DNA from: Scyliorhinus canicula
Lineage: Eukaryota
Assembly: GCF_902713615.1 (NCBI RefSeq)
Contig: NC_052162.1
Location: 47,987,990 to 48,051,989, forward strand
Reading direction: 5' to 3'
Length of the DNA: 64,000 nt
The notes beneath the pieces were generated by a model that was given only the letters and a program-made list of their open reading frames with translations, did no database searches and had not been told where the DNA came from. The first letter of the stretch is position 1. Every line of letters starts with the position of its first letter. Position numbers and translations under genes: made by a program. This document shows, piece by piece, positions 1 to 64,000 of the stretch.

Positions 1-205
1 GTTGGTAATCTGGACACCTAAAACTTGAAGCTCTCGACCCTTTCTACTTTGTTCCCATTGATGTAGACAAAAGCATACTCTCCTCTACGCTTCCTGAAGT
101 CGATGACAATCTCCTTTGTTTTGTTGACATTGAGGGAGAGATTATTGTTGTCGCACCAGTTCACCAGATTCTCTATCTCATTCCTGTACCCTGTCTCATC
201 ATTTT
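1..205 (-). mobile_element. LINE RT fragment (Rex1/Babar-like)
   Basis: Minus-strand translation YRNEIENLVNWCDNNNLSLNVNKTKEIVIDFRK..INGNKVERVESFKFLGVQITN. Confidence 0.75.
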
Positions 206-209
206 TTGA

Positions 210-607
210 GACAGCTTATGACATCACTATGGTGATTTGGTGTGAAATCCACAGAAGTTATATTGGGTGACATCTGTCACTTAGTTTCAGAGTGTGGTGT
301 ATCTGACCGAAATGCCTATTGGGTTACAAGGTCAGTGTGCTTACTGAGAACATTAGAGTGTTATTTTTTTTTGTAACTTGTGTTATCTTTATAAATCGGT
401 ATATATCTGTAAAGGTACAGCTGGAGTGAAGGAGTTGTGTATCGTAGTTCAATAAATGTTTTATTATTTTGCTAAAAGTTCATTGGCAGTCCTGTGACTT
501 TGTTCATCCATGTATCTGAACAAAAAAATAAAAGTTAGGATCTATCAATCCAGGTTCTACTCTGGGATCTGACATGTCCAGTAGGAACATCAGCTGAGAT
601 CATAACA
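210..607 (+). mobile_element. LTR (solo or partial), related to the LTR at ~15015
   Basis: AATAAA signals; ends ..GATCATAACA; 552-607 resembles the reverse complement of 15016-15071. Confidence 0.55.
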
Positions 608-714
608 TTGGATATACTTGGATACTGATGAATCTACCATTATATGTGGCCTTAATGGCATTATATCTACGTGTTCGCCTTTATCTACCCTAATAGTTAA
701 ATCCTTAAAAAGAA

Positions 715-1005
715 CTCTAATAAATATGTCAAACACTATTTCCCTTTCTTTAAATCCATGTAAATTTTCTCTGATTGTACCATGATTTTATAAATGTATT
801 GCTAAGACTGCCTCAATAACAGATTCTAGCACTTTCCCAATAACTAATGGCAAGAGAACTGGCCTGCAGTTGCCTAACTTCTCTCGCCCTCCTTTCTGGA
901 ATAGCGGTGTAACATTTGCTAATTTCCAGTCCACTGGAACTATTATAGAATCTTGTAAAATCATAACCACTGCAGCCACTATCTCATTGAGAACCCCAGG
1001 ATGTA
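715..1005 (-). mobile_element. CR1 LINE fragment
   Basis: VPVDWKLANVTPLFQKGGREKLGNCRPV. Confidence 0.85.
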
Positions 1006-3444
1006 CAGATACATCTGCAAGTTTATTCCTGATACTTGATCTATTCTATTATTTTACTAAAAAATGAAGTAAAACTGATGAGTCTCTAGCTGCTGTGGCT
1101 GTTTTGTCATCCTACTCCAATCTATTGGCAGCTCCCTGGTGTCCGTTGACTCCCTCATAATGATGGTGCCCTCATAATAACTTCACATTCCCAAATTTAT
1201 GAACTTGCAAGTAAGCTTTTCCAAGTATTGCAGCAGAAAGCAGAAGTTTGGAGTAAGTCCCTCTAAAAAGACGTGAAAAGATAGAATGACTTATTGAAGT
1301 GTTCGGAGCCGTTGAACTCCATTGCAGCCTTGGCAGCCAGGTTCACAGCCCAGATTAACCTCTGACCACGCTTTATAAAACCCTGTTGGTGGGTTTTTGC
1401 CTTGTGGCCTCCATCTGTGAGGGTCTCTGGTCAGAGTTCTCTAACTGGGAATATCTGATTTTAATCCTATGTTGGTACCGGTGGTACGGATTTCATCCCT
1501 ATACTGTTTGATGTTCAGATGAGATCGCAGATTTGTGTTTGCTGGCAGCATTCTGTATCTACCCTCACTGAGAATATACATGGTGTTTGGATGGGACTGA
1601 TCACTGCTTGTCTGACAGTGGTTCCTGAATACTGTTTGTGTTGTGATTGGGATGCTGCCTTGGAAACAGATGTTGACGCATCTGTTCAGAGGCTGGCTGA
1701 ATTCCAATTGCAGAACTGAGCATCTCAGCCAGATTTCTACCTTACAGATCCTGCAAGGATACTTTGGCAGTGACTTTGTCACAAGCTGTTTACCCCATAT
1801 GTCTGTTTTTAAAAGCAGTATCTATATGTGTTCATTAGTATGAGCTCACCAAGTGAAGAAACTGGTATGTCTTGCCCTTCAAAGAATAATGAGGAAATCT
1901 AATAAGGTGCAAATATGCAGCAGATACATTGGCTTGCAAAAATATAATAATTTCCAGGTTTTTGGCTGATCAGGAGTAAAAGATTGAAATGTTAACTTTG
2001 TTTATTTACATGTTCGATTTTCGATTTGACAAAAAAAGTTTAATGTAAGGTGTGATGTGATTGCATTAAAAGTTGTAGTTTGATCACTGAAATTCCATCT
2101 ATGCTGAATGGAATATGACTCTTAATTGGGAATGCTGTCATCTCAATCCATGCATCTGCAGACATCTGAATCAGGGCAATCGACATTCACACAAACAAAT
2201 AACAACAACGCTACTTGCAGTACTCAAACGAGAAACTCTAAATTCAATTCATAATCTATGCTCTGTTAAATAATCTTCGCTGGGAAGCATTGAAGCATTT
2301 CAGTTAACCTCCACGCCTCTGTGTCAGAAAGGGACAAACTAACATGTGCTTGAAAGGGATGTCTGTAGGTGTCCTGTGAGGAGAGGATCAGACTGGGTTG
2401 CGATTATATAAAATTAGCGCACCTTTTCAGGAGAATTTGGAAAAGCAAATTGAGAAGAGCAAAATTAAAATTGGACTCTTCTTTGAGATGCATTCTTCTG
2501 ACTGACACAGACAAGCATCTCCTCCAGGTGCGTTCAATCTGACCAGTTCTCACCACAGTGTAGGTCGTGTGATTAGAATGACAGGGCGAGCTGAGACAGG
2601 AAGATATGCTGAATGCTGGCTGAGAGCAGATAAAATTCCAACAAATCCTCTTACAGCAGTGCAGCAAAGGACAGATCATTTGTCTTCATGCTCTACTGGT
2701 CATAGATTGTTCAGTTTTTCATCACTGGGCTTTTTATTGACTAGAGCTATTCAGAAAACTAGAGATTATGTAAATCTGTTGTCCATAATGTGAGCATTTT
2801 TGAAATTTTTTAACTCAATTTTCTCTTTTCCATTGGCTCTGACTGGTTAAGTTGCAGATCCATTAGGAATCATCCAGAATCTAATTTTTTGGCCATTTTC
2901 CACAGCTGCACTCAGACACTGAATTTCATCAGGCTAATTAGTAAGGGTGGGTATCTGCATATCTTAAATTCACCTGTGTACTTTCCACCAGGAGTCACCG
3001 AATAGTAATGAGGAGCAGGGAACCTGGCTGATTTCCCACCTCCTCCACTCTTAACCCAAGGCTGCAAACACAAATTAGTTTGCCCTAAATTCAGATCCTG
3101 ACTGAGGATGAGCTGGTACAAATTTTGGGTCTGCGCTAAATATTTGGAATAGCATCACTAGTCTCTTCCACAAGTGACTTTGTCGGGGCAAAACCCAAGA
3201 GCCTGTGAAAATGGATGTGGGGCTTGATTAACATGCTACATTCCTTCTGATGCAGACAGCATAAAAAATTCATGCTGCCTGTACATTTAAATGATTGTAC
3301 TGTGCAGCCAGCATTAAATGCACTGATGAATGGCTGCACACCTGAGCAGGAGATGCAAAACCGTGAAAGGCCAGAACGAATTCATGTTAGCTTGCACAGG
3401 AGGTGGTGTTTTGATTGTGGCAGATGCTAGAAATGCACAATAGG

Positions 3445-3985
3445 GACACAATGGGATACAGTGCTCAATTTTGGTCACCACACTACCAGAAGGATGTGGA
3501 GACTTTAGAGAGGGTGCAGAAGAAATTTACCAGGATGTTGCCTGGTATGGAGGGCATTAGCTATGAGGAGAGGTTGGATAAACTATGTTTGTTCCCACTG
3601 CAATGACGGAGGTTGAGGGGCGACCTGATAGTAGTCTACAAAATCATGAGGGGCATGGACAGAGTGGATAGTCAGAAGCTCTTTCCCAGGGTGGAAGAGT
3701 CAATCGTTAGGGGGTTTAGGTTTAAGGTACAATGGGCAATATTTAGAGGAGATGTGCGAGGGAAGTTTTTTTACACAGAGCATAGTGGGTGGCTGGAACT
3801 GGTGGAGGTGGTGGAAGCAGGTACGGTAGTGATGTTTAAGGGGCGTCTTGCCAAATACATGGGGAATAGAAAGATACGGATCCTGGAAGTGTAGAAGGTT
3901 TTAGGTTTCATGGGTAGCATGGTTGGCACAATCTTGGATGGCTGAAGGGCCTGTTCATGCGCTGTACTTTTCTTAGTTCTTTAGT
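3445..3985 (+). mobile_element. CR1 LINE 3' end
   Basis: QFWSPHYQKDVETLERVQKKFTRMLPGM, RGDLIVVYKIMRGMDRV, followed by 3' UTR and tail. Confidence 0.88.
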
Positions 3986-4537
3986 AGGCAGTGAGTTCTC
4001 TGACATTTCAGTGGAGGCTTGAGTGCAGGAGATAGACAGGGAAAGAGAGGTCCTCTTTTTGCACGGGACCTTAAGGCTCTCCAGACAAATACTGTGAAGG
4101 AGGTAGAAGCAGACAGGCATACAGTCAATGCAACAAAAACATAAAATGCTGGACAATCTCAGAAGGCCTGACAGCATCAGGGGAGGGAGAACGAAGCTAA
4201 CTTTGAGTATGGATGACTCTTTGTCAAAGCTGGTGAGAACTGGAAATAGGATGAGATTGATACTGTTGTGGGGGCGGTTGTGTATGTTGGCATGGAGCTG
4301 TGGGGCTGGATAGAAGACCAGCGATAGGTGGAGATTGACAAAGATGCAGTAGACAAAAAGACAAATGGAATGTAAAAGGTGGAGATAATGACTAAGAAGG
4401 GTGCTGATAGTGGCACATTAAGAGAGCAGCATGTGTTAATGGCAGAATAAAGGTAAGCAGTGTGTCGAAGCACAACTTGGAACATAGGAATTCGGAGCAG
4501 AAGTAGGCAATTCAGCCTCTCCTGCTGCACTGCCATT

Positions 4538-5265
4538 CAGTGTTCTTCAAACTTTTTTTCCGGGGACCCATTTTTACCAACCGGCCAACCTTCGGGACCC
4601 AACCCGGCCAACCTTCGGGATCCAACCCGGCCAACCTTTGCAACCCATACTGGCCGACCTGTGTGACCCACCATTTTCTCTTACCTTGTTTGCTGCTGAC
4701 AAAAATGGAGGAAATGGTTTTGGGTCCCTTTGGCCCTCGCACACGCTCCTCCAATGGAACCTGTTGATGAAGGTGAAGCCTTCCGGTGTCGGAAAGTATG
4801 GAGTCTCCCATCTGTCCAAAGTTCTGAATTTTTTTCCTGTAAAATTTTATCAAATAAACCCCCCCCCCGAACTTGTAAAATAAAATAAAATAAATGAAAC
4901 AAATTAATAAACACCCCCCCATTGTAAAAAATATAAAATGAATAAAATAAATGAAAAAAATAAAAATTAAATGAATAAAATAAATGAATAAATGAAAAAA
5001 ACCCACTACAGAACTTGTAAAATAAAAAGCTGCAACCATTTTTAAAAAATAGCGGCCGCACTGCGCATGCGTGTTCGATGATCGGCGCACATGCGCACTG
5101 CGGCCAGATATTTTTTCCCCCACATGTTCGCGGCCGCTTGCAGCCGGCGTTATGAAAAGCCGGCTGCTCACGGGGATTTGTGCAATCGGGTGCACCACGG
5201 ACAACGGCTCTGCGACCCTCCCGACACCCGCCCGCGGGTCGCGTCCTCGACTTTGAAGAACACTG
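4538..5265. mobile_element. hAT-like non-autonomous DNA transposon
   Basis: Perfect 14-bp TIR CAGTGTTCTTCAAA / TTTGAAGAACACTG; subterminal ~23-bp tandem repeats (CCCGGCCAACCTTCGGGACCCAA); inserted in a CR1 3' tail. Confidence 0.8.
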
Positions 5266-5339
5266 AATTAGATCATGATCGATCTCTTTCTGGTTTCAGA
5301 TCCACCTCCCTACCTGTTCCCCATATCCCTTTAACCTGT

Positions 5340-6140
5340 TTTTCTTTTCAGAACAGGGAACAGATGGGCCAAGTGAGGTGAGGTGGGGGGAGGGGAGATA
5401 ATGGTGAGGGAAAAACAGATCGCTGGAAGAAATTAAAATAAATTGATAGAAATAAAAATGGGATAATTGCATGGGAAAGTGCCGTTGGAAGAGGTTGAGG
5501 TGTTGGGGTTGATGGAGGAGTGAACCAGGGTATCCCAGAGGAAACGGCCCCTATGTAATGCTGTCAGGAGCAAATATGTTTTTGGTGGTGGCTTCATGCT
5601 GGAGTTGGCGGAACTGGTGATGGATGATCCTTTAAATACAGAGGCTGATAGGTGAAAAATGAGGACAAGGAGGACCATATTCTTGGGAGGGGAAGTGTTG
5701 GAGAGCACAGGTGTGTGAGATGGTCGCACACAATTGAAAGCCCTGTCAACTGCAGTTGGTGGGAAACTACGATTAAGGATGAACAAAGATATGTCAGCAG
5801 CACCGTTTTGGAAAGAGACAACCTCAGAACAATGCGACGGAGATGAAGGAACTGAGAGAATGGGATGGAGTCCTCGGATGTGGGGATGAAGAACTGTAGT
5901 TGAGGTAGCTGTGGGAGTTGGTGTGAATTTAATGGATATTAATGGATAGTCTATCCCCACAAATGGAGATAGAGAGATCAAGGAAGGGAAGTGTCGGACA
6001 GAGATCATGTGAAGGCGATAGAGGGATGGATATTGGAAGCAAAATTGATAAATTCTTCCAGATACGGATGGAAATGTGAAGCAGCACTGAAACAATTGTT
6101 GATGTACCAATAAAAGAGCTGTGGGATGGGTCTGGAACAG
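5340..6140 (-). mobile_element. Penelope-like element RT remnant (terminal part at ~4125-4480)
   Basis: Minus-strand remnant of the KPTxSHSYL.YSSSHP motif and DISLFILNRSFPPTAVDRA; homologous to 23900-24600. Confidence 0.65.
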
Positions 6141-6176
6141 CGAATCATACAATCGTAGAATTTACAGTGCAGAAGC

Positions 6177-6352
6177 AATAATAATAATTGCTTATTGTCA
6201 CAAGTAGGCTTCAATGAAGTTACAGTGAAAAGCCCCTCGTAGCCACATTCTGGCGCCTGTTTGGGGAGGCCGGTAAGGGAATTGAACCCGCGCTGCTGGC
6301 CTTGTTCTGCATTACAAGCCAGCTGTTTAGCCCACTGTGCTAAACCAGCCCC
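6177..6352 (-). mobile_element. Short (~175 bp) tRNA-derived SINE
   Basis: GGGCTGGTTTAGCACAGTGGGCTAAAC..GGTTCAATTCCC..CACTGTAACTTCATTGAAGCCTACTTGTGACAATAA(ATT)n. Confidence 0.85.
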
Positions 6353-6861
6353 ATTTGGCCCATCAAGTCTGCACCGGCCCTTGGAAAGAGCATCCCACTT
6401 AAGCCCACATTTCCAATCTATTCCCATAAACTCAGTGCTGGTGTTCAAGTTATTAGACTGTGCTAAAGTTACAAATATGGAAAGACTTCTGGTTTTGACC
6501 GGAGTTAAATTTGCAGAAAGACACGATTTGTTAGAACAAATGTCAGAGCGCCTAGAAAGGTTCAGAGGCAAACATTCCTTCCCGCCAGTATTCATGATAC
6601 AAATGGGCCTATCATCGATAAGATGGACTATGGAAGACTTGATGTTAACAGGTTGTATAGAAACAGGCTATAAGTGTCAATAGGAAAGAAGATGTATAAC
6701 TAAAAATAATGAGGACAGAAACACTTTTAACAATTATGGCAGGTGGAATTAATTGGGAAATTTCAACAGAAAATTGAAACCCGGATATGCCCAGGGTGTG
6801 GTCAATTAAGTGTCACTCAAAATTCCATTATTCAATAAACTGTCCTTAGAGATACAATAGA

Positions 6862-7468
6862 GGACGGGATTCTCCGACCCTCCGCGCCGGAATCGCGCCC
6901 GGCGCGGGGTTAAGATTAGCCGTTCACACTGGAAATCCGGCGCGATAGCGCTTCCGCAATTCTCCATGGACCCGCCAGTCACGCGCGTGCGGTCGACGCT
7001 GCGCCAGTCGAGGGCCGTTGGAACAGGCCCCCGCGGTGATTCTCCGCGGTCGACCGGCCGAACTCCCGCCGTTGTGGTTTACATGTGGTACCACCTGACG
7101 GGAGCTTGGACCCGCGGCCGCGGTGGTGGGCCTGTTGGGGGGTATCTGACTCCGGGGGGGCCTCAGTGGTGGCCAGGCCCGCGATCGGGGGCTATTGATC
7201 GGCAGGCCATCGCGATCTGGGAGGGACCTACCTTCTTCTGCGAGGGCCCGCTGCGTGGCTCCGCGCTGAGATGAGCGTGAAAACGGTCTCGCGGTCTGGC
7301 TAGCAGGGCCCCGCCAACAGCCAGAGATGCGGGACACATGCCAGGGCTCTGCTAGCCCCCTGGAAAATGGAGAATTACTCCGGACCTTCGAGGGAAAAGT
7401 CCAGAGTGCTTCTCGCCCGTTTTCCGGCGGGCGTGGGTACTTAGTCCCCAGAAAGGAGAATCCCACCC
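6862..7468. mobile_element. Harbinger-type MITE
   Basis: TIRs GGACGGGATTCTCC / GGAGAATCCCACCC; AGA TSD (6859-61, 7469-71). Confidence 0.85.
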
Positions 7469-8122
7469 AGAGTGTTTGAAACCAAACATGAGACAGAAGA
7501 CTCGAAAGATGAAAAGGGAGCTATTGACCAAAGAGAAGGCATTGTCTTAGTCACGAGGAGTTTCAGTCCAGTGATGAATGTGCTGGTCACAGAGCCCTTC
7601 AATTGTGCCGTATTAGACAGCGAATGTACATCTACAGTATGTGGAATAGACTGGTTGACATGTTAGCTGGACTCGTTTTAACACGGAACAGGGTTAAGGA
7701 ATTTGGAAATTTCACGTGTTTCAGATCTGGCGATGGTAATACTCTTTAAAGTACTGAAAAGATTAGTGATTCCTTGTAAATTCACCGTAAGGAATCATTT
7801 TTTTTACTGCGGATGTCTTGATTATTGAGCCAAGCATCGATGGAAAAAGCACATAAGAAACTTGACATGGAAAACAACAAGCCCATCATATTTACACAGT
7901 CTGGTCACTAATGTATTCCGTTAATGAATCCTAATTTTTCTTGTCAAGAAATTAAGGACGCACTAGTAACATCAGAGAACCGTAATCTAGAAAACAAAAT
8001 ATTGATTGTGTTAAAGTTGTATCGGAAATTTGCCCATAAATCTTCCTGAGGATTAAACATTTTGCTCAGTGATGTGGTTATAAGGAATGAAGAATATACC
8101 AAACCTATAGAACAAACAAGCG

Positions 8123-8817
8123 GAGTGAAATTCTCCGACCCCCGCAGGGTCGGGGAATCACCCGGGGCCTTCGTAAATCCCGCCCCCGCCGAGGCCAAAA
8201 TTCTCCGCCACCCGGGAATCGGCGGGGGCGGGAATCGCACCCCGCCGATTGGCGGGGGCGGGAATCGCACCCCGCCGATTGGCGGGCCCCCCGTGCCGGT
8301 CGGCGGGCCTCCCATGGCGATTCTCCGGCCTGCGATGGGCTGACGTCCCGCCGCTGTTAGGCCTCTCCCGCCGACGTGGTTTAAACCACCTCTGGTCCCC
8401 GGGGGGTGCCCCCACGGTGGCCTGGCCCGCGATCGGGCCCACCGATCGGCGGGCGGGCCTGTGCCGTGGGGGCACTCTTCTTCTTCCGCCGCCGCCACAG
8501 CCTTCACCATGGCAGAGGCAGAAGAGACCCCCTCCACCGCGCATGCACCAGTGATGACGTCAGCGGCCGCTGACGCTCCGGCACATGTGTGGACTCATGC
8601 TGACCGGCGAAGGCCTTTCGGCCAGCCCTGAAGCCGGTCGGCGGGGCGCCAAAGGCCGTTGGCACCAGTCGGCGGAGCGGGAGCCACTCCGGCGCGGTCC
8701 TAGCCGCTAAAGTTGCGGAGAATTCCACACCGTTGGGGAGGCCCGACGCCGGAGTGGTTCTCGCCACTCTGGTACGCCGGGACCCCCCGCCCCGCTGGGT
8801 AGGGGAGAATCCCGGTT
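8123..8817 (+). mobile_element. Harbinger-type MITE, ~680-bp family A
   Basis: TIRs GAGTGAAATTCTCC / GGAGAATCCCGGTT; GCG TSD. Removing it restores the host integrase frame EQTSDRCEVCK. Confidence 0.9.
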
Positions 8818-9134
8818 GCGATAGATGTGAAGTATGTAAGAACACCATCATGACCCATAGTGAGAGATTTTAATGTGAAGTTGGGGCTGTGGATCTTAAA
8901 GCGTGGGGTAAAGAAAGGAACATTTTCATTTTACACTTGGTAACTAGATTTAATCAGTTGCCGATTATATGTAGTAAAGAAAATGATTGTGGAACGGGTT
9001 CTGGAAAAATGATTATGGATCGGACTGGGGCAGGGGTGGGGAAAGTATCTGTTCAAGGTGTTAAGAACATAAGAACTAGGAGCAGGAGTAGCCCATCTGG
9101 CCCCTCGAGCCTGCTCCATCATTCAATAAGATCA

Positions 9135-10160
9135 AGGTGCGATCTTCCGGCCTCGTTACACTTGGGCTCAAGCAAAACTAGGCCGGCGAATAGCGGGAGA
9201 GGCCAAAAACGAGATCCGTGCCAGGCACCAAACAGTTTGCGATGCAACCGACCCGCTGCTGTAGGCAAAATCGGGATCTCCCCGTAGCGAGGCGAGAAAC
9301 CGTTTATCCCCACTTAAGCCTCATTTCCATCCAATTAACGAGACTGACCCCTTATCCAATGGCCTCCCGTTATTCAGCGGCCTCCCCAGCAAGTGCGCAC
9401 GCTGGCGCCGAATAGTACTCCTTGTAAAAAACGCGAACCTGGCAGAAAGGCTTCAGTGGGGAGCCGAGAGGGGAGTATCCATCATTGCTCACAGGCAAAG
9501 AGACTGGGAGTGCTGGGTTTGCCACCCCAGTGCCCGGGGGGGAGGGGGGGGGGGTTGGAAGATCCTACGTAGGGGTGGGCAGCCATGGGGGTAGGGGGGG
9601 GTAGGGGTTGCGCTGGGGGGGGGGGGGGGGTGGGGGGGGGAAGGGGGGGGGGGAAACTGATCGCTTTTTTACCCATTCCTGGGGTGATCCTTGACTCTGC
9701 CTGTCTGCCCCACTGATCACCTATACCTCCCGCACCGACTGCTGAGGCATCTGGCTGCGCAGTTGAAGGCTACTGCGGTTAGGGAATTGGCGGTCGCGGT
9801 TAAGTGTGCACTTCACAGATGCCAAGTATGTTTCCTTGGGTGGATGTACCATGTAGCATCTGGGAGTCATTGCCTCGTATCCCAATCACACCTTGATGCC
9901 TGGACGCTGTGCTTAAACACTGTGGGAGGCAACACCACACACGCAACATGCGAACTCCCAGGGGGTGGGACACAGCTCCGGGGACATGTTCAAGGCCAGA
10001 GAGTGGATGAGTGCCACTGGCGATATGCCTGGAGAGACGAGCAAAGATTCCGGGGGGTCGGCCCGTATTGCAGAAGAAAGAGACAGAGGCATCATAATGG
10101 TTGTGCAAAAAGGAGTTCAATGTGCTGTACAATATGCCACTGGGGGGGCCATTAGTGATC
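9135..10160 (+). mobile_element. Partial Harbinger copy (left arm)
   Basis: Starts AGGTGCGATCTTCCGG; collinear with 20025-20830 and 43678-44460 (shared ..AATAGCGGGAGAGG.., CAGCGGCCTCCCCAGCAAG, GCATCCCAATCA blocks). Confidence 0.75.
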
Positions 10161-10973
10161 CTCACTGTGCTTGGCCATTCTCCTCCCTCAACTCCTATCA
10201 TTCCCAACTTGCTCGGCAACAGTAAAGCTTTTTGACTTGGTGTTTTGCTTCCAAAATCACTGAACATTCAACCTCTTTTAACCCATCTCTTTCACTTCTG
10301 GTAAAAAGGTACTTATATAAGCAAACCCAGAAGACCTGAAAGTTTTCAGTCATATGTCTATCCTGACAAATAGCCACCAAGACTCATAAACAAAATTTAA
10401 ATGAAACTGAATAATTTTTACCTTTCTTAATACACAAATTGAACATTGTTCATAACACCTCCTCATAGAAAAAACATGAAAAGGCATCTTTATAAAACAT
10501 TTTCATATCCTATTAAACAATTCCTGTATCACTACCTCTATCTTAATTATACAGACTTTCATCTAGTAGTAATAATGTATTTACATCAAATATTCCAGGA
10601 TACTTGACTTCTCAATAAAAATTATACTTCAGACAAGTCCATTGTGATCACATGTTCCTCCACATTTTAGCTCTTGATAAAGCATCCGCTATGATATTAT
10701 CTCTTCCTGCTCCATGATCAATTTTCAAAGCGTGTGGTTGCAGCATTCAACTGCAATGAAATAGTCTGTGTCTTGTCATGAAATTTTGCGAAAAGGTTAG
10801 AGAAATGGTCTCTATAGAGTTGTTTGAGATGTAGATTTCAAAATGTTACAGAGCCAACACCAAACTCAAAGGTCTGTGTTTTCCTAATACCTAAATAGAA
10901 TTTTGTGAGCTACCTGTAAAATTTTGTTACAATACTCGGATGTAAGCTCCCACCTGACAGACGACTGCCCAGC

Positions 10974-11319
10974 CATAGAATCATAGAATTTACAGTGCAG
11001 AAGGAGGCCATTCGGCCCATCGAGTCTGCACCGGCCCGTGGAAAGAGCACCCTACTCAAGCCCACACCCCCACCCTATCCCTGTAACCCAGTAACCTCAC
11101 CCCACCTTTTTTGGACACTAAGAGCAATTTAGCATGGCCAATCCACCTGACCAGCACATCATCGGACTGTGGGAGGAAACTGGAGCACCCGGAGGAAACC
11201 CACGCAGACACGGGGAGAACGTTCAGACTCCGCACAGACAGTGACCCAAGCCAGGAATCGAACCTGGGACCCTGGAGCTGTGAAGCAACAGTGCTAACCA
11301 CTGTGCTATCGTGCTGCCC
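10974..11319 (-). mobile_element. HE1-type V-SINE (tRNA head, V core, CR1-like tail)
   Basis: GGGCAGCACG..TGGTTAGCACTG A box, GGTTCGATTCC B box, GGGTTTCCTCCGGGTGCTCC core. Confidence 0.9.
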
Positions 11320-12149
11320 AAAATAAAATTTAAAAGGTGAGCAGAGTCAGAGCTCGAGAATACGCAGCCGCTCCCACGCTTTCATCACGTGACCCCTCTC
11401 TCCTCCTCCCCCCACCCCTCCTGCCCAAGTGCATTGTTAAAATATCCTTAAAAATTATTTTTCAATTAATCCTCATCTGCTGGTACTTGAGGTGATCTCT
11501 ATTTCCTCTATAGCACTTTGTATATAACACTCCGGTATTGGTCCTGATTCAGACTCTGTGTAGGCTGTTTGATATGGTCCTCTCAACTCAGCATTAGCTT
11601 GTTGCATTTTTTACCAAAGAAGGTGGGCTAAACATGTCAGCTTAATTTTCCTTACCGTCCTTTTTTTGAAAATCGTGTCAGATAACTGAATTTCTACCTC
11701 ATCTCCCTTTTTCAAAGATTCTTCCTCTTCCTGTGTAATTTTATTGGCCTGAAAATCACAACACAGTCAGGAAACAATTCAGAATGTTGCTCTTGCAGGA
11801 TCTCAGTTTCTTTCGCTTCCACTGGCTGTTCCAACATCTCAGGTGAAGCTAATATTTTTGAGCCAGCCAGGTCATTCCCAAAGATAAAATCAATTCCTGT
11901 TGTTGGTGTTTTATGTACTACTCTAACTGTGACCTTTCCATTAACTAAATCATGCTCTAATCCAACTCTGTATAATGAAACCAGTTTATAGCTTCCGAAG
12001 ATACCTCCAATTAATGTTGTTTTCTCCATCTACCCCTCTGGAAGACAAATTGTATCATCAGCCAACACCAATGACTGATTTGCTCCAGTGTCGCTCAATA
12101 TATTTATTAGATTAGAAGAATAAGAGAACACCTCTCGTTTATAAACAAG

Positions 12150-12812
12150 TGCCGGGATTCTCCCCTACCTGACGGGGCAGGGGGGTCCCGGTGTGTTGGA
12201 GTGGCGTGAACTACTCAGGCGTCGGGCCGCCCCAAAGATGCGGAAGTCTCAGCACCTTTAGGAGCTAAGCCCTCACATTGAGGGGCTAGGCCCGCGACGG
12301 AGTGGTCCCCACTCCACCGGCTGGCGTGAACGGCCTTTGGCACCACGCCAGCCGGGGCCGAAAGGACTTCGCTGGCCGGTGTAAGTCCGCGCATGCGCTG
12401 GAGCGTCGGCGGCTGCTGACGTCATCCCGGCGCATGCGCAGGGGAGGGGGTCTCTTCCGCCTCCGTCATGGTGAAGACCATGGCGAAGGCGGAAGAAAAA
12501 GAGTGCCCCCACGGCACAGGCCCGCCTGCCGATCGGTGGGCCCCAATCGCGTGCCAGGCCACCGTGGGGGCACCCCCCGGCATCAGATCGCCCCGCGCCC
12601 CCCCGCAGGACCCCGGTGCCCGCCCCGCCGCCAATCCCACCAGTCAGGTAGGTGTTTTGATACCCGCCGGCGGGAGAGGCTTGTCAGCGGCGGGACTTCG
12701 CCGAATCTCGGGTTGCGGAGAATTCGGGACACGGCGGGGGCGGGATTGATGCCGGCCCAGGGCGATTCTCCGACCCGGCGGGGGAGGGGGGGGGGGTTGG
12801 AGAATCCCGCCC
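12150..12812 (-). mobile_element. Harbinger-type MITE, family A
   Basis: TIRs TGCCGGGATTCTCC / GGAGAATCCCGCCC; TSD AAG/AAA; reverse-complement homolog of 8123 and 27918. Confidence 0.88.
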
Positions 12813-13045
12813 AAAATCTTTAAACTCTTCCATAATTTGTTTCCTTAATTTACTTGACTGGTGTGAGGAATTATCTCTCTACCTCTTTAGTATAGTCTGA
12901 GCCCTCACTTTGCACTTGCACAGTGGCTACTGTTTTGTCACTTGCCTCCTTCTCCTGTTAGTTTTTCCCAAAGATTCTTTGGACGTCCCTGTTACTGCAA
13001 TAGGTGCTCCAATTAATGTCCCGCAATTACCTGTGCAAAGACCAG

Positions 13046-13720
13046 GGGCGGGATTCTCCGACACCCCGCCGGGTCGGAGAATCGCCGGGGGGCGGCATGA
13101 ATCCCTCCCCCGCAGGCTGCCGAATTCGCCGGCGCCTGGGTTTTGCCGGGGGTGGGAATCGCGCTGCGACAGTCGGCGGCAGCTAGCAGCGGCCTCTGGT
13201 GATTCTCCTGCCCATGATGGGCCGAGTGGCCGCCCATTTTTGGCGGGTCCCGCCGGCGTAAATCACAACAGGTCCTTACCAGCGGGACCTGGCTCCATGG
13301 GGAGTGCAGAGTCCTCGGTGGAGGGGGGTGTGGGGGGCGCGGGCGGATCTGTGCCCCACGGTAGCCTGGACTGCGATCAGGGCCCACTTGTCCATGGGCG
13401 GGCCTGTGCCGTGGGGGCACTGTTTCCCTCCGCACCATCCGCTGTCAACCTCCGCCATGGGTGGTGCAGAGAAGAACCCCCCTGCACATGCGGTGTGATG
13501 ACGTCAGCACACGCTGGTGCTCCCGCGCATGCGCCAACTCGCTCCGGCCGGCGGAAGCCCTTCCACGCCGGCTGGCACAGCGGCAAAAACTCCAGCACCA
13601 GCCTAGCCCCTGAAGGTGCGGAGGATTACGCACCTTCGGGGCGGCCCGACGTGGGCGTGGTTCATGCCACTCCTCGCTGCCGGAGTGGCCCGCCCCGCCG
13701 GTTCGCAGAACATCCCGCCC
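13046..13720 (+). mobile_element. Harbinger-type MITE, family A variant
   Basis: TIRs GGGCGGGATTCTCC / AGAACATCCCGCCC; CAG TSD (13043-45, 13721-23). Confidence 0.88.
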
Positions 13721-15786
13721 CAGTTTTATTGCAATAGATGCTACTTGTTTCTTCATATCACTTTTGGGATCTAGCCCATCTCCTTTATTAGTTTGGCATC
13801 CTTCTGTCTGTTCTTGAGAACTTGTATCATTTTGATCATCTGATTTACTATTCTTCTAATTTTCCTATCGATTCCCATATGACCTTTTTGCCACAAGACT
13901 GCAAGACATCGTAGGTATCCGCTAAAACTCCCACTTCTCAGACCTTTGATATGGGATGCTTATTGAAATAAGTCATGATGGTTACTGGAACGCTATTTTA
14001 GAATTCTTCCAGAATCAGCATTTCTCTCACGTTCTCAAAATTTTTTCTTTTACTTCGGTGATTGAAGCCACCAGTCCCACAACATTTATTTTTCCCCCAA
14101 CAAATTCTACTATAATTGCATACTATCTTTTCTTTTAATGTCCAAAATTTCAATTGCTTCAGGAACAAGTTCTTAAGTATTGAGTATTGCTCTTTTGATC
14201 ACTTCAGACTCTGGCGATTGTTCTTCTGACAGACCAGTGTACACATTCATTGCTCTACCTATCAGGACACTTTGTAACATGAAGGTCAAGCATCCTTTGG
14301 CCACTTGAACTTCACAGCTATTTTTCCAGACGAGGTTAAATATATTTCAGCTCCATCCTTTGTAAACTTCGACACTAAACAGAGATGTAGTAAAATCAAA
14401 ATCGTCAGTGGAATCAGAATCATCCTCTGAACCACTATCTCTCCTTTCTTCCTTTTATTCTCAGCTTTTCCCTAGCCAGTTCATGCTTTCTGCATTCTTT
14501 CTTTCTTTCAAACTTGCTCTGATGCTTTTTCATTTTGTTTTCGAAATCATGTTTTTCCATTCCCATTTATTTAGCTTTTTCTTTTTCCATTTCCTCTTTT
14601 TCTAGTTAAAGTTTTTCTTTTCCTTTTTCTATTCAAGTTGCTTCATTTGCAACTGAATTCCAGCTTACTCTAACTGTGATATGATAATTTCAGGTTTCTC
14701 TTCTTGTAATTCTAAATGCTGGGTAATTTATTTAATCATATCGTCCTTACGGCATTCTGCTTTTATTTCTACATTCAATTTATCTCCAAATTCTCTTTGT
14801 GTAGCCTGAACCAATAATTTCAAATAACCCATCGTGCCATTTTCTACTCTCATTTTGGTAACAGCTAAAGCCATTTGTGAGTTCCAACCAGAGTAACATA
14901 ATTCACAGAAAATACTATTCCTACGGCCAGTATCTCCATGTAGTCATTTCTTTAAGTATTCACTGATCTCACTTAAAATTTAAGGAATTTTGATCCCATA
15001 AGAGCTTCCACTTTTTTAGGATCCATGCTGCTGTAAATACTGGACAAGTCGGATCCCAGATTGAAACCTGACTTGACCGATACTGATTTTTTGTCAGAGC
15101 AAATTCATAGGAGTCGGCTGATGCAATTTAATATAAAGAATAAAATACTTATTGAAACAATAAAAATGAACTGTATTACACCAGGCAAAATGGTTGGAAA
15201 GATCTCAAAACAAATACAAAAGACGCTTCAAAATTCCCATCACTCCTTTACCCTAGCAATTATTTTTACAGACACACAAACCAGTGACGAGATATCATTA
15301 GCCTGACACAAAGGACCGGGGCAGTTGCACATGGTTTTCTTCTGAGGTGAATTCCTGAACGTTCACTTGATGCTTCTCAACCAACCTGTATCTTTCCCTG
15401 AGACAACAAAAAAACACACTTTAAACTCACTGTTTCTTCAATTGCAGATTCCCTCAGCTCCCTCAGTTCCCTCAGCTTAGTCTTCTAGTAGCACCACTGT
15501 TAAACCAATCACTTTGCTGAGTGCTAACTGATTATTCAGTTAATATTGTGCAATAGCCTCATAGTTTTACATCGCAGAGTGCTTAAGCCCTGTCTTCTCT
15601 CTCTGACAGGCTGACTGAACTCTCCTCACTCATCTTTGGACCAATTTTGCTTGGCAACGCTTTTCTGCTTTGCATGTTGCTTCCAAAACCACTGAACTTG
15701 CTACATCTTATAACTTATCTCGTTCCCTTCAGAGGTTGTAAGAACTCATTAAAATGCATATATACAAGCAAATACAAAAACATCTG

Positions 15787-15975
15787 GGGCTGGGTCCTCC
15801 GCCAGTGGGAATCTCCATTGCACCTGCAGCGCACCCACACGTGGGGATTTCCAGATAGCGTGGGGCTGCCCACAATGGGAAACCCCATTGGCCAACTGGT
15901 GGGACAGAAAATCCTTCTGCCGGCAGGGGTGCGCCACACCAGAAAACTGGTGCGGTGGGACAGAGAATCCCACCC
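15787..15975. mobile_element. Short (~190 bp) Harbinger-type MITE
   Basis: Ends GGGCTGGGTCCTCC / AGAGAATCCCACCC; CTG TSD (15784-86, 15976-78). Confidence 0.75.
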
Positions 15976-16327
15976 CTGAAATCGTTCAGTGACACACCGA
16001 GGCGCCAAGGTTCATAAACAAAACCTAAGTTAAACTGAAACACTTTTTGCTTCTTTAACAAACAAATAAATATAAAAATTCAATTTAAAATAATGCATCA
16101 TTACTAACACTTTTAAAAAGGAATTGAATAAACACTGGAAGGAGAAAGAATTGAAAGGATATAGTGGAAAACTGGGAGTTGCAGGATTTTTGTCCAAAAG
16201 AATCAAATTGTTCCAAGTTTAAGACTTTGCAACAACAGGCTGGTTTACTTTATGAATGAGTCCATTTAAAATATTGCCATTTTCCCAACCGTGACACAAT
16301 ATGCAATTATAAATTTGCGGTCCGCAT

Positions 16328-17884
16328 GATTGATATGGGGCAAATCACGTGGGAGCGGGCTAACCCAGATCAATAAAGAGTAAGCGAAGGGCCCTGGGAG
16401 AGCAGGGGTCTGGGCAGTGTGGACCCCGGAGCTGGACAGTCAAGACCTAACCATCATTGCCCATGCCTGTGTACAGTTGTCTTTGTCTTCTGTTAATAAA
16501 TCCCCATTGTTGTTACTGGAAGTTTCCACTGTATTGGCCCGAGCTAACACACAGAGCAATGAGATAAATGCCGTAGAATCTTTGTCATTGGAAAGCCCTC
16601 CCCCCAGCCCGAACACAACATGGGAAGGTCCCCTGGCCCCTCCCTCGCACCCCGCAACAACCACGGTGGGCAACCCCGGCCCGATCGTTTGCACGCAAAA
16701 AAAACCAGCTTAGCGCCAGGGCAGTACCCTGCCATTGCCATCTGGGCACCTTTTTAGTACCAGGATGGCACCCAGATGGCACTTCCAGGATGCCCAGATG
16801 GCACCAGCAGTGCTGCAGCACTGCTCTGCCCAAAGGGCATGCAGCGGGAGGCCTCCAATCCTCTTGGGGACCTCCATGAGTGCCAGGTGGAACGACCACC
16901 GGAGGGTCTCCCGGACGACCAGAGGCACATGAGTGGTCAGGGTAAGTGAAGGGTGCCTCCGATGTCCTCTCCCTGGAATGTGGGCACCTTGGCACCTCCA
17001 AAGTGCTTGGATTGCACTGCCAAGCTGGCAGTAGCACTGCCTGGGTGCCAGGGTGGCAGTGCAAGGTTGTCTAAATGACGCAAATGCCAAGGGCCAAGGG
17101 AGGCCATGCTCATAAAATGTGGGTGGTGGGGGTTTTAAGGGTGGGGATGTGCAGGGCAGGCAAATAGGGGCCTCCGGGAAGTTGAGGGGGTGATGGGTGG
17201 GGGTCCATTAAGGGAAGGGGGACTATAAGGGGGCTTGGGCTGGGTCTGCAGAGGAGGGACCCCATAGCGGGTGTTCTCATTTGGGATGGTGTGGGATAGT
17301 GTCCATGTGTGTAGGAGGTGACGTAGAACATAGAACATACAGTGCAGAAGGAGGCCAATTGGCCCATCGAGTCTGCACCAACCCACTTAAGCCCTCACTT
17401 CCACCATATCCCTCCTAACTTTTTTGGACACTAAGGGCAATTTATCATGGCCAATCCACCTAACCTGCACACCTTTGGACGGTGGGACGAAGCCAGAGCA
17501 CCCAGAAGAAACCCACGCAGACACGGGGAGAACGTGCAGACTCCGCACCAACAGTGACCCAGTGGGGAATCGCACCTGGGACCCTGATGCTGTGAAGCCA
17601 CAGTGATAACCACTATGCTACTGTGCTGCCCATTGCCTATAGGTGGGGATGTGATGGACCCACAAGCTCACTTAGTGATTGGGCCACCCTTTCAAAACGG
17701 CAGCCCAACCTCTGAGTTCAGCTCCCCAGTGCTAAAAAAGAAATTCTAAGTGTGGCCGAAACGGGTGAGAAACTCCCCAGGGCCCAAAAAAGTGTCATTG
17801 ATTAGCGGTGGCAGAGTAAGCAGGAAACTCCCTGAAAAACCTGCCACAAATGAACTAAAACATTTTTTGGGAGATTTGGGCCCC
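16328..17884. mobile_element. Decayed GC-rich non-autonomous DNA element containing a nested SINE
   Basis: GGGGCAAATC near the left end and GATTTGGGCCCC at the right end; reiterated GGCAC/GTGCC motifs. Boundaries are approximate. Confidence 0.4.
17323..17631 (-). mobile_element. HE1-type V-SINE
   Basis: Same head, core and tail as 10974-11319. Confidence 0.88.
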
Positions 17885-19504
17885 ATCTCATTCCTAATCA
17901 GCCGTTAAGTAAAAAAAGGGACATCCTTGGTGTTGTCAGATCTTTGCCTCAAGGCAATCTGAAGCTCTTCTCCAAGCATATGGAGACCAGCTAAGAAAGC
18001 ATTTTGCAGGTTGACTCCCAATACTGCTATAACAGCAGTTTGAACATTAATGATAAATACTATCACAGTCCTTCATGGCAGAAAGCACAGGCTGTGAGAC
18101 AGATGCAAAGTGGACATCTTTCCTTAATGGCCGCATAGATCATTTTAATGGACAATGTCACATTATGTCCAAGTCTCATTGTAATTCGCATAGTGACAAG
18201 TGACTTTTGCATTTGCTTCCCAGATTATTTTTTGTTAAGGAGGCCCTGTCCGATCTGAATATCCAGGCGCTCCAGCAGTGCCAATCTCCTGTCAGGATTC
18301 CCTAGTCTTGGGTAGCCAACATCACGTTTTCTCACCTGTACTTTGTGACAAATCTCATGTTTCCTCCCTGTCTTACATGATTATCAAGCATTGTGTATGT
18401 CATGTGAACAGGCTGAGTGGGTGCTCGTTTCACAGTGTACTGTGAGGTGTCAGCTACCTGGCAAGCATGTACAGTGACTTCACTCTATTCCTCAGTTTTC
18501 CCAAATGGCAAAGAATTGATAATTACTAAGTATATCCAGATGTTTTGGCTGAATACTCCAGATTTAGCAAGTGCTATATTGTACATATTTTGCAGTCTCC
18601 TTGCAAATTTGCTTCCAGGTGAGATGGTGGAAGTTCAATATGTTTACCCCAATATTATTTATTAAAGCAACACAAATATTTTTAAATATAATCTTTATTC
18701 TATTATTATTGCCATAGCTATACTATATGCTGGAGGTGTTTGTGCAACACAGGCATATGTTTCTATCATACAATATTTCTATGGTGGGTGGTAGACAATT
18801 TAAAACTTTTTCTCCTGTAGTAAAGGCAATAACTGGCAACCATCAGTTAGGTAACTAACAAGAACAAATTTATTATAAATCAAACTATATACAGAGCACA
18901 ACAATCAATATCTTAATTCTCAGCATTAGGATCACGATCTCCTGCATTCTACACCGAGATTTCCGTGCTCGTTCCCCATTGGACCATCGGGGTAATCACA
19001 TGACCTATCTGATGCACGCCCCTCTTAAATGGGCTAGCTATTACATCCCTCTACCTTTACCTAGTACATTGATAACTTATACAACTTTCCAAACATTAGC
19101 AATAATGAACAATATTTAACACAGGTTATCAGAAACTCAGTCTGTCAGGGACTTTCTCTTTCTCTGACATCGACGTAGCTCAACTGGTTAAAGTTCCACT
19201 GTAGAGGTAGCTTCAGTTGGACCTGTTTCCCTGGGACTCCCCTGATACCAGCGCATCACTTTCCACTGTTTTCATGTTTGCACTGGGAGCTGCACTTTGG
19301 CCTGGCACTGGCTGACCAGCCGCTTCACTCCTTGGACACACGACAGCACTATTGCTGGAACAATTGGATCAGTCAGCAACACTGGCCCTTGGGAGGGCTC
19401 CTGTTGATCCTAATGATCTATTTGCTTCTTCAAAACCTTGTCCTCCATTTTCACTTCATAGGTCTGTGGCCCCGTCTTAGGCGCGGCACCTCCCAGCACC
19501 AACT

Positions 19505-19738
19505 TGGTCCACTTTCAAATTTCTCTTTTTTAAATCAATTTAGTGTACCCAATTATATATTTCTTCCAATTTTGGGGCAATTTAGCTTGGCCAATCCACC
19601 TAACCTGAAGATCTTTGGGTTGTGGGGTGATATGGGGAGGATGTGCAAACTCTACACTGACGGTGACCCAGGGCCGGGATTGAACCCGGGTCCTCAGCGC
19701 CGAGGGCAGCAGTGCTAACCACTGTGCCACCGTGCCAC
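19505..19738 (-). mobile_element. HE1-type SINE, short-tail variant
   Basis: tRNA head and core; tail ..AATTGGGTACACTAAATT.. like 50947. Confidence 0.8.
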
Positions 19739-20024
19739 CAAGCAATTCACGAGGGTGCAAGAGAGCCGCAGCTGGCAACTTCTGGTGTGACTGGCATTGA
19801 TCACATTGTTTTACAATCCTTTCTATATCAGCATCAATTCTGCCTTAATGGCGCTGTACAATTCTTCCAGCAGTAATTTGCATCCTGGTATGGGAACGAG
19901 CACACTCGTCGCACCATCCTCGCAACTGAGCACATCTTTCCTGAGCTGATCAGGCTTTAATTCCTCCGAAGCTTTCTCATTCTGCCATTCATGCAGTATC
20001 ATCAGTTTAACCTTCAATAACTTT

Positions 20025-21370
20025 GGGCGCAATCTTCCGGCATTGTTTCACCCCTACTCAAGCGAAACGAGGCTGGTGAATAGCAGGAGAGGACAAAAAC
20101 TAGATCCGCGCCAGGCGGCAACCAGCCCCTAGGTGAATTTGGGATCTCGCTGTAGCGAGGCAGAAAACCAAATATCACTACTTAAGTCCCATTTTCATTA
20201 AATTAATGAGAGCCACCCCTTATCCAAAGGCCTCACGTCATTCAGCGGCCTCCCTAGCAAGTGCTTACGCTGGCGCTGATTAGTACTCCTTTTTAAAAAT
20301 GTAAACCTTGCGGAAGGCTTCTGTGGGGATCTGAGGAGGTAAGTAGCCATCTTTCCTCACAGGCAAAGAGCCCGTGGGCGCTGGGCTTGCTGCCTCTGTG
20401 CTTGGCGGGAGGTGGGGGACCCCCCGCATGGGTGGGCCGCTATCGGAGGGTGGGGGGGGCACTCAGGAGGCAACTGGGGGGGACAACTGCTCATGGCACC
20501 ACCATGCCAAATCCTGGATCGTGTGTACCTGTTCTGGGGGCAGCCCTTATCCCTGCCCATCTGCCACAATGCCCACCCATAGCCCCCACCGATTGCTGAG
20601 GCCTCTAGCCATGCAGCAGAAGGCTATTGCTAATAGGTAATTGACAATCTTGGTTGAGTGAGCACTTTACACAACCCAAGTGGATTCCCGTGTAGCATGC
20701 GGGAGTCATTGCCTAGCATCCCAATCAGACCGTGATGCCTGGAAAATGTACCTGAACACTGTGGGAGGCAACACCACATAGGCAGCAGCCAACATCCAAA
20801 CACCCAGGAGATGGGACACAGCTCCGGATCCGGTTGACGTTGTGAGTGAGTATTCGCGGTACAGGGTCTGGGGCCCGGTGAGGCGGGCCTGCTGTGGCCT
20901 GGAGTACTTGGGCAGGGTGTCCCGGGTAGGAGTATGTGGGATCAGTGGGGGAATGGAGGGTTCCGGGTTGGGAGCCACCGCTGTTTGCCAGTTTAATATC
21001 CTGTCTCAATGCATTATTAATATTGAACACATTGGCAGGGATATCGGACACAGAGGTTGCCCTTGTGGTGCTGGTGCTATGCGATTCAGCCAGGCACCGG
21101 AGAACGTGGCAGCAGCAGCGTTTGCAGCTGCTCAAGGTAGCGACCCATGTGCCGAACCCCACCCCATACCCTGAGGACCTGGCCGCCCATCAGGCTAGGG
21201 AGGGACCCAAAAGGGGGAGTCCCGCCATTGCCCAGGGTGTACAGGTGTCACTTCCTCTGAATAAATGACGGACAGCGTGTACCGCAGGACGCTCCGCCTC
21301 AACAAGGAGACACTGTGAAACCTGTGCCATATCCTCACAGACTTGGTACCACGTGGAGGAGGAGGACATC
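20025..21370 (+). mobile_element. Partial Harbinger copy with transposase N-terminus
   Basis: Left TIR GGGCGCAATCTTCCGG; GAG|GTAAGT donor (GT 20339-40); PYPEDLAAHQAREG and 'RLNKET' blocks shared with 30128 and 44721. Confidence 0.78.
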
Positions 21371-21379
21371 TTCGAGTCT

Positions 21380-21702
21380 CTACAGTGCAGAAGGAGGCCA
21401 TTCAGCCCATCGAGTCTGCTGACCCTTTAAAAGAGCCCAGCACTTAATCCCATATATCCATCCTCCCCCTGTAACCCCAACTAAGCTACACATCCCTGGA
21501 TGCTAAGGGACAATTTTAGCATGGCAAATCCACCTAACCTGCACATCTTTGCACTGTGGGAGGAAACTGGAGCACCTGAAGAAACCTCACACAGAAATGA
21601 GGAAAGCATGGAAACTCCACACAGTCACCCAAGGGCAGAGTTGAACCAGGGTGCCTGGTGCGGTGAGGCTGATGTGCTAACCACTGTGCAACAGTGCCAC
21701 CC
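21380..21702 (-). mobile_element. HE1-type V-SINE (older)
   Basis: Diverged copy of the same head, core and tail. Confidence 0.8.
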
Positions 21703-22724
21703 CCAAATTACCTTTTTTAATACTACTGAGCACATAGATTGTAATGCACCTTTGCTATCTCAATCAGCTCTGCAAATGTCTTTGTATCAGGGGCATCTGA
21801 GGATATTAGACTATGGATCAAGCTATACATCTGGGCCCCAAATCCAGTCAGCAATTTAACTTCCTTCTTATCCTGCCCCTCTATTTTAGCAGCACGGGAA
21901 AAGATATTCCAAACACTCCACATACTGTACCCAATCTTTGTAGCAGCGTCAACGGCTTCTACTTTTCCAAAGACAGGCATGCCTACTTCTTGCTCTTCAG
22001 CAGGCTGGACTCAATTGGACTTGTTCTGTAACTCTTGTAACCAAACTTTCCTTTGACATTCTCTTGTCATTGCAATCTGGGTTGCTATTGTTTTCTTCAT
22101 CGCTAATGTAGTACAGGTATATACAATAACTGGCAACCATCAGTTACCTAACTAACAATGGCGGGTTTGCTATAAATTCAAAACTATATACTCAGCACTA
22201 TAATGAGCACTAGGATCATAACCGGCTCCATTTCTGGAGATAGGCCATCAACTATAAGCCAGATGACTCCCACAGATAATGAACTGGCTCTGAATCGAGA
22301 TCTCTGCACTCCTTCCCTCCAAGGAGGAAAAAGATTCCAGCTGAAACATTGCAAATTCATTACATTGCATAGTATTTATAATCGTATAGCAGAAGGCCAT
22401 TATGATACTGAAAGTCAGCAGTGCTAAATTTCTTGACATGTTCATAATGAAAGATAGCGGTTCTGCAGTGGCCTGCAACTTCAGCATGATCCACTCCCTC
22501 GGCATGCTACACTTCAACCCTTCAGTCTGTTTAAGACATCCATATTCTCTTAACTTCCACCATGCATCTTTATTTCCTCTGTTCAAATGCCATCTTTTCT
22601 GCAGTAGAAGTCATGAAAGAGTAAGTGCAGAAAACCTTGATAATGTCAGGGACAGAAGTAAAATACTGCAGGTGCTGAAAATCTGAAATTGGAACAGAAA
22701 AGCTTGAAATATGCAGCATAATTC

Positions 22725-23340
22725 ATTAATTTATTCTTGGGATGTGAACCAGCATTCATTTCCCAATTGTGATTGCTCTTGGGAAGGGGGTGGTGAGCTG
22801 CCTTTCTGAATCATTGCAGCCAAGCAGGTACATCCAGAATGCTGTTCGGAGAGAATTCCAGAACTTTATCAGATAACACAGAAGGAACAGCAATAGAATT
22901 TCAGAATAGAATGTTTCTTGGCTGGGAACTTGTAGGTAGTTGTTTTCCCATGTGTCTGCTACCCTGTTCCTCTCTTAGAGGTCGCAGGTTTGGGAAGTGC
23001 TGATGAAGGGGTGTTGTTTAATTATTATAGTGCGTCTTGTAGAAGGTATACAATGTTTCCTCTCTGTGCCAGTGGTGGAAGAAATTAATATTTAAGGTGG
23101 TGAATGGTGTGTTTCTCAAGCAGGCTACATTGCCTTGAATGATGTTGAGTTTCTGGTATTGTTGGAGCTGCACTCATCCAGAATATGTGGAGAATATTCC
23201 ATCGTATGTCTGACTTGCACTTTGTAGATGGCAGACATGCTTTTGGGAGTCAGGAAATTAGTCATTCGCTACAGAATTCCCACCCTTTAACCTGCTCTTG
23301 CAGCCACAGTATTAATATGGCTAGTCCAGTCAGGCTTCTG
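22725..23340 (-). mobile_element. Old CR1/L2-clade LINE 3' fragment
   Basis: Minus-strand remnant resembling AQVR..MEYSP..WMSAAP..L..IQ. Confidence 0.5.
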
Positions 23341-25270
23341 TGGAGAGGGAAGTAGAGGTAATGTTTCAGACTCATGGCCTATTATCATCAGAGCTGGAAC
23401 AAGCTAAAAGATTTTCAGCAAGTGAAAGGGTGGAGGGTCGGGGAGGTCAAATGACAAAAGGGTTTGTGGTGCAAGGCCAAAGGGAGTGGCAATGGGCCAA
23501 GTAAAGAAACAAAAGATATGTCTAGAGACGCTGTGAATGGCAGGATCATGAATAGCTGCTGTCCGAAAGCAAAGGAAAAGCAGAGAGCAAAGAAAATCCC
23601 AGAAAAGTGAAAGGAAACAATTTGGCTGCAGTGTTCACATTCTTAAATTGGAGAATTTAGTATTGAGTCCAAAAGGCTGTTAAGTGCCCATGTGAAAGAT
23701 GTGATACTGTTCCTCAAATACTTAAGGAGGATGAGCTCAAAAAGGTGAGAGTAGGAGAAGATGAAAATTAAATATCACACAGAGTTTCCATTTTTGAAAT
23801 GAAAGGAGTTGTCCTGCAAAGTAATCAACCAGTCAGTATTTGTGAATGCAGTAAGTTAAATTGAAAGAAGTACAAGTAAATTGCTGTTTCACCGGGAATG
23901 AGTATTTAGGACATTGGACAATTAGATTGAGGAGGTAAAAGGGCAGCTGTTGCAAGTCCTGCACTGGTATTGAATTTTGCCATGGGATAGGAAGGGAAGG
24001 AGGTGTTGGGCATGTTTAATGGGTGCACCAGAGCATCGCAGAGGAAACTGTTCCTTCAGAATGTGAAAAGAGAAAGTGAGAGGCAGGTGTGTTTGCTTTG
24101 GCAAAACACTGGAGGTGGTGAAGGATATTCTTGAATATGGAGGTTGGTGGGCTGGAAGGTGAGAAACAGTTGAACCCTACCATGGTTCTGGGAGGGAAGG
24201 GATAAGGTGAGGGCAGAAGTGTTTGAAATCAGATGGACATGGTGGAGTGGCATATCACCCACTGTGCTGTAAATCCTTGGTTGAGGAAAAAAGACATGGG
24301 AGTAGTAGTACAGAAGGTTGCGTCATTCGAATGGATGTGACAGAGATGGAGATACTGGAGATGGAGAATGGAAGAGCTCTTACAGGAAGTAGTGTGTGAG
24401 GAAATGTAGTCAAAGTATCTGTGGGAGTCATTTGGATTATAGTTGATGGCCGACCTCCAGAAATGGAGACCAAAAAGTCAAGGGAAAGGAAGAGTTGGAG
24501 GTTGACCATGCAAAGGCAAAAGAATATTGGAAATTGGAAGCTAAGTTGATGAAATTTTCCAGCTCAGAGCAAGAATTGGAAACTGCACAGATACAGTCAT
24601 TAATGTACAGATAAATAGGTAAGAGAGAAAGCCTCTGTAGAAGTAGAAGAAAAAATGTGAGACAAAAAGGCAAGCTTAGCTAGGAACTCTGAGGGTAAAC
24701 ATAATACCTTATATCTGGAGGAAGTGCGTGGAATTTCAAAAGTTGCTCAACATGAGATCAGGCTTGGAAAGTTTGAGGAGGATGGTGGTTTACAGCAGCT
24801 GGCTGAGCCACTGTTCAAGGGGAAAGTGGAGATCACTCAGACTTTTGGGAAATGGTAATGCATATGGACAGAATTTCCATGGTTAAAAGGAGATGGTTAG
24901 GACCAGTTAAAGTGATGGAAGAGTCGCATGTGCAGGTGGGAAGAGAGTTAACAATGGGAAAAAAAGAGTCGAGATAAAAATACATCAGTTCAGTGTGATG
25001 TGAACAGTCTGAAACATTATTCTGTTCAACAGTCCTGTTCGTGGATTTTTGGAAGGAGGGTAAAAAGACCTTTATGGGATGGAGGATTATAAGGTTGGAA
25101 GCCATGGAGGGAAAATCTCCAGAGGAGATGATATCAGTCACAGTGTTAGAAATAATGACTTGATGTTTGGTAATAAGGTCATGTTCTGTGAGACGTAGGA
25201 TCAGGGACTTGTCATTCAGCGTCTTTCGGTAGAGGGCGGTATGACCGACAACACCAACACCACCCTTGTC
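23340..25270 (-). mobile_element. Penelope-like element remnant
   Basis: ELENFINLASNF, FLVSISGG..YNPNDSH.YFDY-like RT motifs; same family as 5340-6140. Confidence 0.6.
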
Positions 25271-26117
25271 AGCAGGAAGAATCCACAGAAAATTGTCATA
25301 GTATCCGTTTAGAAGTTTCCCAAGACATCACCGAACCTATATACCCAAGTCAACCTGGAGGAATCAGAGAGAGAGAGAGGGAGAGTGCGAGTAATCAAAG
25401 AAGTATAGGCAGCTAGTGCTGCACCAGAAGCAGAGAAAATGCGGACCCTATTGTCCGCACGCAGAACGTGGGTGGGAGCTCATGCTTAGATTGAAGAGAT
25501 CAAGTTCATGAGGATTAGTGGGAGGCCTGAAGATTCACATAACTTCAGCTAAAGAGAAGGAATCTTCAGAAATAATCTAACCCTCAAAATGAAAGTAATT
25601 CCTGCGATTTAACGTACCCAGTTGGGAAAAGAAAAAGGAAGCAGGCTCTCAAGAAACGATAATAGCTTTGAACTGGTTCCTGGAGAAAAAAATGAATAAA
25701 GATAATTAAAGGGACAGTGTAAAGTATAACCGTGGTGAGAGATATTTAGTAGTTTCAAATGTTAAATTGACAAAAGTTTTAGTATTTAAGTTGCCTACAA
25801 AAATTGTGTTTAGTCAATTCTGACTTTTGTTTGTTACAGTAGAAGTCTTATAACTTGAAATCCTGACGTCATCCTTTCAGTTGGTCACTGGAAATTAAAA
25901 TTTAGTTTCAAAGTTAACAGTCTGTATGAGACTTTCAAATGGATATCAGGTAATTGAGCTATGGTTCTTGAAATTTATCATAAAATATAGTGACAATATA
26001 ATTTCCTATTTCATTGTATGAACACTGAAGAAAACAAATATTGCATCAGAGTGGAGCAAGGAAGATCCCCATTCCAGCTTCCCACTTAACAATGCACAGA
26101 AACCAAATATACCTGCT

Positions 26118-26255
26118 TGTCAGCTTTGACAAAGAGCCATCGGACTCGAAACATTAGCTCTTTTCTCTTCCTACACATGCTGTCAGACCTGCTGAGATTT
26201 TCCAGCATTTTCTCTTTTGTTTCAGACTCCAGCATCCGCAGTAACTTGCTTTTAT
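26118..26255 (+). mobile_element. Penelope terminal repeat with degenerate hammerhead motif
   Basis: TTGACAA-A-GAG-CCATCGGA-CTC-GAAACATTAG followed by the ..CAGACCTGCTGAG..CCAGCATTTTC.. block also seen at 4140-4230, 30990-31060 and 36010-36070. Confidence 0.6.
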
Positions 26256-27917
26256 ACTTTCTTGTTATTGCATAAACAGTAATTTGCATGCTTTCATTAT
26301 TTTTGAGTCATTTAGCGGATTGAAGAAGAATTTTTTGTTTGCTTGAAGAAAGAGCTGTCTGACAGCATCCATACCTCCCTCCTGAACATACGTCCGGGGT
26401 CTAATTTACCTTCTATCCCATTTCTCTCTGGCACCTTACCACTTCAGGTCAATAACTCGTTCCTTCCAGCTCAAGTGAGAAGGACTATTGACAGCAGCTA
26501 AAATTAGTCTGCAAAGGGCTTCAGCTGCAAGTTCGAGTGATTAACTGCACTGATCAATGGAGGTACTTGTCATGGGCCTATTGCTTCTGTGAGATCACTG
26601 GCAAAGATCCAGAAATCACCATTTTGGGTAGAGTCACCCTCTTCATTGCATAGAGATCAGCATGTCAATGCACCCAGCAACCACCAATGGTCATTATTTC
26701 CAGGTTGTTCAATGCCGAGTTACCGGCAGTTAACCTATGATTGAAAGTCCTGCTCTTTATCAGGGAGGCACACCCGTAAAAATAATGACTCCCATTTAAA
26801 TGTATTGTAAAAAAAAAATACTGGATGTAACAGTGGGAGAAAATTTGACAATTATTTATCTACCAAAATGTCATATACCTCTATACAGCATTCTGACAAA
26901 AGTAATGCATTGCATGATTTACCATTCTGTACTTTTGAGGTCCCAAGATGCCAGAACTTGGATTACCATTCAGTAACCATTCAATAATTCACATGGTAGA
27001 CATCCTAATACAGTGTCTGTGGCCCATCACGACCGAATGTGCTCCAATGCCAAGGCGTCAGAATTTGTAAGAACACAAATTTGAATCTGGAAATTCATTG
27101 AGGTTTTAATCTGGTACTTTGGATTGAAATGGATGCTTGGGGCTAGATTTTCCTTTCAACACAGGGCTGAAATATGTAGGCGCTTAAAAATAGCGCTCAT
27201 TTCTGGTGCCTGTAATTTCCATCGGTGTGGAAAATGGGACAGATTGGGAGCATACATGTTGCTGTCCCGATGTTGACGGCTGAAGTGAGCATTTCTGAAC
27301 TTCTGCAATTTTGATGGAAGTGGGTGGGTTTTGATAGATGAAGTAAATTGCTCCAGCAAACAGTTGTTATGAAACATGATTTGGAGATGGGAACTGTTTG
27401 AAAAGTCAATACAAAAGGTCTTGCTTACTACATGAAATTATAGCATAATCCATATCAGTTTTAACTACAGTGATATTAGTGATTTGATTTTAAAGGATTA
27501 AGTGACCACTAAATAAGGTGGTTTCCACATTGTTACTTTCAACAACTGGCAAGCTGTCAAGGGAAAGAACACCATTGTAAAAAAGGAAAAGCCTGGATCA
27601 AGTGTTTTAAAAGGATAGCCCAGTTTGAAATCCAGGTCTGATTGTGTGAAGTGAACCCATGGTATTGAATTTTTTCTTGCCGTTCAGCTAAGCCATTTCA
27701 GTTTGGCCATTTCAGAGCTTTGATAGAAGTCTGAATTTTTGACTGTCTCGGCTCTGAAGGGTTTGTTTCCATAGGTATCAGGGGAATCTGAGGGCTTGTT
27801 TATTTTGACAGATCTATGAGCTTCTATTTTTTGAGTGGCTCTCATGTAATGCTTATTTGTTTTGATAGATTCATGAGCTTTTCAAAGATTTCTAAATTTT
27901 ATTACATGACTCACAAG

Positions 27918-28618
27918 GGGCGAAATTCTCCGACCCCCAGCAGTGTCGGAGAATCGCCTGGGGCCGCCGAAAATCCCACCCCCGCCGTGGCAGAGATTCT
28001 CCGCCACCTGGGAATTGGCGGGGGTGGGAATCACGCCACTCCGATCGGCGAGGCCCCTGCGGCGATTCTCCGGCCCGCGATGGGCCGAAGTCCCGCCGCT
28101 GGGAGGCCTCTCCCGCCGCCGAGGTTTGAACCACCTCTGGTGGCAGCGGGATCGGAGCCGCGACCGGGCCCCGGGGTCCTGGGGGGGGCGCGGGGCGATC
28201 GGACCCCGGGGGGTGCCCCCACGGTGGCCAGGCCCGCGATCGGGGCCCCCCACTCAGACTCCGGGCCAGTTCCCTGGGTGCACTCTTTCTCCTCCGCCAC
28301 CGCCACGGTGGAAGCGGAAGAGAAACGCACATCGCGCATGCGCCGGTGGTGGCGGCAGCTGGCCGCTGACGTCACCGCCGGCGCATGCGCCGACCGGCGA
28401 AAGCCTTTCGGCCAGACCCGCTGCCGGGCGGCGGGCCTGAAAGGCCGCTGGCGCTGGTTTTTTGCGCCAGTCTTCTGGTGCCAACCGCTCCAGCGCGGGG
28501 CTAGCCCCCAAAGGTGCGGAGAATTCCCCACCTTTGGGGAGGCCTGACCCCGGAGTGGTTGGCGCCACTCCCCTACGCCGTGACCCCCCGTCACGCCGGG
28601 TAGGGGAGAATCCCACCC
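27918..28618 (+). mobile_element. Harbinger-type MITE, family A
   Basis: TIRs GGGCGAAATTCTCC / GGAGAATCCCACCC; AAG TSD (27915-17, 28619-21). Confidence 0.9.
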
Positions 28619-28639
28619 AAGGTCTGATTCTAGTGGTTA

Positions 28640-29015
28640 CTGGATGAATGGATTGGGATGGTGAAGGGGTTGGGGGTATTGAAAAATGGTGAGAGAAGTT
28701 GAAGAGGGTCTGGATTGTTGGAGTAAGGGAATTGAGGGAAGTATGTGGGGGTAAGTGGGTTTGAAGGAGGTATGAAGGAAGGTTAATGGGGTTGGAAGCG
28801 GATTAATATGGTTTGAAAGGACTTAAGGAATCTGAAACAGTAAGGGAGTTTTAAGGGGGTACGGAATTTTGAATGGGGTTGGAGGTTTAAAGGGATTTAA
28901 ATGGGGTTTGAACAGGATTATGGCGATTTGAAAGGGCAAGGGGTTAAAGAGGGTTAAGGGGCTCAAAGGGATTTTGGGGTCAGGGAGCTGAAGGCTGGGG
29001 TAAGATGGGGGATGT
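28640..29015 (+). repeat. G/A-skewed low-complexity region
   Basis: Degenerate GGGGTT/GAAGG reiterations, almost devoid of C. Confidence 0.6.
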
Positions 29016-29999
29016 GGGTCAGGAAAGCCTCACACTGATTTGCGAAACTAGACTGATGTCTCTGGGAACAGAAGTAGACCTTTTATCCTGGCCACCTTGG
29101 CATTGGCCTCCATCTCCACCTCAGAGTTGCTGCCGAAGTGCTCACCTTTTCTGGATGAAATCCTGCTGGCTGACATTCTCCTGTTCGGAGGCAGGATCGT
29201 GACGTCTGGAAATTTCATCACTCCCGATCCCTGCCCCAAATACCTGGATGTTGGTGAGGAGTTTTGATCGGTCCTGTTGATTAGGCAGAACTTGAACACC
29301 TGCTCTAGGTTTGCACCTCAGACATAAGCTGAAGAAATATGGCATTATTGGACATGCTCTACTTTGGAATGAGGCATTGAAACAATGTGCCACTTGGATG
29401 TAAATAGATTCAAGAGTAGACAGATTCCCATCATTATTCCCAGATAGGGTTGCCAGGGTTTACATAAATGGTTAGTGGCATCTTAAACAGTCTGAACCAA
29501 CCAGCAACACGGGATCCTGCTAACGTAGCATGCCTTTATTCGTCAAGCACAATGTAAACTATAACATGCTGTGATTAGGGTCTCCTGAAGAAATTTCCAG
29601 CAGGATGGTTACACATTGGAATCTCATAGTGATATGTACTGGCATAGTATCCTTTAGGAGCCTAGAAACAGGAGTAGGCCATTCAGCCCCTTGAGCCTGT
29701 ATCGTCATTCAATGACATCACTGCTGTTCTGTGACCTAACTCCATACACATGCCTTTGGCCCAAATCCCTTAATATTTTTGCTCAACAATAATCCGATTT
29801 TAAATTACCAACTGATCCAGCTTCAACTGCATTTGTGGGAGAGAGTTCCAAACCTCTACTACCCTTTGAGTGAAGAAGTTCTTCCTAACAACTCTCTTGA
29901 ACTGTCTAGCCCTGTTGAGGATCTGGGATCTAGTGCCAAGGCACCCCTGCTGTGGCCAGCAGTGCATGTGCAGGGCGGGGTCCCCTAGCACAACCAGTT

Positions 30000-30942
30000 C
30001 ATTGGCACCCTGAGAGATGGCAGGGAACTTAAGGGTGGGGGAGGCTCGGGGGTTCTGAGGGTCCCGGGGGAAGCCATAACTGGTTGTTGGTTTATCACTT
30101 TCTCTAATTCGTGACAGATATCCCATTATGGATGGTATTGTGGACCCCACAGCAGCTGTCTTTGCGATGCTGTTGGCAATCCAGACGCCCAAACATCAGA
30201 AAAGGCGACTGCAGCAGCGTCGACAGAGGCCCGAGGCAGCAGCCCATGTGCAGGGATCCACCCCATACCCTGAAGACCTGGCCGCCCATCAGGCCAAGGA
30301 GGGACCAAGAGGGCGAGGCCGGCATTGGCCCAAGGTGTACAGGCACCACTGGTCATTTGAAGAGATGTCGGACAGCATGTGCCGCAGGAGGCTCCGCCTC
30401 AACAAGGGGACAGTGTGGCACCGATGCCATGTCCTTGCGTACATGGAATGCATGGAGGAGGAGGCTACCTCCTTCTGGTGGCATCAAGGACATCCCAGCC
30501 CTGAACCGTTACACCTCAGGTTCATTCCAGGGCTCAAGCAAAAACCAACAGCCCACAAAAGCATCCATGACGCCCAGCCAGCTGACTATATAAATGGATC
30601 AAGGTGCCCGGCAGTAGGACTCCCCGCTATTGCCGGGATGTCACAGGTCCAGGGGGTAATAGACGGCACGCATGTCTTGGAGTGCCCTTCATTAACAGGA
30701 AGGGTTTCCACTCCCTGAACATTCAACTAGTGTGCGACCACAACCTCAAGACCATGCTTGTGTGCACATGCTTCCCAGGGAGTGTGCATCCCCAGCTGCT
30801 TTGAGGGGCACCACCAGTTGGCTCTTGGGTAATAAGGAGTATCTGTTTAGGTTCTGGCTAATGATGCCTGTACAGAGGCTGGTGACTGATGCGGAGACCC
30901 GATATAATGAGGCCCATGTGGCCATCTAGGCTGCCATTGAGA
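30000..30942 (+). mobile_element. Harbinger transposase fragment (pseudogene)
   Basis: [53 protein letters not shown]; frameshifted. Confidence 0.85.
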
Positions 30943-31239
30943 AAAGCGAGTTCATGTTTCGAGTCCACATGCCTCTTCCTCAGCGCTCTCTTTTCTCTCC
31001 AAGACTTGCTGAGTTTTCCCTGCATTTTCTCTTTTTGTTTCAGATTCTAGCATCCGCAGACGTTTGTTTTTTTTTCTGCAATTGCCTGTTTTGTCATCCA
31101 TTTTTAAATATGGGAACAATCTACTGGAACCTCTACTGTCTACTGACTTCCCACAGTAAGCCCTTCAGATATAGTAGCAGAATTAAGCCATTCGACCTAT
31201 CAAGTCTGCTCCACCATTCGATAATGGCTGATTTTATTT

Positions 31240-32608
31240 AGAACATAGAACCTAGAACATTACAGCGCAGTACGGGCCCTTCGGCCCTCGATGTTGCGCC
31301 GACCTGTGAAACCACCTGAAGCCTATCTGACCTACACTATTCCATTTTCATCCATATGTCTATCCAGTGACCACTTAAATGCCCTTAAATTTGGCGAGTC
31401 TACTACTGTTGCAGGCAGGGCGTTCCACACCCCTACTACTCTCTGAGTAAAGAAACTGCCTCTGACATCTGTCCTATATCTACCACCCCTCAATTTAAAG
31501 CTATGTCCCCTTGTGTTGGTCATCACCATCCGAGGAAAGAGACTCTCACTGTCCACCCTATCTAACCCTCTGACTATCTTATATGTCTCTATTAAATCAC
31601 CTCTCAGCCTTCTCCTCTCTAACGAAAACAACCTCAAGTCCCTGAGCCTTTCCTCGTAAGACCTTCCCTCCATACCAGGCAACATCCTAGTAAATCTCCT
31701 CTGAACCCTTTCCAAAGCTTCCACATCCTTCCTATAATGTGGTGACCAGAACTGCACGCAGTACTCCAGGAGCGGCCGCCCCAGAGTTATGTACAGCTGC
31801 AGCATGACCTTGTGGCTCCGAAACTCAATCCCCCTACTGATAAAGGCTAGCACACCATATGCCTTCTTAACAGCCCTATTAACCTGGCTGGCAACTTTCA
31901 GGGATTTATGTACCTGGATGCCGAGATCTCTCTGTTCATTTACACTACCAAGAATCTTGCCATTAGCCCAGTACTCTGCATTCCTGTTACTCCTTCCAAA
32001 GTGAACCACCTCACACTTTTCCGCAGTAAACTCCATCTGCCACCTCTCAGCCCAGCTCTGCAGCTTATCTATGTCCCTCTGTATCCTATAACATCCTTCA
32101 GCACTATCCACAACTCCACCGACCTTCGTGTCATCTGCAAATTTACTAACCCATCCTTCTACACCCTCTTCCAGGTCATTTATAAAAATGAAAAACAGCA
32201 GTGGCCCCAAAACAGATCCTTGCCGTACACCACTAGTAACTGAACTCCAGGATGAACATTTGTCATCAACCACCACCCTCTGTCTTCTTTCAGCTAGCCA
32301 ATTACTGATCCAAACCGCTAAATCACCTTCAATCCCATACTTCCTTATTTTCTGCAATAGCCTACCGTGGGGAACCTTATCAAACGCCTTACTGAAATCC
32401 ATATACACCACATCAACCACTTTACCCTGATCCACCTGTTTGGTCACCTTCTCAAAAAACTCAATAAGGTTTGTGAGGCATGACCTACCCTTCACAAAAC
32501 CGTGTTGACTATCGCTAATCAACTTGTTCTTTTCAAGATGATTATAAACCCTATCTCTTATAACCTTTTCCAACATTTTACCCACAACCGAAGTAAGGCT
32601 CACAGGTC
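31240..32608 (-). mobile_element. Young 5'-truncated CR1 LINE with an uninterrupted RT frame
   Basis: PVSLTSVVGK..QHGFVKGRSCLTNL..DFSKAFDKV..QGSVLGPLLF..KFADDTK, open to the stop at 31332; (TTCTATG)-like tail at 31240-31260. The first ~28 aa of the 453-aa ORF come from the flanking older CR1. Confidence 0.95.
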
Positions 32609-34020
32609 CCCATTCTCCTGCCTTCTCCCCATAACCCTCTAACTCTGTCTTAAATACACTCAGTGACTTGGCATCCACAGCCTTCTGCGGCAAAGAGTTC
32701 TACAGATTCACCACCCTCTGGCAAAAAAAATTCCTCTTCATCTCTGTTTAAAGGGTCGTCCCTTCAGTCTGAGGTCATGACCTCGGGTTCTAGTCTCTCC
32801 TACTAGTGGAAACATCTTCTCCACGTCCGCTCTATGTAGGCCTCTCAGTATTCTGTAAGTTTCAGTGAGATCCCCCTTATCCTTCTGAACTCCACCGAGT
32901 ACAGACCCAGAGTTCTCAACCACTCCTCATATGACAAACCCTTGATTCCCGAGATGATTCTTGTGAACCTCCTCTGGGCCCCGTCCAAGGCCAGCGCATC
33001 CTTAGATACAGGGCTCAAAACTGCTCACAATATTCCAAATGGGGTCTGACCAGAGCCCTATACAGCCTCAGTAGTACATCCATGTCCTTGTGTTCTAGCC
33101 CTCTTGAAATGAATGCTAGCATTGCACTTGTCTTCCTAACTACCAACTGAACCTGCATGTTAACCCTAATCAAATCCTGAACTCGGACCAAGTCCCTTTG
33201 AGCTTCTGATTTCCTAAGCATTTCCCCATTTAGAAAATAGTTTATGCCTAACTCCCTCCTTCCAAAGTGCATAACCTCACACTTTTCCATATTGCAATTC
33301 CATCTGCCACTGTTTTGCCCACTCTCCTGAAAAAGACACCTTTATCCCCACTCTCTGCCTTCTGCCAGTCAGCCAATCCTCTATCCATGCCAGTACCTTG
33401 CCCCTAATTGATTGTGGAAGGATCAACCAGGGCAGTTGACGTGTTACATTAAACCTAGGCCCCCACCATTCCTCAAACCTATTCATATCATATCCAGCTA
33501 ATCTCCAATCTAACGTGGTGTATCTTCACCACGTCATGTACTTTTTGTCTTAGAGCCCATTCTGCTATCTCTTTCCTGGTGAATGGGATAGGTCGCACAG
33601 GGAAGCTGGTGTAGTCGGCAGGATAGTTAAATATAGTCAATATTCTCAGCATGCTTCTAAATTGGTAACTCATCAACTTCCCTTCCACATTGATGGAGTC
33701 CTATCATGTTTGGTAGCTTCCTGGACTGCACCTTGTCAAAAGGCCTTCACGAAATCCAAGTAGATCACGTTCACTGGCTTTCCTTTGTCTTTTTCTCCCC
33801 ATTACCTCCACAAAGAATTCTAACAGATTTGTCAGCCATGGCCTCACCTTGACGAAGCCGTGCTGACCTATTTTACCATGCCCTACCAAGTACTCCGCAA
33901 TCTCATCCTTAATAATGGACTCTAAAATCTTACCAACGACCAAAGCAAGGATAACAAGCCTATAATTTCTGGTCTTCTGCCTCCCTCACTTCTTAAACAG
34001 AGGTGTTACATTAGCCATAA
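32609..34020 (-). mobile_element. Older CR1 LINE (host of the young CR1; its 3' end lies at ~31165-31239)
   Basis: EKCEVMHFG, LYRALVRPHLEYC, VVGKILESIIKD motifs with frameshifts. Confidence 0.85.
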
Positions 34021-34560
34021 CTGGAAGCCTCTTCTGATTGCAGGCATGACCAACGTCTCCGTTGAATATGGCAGCCAGTCAGTAAATTGCCACTGGTTGT
34101 TGTACATAGGAGCAGCCTAAGCCTGTTGGGAGGTGACTGGCTCCAGCACCTTCATTTAGACTGGTAGAGGGTTTACCAAATGCAACCACATGGACCCAAA
34201 GGCATATTGGCCAGATTTACGACTGTATTCAAGGCATGTTTGGGGACCACCAGGAGGACCCCCCCCCCCCCCCCCCCCCCCCCCTTCACACAGACGTTCC
34301 ATATGCTTTGTTTCCAAAGGTAAATGCGGAATTGGACTGCATGAAGAATCTGGGGATCATAAGACCAGTACAATTTTCTGAATTGGTGGGGTCAGTCGAA
34401 CCAGTCGAAGCCTAATAGGGCAGTGTGTCTCTGCCGGGATTATGACAGTAAACCGGGTATCCAGTTCCCAGGATTGAGGGTCTGTGTGCCACGTTTAGCA
34501 GTTAGATATGCGCCATGAGTATCTCCAGCTGGAGATACAGAAGATTTGTCACCATCAATT
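34020..34560 (+). mobile_element. Gypsy pol (RT) remnant
   Basis: GIIRPVQFSE..CLCRDY..TVNRVS..LDMRHEYLQLEI..FVTIN, read across frameshifts. Confidence 0.6.
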
Positions 34561-34950
34561 CTGTTTCATGCATTATTTCAAAAATACCATTTTCCGTTGT
34601 GGGAAATTCATTGCATAATAATATCTCAAACCAGACCGATAACGCCAATTAACCATTTCTCACGTAGGTTCAGGCGCTTACAGTGCGAGACTTAATTTTT
34701 ATCTCCAGATCTCAATTTGACTAAAAGTACGTTATCTTCAGACCGTCTATCAACAACTCTATCTTTGTACTGGGATCTGCATTTAATATTTTGTCCATCT
34801 CTGAATTTTGCCACCATGGAATCCTCCATCATTTGCTTCACTGTAAGTTGTCTGTATTTATAGGAAAGAGGCTGGAAATAACTGTCTTCCTAAAAGTTTT
34901 TTTAGAGCAGCGGCTCCATGGCCCAACAGATAGCCTTTGTCATGAAATAA

Positions 34951-35289
34951 GGGCGGCGCAGTGGCCCAGTGGTTAGCATTGCTGCCTCAGAGCACCAGGG
35001 ACCCTGGTTCAATTCTGGCATTGGGTCATTATCTGTGTGGAGTTTGTGCATTCTCCCTGTGTCTGCCGGGGTTTCCTCCGGGTGCTCCGGTTTCCTTCCA
35101 CATTCCAAAGATGTGTATGTTGGATGGATTGGCTGTACTAAATTGACCCTAAGTATCCAAAAAGATGTGCAGATTCAGGGGTTAATGGTATAGGGCGGGG
35201 GAGTAATCTTGGGTGAAGTACTCTTTCAGAGGGTCGGTGCAGACTCGAAGGGCCGAATGGCCACCTCCTGCACTGTAGGGATTCTATGA
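34951..35289 (+). mobile_element. HE1-type V-SINE
   Basis: GGGCGGCGCAGTGG..GGTTCAATTC..GGGTTTCCTCCGGGTGCTCCGGTTTCC..GGGCCGAATGGCC..ATTCTATG. Confidence 0.88.
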
Positions 35290-35451
35290 GACAGAATTCA
35301 TTTCCACTTAGAAAGATATCTATTCTATGAGAAATTGAATCCAGTCAAAACTAAAAATCTATTGTTCTGAGAAATGTATACATAGTCATTTGAAAGCAGA
35401 CTTTCAATACAGATTTCGAGATTTAAAGATTAACGTTTTTCAGTCTCTTGG

Positions 35452-35702
35452 AATCATAGAAATTACAGTGCAGAAGGAGGCCATTCGGCCTATCGAGTCT
35501 GCATCTGCCCTTGAAAAGAGCACCCGACTTACGCCCACGCTTCTACCCTATCCCCATAACCCAACCTAAACTTTTGGACACGAAGGAACAATTTATCATG
35601 GCCAATCCACCTTACCTGCACGTCTTTGGGCTGTGGGAGGAACCCGGAGCACCCGGAGGAAACCCATGCAGACACGGGGAGAAAGTGCAAACTCCAAGGT
35701 CA
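35452..35702 (-). mobile_element. HE1-type V-SINE, 5'-truncated
   Basis: Core and tail; inverted relative to 34951-35289. Confidence 0.85.
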
Positions 35703-36073
35703 CCCGGCTATGAATATAGCCTTGATCACCCATTTCCTGGGTCTGTTTATGGCATGTTTAGCCAGGCCCAGGAGCTGGTTCATGAGGATGTCCTCCTCCT
35801 TCCATCCCCCTTTCCACACCCTGAGTGTCCCCATTTACAGGTGTATCAATACCCATCATTTGTTTAGCAATGCAATTGCTTTAACAATGTAATTTCCATT
35901 AAATCTTTGCAATGTATTAACCATTTAACAAACGATTACTAGTGGACTCTGACAATGTAATTAAAAATACCTTGATACCCACACATTTTCAGTCAGAGAT
36001 AAGCATACAAGCAAAAAAGAAGTACTCAACAGGTCTGACAGCATCTGTGGAGAGAGAAAAAAACAGACTTAAT

Positions 36074-36724
36074 GGCCGGGATTCTCTCCTACCCGGCGGG
36101 GCGGAGGGTCCCGGCGTAGCGGAGTGGCGCCAACCACTCTGGCATCGGGCCTCGCCAAACATGCCGACTGGTGCCAAAACCGGTGCCAACGGCCTTTGAT
36201 GCCCGCCGGCCGGCGTCGGGGCTGGCCGAAAGGCCTTCGCCGGTTCGCGCATGCGCCGGTGCGTCAGCGCCCGCTGACGTCACCACCGGCGCATGCGCGG
36301 TAGGGGGGTCTCTTCCGCCTCCGCCATGGTGGAGGCCTTAGCGGCGGCAGAAGAAAAAGAGTGCCCCCATGGCACAGGCCCGCCCGCCGATCGGTGGGCC
36401 CCGATCGCAGGCCAAGCCACCGTGGGGGCATCCCCTGGGGTCCGATCGCCCCGCGCCCCAGGACCTCGGGGGCCCGCTCGCGCCACCAATTCCGCCGCCA
36501 CCAGAGGTGGTTGAAACGACGTTGGCGGGAGAGGCCTGTCAGCGGCGGGACTTCGGCCCATCGCGGGCTGGAAAATCGCCGCGGGGGGCCCGCCGATCGG
36601 CACGGCGCGATTCCCGCTCCCGCCGATTCCCGGGTGGCGGAGAATTCCGGCCACGGCGTGGGCGGGATTTACGCCGGCTTTGGGCGATTCTCCGACCCTG
36701 CGGGGGGGTCAGAGAATTCCGCCC
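36074..36724 (-). mobile_element. Harbinger-type MITE, family A, inserted into a Penelope end
   Basis: TIRs GGCCGGGATTCTCT / AGAGAATTCCGCCC; AAT TSD (36071-73, 36725-27). Confidence 0.9.
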
Positions 36725-36900
36725 AATGCTTCAGATCTATGACCTTTCTTGAGAACTGATTTAACAGATGTTAAGCATGAAAATTCATAGTAAAGCTTCA
36801 AGAAGGGAAAGTAAAGAACAAAAGGAAAGTTCTGTGATAGGGTAGGAAGAAGGAATGATTGAATGGATAACAGAATTATTACCAGCTCATTTAGAACCAA

Positions 36901-37076
36901 AGGAGCTGGTTTAGCACAGGGCTAAATCGCTGGCTTTGAAAGCAGACCAAGGCAGGCCAGCAGCACGGTTCAATTCCCGTACCAGCCACCCCGAACAGGC
37001 GCCGGAATGTGGCGACTTGGAGCTGTTCACAGTAACTTCATTTGAAGCCTACTTGTGACAATAAGCGATTTTCATT
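36901..37076 (+). mobile_element. Short tRNA-derived SINE
   Basis: Same family as 6177-6352. Confidence 0.85.
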
Positions 37077-37730
37077 TCTGTCACCTTTCCTCCCAAAAAA
37101 TAGGGACAGTGATTATTATCTGAATTCGTTGATCTTGACCTTGTGCAAGATTCTCTGTTTGGGAGGCTATGTTCTCATGCCGGAGCTGGATTGCACCTTT
37201 GCGCTCCCAATAGGAAGTGATTCCCAATCCTTAGCCATGCATAATTATGTGTGGTGAGGATTGTAAGGGTTTCTCAAGGGAATTTTGACCCGATAACGAG
37301 GTCCCGCAGCTGACGGCCCACCTTCCCACACAACCATTTTGCCCCCCTTCCCCCACACAGTGCAATTCAGTCCCCCACCCCATGGATTATCTGGTCGCTC
37401 CCCCCTCGCCAATATGGGGGTGACCTGAACAGCCTCCCTCCCTCTAACAGAGACCCCCTAAATAAGGAATACCCCCCACACGGACTTCCCAGAAGAGACC
37501 TCTGTTAGGAAGCCCCCAAGAAGAGAGACCCCTGTCTTAAGTTAGAGAGCAGTCTAGACACAGGCAGTGAAAACCTGGGCAATACACCTGCTGGCTCAGA
37601 CAGGAAGCAGCACCTACCAATTCCTGGAAAGAGAAAACCAGTTAGCTGGGTTTAAAGCCCCTTTGATCTGCAAGCCATGCATTCATTTCTCTTTTATGTT
37701 GATTTTACTAGGGTGTGATTGACAGTTTCC

Positions 37731-37761
<31 letters not shown>

Positions 37762-38188
37762 ATCCCCCCAGCTGTCAGCATTGTTCCATTCATCTTCCTT
37801 CATGGTTGATTGAAGTGGTCATCCAGAAACTGACACCAGTTGCCTGTGTTTGTAGTCCAGGAGCTATCAATCAAAGCTTCATGTTTATTAACGTTGTGGT
37901 TAGACCACTTCAAAGTTACTCAGGCATGAAGGAGGATGAATGGAACACTGCCGACAGCTGATAGTGTGTGAAAGCTTTCAATCAAAGCCTAATAAAATGT
38001 CTGGACTGCTCTCTAGCTTCCTGACAGGGGTCTGTTCTGGGGGCGTCCTGATAGGGGTCTCTCTTCAAGGGCAGCTTCCGGAGAGGAATCTCTGTTCTAA
38101 AGGGCTTCCCTACAGGGGCCTCTCTTCTGGGAGATCTGTAGGGGTCTCCTTATTTTGGGTGTCGGTGGGGTCGGGTCTCTTATTTAGG

Positions 38189-38821
38189 GGGCGGGATTCT
38201 CTCATCCCGTGGCAGAGTGTCCACGCCGTCGTAAATGCCGTCGGGTTTTACCACAGCATGAACGGGCCGCTCCCAGGAATAATTCTGGCCCCCACAGGGG
38301 CCCAGCACGGCACTGGAGCGGTTCACGCCACTCCAGCTGCCGATCCCGGCGCGAACTGTGAGCCGCGGGTTCCGCGCATGCGCAGTGGCTCTGGCGCCAA
38401 TTCTTGCATGCGCAGTGCCTTCCTTTAGCGCGCCGGTCCCGACGCAACATGGCGCAGGACTACAGGGGCCAGCGCGTAGAAAATGAGTCCCCCAGCCAGA
38501 GAGGCTGGGCCGCCCCCCGCCCCTCCCCCGGGGTCGGAGCCCCCCCCCTCCACAGGTCGCCACCCGACCCTTCCTCGCTGAGTTCCCGTCGGCTGAGAGC
38601 AGGTGTAGACGGCTCCGGGAAGACTCAGCGTTTCCACAACGGCCGCTCGGCCCATCCCGGCCCGAGAATTGGCAGGCCAGCCGCATGAGCAGCCCCCAAC
38701 CAGCGCCACGCCAACCACGCTGGCGCCAATGGTGCAGTGGAGAATTGCGTGCGGCGTCAGGGCGGCATGGCCCAGTCGCGGGGATTCTTCAGCCCAGCCC
38801 AGGGCTGAAAGAATCCCGCTC
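38189..38821. mobile_element. Harbinger-type MITE, different internal sequence (family B)
   Basis: TIRs GGGCGGGATTCT / AGAATCCCGCTC; TSD AGG/CGG. Confidence 0.8.
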
Positions 38822-40745
38822 CGGTGTCTGTGGGAGGGTCTCCTTACTTAGGGTGTCTGTAGGAGGGGTCTTATTATTTAGGGACTTTCTGTGGGGTCTT
38901 TTAATTTAGGTCTCTGTGGGGGGGTCTCTGTATTCTTGGAGTCACTGCAGGGGTCTCCTTATTTGGGGGTTCTTGGGGGGGGGTTCTGATGGGGGTGGGG
39001 TGGGCATGTCTTACATTGTGGTGAGGGAGGGTGGCCCTCTAATGAACTTAAAGCGTTACTCCCTTGGGTCACTGTAAGGTCCACCACATCAGGGCCATGT
39101 TTGTCAAGACCAGTAGTAAATATCGCCCACGTGATTCCTGGCTCAGTGGCCCGCCGAATCATGCGGGCCAGGAAAATATGTTGCCTGGCCTGTTAAGTGG
39201 ATGTCCATCGAGTCTGGAAGGTTGTAAAGCACTCATCCAAAGATGAGGTGATGTTCCTTGAGCTTCTGTTGAGCTTCTTTGGAACAATGGGAAGGAGACA
39301 GTGATGAGATGTCAGAGTGGCAGTGGGATGCAAGGAAGTGGGATGCAGAATGAAAATGGCAACTGGATAATGAGCATTTCTGACTTTGGCAGATGATTAC
39401 AGCGAGCAGAGGCTCCGATACTCGGAGGAAACTGGGGAAACGGGTACAATTGGGCCGTCTAAGATAGGTTAATATTAGCTTATTGAATCCTTGGATGTTC
39501 TTCTGAAATAGAATAATCAGTTGTCATGTTTTCACGCACTTCATAGAAAAATCCATACCCAGAGTGATCAATGGCCAAAGTATCCTGATTGGCTGCATCA
39601 TCATTGTTACCTGGCATATCTTTAGGGGACCAAATGCTTTTCAGGTTCTCGGGGACCCACAGGCTGATCAGTGCTACCTAGATAACAGTCAGTGCCCATA
39701 GCATAAGGCTAGCAAATTTGGTGACAGTATGGTCATTTGCAGCTTGAGGTTTGACTCCATCTCCCAGTAGGCCTGCCATAATGTATGCAGTGATGCAGCA
39801 GGAAAACGTTTTTTGCAACCATTAATTTTCTCTGTCCTTCAAATTTCAATGATATGTAATTTCCCACTTCCACCACGTGTTAAATTTGCATGTGTTGCTA
39901 TGTATAATTATGGTAATACCTTGACCTCGGACAGTTGGGTCAAAAAAGTCACATATCTGTGCATGGCAGAGCAAATTTATCTCCAATCATTCAGATATAA
40001 ACTGCATCCATAATCAGAAAACCTTTATCGATGTTTATGCCACTATTTCCAACATCATTTCAACATTCGATCTGAAAATAAAGACACTAAAATTTTAGCC
40101 TCATCGTGTTATATCGAATTTTAGAAATACCTTCATAGGTCATTAAGTTCTAAGTATAAATTAGTTTCAATAATGTGGCCCTGACATTGTGGGTGCCCAC
40201 GACATCCGCATAAATGTTGCAAAGTGGAGCACCTCGTCCACTGTTCCCCGGGCAAGATAGCCCATCCCAGACCCTGGGCATGGGGCTTGGTTCCACATCT
40301 GGGGTCAGCAGGACCCCATCTAAGCCTGGCCCAATTTGCAGATTTGAGGCACGGCAGTGTCATGCTGCCAAGATTCAAATGGACCAAGTAACTTTTAAAG
40401 TTTTGACTTCCACCTTAAGCCGCTCGGTGCTGGAGAGGGGAATTAACACTGATCTGGACTGATTACCTTATTCTCGGTAAAATTTAGGACTCAAGCCACA
40501 TATTTTATGGCCCCTTGAAATAGAGGGACGGTGGGAAGAAGATATTGGCCTTGCCTCAGTCTGGAATTTGGCTGAAATGTCGCAGAAATAGAACATGTCA
40601 TCTGCTAACCCAGGAACTTCAGTGTCAAAAACTATGAACCTCCTAACAAACAAAACAACACATGGGTGGTTTAGGATTTGATATCTGTCAGTCTATGTTT
40701 ACTCATTTCCTGAGTTTTTAATCCTTTTGTGATCTTTCCTTACAG

Positions 40746-41062
40746 ATGGGGCTCCAAATACAGATGCATTAGTAAAATTTGTTTCTCTTTACTTATCGCA
40801 GGAGTTGTCTTTGAAACAGAAATGCAAATGAAGAATAAACATTTATGTGGATGACATGATGTACACCTTCCAGATCTGAAACTAATGGACAAGAAACCAG
40901 CTGCAGGATGATTACTTGGCTTTGCAACTCTGCTATGGATTGACTGCTGCGTGAGAACCAGTGTAACAAGATAAGAACCTCCCTCTACGTGACCTTTGGA
41001 TTTATTGCAGTTATTGATTGGCACCGAGGGTTTTTGGAATTTATGTTGGCGCGAGTCTGGTA
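40746..41062 (+). other. NLGN3: Probable 5' UTR part of the NLGN3 first coding exon
   Basis: Candidate acceptors ctttccttacag (AG 40744-45), ctttacttatcgcag (AG 40800-01) and caccttccag (AG 40872-73). The true exon start cannot be resolved from sequence alone. Confidence 0.55.
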
Positions 41063-41555
41063 ATGTCATCGTGTACAATGTTTCTTCACACAAGATGGAG
41101 TTGCTCTATATCCTTTGTGCGACGCATAGCCACCATTTTCTTAAATATAGACTGCAGGACTGCTCTGTGGATATTTAGCTTCGCTGTCAGAATCATGGTG
41201 CTGGAGGGTCAGATCAACTACCCAACTGTGAATACACATTATGGAAAACTACGGGGGATAAGAATGCCCTTGCCAAGTGACATACTTGGGCCAGTGAATC
41301 AGTATCTGGGAGTCCCATATGCTAGTGCTCCCACTGGGGGGAAAAGGTTCCAACCACCTGAACCTCCACCCTCCTGGTCTGGAATACGTAATGTTACTCA
41401 CTTCGCCCCTGTCTGCCCACAGAACATTCATGGTATGGTACCGGAGATCATGTTACCGATCTGGTTCACGGCCAATTTGGATATTGTTGCTACATACATC
41501 CAGGATCAAAATGAAGACTGTTTGTATCTAAACATCTATGTCCCCACAGAGGATG
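41063..41555 (+). CDS. NLGN3: Neuroligin-3, first coding exon (signal peptide plus start of the cholinesterase-like ectodomain)
   Basis: Translation [95 protein letters not shown] matches neuroligins; [25 protein letters not shown] is NLGN3-like. The exon ends at the phase-1 donor GAT G|gtgagt (GT 41556-57). First in-frame ATG is 41063 (alternative 41078); the track's 41018 start is a TTG. Confidence 0.93.
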
Positions 41556-42689
41556 GTGAGTCAGTGGGGGACAAACCAATGCTTCTTTTGTCTGGTTCTT
41601 TGTTATTGTTTGTCTGTATGTTGCTCTTTCAGCATGAGGTGGTTCCCTATTTCCCATCTGCTACCCCCATCCGTCTCCTGCATGCAGTTGTCATGTGGCT
41701 CATGTTGTGGCTTCTCCTTGCCTCGACCTTTACATCTCTTACTGTCAATGGCACTGTTATGGTTCCTCTTTTGTTTCTTTGGCACAGTTTGACAACCAAA
41801 AGCTAATCATCACTGCAAATATTATGAAGCCAGGTGCATTGACCACAGGGTTAATTCTCAGTGTTTGGGGTTCACACTGTAATGTGTGAGGGGACAAGTG
41901 GGTTGGAAGGTTTGCAAAGGGTGATTGCAGAAATATTCTCTCAGGACATGTTTGGGCTGTGACTGAATGTCTGATGCAAGATCACTCTGAAATACAGAGG
42001 ATTAGACTGTTATTTGGTATTTACGGATATTTTAATTCACTTCTTCGGGCTTATAATGTGAAGAGGGCATATTGTTCATTCACTAAGACCCTGAATCAAT
42101 TTCCCAAGTCTCAGTACAGATTATCCACCAATCAATGTAGATTAACCATGAGTCAGTATCAGCAATTTATAAATTGATGTGAATAGCTCACAAATCAATG
42201 CAAATCATCCTGAAACCAGTGTAAATATGTCATACTCTACGATATAATCCAACAATATCTGATTTGATCTTGTTTATGTTTTGATCAAAAAATATAAAAA
42301 TTGTCATGTTTAAACACTTCTTTCACTGAGGCCACTTGACCTAGAGCTATTTTCACAGGTCTCACCACGGCCTGGGACAAATCCCTGAAACATGGTTGTG
42401 AGCACCGATGTGCAGAGGGAGTAAATTGGGTTAGTCACTTATGCAGAGGCTTCACCATATGCTAGGATTGGTTTGTCTTGTTAATACCTTGACTCATTAA
42501 AATGAGTGATATCGGCACTGGGGACATTTTTCAAGAAGGCAAACTAAGTTTTTAGTGTATTCAGAGTTGCTATTATACCCCCTCCAAGTCCATCTTAACT
42601 CCAGACTCACAACATTTCCAATTCACTGTGTAATATTTCTATTTCTCATACAGTTCATGCTTATAGCATGACATTTTGCAGCTATTCAT

Positions 42690-42873
42690 GCCGGCCATTT
42701 CTTCTGATCCCACAGACATCGAACCACCACTGTGGGCTTCCTGGCAGCGAGGGGTGCATTCAATGGCGAACCAAGTTGACAACGGTGGGGCCAGAAGATC
42801 CCGCCGCTGGGCAATGACAGACCATCTCCGCCGCCGCAAAGCATGCGGTGGGGGTTGGGGGGGAATCCTGCCT
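42690..42873. mobile_element. Short decayed Harbinger-type MITE
   Basis: Right end GGAATCCTGCCT; CAT flanks both sides; GC-rich island in AT-rich intron. Confidence 0.55.
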
Positions 42874-44720
42874 CATGGCCTCTTGAGTTAGTTTGCCAAT
42901 TAATGTCCAAGTTTCTGCTGTGGATTTTTTCGACTGGGAGTCAAAATGTCACCTGCAGGATTCATTTCGGATCCAAGGCAGGAATTGGGTAGGTTCAGTC
43001 TAAAGTTAGCGAGGTGAGATAGTCGTTCAAATACTTCATTGGAGGCATTGTTTATTTCATAAACACAGTAGCTGAGAACGTGGTCTCATACTGAAAACCA
43101 ATGCAAGGTGGACAGAGTGCTTATATGTACCCAAAGATGAATTAATGAGGTTTGCTGGAAAACAGCATCCTAATGCAGCTTGCTCACCAGGGTCACCTTG
43201 AAATTGGCCAGATCAAATAGGTCCTGGGAGGGAGAGGCGAGCAAGAGAGGAGATTACAGTCCACAGTATTGTGTGGAGCCAGGAGGAGCACTCATTAAAA
43301 TAATTTTTAAAAAGTTGAAAATTCAGTGGTTCTTGGTGTTTGGCCCAATGATTTTGCCAAATTTAGCATTGGGTTCTGGAACAGACCGTAAATTCCTGGT
43401 TCGTATATTCAGGGGCCTAATCCTACATCAGGTGGGTGCTTAACCAGGAGCCTTGCTGGACTTAGCCAGTGAAGATAAAATGTTGCTAAGTTAACATGAT
43501 GCAGTCAGTAAGGCGATGCACTCCGCCTGACCCTAATCCTTCTGCATGCCATTGTTACTGGGTGAGAGGGATTAAGCTTGATATGTGTATAAAGAGAGCT
43601 GGATTTATGCTGAATGAAGACTGACGAGAACCGGATTTAGACAAAAGCAGGGGTCAGGACAGGTGGATTTAAACATTGGACGCGATCTACTGGCCAAGTT
43701 GTGGCAGGTTGAGAGAACGAGGAGGTCGGCTATATAGCGGGAGAGGCTGAAACCAGAAACCACGCCGGCCACCGATCGGTTTCTGATCTAACCGGCCCAC
43801 TCCCGTTGGCAAGATGCGGATCCCATCACGTCGAAAAATGGGAAGGACCCCTATTGAACAGCCTTTCGTGATCTAACCGCTTCCCCAGCAAGCGGCCATG
43901 CGGACGCCGTTTGTACACTATTTAAAACGTAAAGCTAGCGCAATGGCTGCTGAGGAGATCCAAGGAGGTGAGTAGCTATCTTTGAAATTGGTCACTCAGC
44001 CCGGAAGCACTGAGGCCACTATCCCAGTGCTTGAGGGGTGTTGGCGGGGGAGGGAGGAGCTTGTTTGGTGGATGGGCCGCCATCATTCAGGAGGGTCGCC
44101 ACTGGGCTGGGGGTGTAGGAGCTCTGCATGCCAACCCCTGGATTATGTATACCAGTTTTAGCTGCTGCCTGTCCATCCCACCAAACACACCCAGGACAGA
44201 ACCCGTCCGTAATATGGTGATGGTCCCATTAACTCCTGTTGACCATGGCAGCCGTTGGCGTGCAGCTGAAGGCTATTGTAAAGGAATTGGCAACTCGCAA
44301 GTGGATCCCCGAGGGTACACGTGTCATGTTGCAGGTGGTTGTTACTGTCTAGTATCCCAATCAAACTGAGAGGCCTGGAAACTTTTTTTGAAAACCACAG
44401 AGGCATCAAAACCACAGAGGCAACAGCCAATATTCTAACACCCAGGAGCTGGGCGCAGCACTGGGGGCGCCCCGCAACCAGAGGGTGGGTGTGTGGACCA
44501 GGGGGGGAACCAGCACTGATCAGGTAATGTTCCCAGTGGGGGTCTGGGATCCGGTGCCCAGGCGACCCTGCTATGGCCGAGGATGAGTGTGTATGATGGG
44601 CTAAGGGTTGACCGGGGATTTGAAGGTGGATGATGTCTGGGGGATCCAAGGGTCCTGAGGCGGAAACCATAGCTGTTCGCTGGTCTCTCACCCTCTCCAG
44701 TTCCTTACAGATATCACATT

Positions 44721-45800
44721 ATGGATGATATCATGGACCCCGCAGAAACGTCCATTGCGTTGTTAGTGGCAGGCCAGGCGGTGAGACACCAGAGAAGGCA
44801 GTGTCGACAGAGGCTCGAGGCAGCAGCCCATGTGCAGGGGCCTGCCCCATATCATGAGGTCCTGGCTGCCTATCAGGGTGATTGCCCAAGGTATACAGCT
44901 GTCGTTGGTCTTTTGAACAAATGACAGACAGCATTTCCTGAGGAGGCTCTGCCTCAATAAGAAGATAGCATGGCATCTGTGCTGTGTCCTTGTGGACTTG
45001 GCACCATGTGGTGAAGGAGGATACCAGGTGACCACCATGGTCACTGCAGTCCTAAATTCTATGCTTCAGGATCATTCCAGGGCTCGAGCAGGGACTTGGT
45101 GGCGCATCCCAACCAACAGCCATGAAGACACGGATGCCCGACTACATAAACTTTGACCTGATCCAAGCACAACAAGATGCCCGGGCAGCAGGATTCTCTG
45201 CAATCGCAGGGATGCCCCAGGTCCAGTGGTTAATAGATGGCACACATGTCGCCTTGTATGCACCGGACCGTCCGGGAGTGCCCTTCATCAAAAGGAAGTG
45301 GTTCCACTCCCTGAACGTCCAACTTGTGTGCGACCATCACATGAAAATCAAGCACATGTGCGCACGTTTCCCAGGGAGTGTGTTTGACAGCTACATCCTG
45401 GGGCAGTTGGCGTTTCGCAGTACCTTCTAGGGTGACTGGATGGCTCTTGGGGGATAAGGGGTACACGCTCAGGACCTGGCTGACGACATCAGTATGGAAG
45501 CCAGTGACTGATGCGGAGACCTGATATCACGAGGGCCATGTGGACACTTGTGCTGTTATTGAGCGGCGCATCGGCTGCTGAAAATGCGGTTCCGATGCCA
45601 AGACTGTTTTGCTGGTGCACCGCAGTACACACCCCAGAGAGTCGCCTGCTCTATAGTGGTCTGCTGTGCCCCCCACAAACTGGCGCAGCAGTGGGGCGAC
45701 GTGCTGGCGGTGGAGGAGAAGGAACATGCCGCAACTGGACCAGAGGGGCTAGAGGATGAGCCTGGGGAGGACCTGCAGGACCATCTGTGGGGGGTGGAGG
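44721..45800 (+). pseudogene. Harbinger/HARBI1-type DDE transposase (DDE_Tnp_4), frameshifted
   Basis: [45 protein letters not shown], then WLLGDKGY (~45440) and AVIERRIG (~45552). All three catalytic-residue motifs are present, but in broken frames. Confidence 0.9.
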
Positions 45801-46669
45801 ACAGGCGGCGGCGGCAAGGGTCATGCATCCCCGAAGGGCCGGGGTGGCCCTCATCCTTGCCCGCTTCTTATAGGGCTTGGCTTTGTCCGTCATCTCAAAC
45901 CCTGCCTCCCACCCGCACAAGGTCTGTGTTTCATCACTCCAGGATGATGGGCCTGTGTACGCACTGTCAGGGGGTCATTATACAAGGCCGGGAGGCGGGG
46001 TGGGGGAGTGCAAGTGATGATAACCAGCTGTGGTCTGAGGTCTGGCGCTTCTCTATCTATGCCATAGTCTGTCTCCTGCCTGCTGAATCACCTGCACGTG
46101 TTATGCCTTGGTGGAGGGTGGGGGTGGGGGCTTCAGACTGACCTGCAGTGCGGAATAACGTGACAGAGGCCCAATATGTCTCGGGTGCAACATACGTTTA
46201 ATGGTGTACAATCCTGACCTTAACTGTCCCTAGCTTCTGAGGGTGCTGCCCTCTCATTCCCCATGCCCTCTCAGTTATCCTCAATCTTCCTAGCCCTCTG
46301 AGCTCTACCACTAGGATGCACATCAGAGATACCCTGCTGCCTATCGTGTTCTGTGACCTTTGATCCCCCGGCGGGTGTCCTCTTGCCCTTGCCGGTGGCA
46401 CATGTCTTGCTATGCCAGCCCGTTCCGCATGTTGACCCGAGACGCGCCGTTGGCAGGGAGAGTGGACTAGGGAGGGCTGATGACCGCCGTCATCTCCCTC
46501 GGTTAGCGTCCAGTCCTCCCACCTCCCGATCGGTGCCTGGAGGGCCATGGGTGTCAGATCGGGATGGAGCTCCGGCTGCTTCTCAGTAATGCCCCTTTGT
46601 GAGCAGTATTATGCTGGCGGCCAGGCATGGGGCCATTGGGTTGGGGGGAGGTGGTAACATGTGGGACTG

Positions 46670-46900
46670 GTGCCAAATCACCCATGCGGCCCGGTCGAGG
46701 TTGTCGACCTTCTTGCGGCACTCGGTGGCGGCTTTTCTTGTCACACTCCTCTGCTACTGCCTCCCAGCCGGCACTGGCTGCCCTGTGGCTGACCCTCTGG
46801 CACCTTCGAGCAAACAGGGTGTCCCGTCTTGACTCCACCGCGCCCATTAGTCTGGCCAGGTCACCATCCACGAATTGTGGAGCTGGTCTGTGGTGGTATA
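46670..46900 (-). pseudogene. Myb/SANT-like DNA-binding protein of the Harbinger element
   Basis: RPAPQFVDGDLARLMGAVESRRDTLF..AGWEAVAEE, then in a shifted frame ECRKKVDNLDRAA; this is the trihelix pattern of Harbinger ORF2. Confidence 0.8.
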
Positions 46901-47097
46901 CCAGTGTGCTATTACGGGACTGGTTTAAGTGCTGCTCCCCCACATTAGCGAGGAGCTGCCATGCACTGTCCCAGTGAATCAGCAGGCGGGACAGTCATTT
47001 GCGGCGTGAAGCTTGTGGGGCTCTATTAAGTGGCCGCATTAATGTTAGATACCCGTGATGGCCTTGCCAGGTTAGCTGTGGGGAAACTCCTGCCAAG

Positions 47098-47258
47098 TCC
47101 CGAAAGATGTGCTCTTAGGTAATTTGGACATTCTGAATTCTCCCTCTGTGTACTCGAAAAGGTGCCGGCATGTGGCGACTAGAGGATTTTCACAGTAACT
47201 TTATTGCAATGTTAATGTAAGCCTACTTATGACAATAAAGATTATTATAATTATTATT
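47098..47258 (+). mobile_element. SINE 3' part inserted in the Harbinger right arm
   Basis: ..TGTGGCGACTAGAGGATTTTCACAGTAAC..GCCTACTTATGACAATAAAG(ATT)n tail. Confidence 0.7.
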
Positions 47259-47434
47259 TCCCGCTTGCTACTACACTTAAATTTTGTTAGATTCTGACCA
47301 TTATCAGAAGGTGACTTAAATGTAAATAGAAGAGGGTAAAAAAAAATAGTATTCAGGTACAGTGAGGAAAATACATTTGCATTAGAAGGTGTAAGGATTC
47401 AGGAGAACTGCATTTGCACAGTATGAGGGATAAG

Positions 47435-47715
47435 TGATGTACCATCAATTGGACGCGAGACACGATGGAGGTCCAAACTTAGGCTATAATCAGCTAGATG
47501 TTAGCCCGGTGGTCGACTACAGTGAAAGGCTGACCGCCGGGAACTCTGGGTACGTATACCCTGCCTCGGAGGCGGGGTCTACTGGCCTCGCAACCAATTG
47601 GTGAGCAGTCACATGACTAGTCCCAGCCAATCAGCCGAGAGGCACATGACCAGCCAGAGCCAATGGGAAACCAGTGCTCTGCACCAATGGCAGTGCTCCT
47701 GTTCATACCATCACA
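47435..47715 (-). mobile_element. Solo LTR
   Basis: TG..CA termini; 5-bp TSD ATAAG/ATAAA; CCAAT and E-box cluster. Confidence 0.7.
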
Positions 47716-48047
47716 ATAAAGAAAAAGGAATTTTGATATTGTGGGGCATCAAGGAGCTGTGTTTAAATTTATCAAAGATTAATAAAGAGAGTTTGATTTG
47801 GAGTAAATTTCAAACTCAGGATGGAGACATTTGAAGAGCTAAAGGAGGATAGAACGGTAGGACCTGACAAGATAGATCAAGGGAATAGTAGAGATTTTAG
47901 GAAGAATATTTCAGAGTTTTATTGAGTGTGCATATGTATCAGAGAACTGTAGAAAAGCCAATGTAATGCCCGTTTTCAAGAACAGGTATTGCAAATTCAG
48001 GTAATTACAGTTTATCATTTGGAGTTCAGAGAATTTTTAAAGATAAA

Positions 48048-48365
48048 GGACATGATCCAACGGCCACGCTGCGTCGAACAGCTCGCCGTGACATAGCGTG
48101 CCAATGACAGCAGGGAGCTCCCATTCCCGGGATCTACCTGGCTCGCCACACCTCGCGAGATCCAACGCTATCTCGCGAGATGTTATGGTGTAAATCCCAC
48201 CCACAATGGGCTCGGCCCCTCCCGATCTCTGTAATCTCCTCCGGCCGTATAACTGTTCCGTCTGGTACCCGTTTGTGGGCACCAGTGCTGATTGGCACTC
48301 GCCCGAGGTGGCTGGGGTGAAGGGGTTGAATACCAAAGCCTCTGGTATCTCGGGAATCTGCACAT
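48048..48365. mobile_element. Non-autonomous Harbinger-like fragment
   Basis: Starts GGACATGATCCAACGGCC, resembling the 43678 TIR; CTCGCGAGA palindromes inside. Confidence 0.5.
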
Positions 48366-49364
48366 TAGAGTGAGGCTAACTGCCTCGCTCTACTATGCAG
48401 ATTTGGCAAAAAGTGTATTTTATTTGGCACACAAATTATTAACATTTTGAAGTGTTTGAACAGGTTGTAGGGAAGTATCTTGAGGTTATGACCTGAGCAA
48501 TGTGTCTTGCTTGGACTAGGATTTTTTTTTGTTGATAGCAAGTTTGGCCAGGCCGCATCAGGTGCCCATTGGATCAGGAGCATGCGACTGAAGTGCAAAC
48601 AAAACTCTAATAAATGGTGTAGGATTTATGGACCTCACTGTCCTCATAGGACGAGCAGTAGATAACACTGTTAATGTGATAGCAATACAACTGGGATTCC
48701 ACACAGACCAATCCCATACACCATCAGTGACAGACAAACTGATGAAACTCAGCATTTACGAATATCACAAAGTGTAACCAGGCTGGAAGAAGCAGAGCCT
48801 TACTCTTTTCATGTTGCAATGTCATGAAGGCATTTGTATAGATTTTCTCTATTTGATATTACTAGTAAAACTGCAATACATCCTTTCAGATCAGAGCAAA
48901 TCTTCACACGTGCATCTCTTAAGGAACAAAATCCACAGCAGTTCTCCCCCAAGGATTGGGATAAGAAAAACCTGTGAACAATCAATCTAAAATAAAAGCA
49001 AGAAATGGTGGAAACACACAGCAGAGCCACCAGTATGTAACAAAAGGGAAAGACAGGTTCACATTTCAGATAAGGCTTTTAATAAGAATTCCTGAGGGAG
49101 CACTCAGTGTTTATTCTTCAGTCAGAGAAACATTTGAAAAATGGGGCTTTTGTGTGGGGGCAGTCTCTGCCTGAATCCTAAAAGGTTATTGCATGGTCTG
49201 CCTCACCATGAGATGGAGGAGCAGACAGTGGAGTGGGGGGCATGATGTCCAATTTAATATTCTCAACATTCTCAAATCGGAGTGGTACTGCACTGGCAGC
49301 TCCAACAGAATGGACCAGCTGTGCCCTGGGAAGACTGAATATTTCTGCAAATAGGTCTCTCTCA

Positions 49365-49402
49365 TGTGTGTGTGTGTGGTGTGTGTGTGTGTGCGTGTGT
49401 GT
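49365..49402 (+). repeat. (TG)n microsatellite upstream of exon A1
   Basis: Imperfect TG run about 100 nt upstream of the A1 acceptor. Confidence 0.85.
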
Positions 49403-49499
49403 ATGGGTGGGGAGGGGGAGTGAGACGGTTGTGATTGCATGCTCCTACTGTGTCTGATGGAGCCTCATGTTATTTTGCAGTATTTTATTCATTTTACAG

Positions 49500-49559
49500 T
49501 AAAAAGAATATCGAAGGAATGCACGAGAAAACCCAACAAGAAAATATGTAGAAAAGGAG
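49500..49559 (+). CDS. NLGN3: NLGN3 alternative exon, splice site A insert A1 (VKRISKECTRKPNKKICRKG)
   Basis: ttttacag|TAAAAAGA...AAAGGAG|gtaggt; 60 nt, phase 1-1, in frame with the upstream exon. Differs by one residue from the mammalian A1 peptide as I recall it (VKRISKECARKPNKKICRKG). Absent from the ORF track. Confidence 0.93.
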
Positions 49560-50946
49560 GTAGGTAGAAACCTGGTATCACATGGGGAGGAGCGAGCATG
49601 CATTCTCACCGCAAGCAACAAGCTTCGTCATCAAACTGCAGTTAATCAAATGGAAACCGCAAGATACAGCCAAAGTGTGTGTGTGTCTTTTGATTAGAGT
49701 TTGATGTATTTTACACTGTTTTCATGCACTTGATGTCATGCGTTTTCTTCATTGTAGTAGTCCAACTAATAAGGTCAATCATGTACCAGAGAATAGCTCA
49801 TTGGACACAGAAAGGAATACAGACTTGGAAACAGTCAAAATCTCCAGAGAGACAGAGAGAGACGAAAAGCATTTCTGCATTGGTCAGTGTATTGAAGTAT
49901 GTTTTCTCTCTGGATGGAGGTAAATGATCAATCTCCAAGTCTCTTGTTGCAAATACGATTGATAAGCTGGCAAACATTCAGGTTGAGATTGAACCTTGTC
50001 TCCCCTGTTTTTTGCATGCAAAACAAGGAAAATTAAGGGTCTATTTTCAAGAAGCAATATTCTGTGGCATAAAAGGTACCTGAGGCACTTTGGGCAGGAT
50101 TTTAACACACTCAAGACCCTTAACTTAGAGTTAAATTTGGGCCCTTTGGCTCAGGCAATATGTTAATTAGGACTTAAAGTCTATTTAAGTACCTTGGCCT
50201 GAAATTGGTCAACACTGGACAGACATTGTGCAAGCTCCCAGTAGTTTTTCAGGTTCTACAATGGCCTAACCTGTGGTTCTTAAGTGAGCTGAGGAGGCTG
50301 ATGAAAACAAGGTAAGTAAACCGTTTTTTAAAATTTACTTTAATGAGGAGGAGCAGCAGGACTCCATCTGCTTCCACAGAAAAACTGTGGGGCTCTCATT
50401 ACTTACCCCCAACCCTACCCCTCTCCACACCACATTCTAGCTCTCAGAGTCACTGCTAGTGTCCAATCTTGCTTTATGCTCAATTGACCACCTCATTCAT
50501 TCATCCATTCATCCTCAGGCACTATACCCTTGCGCTTGAAGGCTACCATCAACAACTCCTTACTCAGAAAAGCTCATCCTGACGTTGCCTCCAACTACTC
50601 CATCTAAAAACTTTGCTTTCTTTCTATCCTGCTTGGTGCTCTCCCTTCATTCCCTGTTGAAATTTCTTTAGTCTGTTCATGTCTCAAGACCGTGGTGATC
50701 ACTGTATTTTAATCTTTGATGATTACAATGATGTGTTAATCTTCCTGTCCTCCTTGATCTCTTTGCTGCATTCTAAACAGTTCATCCTGCACTTCATCCT
50801 CTTGACTTCTCCCAGTGTAGGAAATATATCTCTGTCGGAGTTTCACTCGAACTCTCATTTAGTTATCCTCGCCGTATCATGATTTTCCACCCTGGGTTCG
50901 TTCACTCCTATTCTTGGTCAATATGTTAAGATTTGGTAATGATCGA

Positions 50947-51150
50947 GGGCAGCACGGTGGCACACTGCTGCCTATGGCACGAAGGATCCGGGTTCGATCC
51001 CGGCTCTGGGGTCGCTGTCCGTGTGGAGTTTGCGCATTCTCCCTGTGTCTGCGTCGAATTCACCTCCACAGCTCAAAGATGTGCGGATTAGGTGGGTTGG
51101 CCACGCTAAATTGCCCCTAAATTGAAAACAAAAAATTGGGTACTCTTTAA
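50947..51150 (+). mobile_element. HE1-type SINE, short-tail variant
   Basis: GGGCAGCACGGTGG..GGTTCGATCCC..GCTAAATTGCCC..AATTGGGTACTCT. Confidence 0.82.
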
Positions 51151-53160
51151 AAAAAGAATTTAAAAAGAGAAAAAAAAGATTTGGAAATGTTAATTGTCGA
51201 TGTGTAACTAGGATACATATTGATGATCATATTTTAAACCTGACCCACATTCTTGAGTCCTTGACCACATGAGCATTACTTTGCTGAATAACTTGTCCAA
51301 TGTTATTGTGGATACCCAGAATTTTCTCCCAACATTATGAAGATGTCCTCCATATTGTTGCCCCAACTCCAGCTTGTTTTTCAGTTATTCATGCAGGCTG
51401 ATCCTGACAGTGCAATGCCTCTTATGATTTGTCCCACATTCACTTTAGATTAGGCAAAACTCTGCCCCCTTTGTACTGTCCTACCCAAAATACCGCTTAC
51501 TTAGCAGCCCTATCTTTAACATTCAGCAGTGTTTCCCAGTTCCTTAATTCAATATTTTCCTCATTTTCCAGATCCCTTCATAGCTACTCTCTGTTCCACT
51601 TCTAAAACCAACTCCTACCATGTACCTTCTACTCTTTAGTCTCTGCTCTTTAATTAATCACGTTCATAGAAATATAGAAAATAGGTGCAAGTGGAGACCA
51701 TTCGGCCCTTCAAGCCTGCACCACCATTCAATATGATCATGGCTGATCGTGCAAATTCAGTATCCCATTCCCGCTTTCTCTCCATCCCCCTTAATCCCTT
51801 TAGCCGCAAGGGCCACATCCAGCTCTCTCTCTTGAATATATCCAACAAACTGACACCAACAGCTTTCTGTGGTCGAGAATTCCACAAGTTCACAACTCTC
51901 TGAGAAAAGACATTCTTCTTCATGTCAGTCCTGAACAGGTTGCCCCTTACTCTTAGGCTGTGACCTTAGTTCTGGACGTCCCCAACATCGTGAACATTCT
52001 TCCTGCATCTAGCCTATCCAGCGCCTTCAGGATTTAATGTTTCTATGAGATCCCTTCCCATTCTTCTAAACTCCAGTGAGCACAAGCTCATCCAAGTCGA
52101 TCCAGTGTTTCTTCATATGTCAGTGCTGCCATTTCGGGAATTAGTTTGGTGAACCTTCGCTGGACACCCTCAATAGCAAGAATGTCCTTCCTCAAACTAG
52201 GAGACCAGAACTGCACACAATACCCAAACTGTGGTCTCACCAATGCCCTGTACAGCTGCAGCAAGGCATCACTACGTCTACACTCAAATCCTCCTGCTAT
52301 GAAAGCTAGTATGCCATTAGCTTTCCTCACCGCCTGCTGTACCTGCATGCCAACTTTCAGCGACTGTTCCACCATGACACCCAGGTTTCTTTGCACTTCC
52401 CCTTTTCCTAAACTGCCACCATTCAGGTTCCTGTTTTTGCCACCAAAGTGGACAACCTCACATTTATCCACATTACATTGCATTTGCCAAGTATTTGCCC
52501 ACTCAGCCAGTCTGCCCTGTCCAAGTCACCCTGAAGCCTCTTTGCATCCTCCTCACAGCAGACACTGTCACCCAGCTTAGTGTCGTCTGCAAATTTGGAG
52601 ATATTGCATACAATTCCATCATCTAAATGATTAATGTACATTGTGAACAGCTGGGGTCCCAGCAGTAAATACTGCGGTACCCCATTAGTCACTGCATGCC
52701 ACTCTGAAAAGGACCTGTATATTCCCACTCTCTGCTTCCTGCCAGCTAGTTCTCCATCTATGTCAATACATTACCCGGAATACCATGAGCTTTAATTTTG
52801 CTCATTAATCTCTCGTATGGGACCTTGTCAAAAGCCTTTTGAAAGTCAAGAAACACAACATCCACTGATTCCCCCTTGTCCACTCTACTGGTCACATCCT
52901 CAAAAAATTCCAGAAGATTTGTCAAGCATGATTTACCTTCAGTGAATCCATGCTGACTTGTACCGATCCTGTCCCCACTTTCTAAATGCTTCATTATTTC
53001 ACCCTTAATAATTGACTCCAGCATTTTCCCCACCACCGATGACAGGCTAATAGGTCTATAATTCACCATTTTCTCTCCCTCCCTTTTTATAAAGTTGGGT
53101 TATATTAGCTACCCTCCAATCCATTGGAATGCATCCACTATTTCTAGGGTCACTTCCTTA

Positions 53161-53678
53161 GGGGCTGGTTTAGCACAGTGGGCTAAACAGCTGTAATGCA
53201 GAACAAGGCCAGCAGAGCAATTTCAATTCATGTACCAGCCTCCCCGAACAGGCGCCGGAATGTGGTGACTACATAGAACATAGAACAGTACAGCACAGAA
53301 CAGGCCCTTCGGCCCTCGATGTTGTGCCGAGCAATGATCACCCTACTCAAACCCACGTATCCACCCTATACCCGTAACCCAACAACCCCCCCTTAACCTT
53401 ACTTTTTAGGACACTACGGGCAATTTAGCATGGCCAATCCACCTAACCCGCACATCTTTGGACTGTGGGAGGAAACCGGAGCACCCGGAGGAAACCCACG
53501 CACACACGGGGAGGACGTGCAGACTCCGCACAGACAGTGACCCAGCCGGGAATCGAACCTGGGACCCTGGAGCTGTGAAGCATTTATGCTAACCACCATT
53601 CTACCGTGCTGCCCACTAGGGGCTATTCACAGTAACTTCATTGAAGCTTACTTGTGACAATAAGCGATTATTATTATT
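53161..53678 (+). mobile_element. Short tRNA-derived SINE split by an HE1 insertion
   Basis: Head at 53161-53271, tail at 53615-53678. Confidence 0.85.
53272..53614 (-). mobile_element. Young HE1-type V-SINE nested in a short SINE
   Basis: Near-consensus copy; ACTA duplicated at 53268-71 and 53615-18. Confidence 0.92.
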
Positions 53679-54876
53679 TAAGTACTCTGGGATGCAGAGC
53701 ATCAGGCCCTGGGGACTTATCAGTTTTTAATTCCATCAATTTCTTCGATAGAATTTCCTGACTAATTAGAGTTTCCTTCAGTTCCTCCTTCATGCTAGAC
53801 CCTCTGTCCCCTAGTATTTCTGGAAGGTTATTTGTGTCCTCCTTAGTAAATATAGATTCAAAGTAGTTGTTCAACTGGTCTGCCTCTCTTCATTGGCCAT
53901 TATGATTCTAACTGTAAGGGACCTACATTTGTCTTCACCAGTCTTTTTCTCTTCCCATATCTTTGGAAACTTTTGCAATCTTGTTTTCTGCAAGCTTACT
54001 CCCGTATTCTATTTTCGTCTTCCGAATTAAACCCTTTGTCCTCCTCTGCTGAATTTTATATTTCTCCCAGTCCTGAGGCTTGCTACTTTTTCTCACCAAT
54101 TTATATGCCTCCTCTTTGGCTTTAACACTGTTCCTGAGTTCCCCTGTTAACCATGGTTGAGCCACCTTCCCCATCTTACTCTTCCACCAGACAGGTATGT
54201 ACAATTATTGAAGTTCATCCTTGTGTTCTGTAAATGTCTGCCATTGCCTATCCACCTTCAACTCCTTAAGTATCCGTTGTCAGCTTATCCTAGCCAATGC
54301 ACGTCTCATACCATCAAAGTTAGCTTTCTTTAAGTTCAGGATCCTAGTCTCAGACTTAACAGTGTCACTCTCTATCTTAATGAAGAGTTCTACCATATTA
54401 TGGTCCCTGTTCCCGAAAGAATATTGCACTACAACGTTGCTAATTAATCCTCTCTCATTGCACAATACCCAGTCTAGTTGGCCCGCTCTCTAGTTGGTTC
54501 CTCGACATATTGTTGGAGAAAACCATCCCTTATACATTCCCCGAAATCCTCCCCCATCGCATTGCTATCAGTTTGATTAGTCCGATCAATATGCAGGTTG
54601 ATGTCACCCATGATAATTGCTGTATCCTAACTGCACGCATCTCTAATTTGCTGTCTGATGCTATCCCCAAGCGCTCAACTACTCTTTGGTGGTCTGAACA
54701 CAACTCCCGCTTACGGTTTTTCTCCTTTGGTGTTCCGCAGCTCCACTCATACAAATTCCACATCATCCAGGCTAATGTCCTTCCTTACTATTACGTTAAT
54801 CTCCTCTTTAACCAGTAACGCTACCACACCTCCCTTCCCTCGCCTTCTATATTTCCTGAATATTGAATACCCCTGG

Positions 54877-57800
54877 GACAAACACACTGGGAAAGGCTCA
54901 ATGCCAGCACCAGGACAGAGTAACACACTTGGAAAGCCTCAATGCCTGCACCAGGACAGGGTAACACACTGGGAAAGGCTCAATGCCAGCACCAGGACAG
55001 AGTAACACACTGGGAAAGACTCAATGCCTGCACAAGGACAGAGTAACACACAGAGAAAGCCTCAATGCCTGAACCAGGACAGAGTAACACACTGGGAAAG
55101 CCTCAATGCCTGAACCAGGATAGAGTAACACACTGGGAAAGCATCAATACCTGAACCAGGATAGAGTAACACACTGGGAAAGCATCAATACCTGAACCAG
55201 GATAGAGTAACACACTGGGAAAGGTTTCATGCCTGCGCCAGGACAGAGCAACACACTGGGAAAGCATCAATGCCTGCACCAGGACAGAGTAACACACTGG
55301 GAAAGGCTCAATACCTGCACCAGGACAGAGTAACACACTGGGAAAAGCTTAATGCCTGCACCAGGACAGAGTAACACACTGGGAAAGCATCAATACCTGA
55401 ACCAGGATAGAGTAACACACTGGGAAAGGCTTAATGCCTGCACCAGGACAGAGTAACACACTGGGAAAGCATCAATGCCTGCACCAGGACAGAGTAACAC
55501 ACTGGGAAAGCATCAATGCCTGCACCAGGACAGAGTAACACACAGGGAAAGGCTCAATGCCTGCACCAGGACAGAGTAACACACTGGGTAAGGCTTAATG
55601 CCTGAACCAGGACAGAGTAACACACAGGGAAAGGCTTAATGCCTGCACCAGGACAGAGTAACACACTGGGTAAGGCTCAATGCCTGCACCAGGACAGAGT
55701 AACACACTGGGTAAGCCTCAATGCCTGCACCAGGACAGAGTAACACACTGGGAAAGCATCAATGCCTGCACCAGGACAGAGTAACACACTGGGAAAGGCT
55801 CAATGCCTGTACCAGGACAGAGTAACACTCTGGGAAAGCCTCAATGCCTGAACCAGGACAGAGTAACATACTGGGAAAGGCTCAATGCCTGTACCAGGAC
55901 AGAGTAACATACTGGGAAAGGCTCAATGCCTGCACCAGGACAGAGTAACACACTGGGAAAGCATCAATGCCTGAACCAGGACAGAGTAACACACAGGGAA
56001 AGGCTTAATGCCTGCACCAGGACAGAGTAACACACTGGGAAAGGCTCAATGCCTGCACCAGGACAGAGTAACACACTGGGAAAGGCTCAATGCCTGCACC
56101 AGGACAGAGTAACACACTGGGAAAGCATCAATGCCTGAACAAGGACAGATTGACACACTGGGAAAGGCTCAATGCCTGCACCAGGACAGAGTAACACACT
56201 GAGAAAATCTTAATGCCTGCACCAGGACAGAGTAACACACTGGGTAAGCCTCAATGCCTGCACCAGGACAGAGTAACACTGGGAAAAGCTTAATGCCTGC
56301 ACCAGGACAGAGTAACACACTGGGTAAGCCTCAATGCCTGCACCAGGACAGAGTAACACACTGGGAAAGGCTCAATGCCTGTACCAGGACAGAGTAACAC
56401 TCTGGGAAAGCCTCAATGCCTGAACCAGGACAGAGTAACATACTGGGAAAGGCTCAATGCCTGTACCAGGCCAGAGTAACATACTGGGAAAGGCTCAATG
56501 CCTGCACCAGGACAGAGTAACACACTGGGAAAGCATCAATGCCTGAACCAGGACAGAGTAACACACAGGGAAAGGCTTAATGCCTGCACCAGGACAGAGT
56601 AACATACTGGGAAAGGCTCAATGCCTGCACCAGGACAGAGTAACACACAGGGAAAGGCTTAATGCCTGCACCAGGACAGAGTAACACACTGGGAAAGGCT
56701 CAATGCCTGCACCAGGACAGAGTAACACACAGGGAAAGGCTTAATGCCTGCACCAGGACAGAGTAACACACTGGGAAAGGCTCAATGCCTGCACCAGGAC
56801 AGAGTAACACACTGGGAAAGCATCAATGCCTGAACCTGGACAGATTGACACACTGGGAAAGGCTCAATGCCTGCACCAGGACAGAGTAACACACTGAGAA
56901 AATCTTAATGCCTGCACCAGGACAGAGTAACACACTGGGTAAGCCTCAATGCCTGCACCAGGACAGAGTAACACTGGGAAAAGCTTAATGCCTGCACCAG
57001 GACAGAGTAACACACTGGGTAAGCCTCAATGCCTGCACCAGGACAGAGTAACACACTGGGAAAGCATCAATGCCTGAACCAGGATAGAGTAACACACAGG
57101 GAAAGGCTCAATGCCTGCACCAGGACAGAGTAACACACTGAGAAAGGCTCAATGCCTGCACCAGGACAGAGTAACATACTGGGAAAGGCTCAATGCCTGC
57201 ACCAGGACAGAGTAACACACTGGGAAAGCATCAATGCCTGCACCAGGACAGAGTAACACACTGGGAAAGGCTCAATGCCTGTACCAGGACAGAGTAACAC
57301 TCTGGGAAAGCCTCAATGCCTGAACCAGGACAGAGTAACATACTGGGAAAGGCTCAATGCCTGTACCAGGACAGAGTAACATACTGGGAAAGGCTCAATG
57401 CCTGCACCAGGACAGAGTAACACACTGGGAAAGCATCAATGCCTGAACCAGGACAGAGTAACACACAGGGAAAGGCTTAATGCCTGCACCAGGACAGAGT
57501 AACACACTGGGAAAGGCTCAATGCCTGCACCAGGACAGAGTAACACACTGGGAAAGGCTCAATGCCTGCACCAGGACAGAGTAACACACTGGGAAAGCAT
57601 CAATGCCTGAACCAGGACAGATTGACACACTGGGAAAGGCTCAATGCCTGCACCAGGACAGAGTAACACACTGAGAAAATCTTAATGCCTGCACCAGGAC
57701 AGAGTAACACACTGGGTAAGCCTCAATGCCTGCACCAGGACAGAGTAACACTGGAAAAGCTTAATGCCTGCACCAGGACAGAGTAACACACTGGGTAAGC

Positions 57801-58808
57801 CTCAATGCCTGCACCAGGACAGAGTAACACACTGGGAAAGGCTCAATGCCTGTACCAGGACAGAGTAACACTCTGGGAAAGCCTCAATGCCTGAACCAGG
57901 ACAGAGTAACATACTAGGAAAGGCTCAATGCCTGTACCAGGACAGAGTAACATACTGGGAAAGGCTCAATGCCTGCACCAGGACAGAGTAACACACTGGG
58001 AAAGCATCAATGCCTGAACCAGGACAGAGTAACACACAGGAAAAGGCTTAATGCCTGCACCAGGACAGAGTAACATACTGGGAAAGGCTCAATGCCTGCA
58101 CCAGGACAGAGTAACACACTGGGAAAGCATCAATGCCTGAACCAGGACAGAGTAACACACTGGGAAAGCATCAATGCCTGAACCAGGACAGATTGACACA
58201 CTGGGAAAGGCTCAATGCCTGCACCAGGACAGAGTAACACACTGAGAAAATCTTAATGCCTGCACCAGGACAGAGTAACACACTGGGTAAGCCTCAATGC
58301 CTGCACCAGGACAGAGTAACACTGGGAAAAGCTCAATGCCTGCACCAGGACAGAGTAACACACTGGGTAAGCCTCAATGCCTGCACCAGGACAGAGTAAC
58401 ACACTGGGAAAGCATCAATGCCTGAACCAGGATAGAGTAACACACAGGGAAAGGCTCAATGCCTGCACCAGGACAGAGTAACACACTGAGAAAGGCTCAA
58501 TGCCTGCACCAGGACAGAGTAACATACTGGGAAAGGCTCAATGCCTGCACCAGGACAGAGTAACACTGGGAAAGCCTCAATGCCTGCACCAGGACAGAGT
58601 AACACTGGGAAAGCCTCAATGCCTGCACCAGGACAGAGTAACACACTGGGAAAGGCTCAATGCCTGCACCAGGACAGAGTTACACACTGGGTAAGCCTCA
58701 ATGCCTGCACCAGGACAGAGTTACACACTGGGTAAGCCTCAATGCCTGCACCAGGACAGAGTAACACACTGGGTAAGCCTCAATGCCTGCTCCAGGAAAG
58801 AGACTAAC
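54877..58808 (+). repeat. 41-bp minisatellite, roughly 95 units, with higher-order structure
   Basis: Unit ACACACTGGGAAAGGCTCAATGCCTGCACCAGGACAGAGTA repeated head to tail, with recurrent variants and no spacers. Confidence 0.97.
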
Positions 58809-61315
58809 TCGTATCCTGAGGGAAATGGATCTCACATTTGATTTTAATTGCACAACTGCTTGAAAACACAATGTAGTTGAAAGATGCGCATCCTGTCATT
58901 TATAGTATTACTGTGATGTCTAAATTGCGGGAGAAGTGTTACAAATGTTGTACAGAACTTGTGTGAGTGGGTTGATGTTTATGAAAAGAATTCTTTCTGA
59001 ATGTTTTGAACATCTGGTGTATCGTTCTCAACTAATTTCGGATGATTTTATGCGAGAAGAAAATCACTTTGAAGGATGTGAAGTTTACTGTAAACATCAG
59101 TGACAATTCGTCTGACTCTACTTTTCCAGGATGTTTTCAATTAATCCGACAGATTTGTTGTATCTGTTGTTGAAATCTGCTGTTGCTGAGTACTGAGCAG
59201 TTAAAGGCATGAGGGTGGGGCATCTTGTCAGCGTTCCAGTGTAGGTGCTGAGTTGCCAATTTGTGTCAGCAGTTTGCTTGCATAATGAAATTTTCACCTT
59301 GGTTGTGCTGCTAAGGTGAAATGATTAACAGCAGGGAGGCCTTGTTGCAGGAAAAGAGAATGTATAACCTCGAGGATTGCTGGAAAGAGCAGTCTCCACT
59401 GGCTGGGTAATATTAGGGTGGGCTGGTACTGTGGATAGACCTTAATGAGCATTGATGAGTGTGGGTTGGGACCTTAAAAAGGAGGACACAGCTATGTGAT
59501 AATTTAGTTCTGGAACTATTTGAGATTGGTATTCTTCCCTGAGATCTGCATTGCCTTTTACAGGCAGGCATATTTAGTGAGGTAGTAGTACAATGCTCTT
59601 AGGACCTCCTCACTGGATATTTCCCTCCTGCTCAGCACTGAAGACGATGATGAAGCATTATTTTCTGTAAAATGGAGTATAAGTAAGGCTCTGTCAATGG
59701 AGCAATGCACAAGGTCAAAGAGAAAAAATCCCTTTAATGGTAATTAGCTAATTAAATTGACCTCTTGTATTCTCCCAGTCTTTGGATTGTGGAAAATAAC
59801 TGTTATAATGTATAACTAAGACTATAAACTTAAAATTGGGCTTTTTAAAAGTGGAAAAGAAAAATACTACCTAAAATTTCACTGGATCATAGATTTTTAA
59901 CTTGTATGAGCTCAGTCACAAGTAATAATATACGTAACTTGTGGAATCTTGTGCTCTCTCCCATGGAACTGTTGGTGCAGGGTGGTGGGTCAGGATCCTG
60001 TCACCTTCTTGCCTCCACCCTTCTACATCCATGGCAGGATGACTTATTGACGGCCTTTTCACCCTGTCACCAGTTGAAGCCAGTAAGTGGTCAAATAATG
60101 GCCACTTAATGGCCTCATCTTGCTACGTCTGGTATTAACTTACTGACAGGTGGGGGGCTCACCATGGCATCTTTGTTTGTGAGCTTCGCCGGGGTTTGAG
60201 GTTGCTCTTTGAAAGGCTTCAGTGCTTGAGTGAGGAAAATTGGTATTGGGAAGGGGGTGGCTGCAGGGAGCCACTCCCATCCTGCGTCTCCCTTCTCACC
60301 ATCACTCAGCTGTACCTGGCTTCTTCCTCAATCCAAGCATGTGGAGGAGTGTAGTCCCAGCAGCAGCCAACACCTCCTCATTGGCACAGCTGAGTACACA
60401 AGAGCTGCTGGCCTCAAATTGGCCAACAGCCCTTAGTGAGTGGGACTTCTGTCCCCTGACATCCCTGATATGGCAAAAGACCTGCTGCTGACTTGCTAAG
60501 TGCTTAAGTGGCATAAGGTGTGGCAGGCCTTCCCCAAAAGAGGCAATGTGCGAATCTTGCTGGCTCTCCCGCTGATGGTCAAGACCCCTGGTGCCTCCAC
60601 ATGATTCTGCCCAATGTTTCTATAGCTTCCTTAGTAAGGCTGAGTTATGAAATCTGGAGCTCCTGGGCAGTGTTCCAACGCTATAGTCTGACTGCTATCA
60701 TGCTGCTCGAGGATTTAAATCACTTTGATTTCATCTAATTATCCAAATCACCTGGAGAGTAACTGCAGCTGGAATAGTCTCTCTGAGTTACATGCTCCTT
60801 GATACCTTAAGGATGAATCTGCTTAGAGAGTGCTGTGTTCTAAAGCTACTTCCATGCTGTAAATCTACATCCATTGGCATGTGCACAGTTCTCTCACTGT
60901 TAACTGTACTTAGAAATATAAACTGCTTGACTAACTTTGTTTGGATGGTAATGAGTCCCATATGTCTTACTAACTGCCATTGGCTTCCATAGTCTCACCT
61001 CTGTCTGATGTCTGACAGAACTGTAGCAGGTGCAAATGTAAACAAGGAGAGGAGGATTAAGCGTACAGAAATTATGCTGCTGCCTTGAGACCAATGCACA
61101 GAATATGAAAGAGATTTGCATGTTGCAGATGAAAATTCTTGTTCAGTTCGACCTTGTCCTCAGGTTTTGAACGTAGGACTGCAAAATGACAACCCTTCTA
61201 TCCTGTTGTACTGACTCAATTATTGCAGAGATTGACTGAACAGAAGCATTAATAATGGAGTGTTTAATATTAAAAATTTAAATTAAAATTTTTAAATTTT
61301 CAATTGTAATAACAT

Positions 61316-61510
61316 GGGTGGCATGGTAGCACAGCGGTTAGCACTGCTGCTTCACAGCGTCAGGGCCCCAGGTTCCATTCCCGGCTTGGGTCACTGTCTG
61401 TGCGGAGTCTGCACGTTCTTCCTGTCTCTGCGTGGGTTTCCTCCGGGTGCTCTGGTTTCCTCCCACAAGACCCGAAAGACATGCTAGGTGATTTGGACAT
61501 TTGGACATTA
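61316..61510 (+). mobile_element. HE1-type SINE with alternative tail
   Basis: Head and core, then ..CCCGAAAGACATGCTAGGTGATTTGGACATT, matching 47098-47133. Confidence 0.8.
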
Positions 61511-61587
61511 GAGACTGAAAAAATCTCATCCAATTGGAGGCCTAGACTGAAAGCAACTAACTGGAAGAGGTCCATCTTCAACCATAA

Positions 61588-63545
61588 TGTATAAGAGCAG
61601 AATTAGATCATTTGGCCCATCGAGTCTATTCCGCCATTTGATCATGGCTGATGCATTTCTCAGCCTGATTCTCCTGCTTTCTCCCTTTAACCCTTGATCC
61701 ATTTATTGATCAATAGCCTTTCTATCTCTGCCTTAAAAACACAGTGAATTGGCCTCCACAGCCTTTTGCGGCAATGAGTTCCACAGATTCACCACCCTTT
61801 GGCTGAAGAAATTCCTCCTCATCTCAGTTTTAAATGATCATCCCTTCAGTCTGAGGCTGTGTCCTCGGGTTATAGTCTCGCCTACTAGTGGAAACATCAT
61901 TTCCAAGTCCATTCTATCTAGGCCTCTCAGTATTCTGTAATTTTCAATGCGATTTCTCCCCCCCCCCCCTCATCCTTCTGAACTCCATCGAGTACAGGCA
62001 CAGAGTCATCAACCGCTCCTCGTATGACAAGCCTTTCATTCCCGGGATCATTCTTGTGAACCACCTCTGGGTCCCCTCCAAGGGTAGCACATCATTCCTT
62101 AAAAACGGGGCCCAAAACTGCTAACATTATTCCAAATTAGGCCTGACCAGAGCTTTCTGGAGCCTCAGCAATACATCCATGCTCTTGTATACTAGCTCTC
62201 TTGGTAGCATTGCATTTGCCTTCCTAACTGCCAACTGAACCTGCATGTTAACCTTAAGAGAATCCTGAACTATGACTCCTGTGTCCCTTAGTGCTTTAGA
62301 TTGCAGAAGCCTTTCCCCATTTAGATAATAGTCTATGCCTTTATTCTTTCTGTCAAAGTACATAAGATTACACTTTTCCACATTGTATTTCATATGCCAC
62401 TTCTTTGCCTACTCTCCTAGCCTTTCCAAGTCCTTCTGCAGCCTCCCCGTTTCCTCAACATTACCTGTCCCCTCAGTTCCTTCTAGATTGTTAATGTATA
62501 TTGTGGACAGTTGTGGTCCTATCACTAACCCCTGCGGAACACGACTAGTCACCGACTGAATTAACCCCTTTATCCCACTCTCTGCCTTCTGCCGGTCAGC
62601 CAATCCTCTACCCATGCCAACTCCTTGCCCCTAACACCATTGGCTCTTATCTTATTTAGCAGCCTCCTGTACGGCACCTTGTCAAAAAGCCTTCTGGAAA
62701 TGTAAATAGACCACATCCACTGACTCTCCCTCGTCTAGCTTCATCATTTCCTCCTCAAAGAATTCAAAAGGGTTCATCAGGCATGACCTCCCATTGATGA
62801 AGTCGTACTGACTCAGCGCTATTTTACCATGCACCTCTAAGCACACTGCAATTTTGTCCTTAATAACGGACTTTAAAATCTTACCAATCACTGAAATCAG
62901 GCTAACTGGCCTTTATTTCCTGTATTCTGCCTCACTCCCTTCTTAAACAGGGGTGTTACATTAGTCATTTTCCAGTCCTCTGGGACCCTCCCTGACTGCA
63001 GTGATTCCTGAAAGATCACTGTCAATGCCTCCACAATCTCTTCCATTACTTCCTTCAGAACCCTGGGGTGTAGTCCATCCGGTCCGGGTAATTTATCCAC
63101 CTTGAGACCTTTCAGCTTCCCCAGCACCTTCTCTTTAGTGATGGCCACCACACTCACCTCTGCCCCCAACTCTCTTGAAATTCTGGTCTGCCACTGGTGT
63201 CTTCCACCCTGCAGACTTATGCAAAGTACATATTCAGAACCTCTGCAATTTCTTTGTTCCCCATTACTACTTCTCCACCTCATTTTCTAGTGGTCCACTG
63301 CCCATTCTTGCCTTTTATATATCGGAAAAAAAAACCCTCGCAATCTTCTTTTATATTACGAGCTAGCTTACACTCCTATTTCATCTTCTTCCCCCTTATT
63401 GCTTTTTTACTTATCCTCTGCTTGCTTTTAAAAGTTTCCAAATCTTCTGGCTTTACACTAATCCTTGTCACACTGTATGCTTCTTTCTTTTGTTTATATG
63501 CTGTCCCTGACTTCATTTGCCAGCCATGGTTGCCTCATCCTACCC
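61588..63545 (-). mobile_element. CR1 LINE, decayed
   Basis: GPDGLHPRVLKE, VPEDWKMTNVTPLFKKG, VPQGLVIGPQL, LVRPNLE. Confidence 0.88.
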
Positions 63546-63555
63546 TTAAGTCCAT

Positions 63556-64000
63556 GTACCGGATTCTCCGCAGCCCCTTGCCGAAATTGCAGACGGCGGG
63601 GGAGGTGGAAAATCCACTTTCACGTCGTAATCGAACCCGCCGTCCTGCGGCGATTCTCCGTGTCCCTAACATCAGTGTGACCACGAGTATGGCGCCTTGC
63701 CGGGTGGCCATTGCCAGAGGCCAGCCCAGCAATCTTCCGCTCCCAACTGGCCGAGTTCCCGACGGTGTGGAACTAACCACCTATTGCCGGTCGGGATGCT
63801 GGCGTGGCAGCTGCAGACTCAGTCCACAGCACCCTGGTCTGGGGAGGGGGATCGGATGCCGGGCGTGGGGGAGTCTTATAGGCGGCCGGGGATTAGTTCT
63901 GCGGAGTTAGATGTTCGTATCCGCAGTTAAAGCTGCGAGATTTACTCCGGGTCCCTGCTAGCCCACTGCAGGGCATTGAATTAGTCCAACTTTTTTATCG
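63556..64000. mobile_element. Harbinger-type MITE running off the window end
   Basis: ..CCGGATTCTCCG left end; internal similarity to 6862-7468 (GCGATTCTCC, GGCCGAGTTCCCG, GCTAGCCC). Confidence 0.65.

What the first reader, a model, noticed from the sequence alone, without database searches (positions are those of the whole stretch)
8123..36724. A MITE family distributes an NRF1-CRE-NRF1 motif cassette upstream of the NLGN3 coding exon
Seen: all five family-A MITEs (8123, 12150, 13046, 27918, 36074) have a central quasi-palindrome with a full TGACGTCA flanked by two GCGCATGCGC(-like) sites. An example is 36247-36299 (CGCGCATGCGC..CTGACGTCA..GGCGCATGCGC); others lie at ~12388-12440, ~28333-28391, ~8538-8590 and ~13483-13534. 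The elements are also very CpG-rich. Known: GCGCATGCGC is the NRF1 site and TGACGTCA the CREB/ATF CRE, both typical of CpG-island promoters and both methylation-sensitive. Inference: these MITEs may be mobile mini CpG-island promoters or enhancers that escape methylation and could wire a neuronal gene to CREB.
Basis: partly seen in the sequence, partly recalled or inferred. Interest (0 to 1): 0.72.

Follow-up and report, generated by a model that had tools for sequence, protein, structure and literature searches.

The report
Shark jumping gene carrying promoter-type motifs
Five decaying copies of a very abundant small cut-and-paste transposon lie upstream of the first coding exon of a neuroligin-3 gene, each carrying an inherited palindrome of NRF1 and CRE promoter motifs, but nothing here shows that these copies regulate the gene.

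Summary
Five copies (651-701 bp, 66-80% alike) of one element have 13-base inverted ends (GGSCGGRATTCTC) and 3-base target duplications. Each carries a central cassette with TGACGTCA and GCGCATGCGC-type sites, far above chance.

Corrections:
- The palindrome centres on GCGGCCGC, not on the CRE.
- Its ancestral form was NRF1-CRE-centre-CRE-NRF1.
- Two copies have lost NRF1 sites, mostly through CpG transitions.

The family is not specific to NLGN3:
- Its summed depth in DNA contigs is about 10^3-10^4 times that of the unique flanks.
- It also occurs, cassette included, in a second species.
- This scan has already flagged the same cassette in more than ten other pieces of this genome.

Among the five copies the motif letters are better kept (6% mismatches) than the spacers (14%) or the rest (20%). 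Another internal block is kept equally well, and genome-wide depth gives the cassette no advantage. CpGs decay about as fast as in a control SINE. Two RNA runs show no reads in the unique flanks and no start sites.

Best reading: a promoter-type module of the transposon lineage itself, carried passively into each insertion. NLGN3 wiring is unsupported. No autonomous partner was found, and methylation and factor binding could not be tested.

The parts
8123..8817 (-). Family-A copy c8123. TSD GCG/GCG. Cassette 8539-8590, with intact CRE at 8555-8562. Both NRF1 sites are decayed, all by CpG transitions. Carries a 30-bp tandem duplication at 8221-8286.
12150..12812 (+). Family-A copy c12150. TSD AAG/AAA. 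Cassette 12389-12439, with both NRF1 10-mers and the CRE exact. Has an internal deletion near the 3' end.
13046..13720 (-). Family-A copy c13046, the most diverged (27% at non-CpG sites). TSD CAG/CAG. Cassette 13484-13534, with one NRF1 site exact, one with 2 mismatches, and the CRE exact.
27918..28618 (-). Family-A copy c27918. TSD AAG/AAG. Cassette 28334-28390, with both NRF1 sites exact. The full CRE is kept in the other arm than in the four other copies.
36074..36724 (+). Family-A copy c36074, the closest to the consensus. TSD AAT/AAT. Cassette 36247-36298 has 16-nt perfectly complementary arms. It lacks about 60 bp that the other copies have near the 5' end.
6862..7468 (-). Distant relative with the same inverted ends. 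TSD AGA/AGA. Aligns to consensus positions 363-634 at 64% identity and has no NRF1/CRE cassette.
38189..38821 (+). Different MITE family with the same inverted ends. It has two NRF1-type sites as a direct repeat (about 38372-38385 and 38406-38417) and no CRE.
41162..41566 (+). Coding exon for the N-terminus of a neuroligin (COesterase fold), closest to NLGN3. All five copies lie 4.4-33 kb upstream of it.

Best explanation
These are five old, independently inserted, decaying copies of a very abundant non-autonomous cut-and-paste DNA transposon. The element is 650-700 bp long, about 70% G+C, with 13-bp inverted ends GGSCGGRATTCTC and a 3-bp target duplication. It is probably moved by a Harbinger-like (PHIS) transposase.

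The motif cassette is part of the family's ancestral sequence. It is a 52-56 bp palindrome, NRF1 - CRE - GCGGCCGC - CRE - NRF1, so it arrives ready-made with every insertion.

Inferred, not shown: the cassette is a promoter-type module that served the transposon lineage itself. It could be a relic of the autonomous parent's germline promoter, or a landing pad for two ubiquitous, methylation-sensitive factors (NRF1 and CREB/ATF) that keeps new copies open and mobilisable. That would explain why the motif letters are kept across subfamilies. After insertion the copies decay much like other repeats. The copies upstream of NLGN3 are most likely inert passengers.
For: Shown:
- Inverted ends, with exact 3-bp target duplications in 4 of 5 copies plus one relative.
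- No coding capacity and no Rfam match.
- Summed contig depth of 25,000-840,000 in the element against 3-70 in the unique flanks, with the family and its cassette also present in a second species.
- The cassette is in all five copies and in the genome-wide majority.
- Motif positions show 8/140 mismatches, against 17/120 in cassette spacers (p=0.03) and 654/3260 elsewhere (p=3e-6). The cassette window ranks 10th of 656.
- The copies fall into subtypes (different CRE arm, different indels) that all keep the motifs.
- NRF1-type pairs recur in two other repeats of the window.
- Short palindromes in general are not enriched over dinucleotide shuffles, so the motifs are not a by-product of a palindrome-rich body.

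From the literature: NRF1 binds and activates unmethylated IAP and L1 promoters in the mouse male germline (PMC12420836).
Against: - A MITE needs no promoter, and no autonomous element with these ends was found in the window or through protein searches.
- A relative with the same ends lacks the cassette, so it is not needed for transposition.
- Consensus block 337-420 is kept as well as the cassette. Genome-wide contig depth in the cassette bin is only about 0.6 of its neighbours. Six of the 15 listed joints delete or replace part of the cassette. Palindromes can break k-mer contigs, so the depth comparison is uncertain.
- Conservation rests on five related copies and on motifs that were picked because they stood out.
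- No transcription start was seen.
Confidence: 0.55

Rival explanations
1. The copies act as mobile, methylation-resistant CpG-island promoters or enhancers for the host, and those upstream of the exon connect NLGN3 to CREB signalling.
For: Each copy meets CpG-island sequence criteria. Three of five keep all three motifs. Copy 36074 has only 1 well-supported difference from the family majority in the 128 bp around the cassette, against about 7 expected, and only a 1.7x CpG excess among its private transitions. MITE-derived enhancers exist in Xenopus (PMC12676858).
Against: The family is spread across the genome, not around NLGN3. NRF1 sites in two copies were destroyed by CpG transitions. CpG decay is like that of a control SINE. 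There were no RNA reads in the flanks and no start sites. In Xenopus only 21 of 3,521 Harbinger-MITE copies overlapped an open region, so the prior for any given copy is below 1%.
Confidence: 0.08
2. The palindrome matters as DNA structure (a hairpin or cruciform that helps transposition or arose by inverted duplication), and its likeness to transcription-factor sites is incidental.
For: The cassette folds as a strong DNA hairpin in three copies (z -7.6, -4.0, -5.1). The arms are perfectly complementary over 16 nt in c36074. Both motifs are palindromes themselves.
Against: The hairpin is lost in two copies without compensating changes. The spacer letters of the arms vary more than the motif letters. 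A family with the same ends carries two NRF1-type sites as a direct repeat, which forms no hairpin. Chance occurrence of these exact 10- and 8-mers in a 650-bp sequence of this composition is about 0.004 each (own calculation from base frequencies).
Confidence: 0.15
3. The cassette has no function at any level. It is an ancestral accident of the founding copy, and it looks conserved only because the copies share ancestry and the region happens to mutate less.
For: There are only five related copies. The motifs were chosen after the fact. CpG retention in motifs (84%) is not significantly above the rest (71%, p=0.18). Another block is equally conserved. There is no depth advantage genome-wide.
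Against: Four sites of the two classic CpG-island promoter motifs within 52 bp are hard to get by accident. NRF1 pairs recur in other repeats of the window. The motif versus spacer difference has p=0.03.
Confidence: 0.2

Closest known systems
Tourist-like / Harbinger-type MITEs (PHIS superfamily), e.g. Harbinger-N12A_XT of Xenopus tropicalis (PMC12676858)
   Same: Short, non-coding and high-copy. Inverted ends starting with GG. 3-bp target duplication. Internal palindromic repeats. Clusters of transcription-factor sites.
   Different: The target duplications here are AAT, CAG, AAG, GCG and AGA. This is not the TWA of PIF/Harbinger, nor any single PHIS pattern (ANT, CWG, TNA; PMC4482050). The element is about 70% G+C and CpG-island-like. 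No autonomous partner was found. The Xenopus elements have ATAC-seq support, which is lacking here.
NRF1-driven retrotransposon promoters (IAP and L1 in the mouse germline, PMC12420836)
   Same: A mobile element carries sites for a methylation-sensitive factor, NRF1, that can activate it when unmethylated.
   Different: Those are promoters of autonomous retrotransposons with shown binding and genetics. This is a non-coding DNA transposon, and binding and activity are untested.
Transposon-borne amplification of transcription-factor sites (for example E2F sites in Brassica MITEs; recalled from memory, not checked here)
   Same: A MITE family multiplies a ready-made binding-site cluster across the genome.
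   Different: Different factor, different kingdom, and no expression data here.

Membership tests
MITE (non-autonomous TIR DNA transposon) | Terminal inverted repeats | tested here: met
   A 13-bp GGSCGGRATTCTC at both ends of all five copies, with 0-2 mismatches at nine of the ten ends and 5 at the decayed low-coordinate end of c8123. 25 matches in the window against 3.8 expected.
MITE (non-autonomous TIR DNA transposon) | Target-site duplication flanking each copy | tested here: met
   3-bp duplications are exact in 4 of 5 copies and 2/3 in the fifth. They are also exact in the relative at 6862-7468.
MITE (non-autonomous TIR DNA transposon) | Small size, no coding capacity, high copy number | tested here: met
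   Length 651-701 bp. ORFs have no Pfam family and no protein relatives. The frame after the Kozak-like ATG is not kept. Summed contig depth is 10^3-10^4 times that of the unique flanks.
PIF/Harbinger (PHIS) superfamily | 3-bp target duplication | tested here: met
PIF/Harbinger (PHIS) superfamily | TWA target preference (or the ANT, CWG, TNA preferences of other PHIS groups, PMC4482050) | tested here: not met
   AAT, CAG, AAG, GCG and AGA fit no single pattern.
PIF/Harbinger (PHIS) superfamily | Autonomous partner with a DDE_Tnp_4 transposase and the same inverted ends | tested here: inconclusive
   The degraded Harbinger at 43678-47299 has a DDE_Tnp_4 hit and TSD ATT/ATT. Its ends, GGWCRSRATCTA, match the MITE ends at only 9 of 13 positions. 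Nothing with the MITE's ends exceeds MITE size in the window. Protein searches to reach other loci found nothing.
CpG island | Sequence criteria (length, G+C, CpG observed/expected) | tested here: met
   GC 0.69-0.72, o/e 0.81-1.02, over 650 bp. A simple scan calls every copy an island.
CpG island | Unmethylated in germline and soma | not testable with these tools
   The only proxy is CpG decay: a 2.4x excess over non-CpG C/G transitions against 2.8x in a SINE control, and 1.7x for c36074 against the family majority. Inconclusive.
NRF1/CREB-bound promoter or enhancer | Consensus sites present | tested here: met
NRF1/CREB-bound promoter or enhancer | Transcription starts, or expression of the flanks, from the element | tested here: inconclusive
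   Zero reads in the unique flanks and no start pile-up at the cassette in two oligo-dT RNA runs of unknown tissue. Family-wide reads are few and on both strands.
NRF1/CREB-bound promoter or enhancer | Factor occupancy and open chromatin | not testable with these tools
   No ChIP, CUT&RUN or ATAC data were within reach.

The most novel reading that the evidence does not exclude
Thousands of copies of this MITE act as mobile, self-protecting CpG islands. NRF1 and CREB/ATF binding would keep young copies unmethylated, seeding orphan promoters or enhancers across a heavily methylated shark genome, with a few (possibly near NLGN3) co-opted by the host.
Probability: 0.1. Interest if true: 0.75.

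Novelty: new member of a known kind. Interest (0 to 1): 0.33.

Why it matters
A family this abundant that looks like a CpG island will be called as islands or candidate promoters by standard genome annotation. In this window every strong CGI-like segment is a repeat. Knowing this prevents false regulatory calls around genes such as NLGN3.

If young copies proved to be unmethylated and bound by NRF1 and CREB, the family would be a natural experiment on whether binding sites alone can create CpG islands in a vertebrate. That would also tell how DNA transposons evade silencing. As it stands, this is an ordinary case of a transposon carrying factor sites, and this scan had already noted it many times on other DNA of the same genome.

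Tried and rejected
- Fetching more copies through spurious ORF proteins: the 243-aa ORF across c27918 had no relatives.
- Reaching an autonomous partner through the Harbinger transposase N-terminal ORF at 30128-30718: no relatives within the tool's length window.
- A known RNA family or SINE origin: no Rfam match in the window.
- The element as a chain of palindromes that would yield such motifs by itself: perfect self-complementary 6-, 8- and 10-mers are not enriched over dinucleotide shuffles in the five copies (p 0.09-0.9, with one exception, the 8-mers of c27918 at p=0.02).
- A coding origin of the region after the cassette (Kozak-like ATG): the frame is broken among copies and there are no Pfam hits.
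- Literature: no paper was found that pairs GCGCATGCGC with transposons, or that describes Harbinger MITEs in sharks.
- A search of earlier findings by sequence gave nothing.
- The organism is coded in the tools.
Full report
**1. Observation**

TGACGTCA occurs six times in the window against 0.37 expected. GCGCATGCGC with at most one mismatch occurs eleven times against 0.57 expected. Self-comparison and alignment show five copies of one repeat, 66-80% identical in pairs.

Each copy ends in the 13-base inverted repeat GGSCGGRATTCTC and is flanked by a 3-base duplication. These are GCG, AAG/AAA, CAG, AAG and AAT. The refined coordinates are:
- 8123-8817 (-)
- 12150-12812 (+)
- 13046-13720 (-)
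- 27918-28618 (-)
- 36074-36724 (+)

The exon at about 41162-41566 encodes the N-terminus of a neuroligin, closest to NLGN3. The copies therefore lie 4.4-33 kb upstream of it, in both orientations.

**2. Anatomy of the cassette**

In element orientation the cassette reads NRF1 site, short spacer, CGTCAGC, GGCC, GCTGACG, spacer, NRF1 site. At 36270 the genome-wide majority letter is G, which makes the centre GCGGCCGC. Copy c27918 keeps the full CRE in the left arm. The other four keep it in the right arm and share a 3-base loss in the left. The ancestor was thus a 52-56 bp palindrome with two NRF1 and two CRE sites.

Three copies keep both NRF1 10-mers exact. In c8123 and c13046 the sites are damaged, mostly by CpG to TpG/CpA changes. 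The cassette folds into a strong DNA hairpin in three copies (z -7.6, -4.0, -5.1) and not in the two damaged ones.

Perfect short palindromes in general are not more frequent than in dinucleotide shuffles. The motifs are therefore not a side effect of a palindrome-rich body.

**3. What the element is**

- It has no coding capacity and no Rfam match.
- Three further elements share the same ends. 6862-7468 aligns to consensus 363-634 at 64% and lacks the cassette. 38189-38821 has two NRF1-type sites in direct orientation. A short one lies near 15786-15975.
- A degraded Harbinger (DDE_Tnp_4 hit) lies at 43678-47299. Its ends are GGWCRSRATCTA and its duplication is ATT. It is similar in style to the MITE but not the same.
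- The 3-base duplication fits the PHIS (Harbinger) superfamily. The duplicated triplets fit none of its known target patterns (PMC4482050).

I therefore file it as a MITE and only tentatively as Harbinger-like.

**4. Abundance and spread**

I laid the contigs of a DNA run of the same species on 35800-37000 at 80% likeness. Summed depth was 25,000-840,000 across the element against 3-70 in the unique flanks. This is not a copy number, but the excess is 10^3-10^4-fold.

A run of a second species gave 8,204 pieces with the same majority letters, including at least 90 contigs across the cassette centre. Earlier notes of this scan describe the same NRF1/CRE MITE cassette in more than ten other pieces of this genome. 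The cassette near NLGN3 is therefore background, not a local feature.

**5. Are the motifs kept better than their surroundings?**

Among the five copies the picture is modestly positive:
- Motif positions show 8 mismatches in 140 cells (5.7%).
- Cassette spacers show 17/120 (14%, p=0.03).
- The rest of the element shows 654/3260 (20%, gaps counted, p=3e-6).
- The 52-bp cassette window ranks 10th of 656, and the single motifs rank in the top tenth.
- Copy 36074 has one well-supported difference from the family majority in the 128 bp around the cassette, where about seven would be expected from the 35 rows listed. A further 176 rows were hidden.

Against a special status:
- Consensus block 337-420 is kept as well or better, and it has the highest depth genome-wide.
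- The cassette bin has about 0.6 of the depth of its neighbours in both species.
- Six of the fifteen listed joints delete or replace cassette sequence.
- Palindromes can break k-mer contigs, so the depth argument is weak in both directions.
- Five related copies, and motifs chosen because they stood out, limit the statistics.

**6. Methylation proxy**

The copies are CpG-island-like (GC 0.69-0.72, o/e 0.81-1.02). The window outside CGI-like repeats has o/e 0.31.

Against a five-copy consensus of 106 CpGs:
- 45-81% of CpGs are intact per copy.
- 107 of 165 losses are TpG/CpA.
- The per-site rate is 2.4 times that of non-CpG C/G transitions.
- A seven-copy SINE family in the same window gives 2.8 times.

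Against the genome-wide majority, c36074 has 23 private C>T/G>A changes, 12 of them at CpG, a 1.7-fold excess. CpGs inside the motifs are 84% intact against 71% elsewhere (p=0.18).

There is thus no clear sign of protection. The high CpG content is mostly inherited from a CpG-rich founder. The low ratios in both families suggest the method underestimates CpG hypermutability, so the test is inconclusive rather than negative.

**7. Expression**

Two raw-read oligo-dT RNA runs gave zero reads in the unique flanks of c36074. Family-wide depth across the element was 1-65 per bin, and no start pile-up appeared at the cassette.

One oddity remains unexplained. Reads lie mostly on '-' left of about 36456 and mostly on '+' right of it, in both runs. 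The flip is about 170 bp away from the cassette. It may come from a few expressed loci.

**8. Explanation**

The structural part is well supported: a high-copy MITE whose founder already carried the palindrome. For the mechanism I commit, at moderate confidence, to a module that served the transposon lineage. The reasons are:
- NRF1 and CREB/ATF are ubiquitous, germline-active and methylation-sensitive.
- NRF1 activates unmethylated IAP and L1 in mouse germ cells (PMC12420836).
- The cassette is followed in the consensus by a pyrimidine run, a Kozak-like ATG and an ETS-like CGGAAG.
- NRF1-type pairs recur in two other repeats here.
- The motif letters are kept across subtypes.

The cassette could be a relic of the parent's promoter or a device that keeps copies accessible. 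Which of the two is open, because no autonomous partner could be found.

Host co-option at NLGN3 has no support. In Xenopus only 21 of 3,521 Harbinger-MITE copies overlapped an open region (PMC12676858).

**9. Novelty and verdict**

Transposons that spread transcription-factor sites are a known kind. I found no paper on this family or on NRF1/CRE MITEs in cartilaginous fish. One study did not detect Harbinger elements in elephant shark at all (PMC9179366).

The finding is a new member of a known kind. It was observed correctly and over-interpreted with respect to NLGN3, and this scan had already noted it repeatedly on other DNA of the same genome. Interest is moderate to low unless methylation and binding data show that young copies are unmethylated islands.

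Noticed in passing
window 54881-58802: Satellite array of a 41-bp unit, 96 copies, 91% matches.
   Followed up: no
window 5052-5104: An unrelated repeat, preceded by an A-rich stretch, holds an inverted pair of NRF1-type sites (ACTGCGCATGCG) next to GCGGCCGC. With 38189-38821, this is a third repeat in the window carrying paired NRF1 sites.
   Followed up: partly
window 43678-47299 and 30010-30941: Degraded Harbinger element (DDE_Tnp_4 hit, frameshifts, TSD ATT/ATT, ends GGWCRSRATCTA) and a partial second copy about 66% identical to it.
   Followed up: partly
window 36087-36701 (reads): Family-wide RNA reads change strand preference at about 36456, with '-' reads to the left and '+' reads to the right, in two independent runs. 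The flip is not centred on the cassette. Cause unknown.
   Followed up: no
window 36300-36360: Directly after the cassette the family consensus has a pyrimidine run (CTCTTCC), a Kozak-like CCGCCATGG and an ETS-like CGGAAG. The reading frame is not kept among copies.
   Followed up: partly
window 25864-25871: The only TGACGTCA outside the repeat family sits in unique AT-rich DNA about 15 kb upstream of the neuroligin exon. It may be chance (0.37 expected per window).
   Followed up: no
window 10974-11320, 17324-17632, 21381-21697, 34951-35289, 35451-35695, 53272-53615, 61315-61467: Seven copies of a SINE of about 330 bp whose consensus ends in a tRNA-like segment. Used here as the CpG-decay control.
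   Followed up: partly
window 31332-32693 (-): A 453-aa ORF with a reverse-transcriptase domain (RVT_1, E 2e-31). Related LINE-like fragments lie at 32638-33328 and 61721-62418.
   Followed up: no
window 8221-8286: Perfect 30-bp tandem duplication (2.2 copies) of a subterminal inverted-end-like motif inside copy c8123.
   Followed up: no
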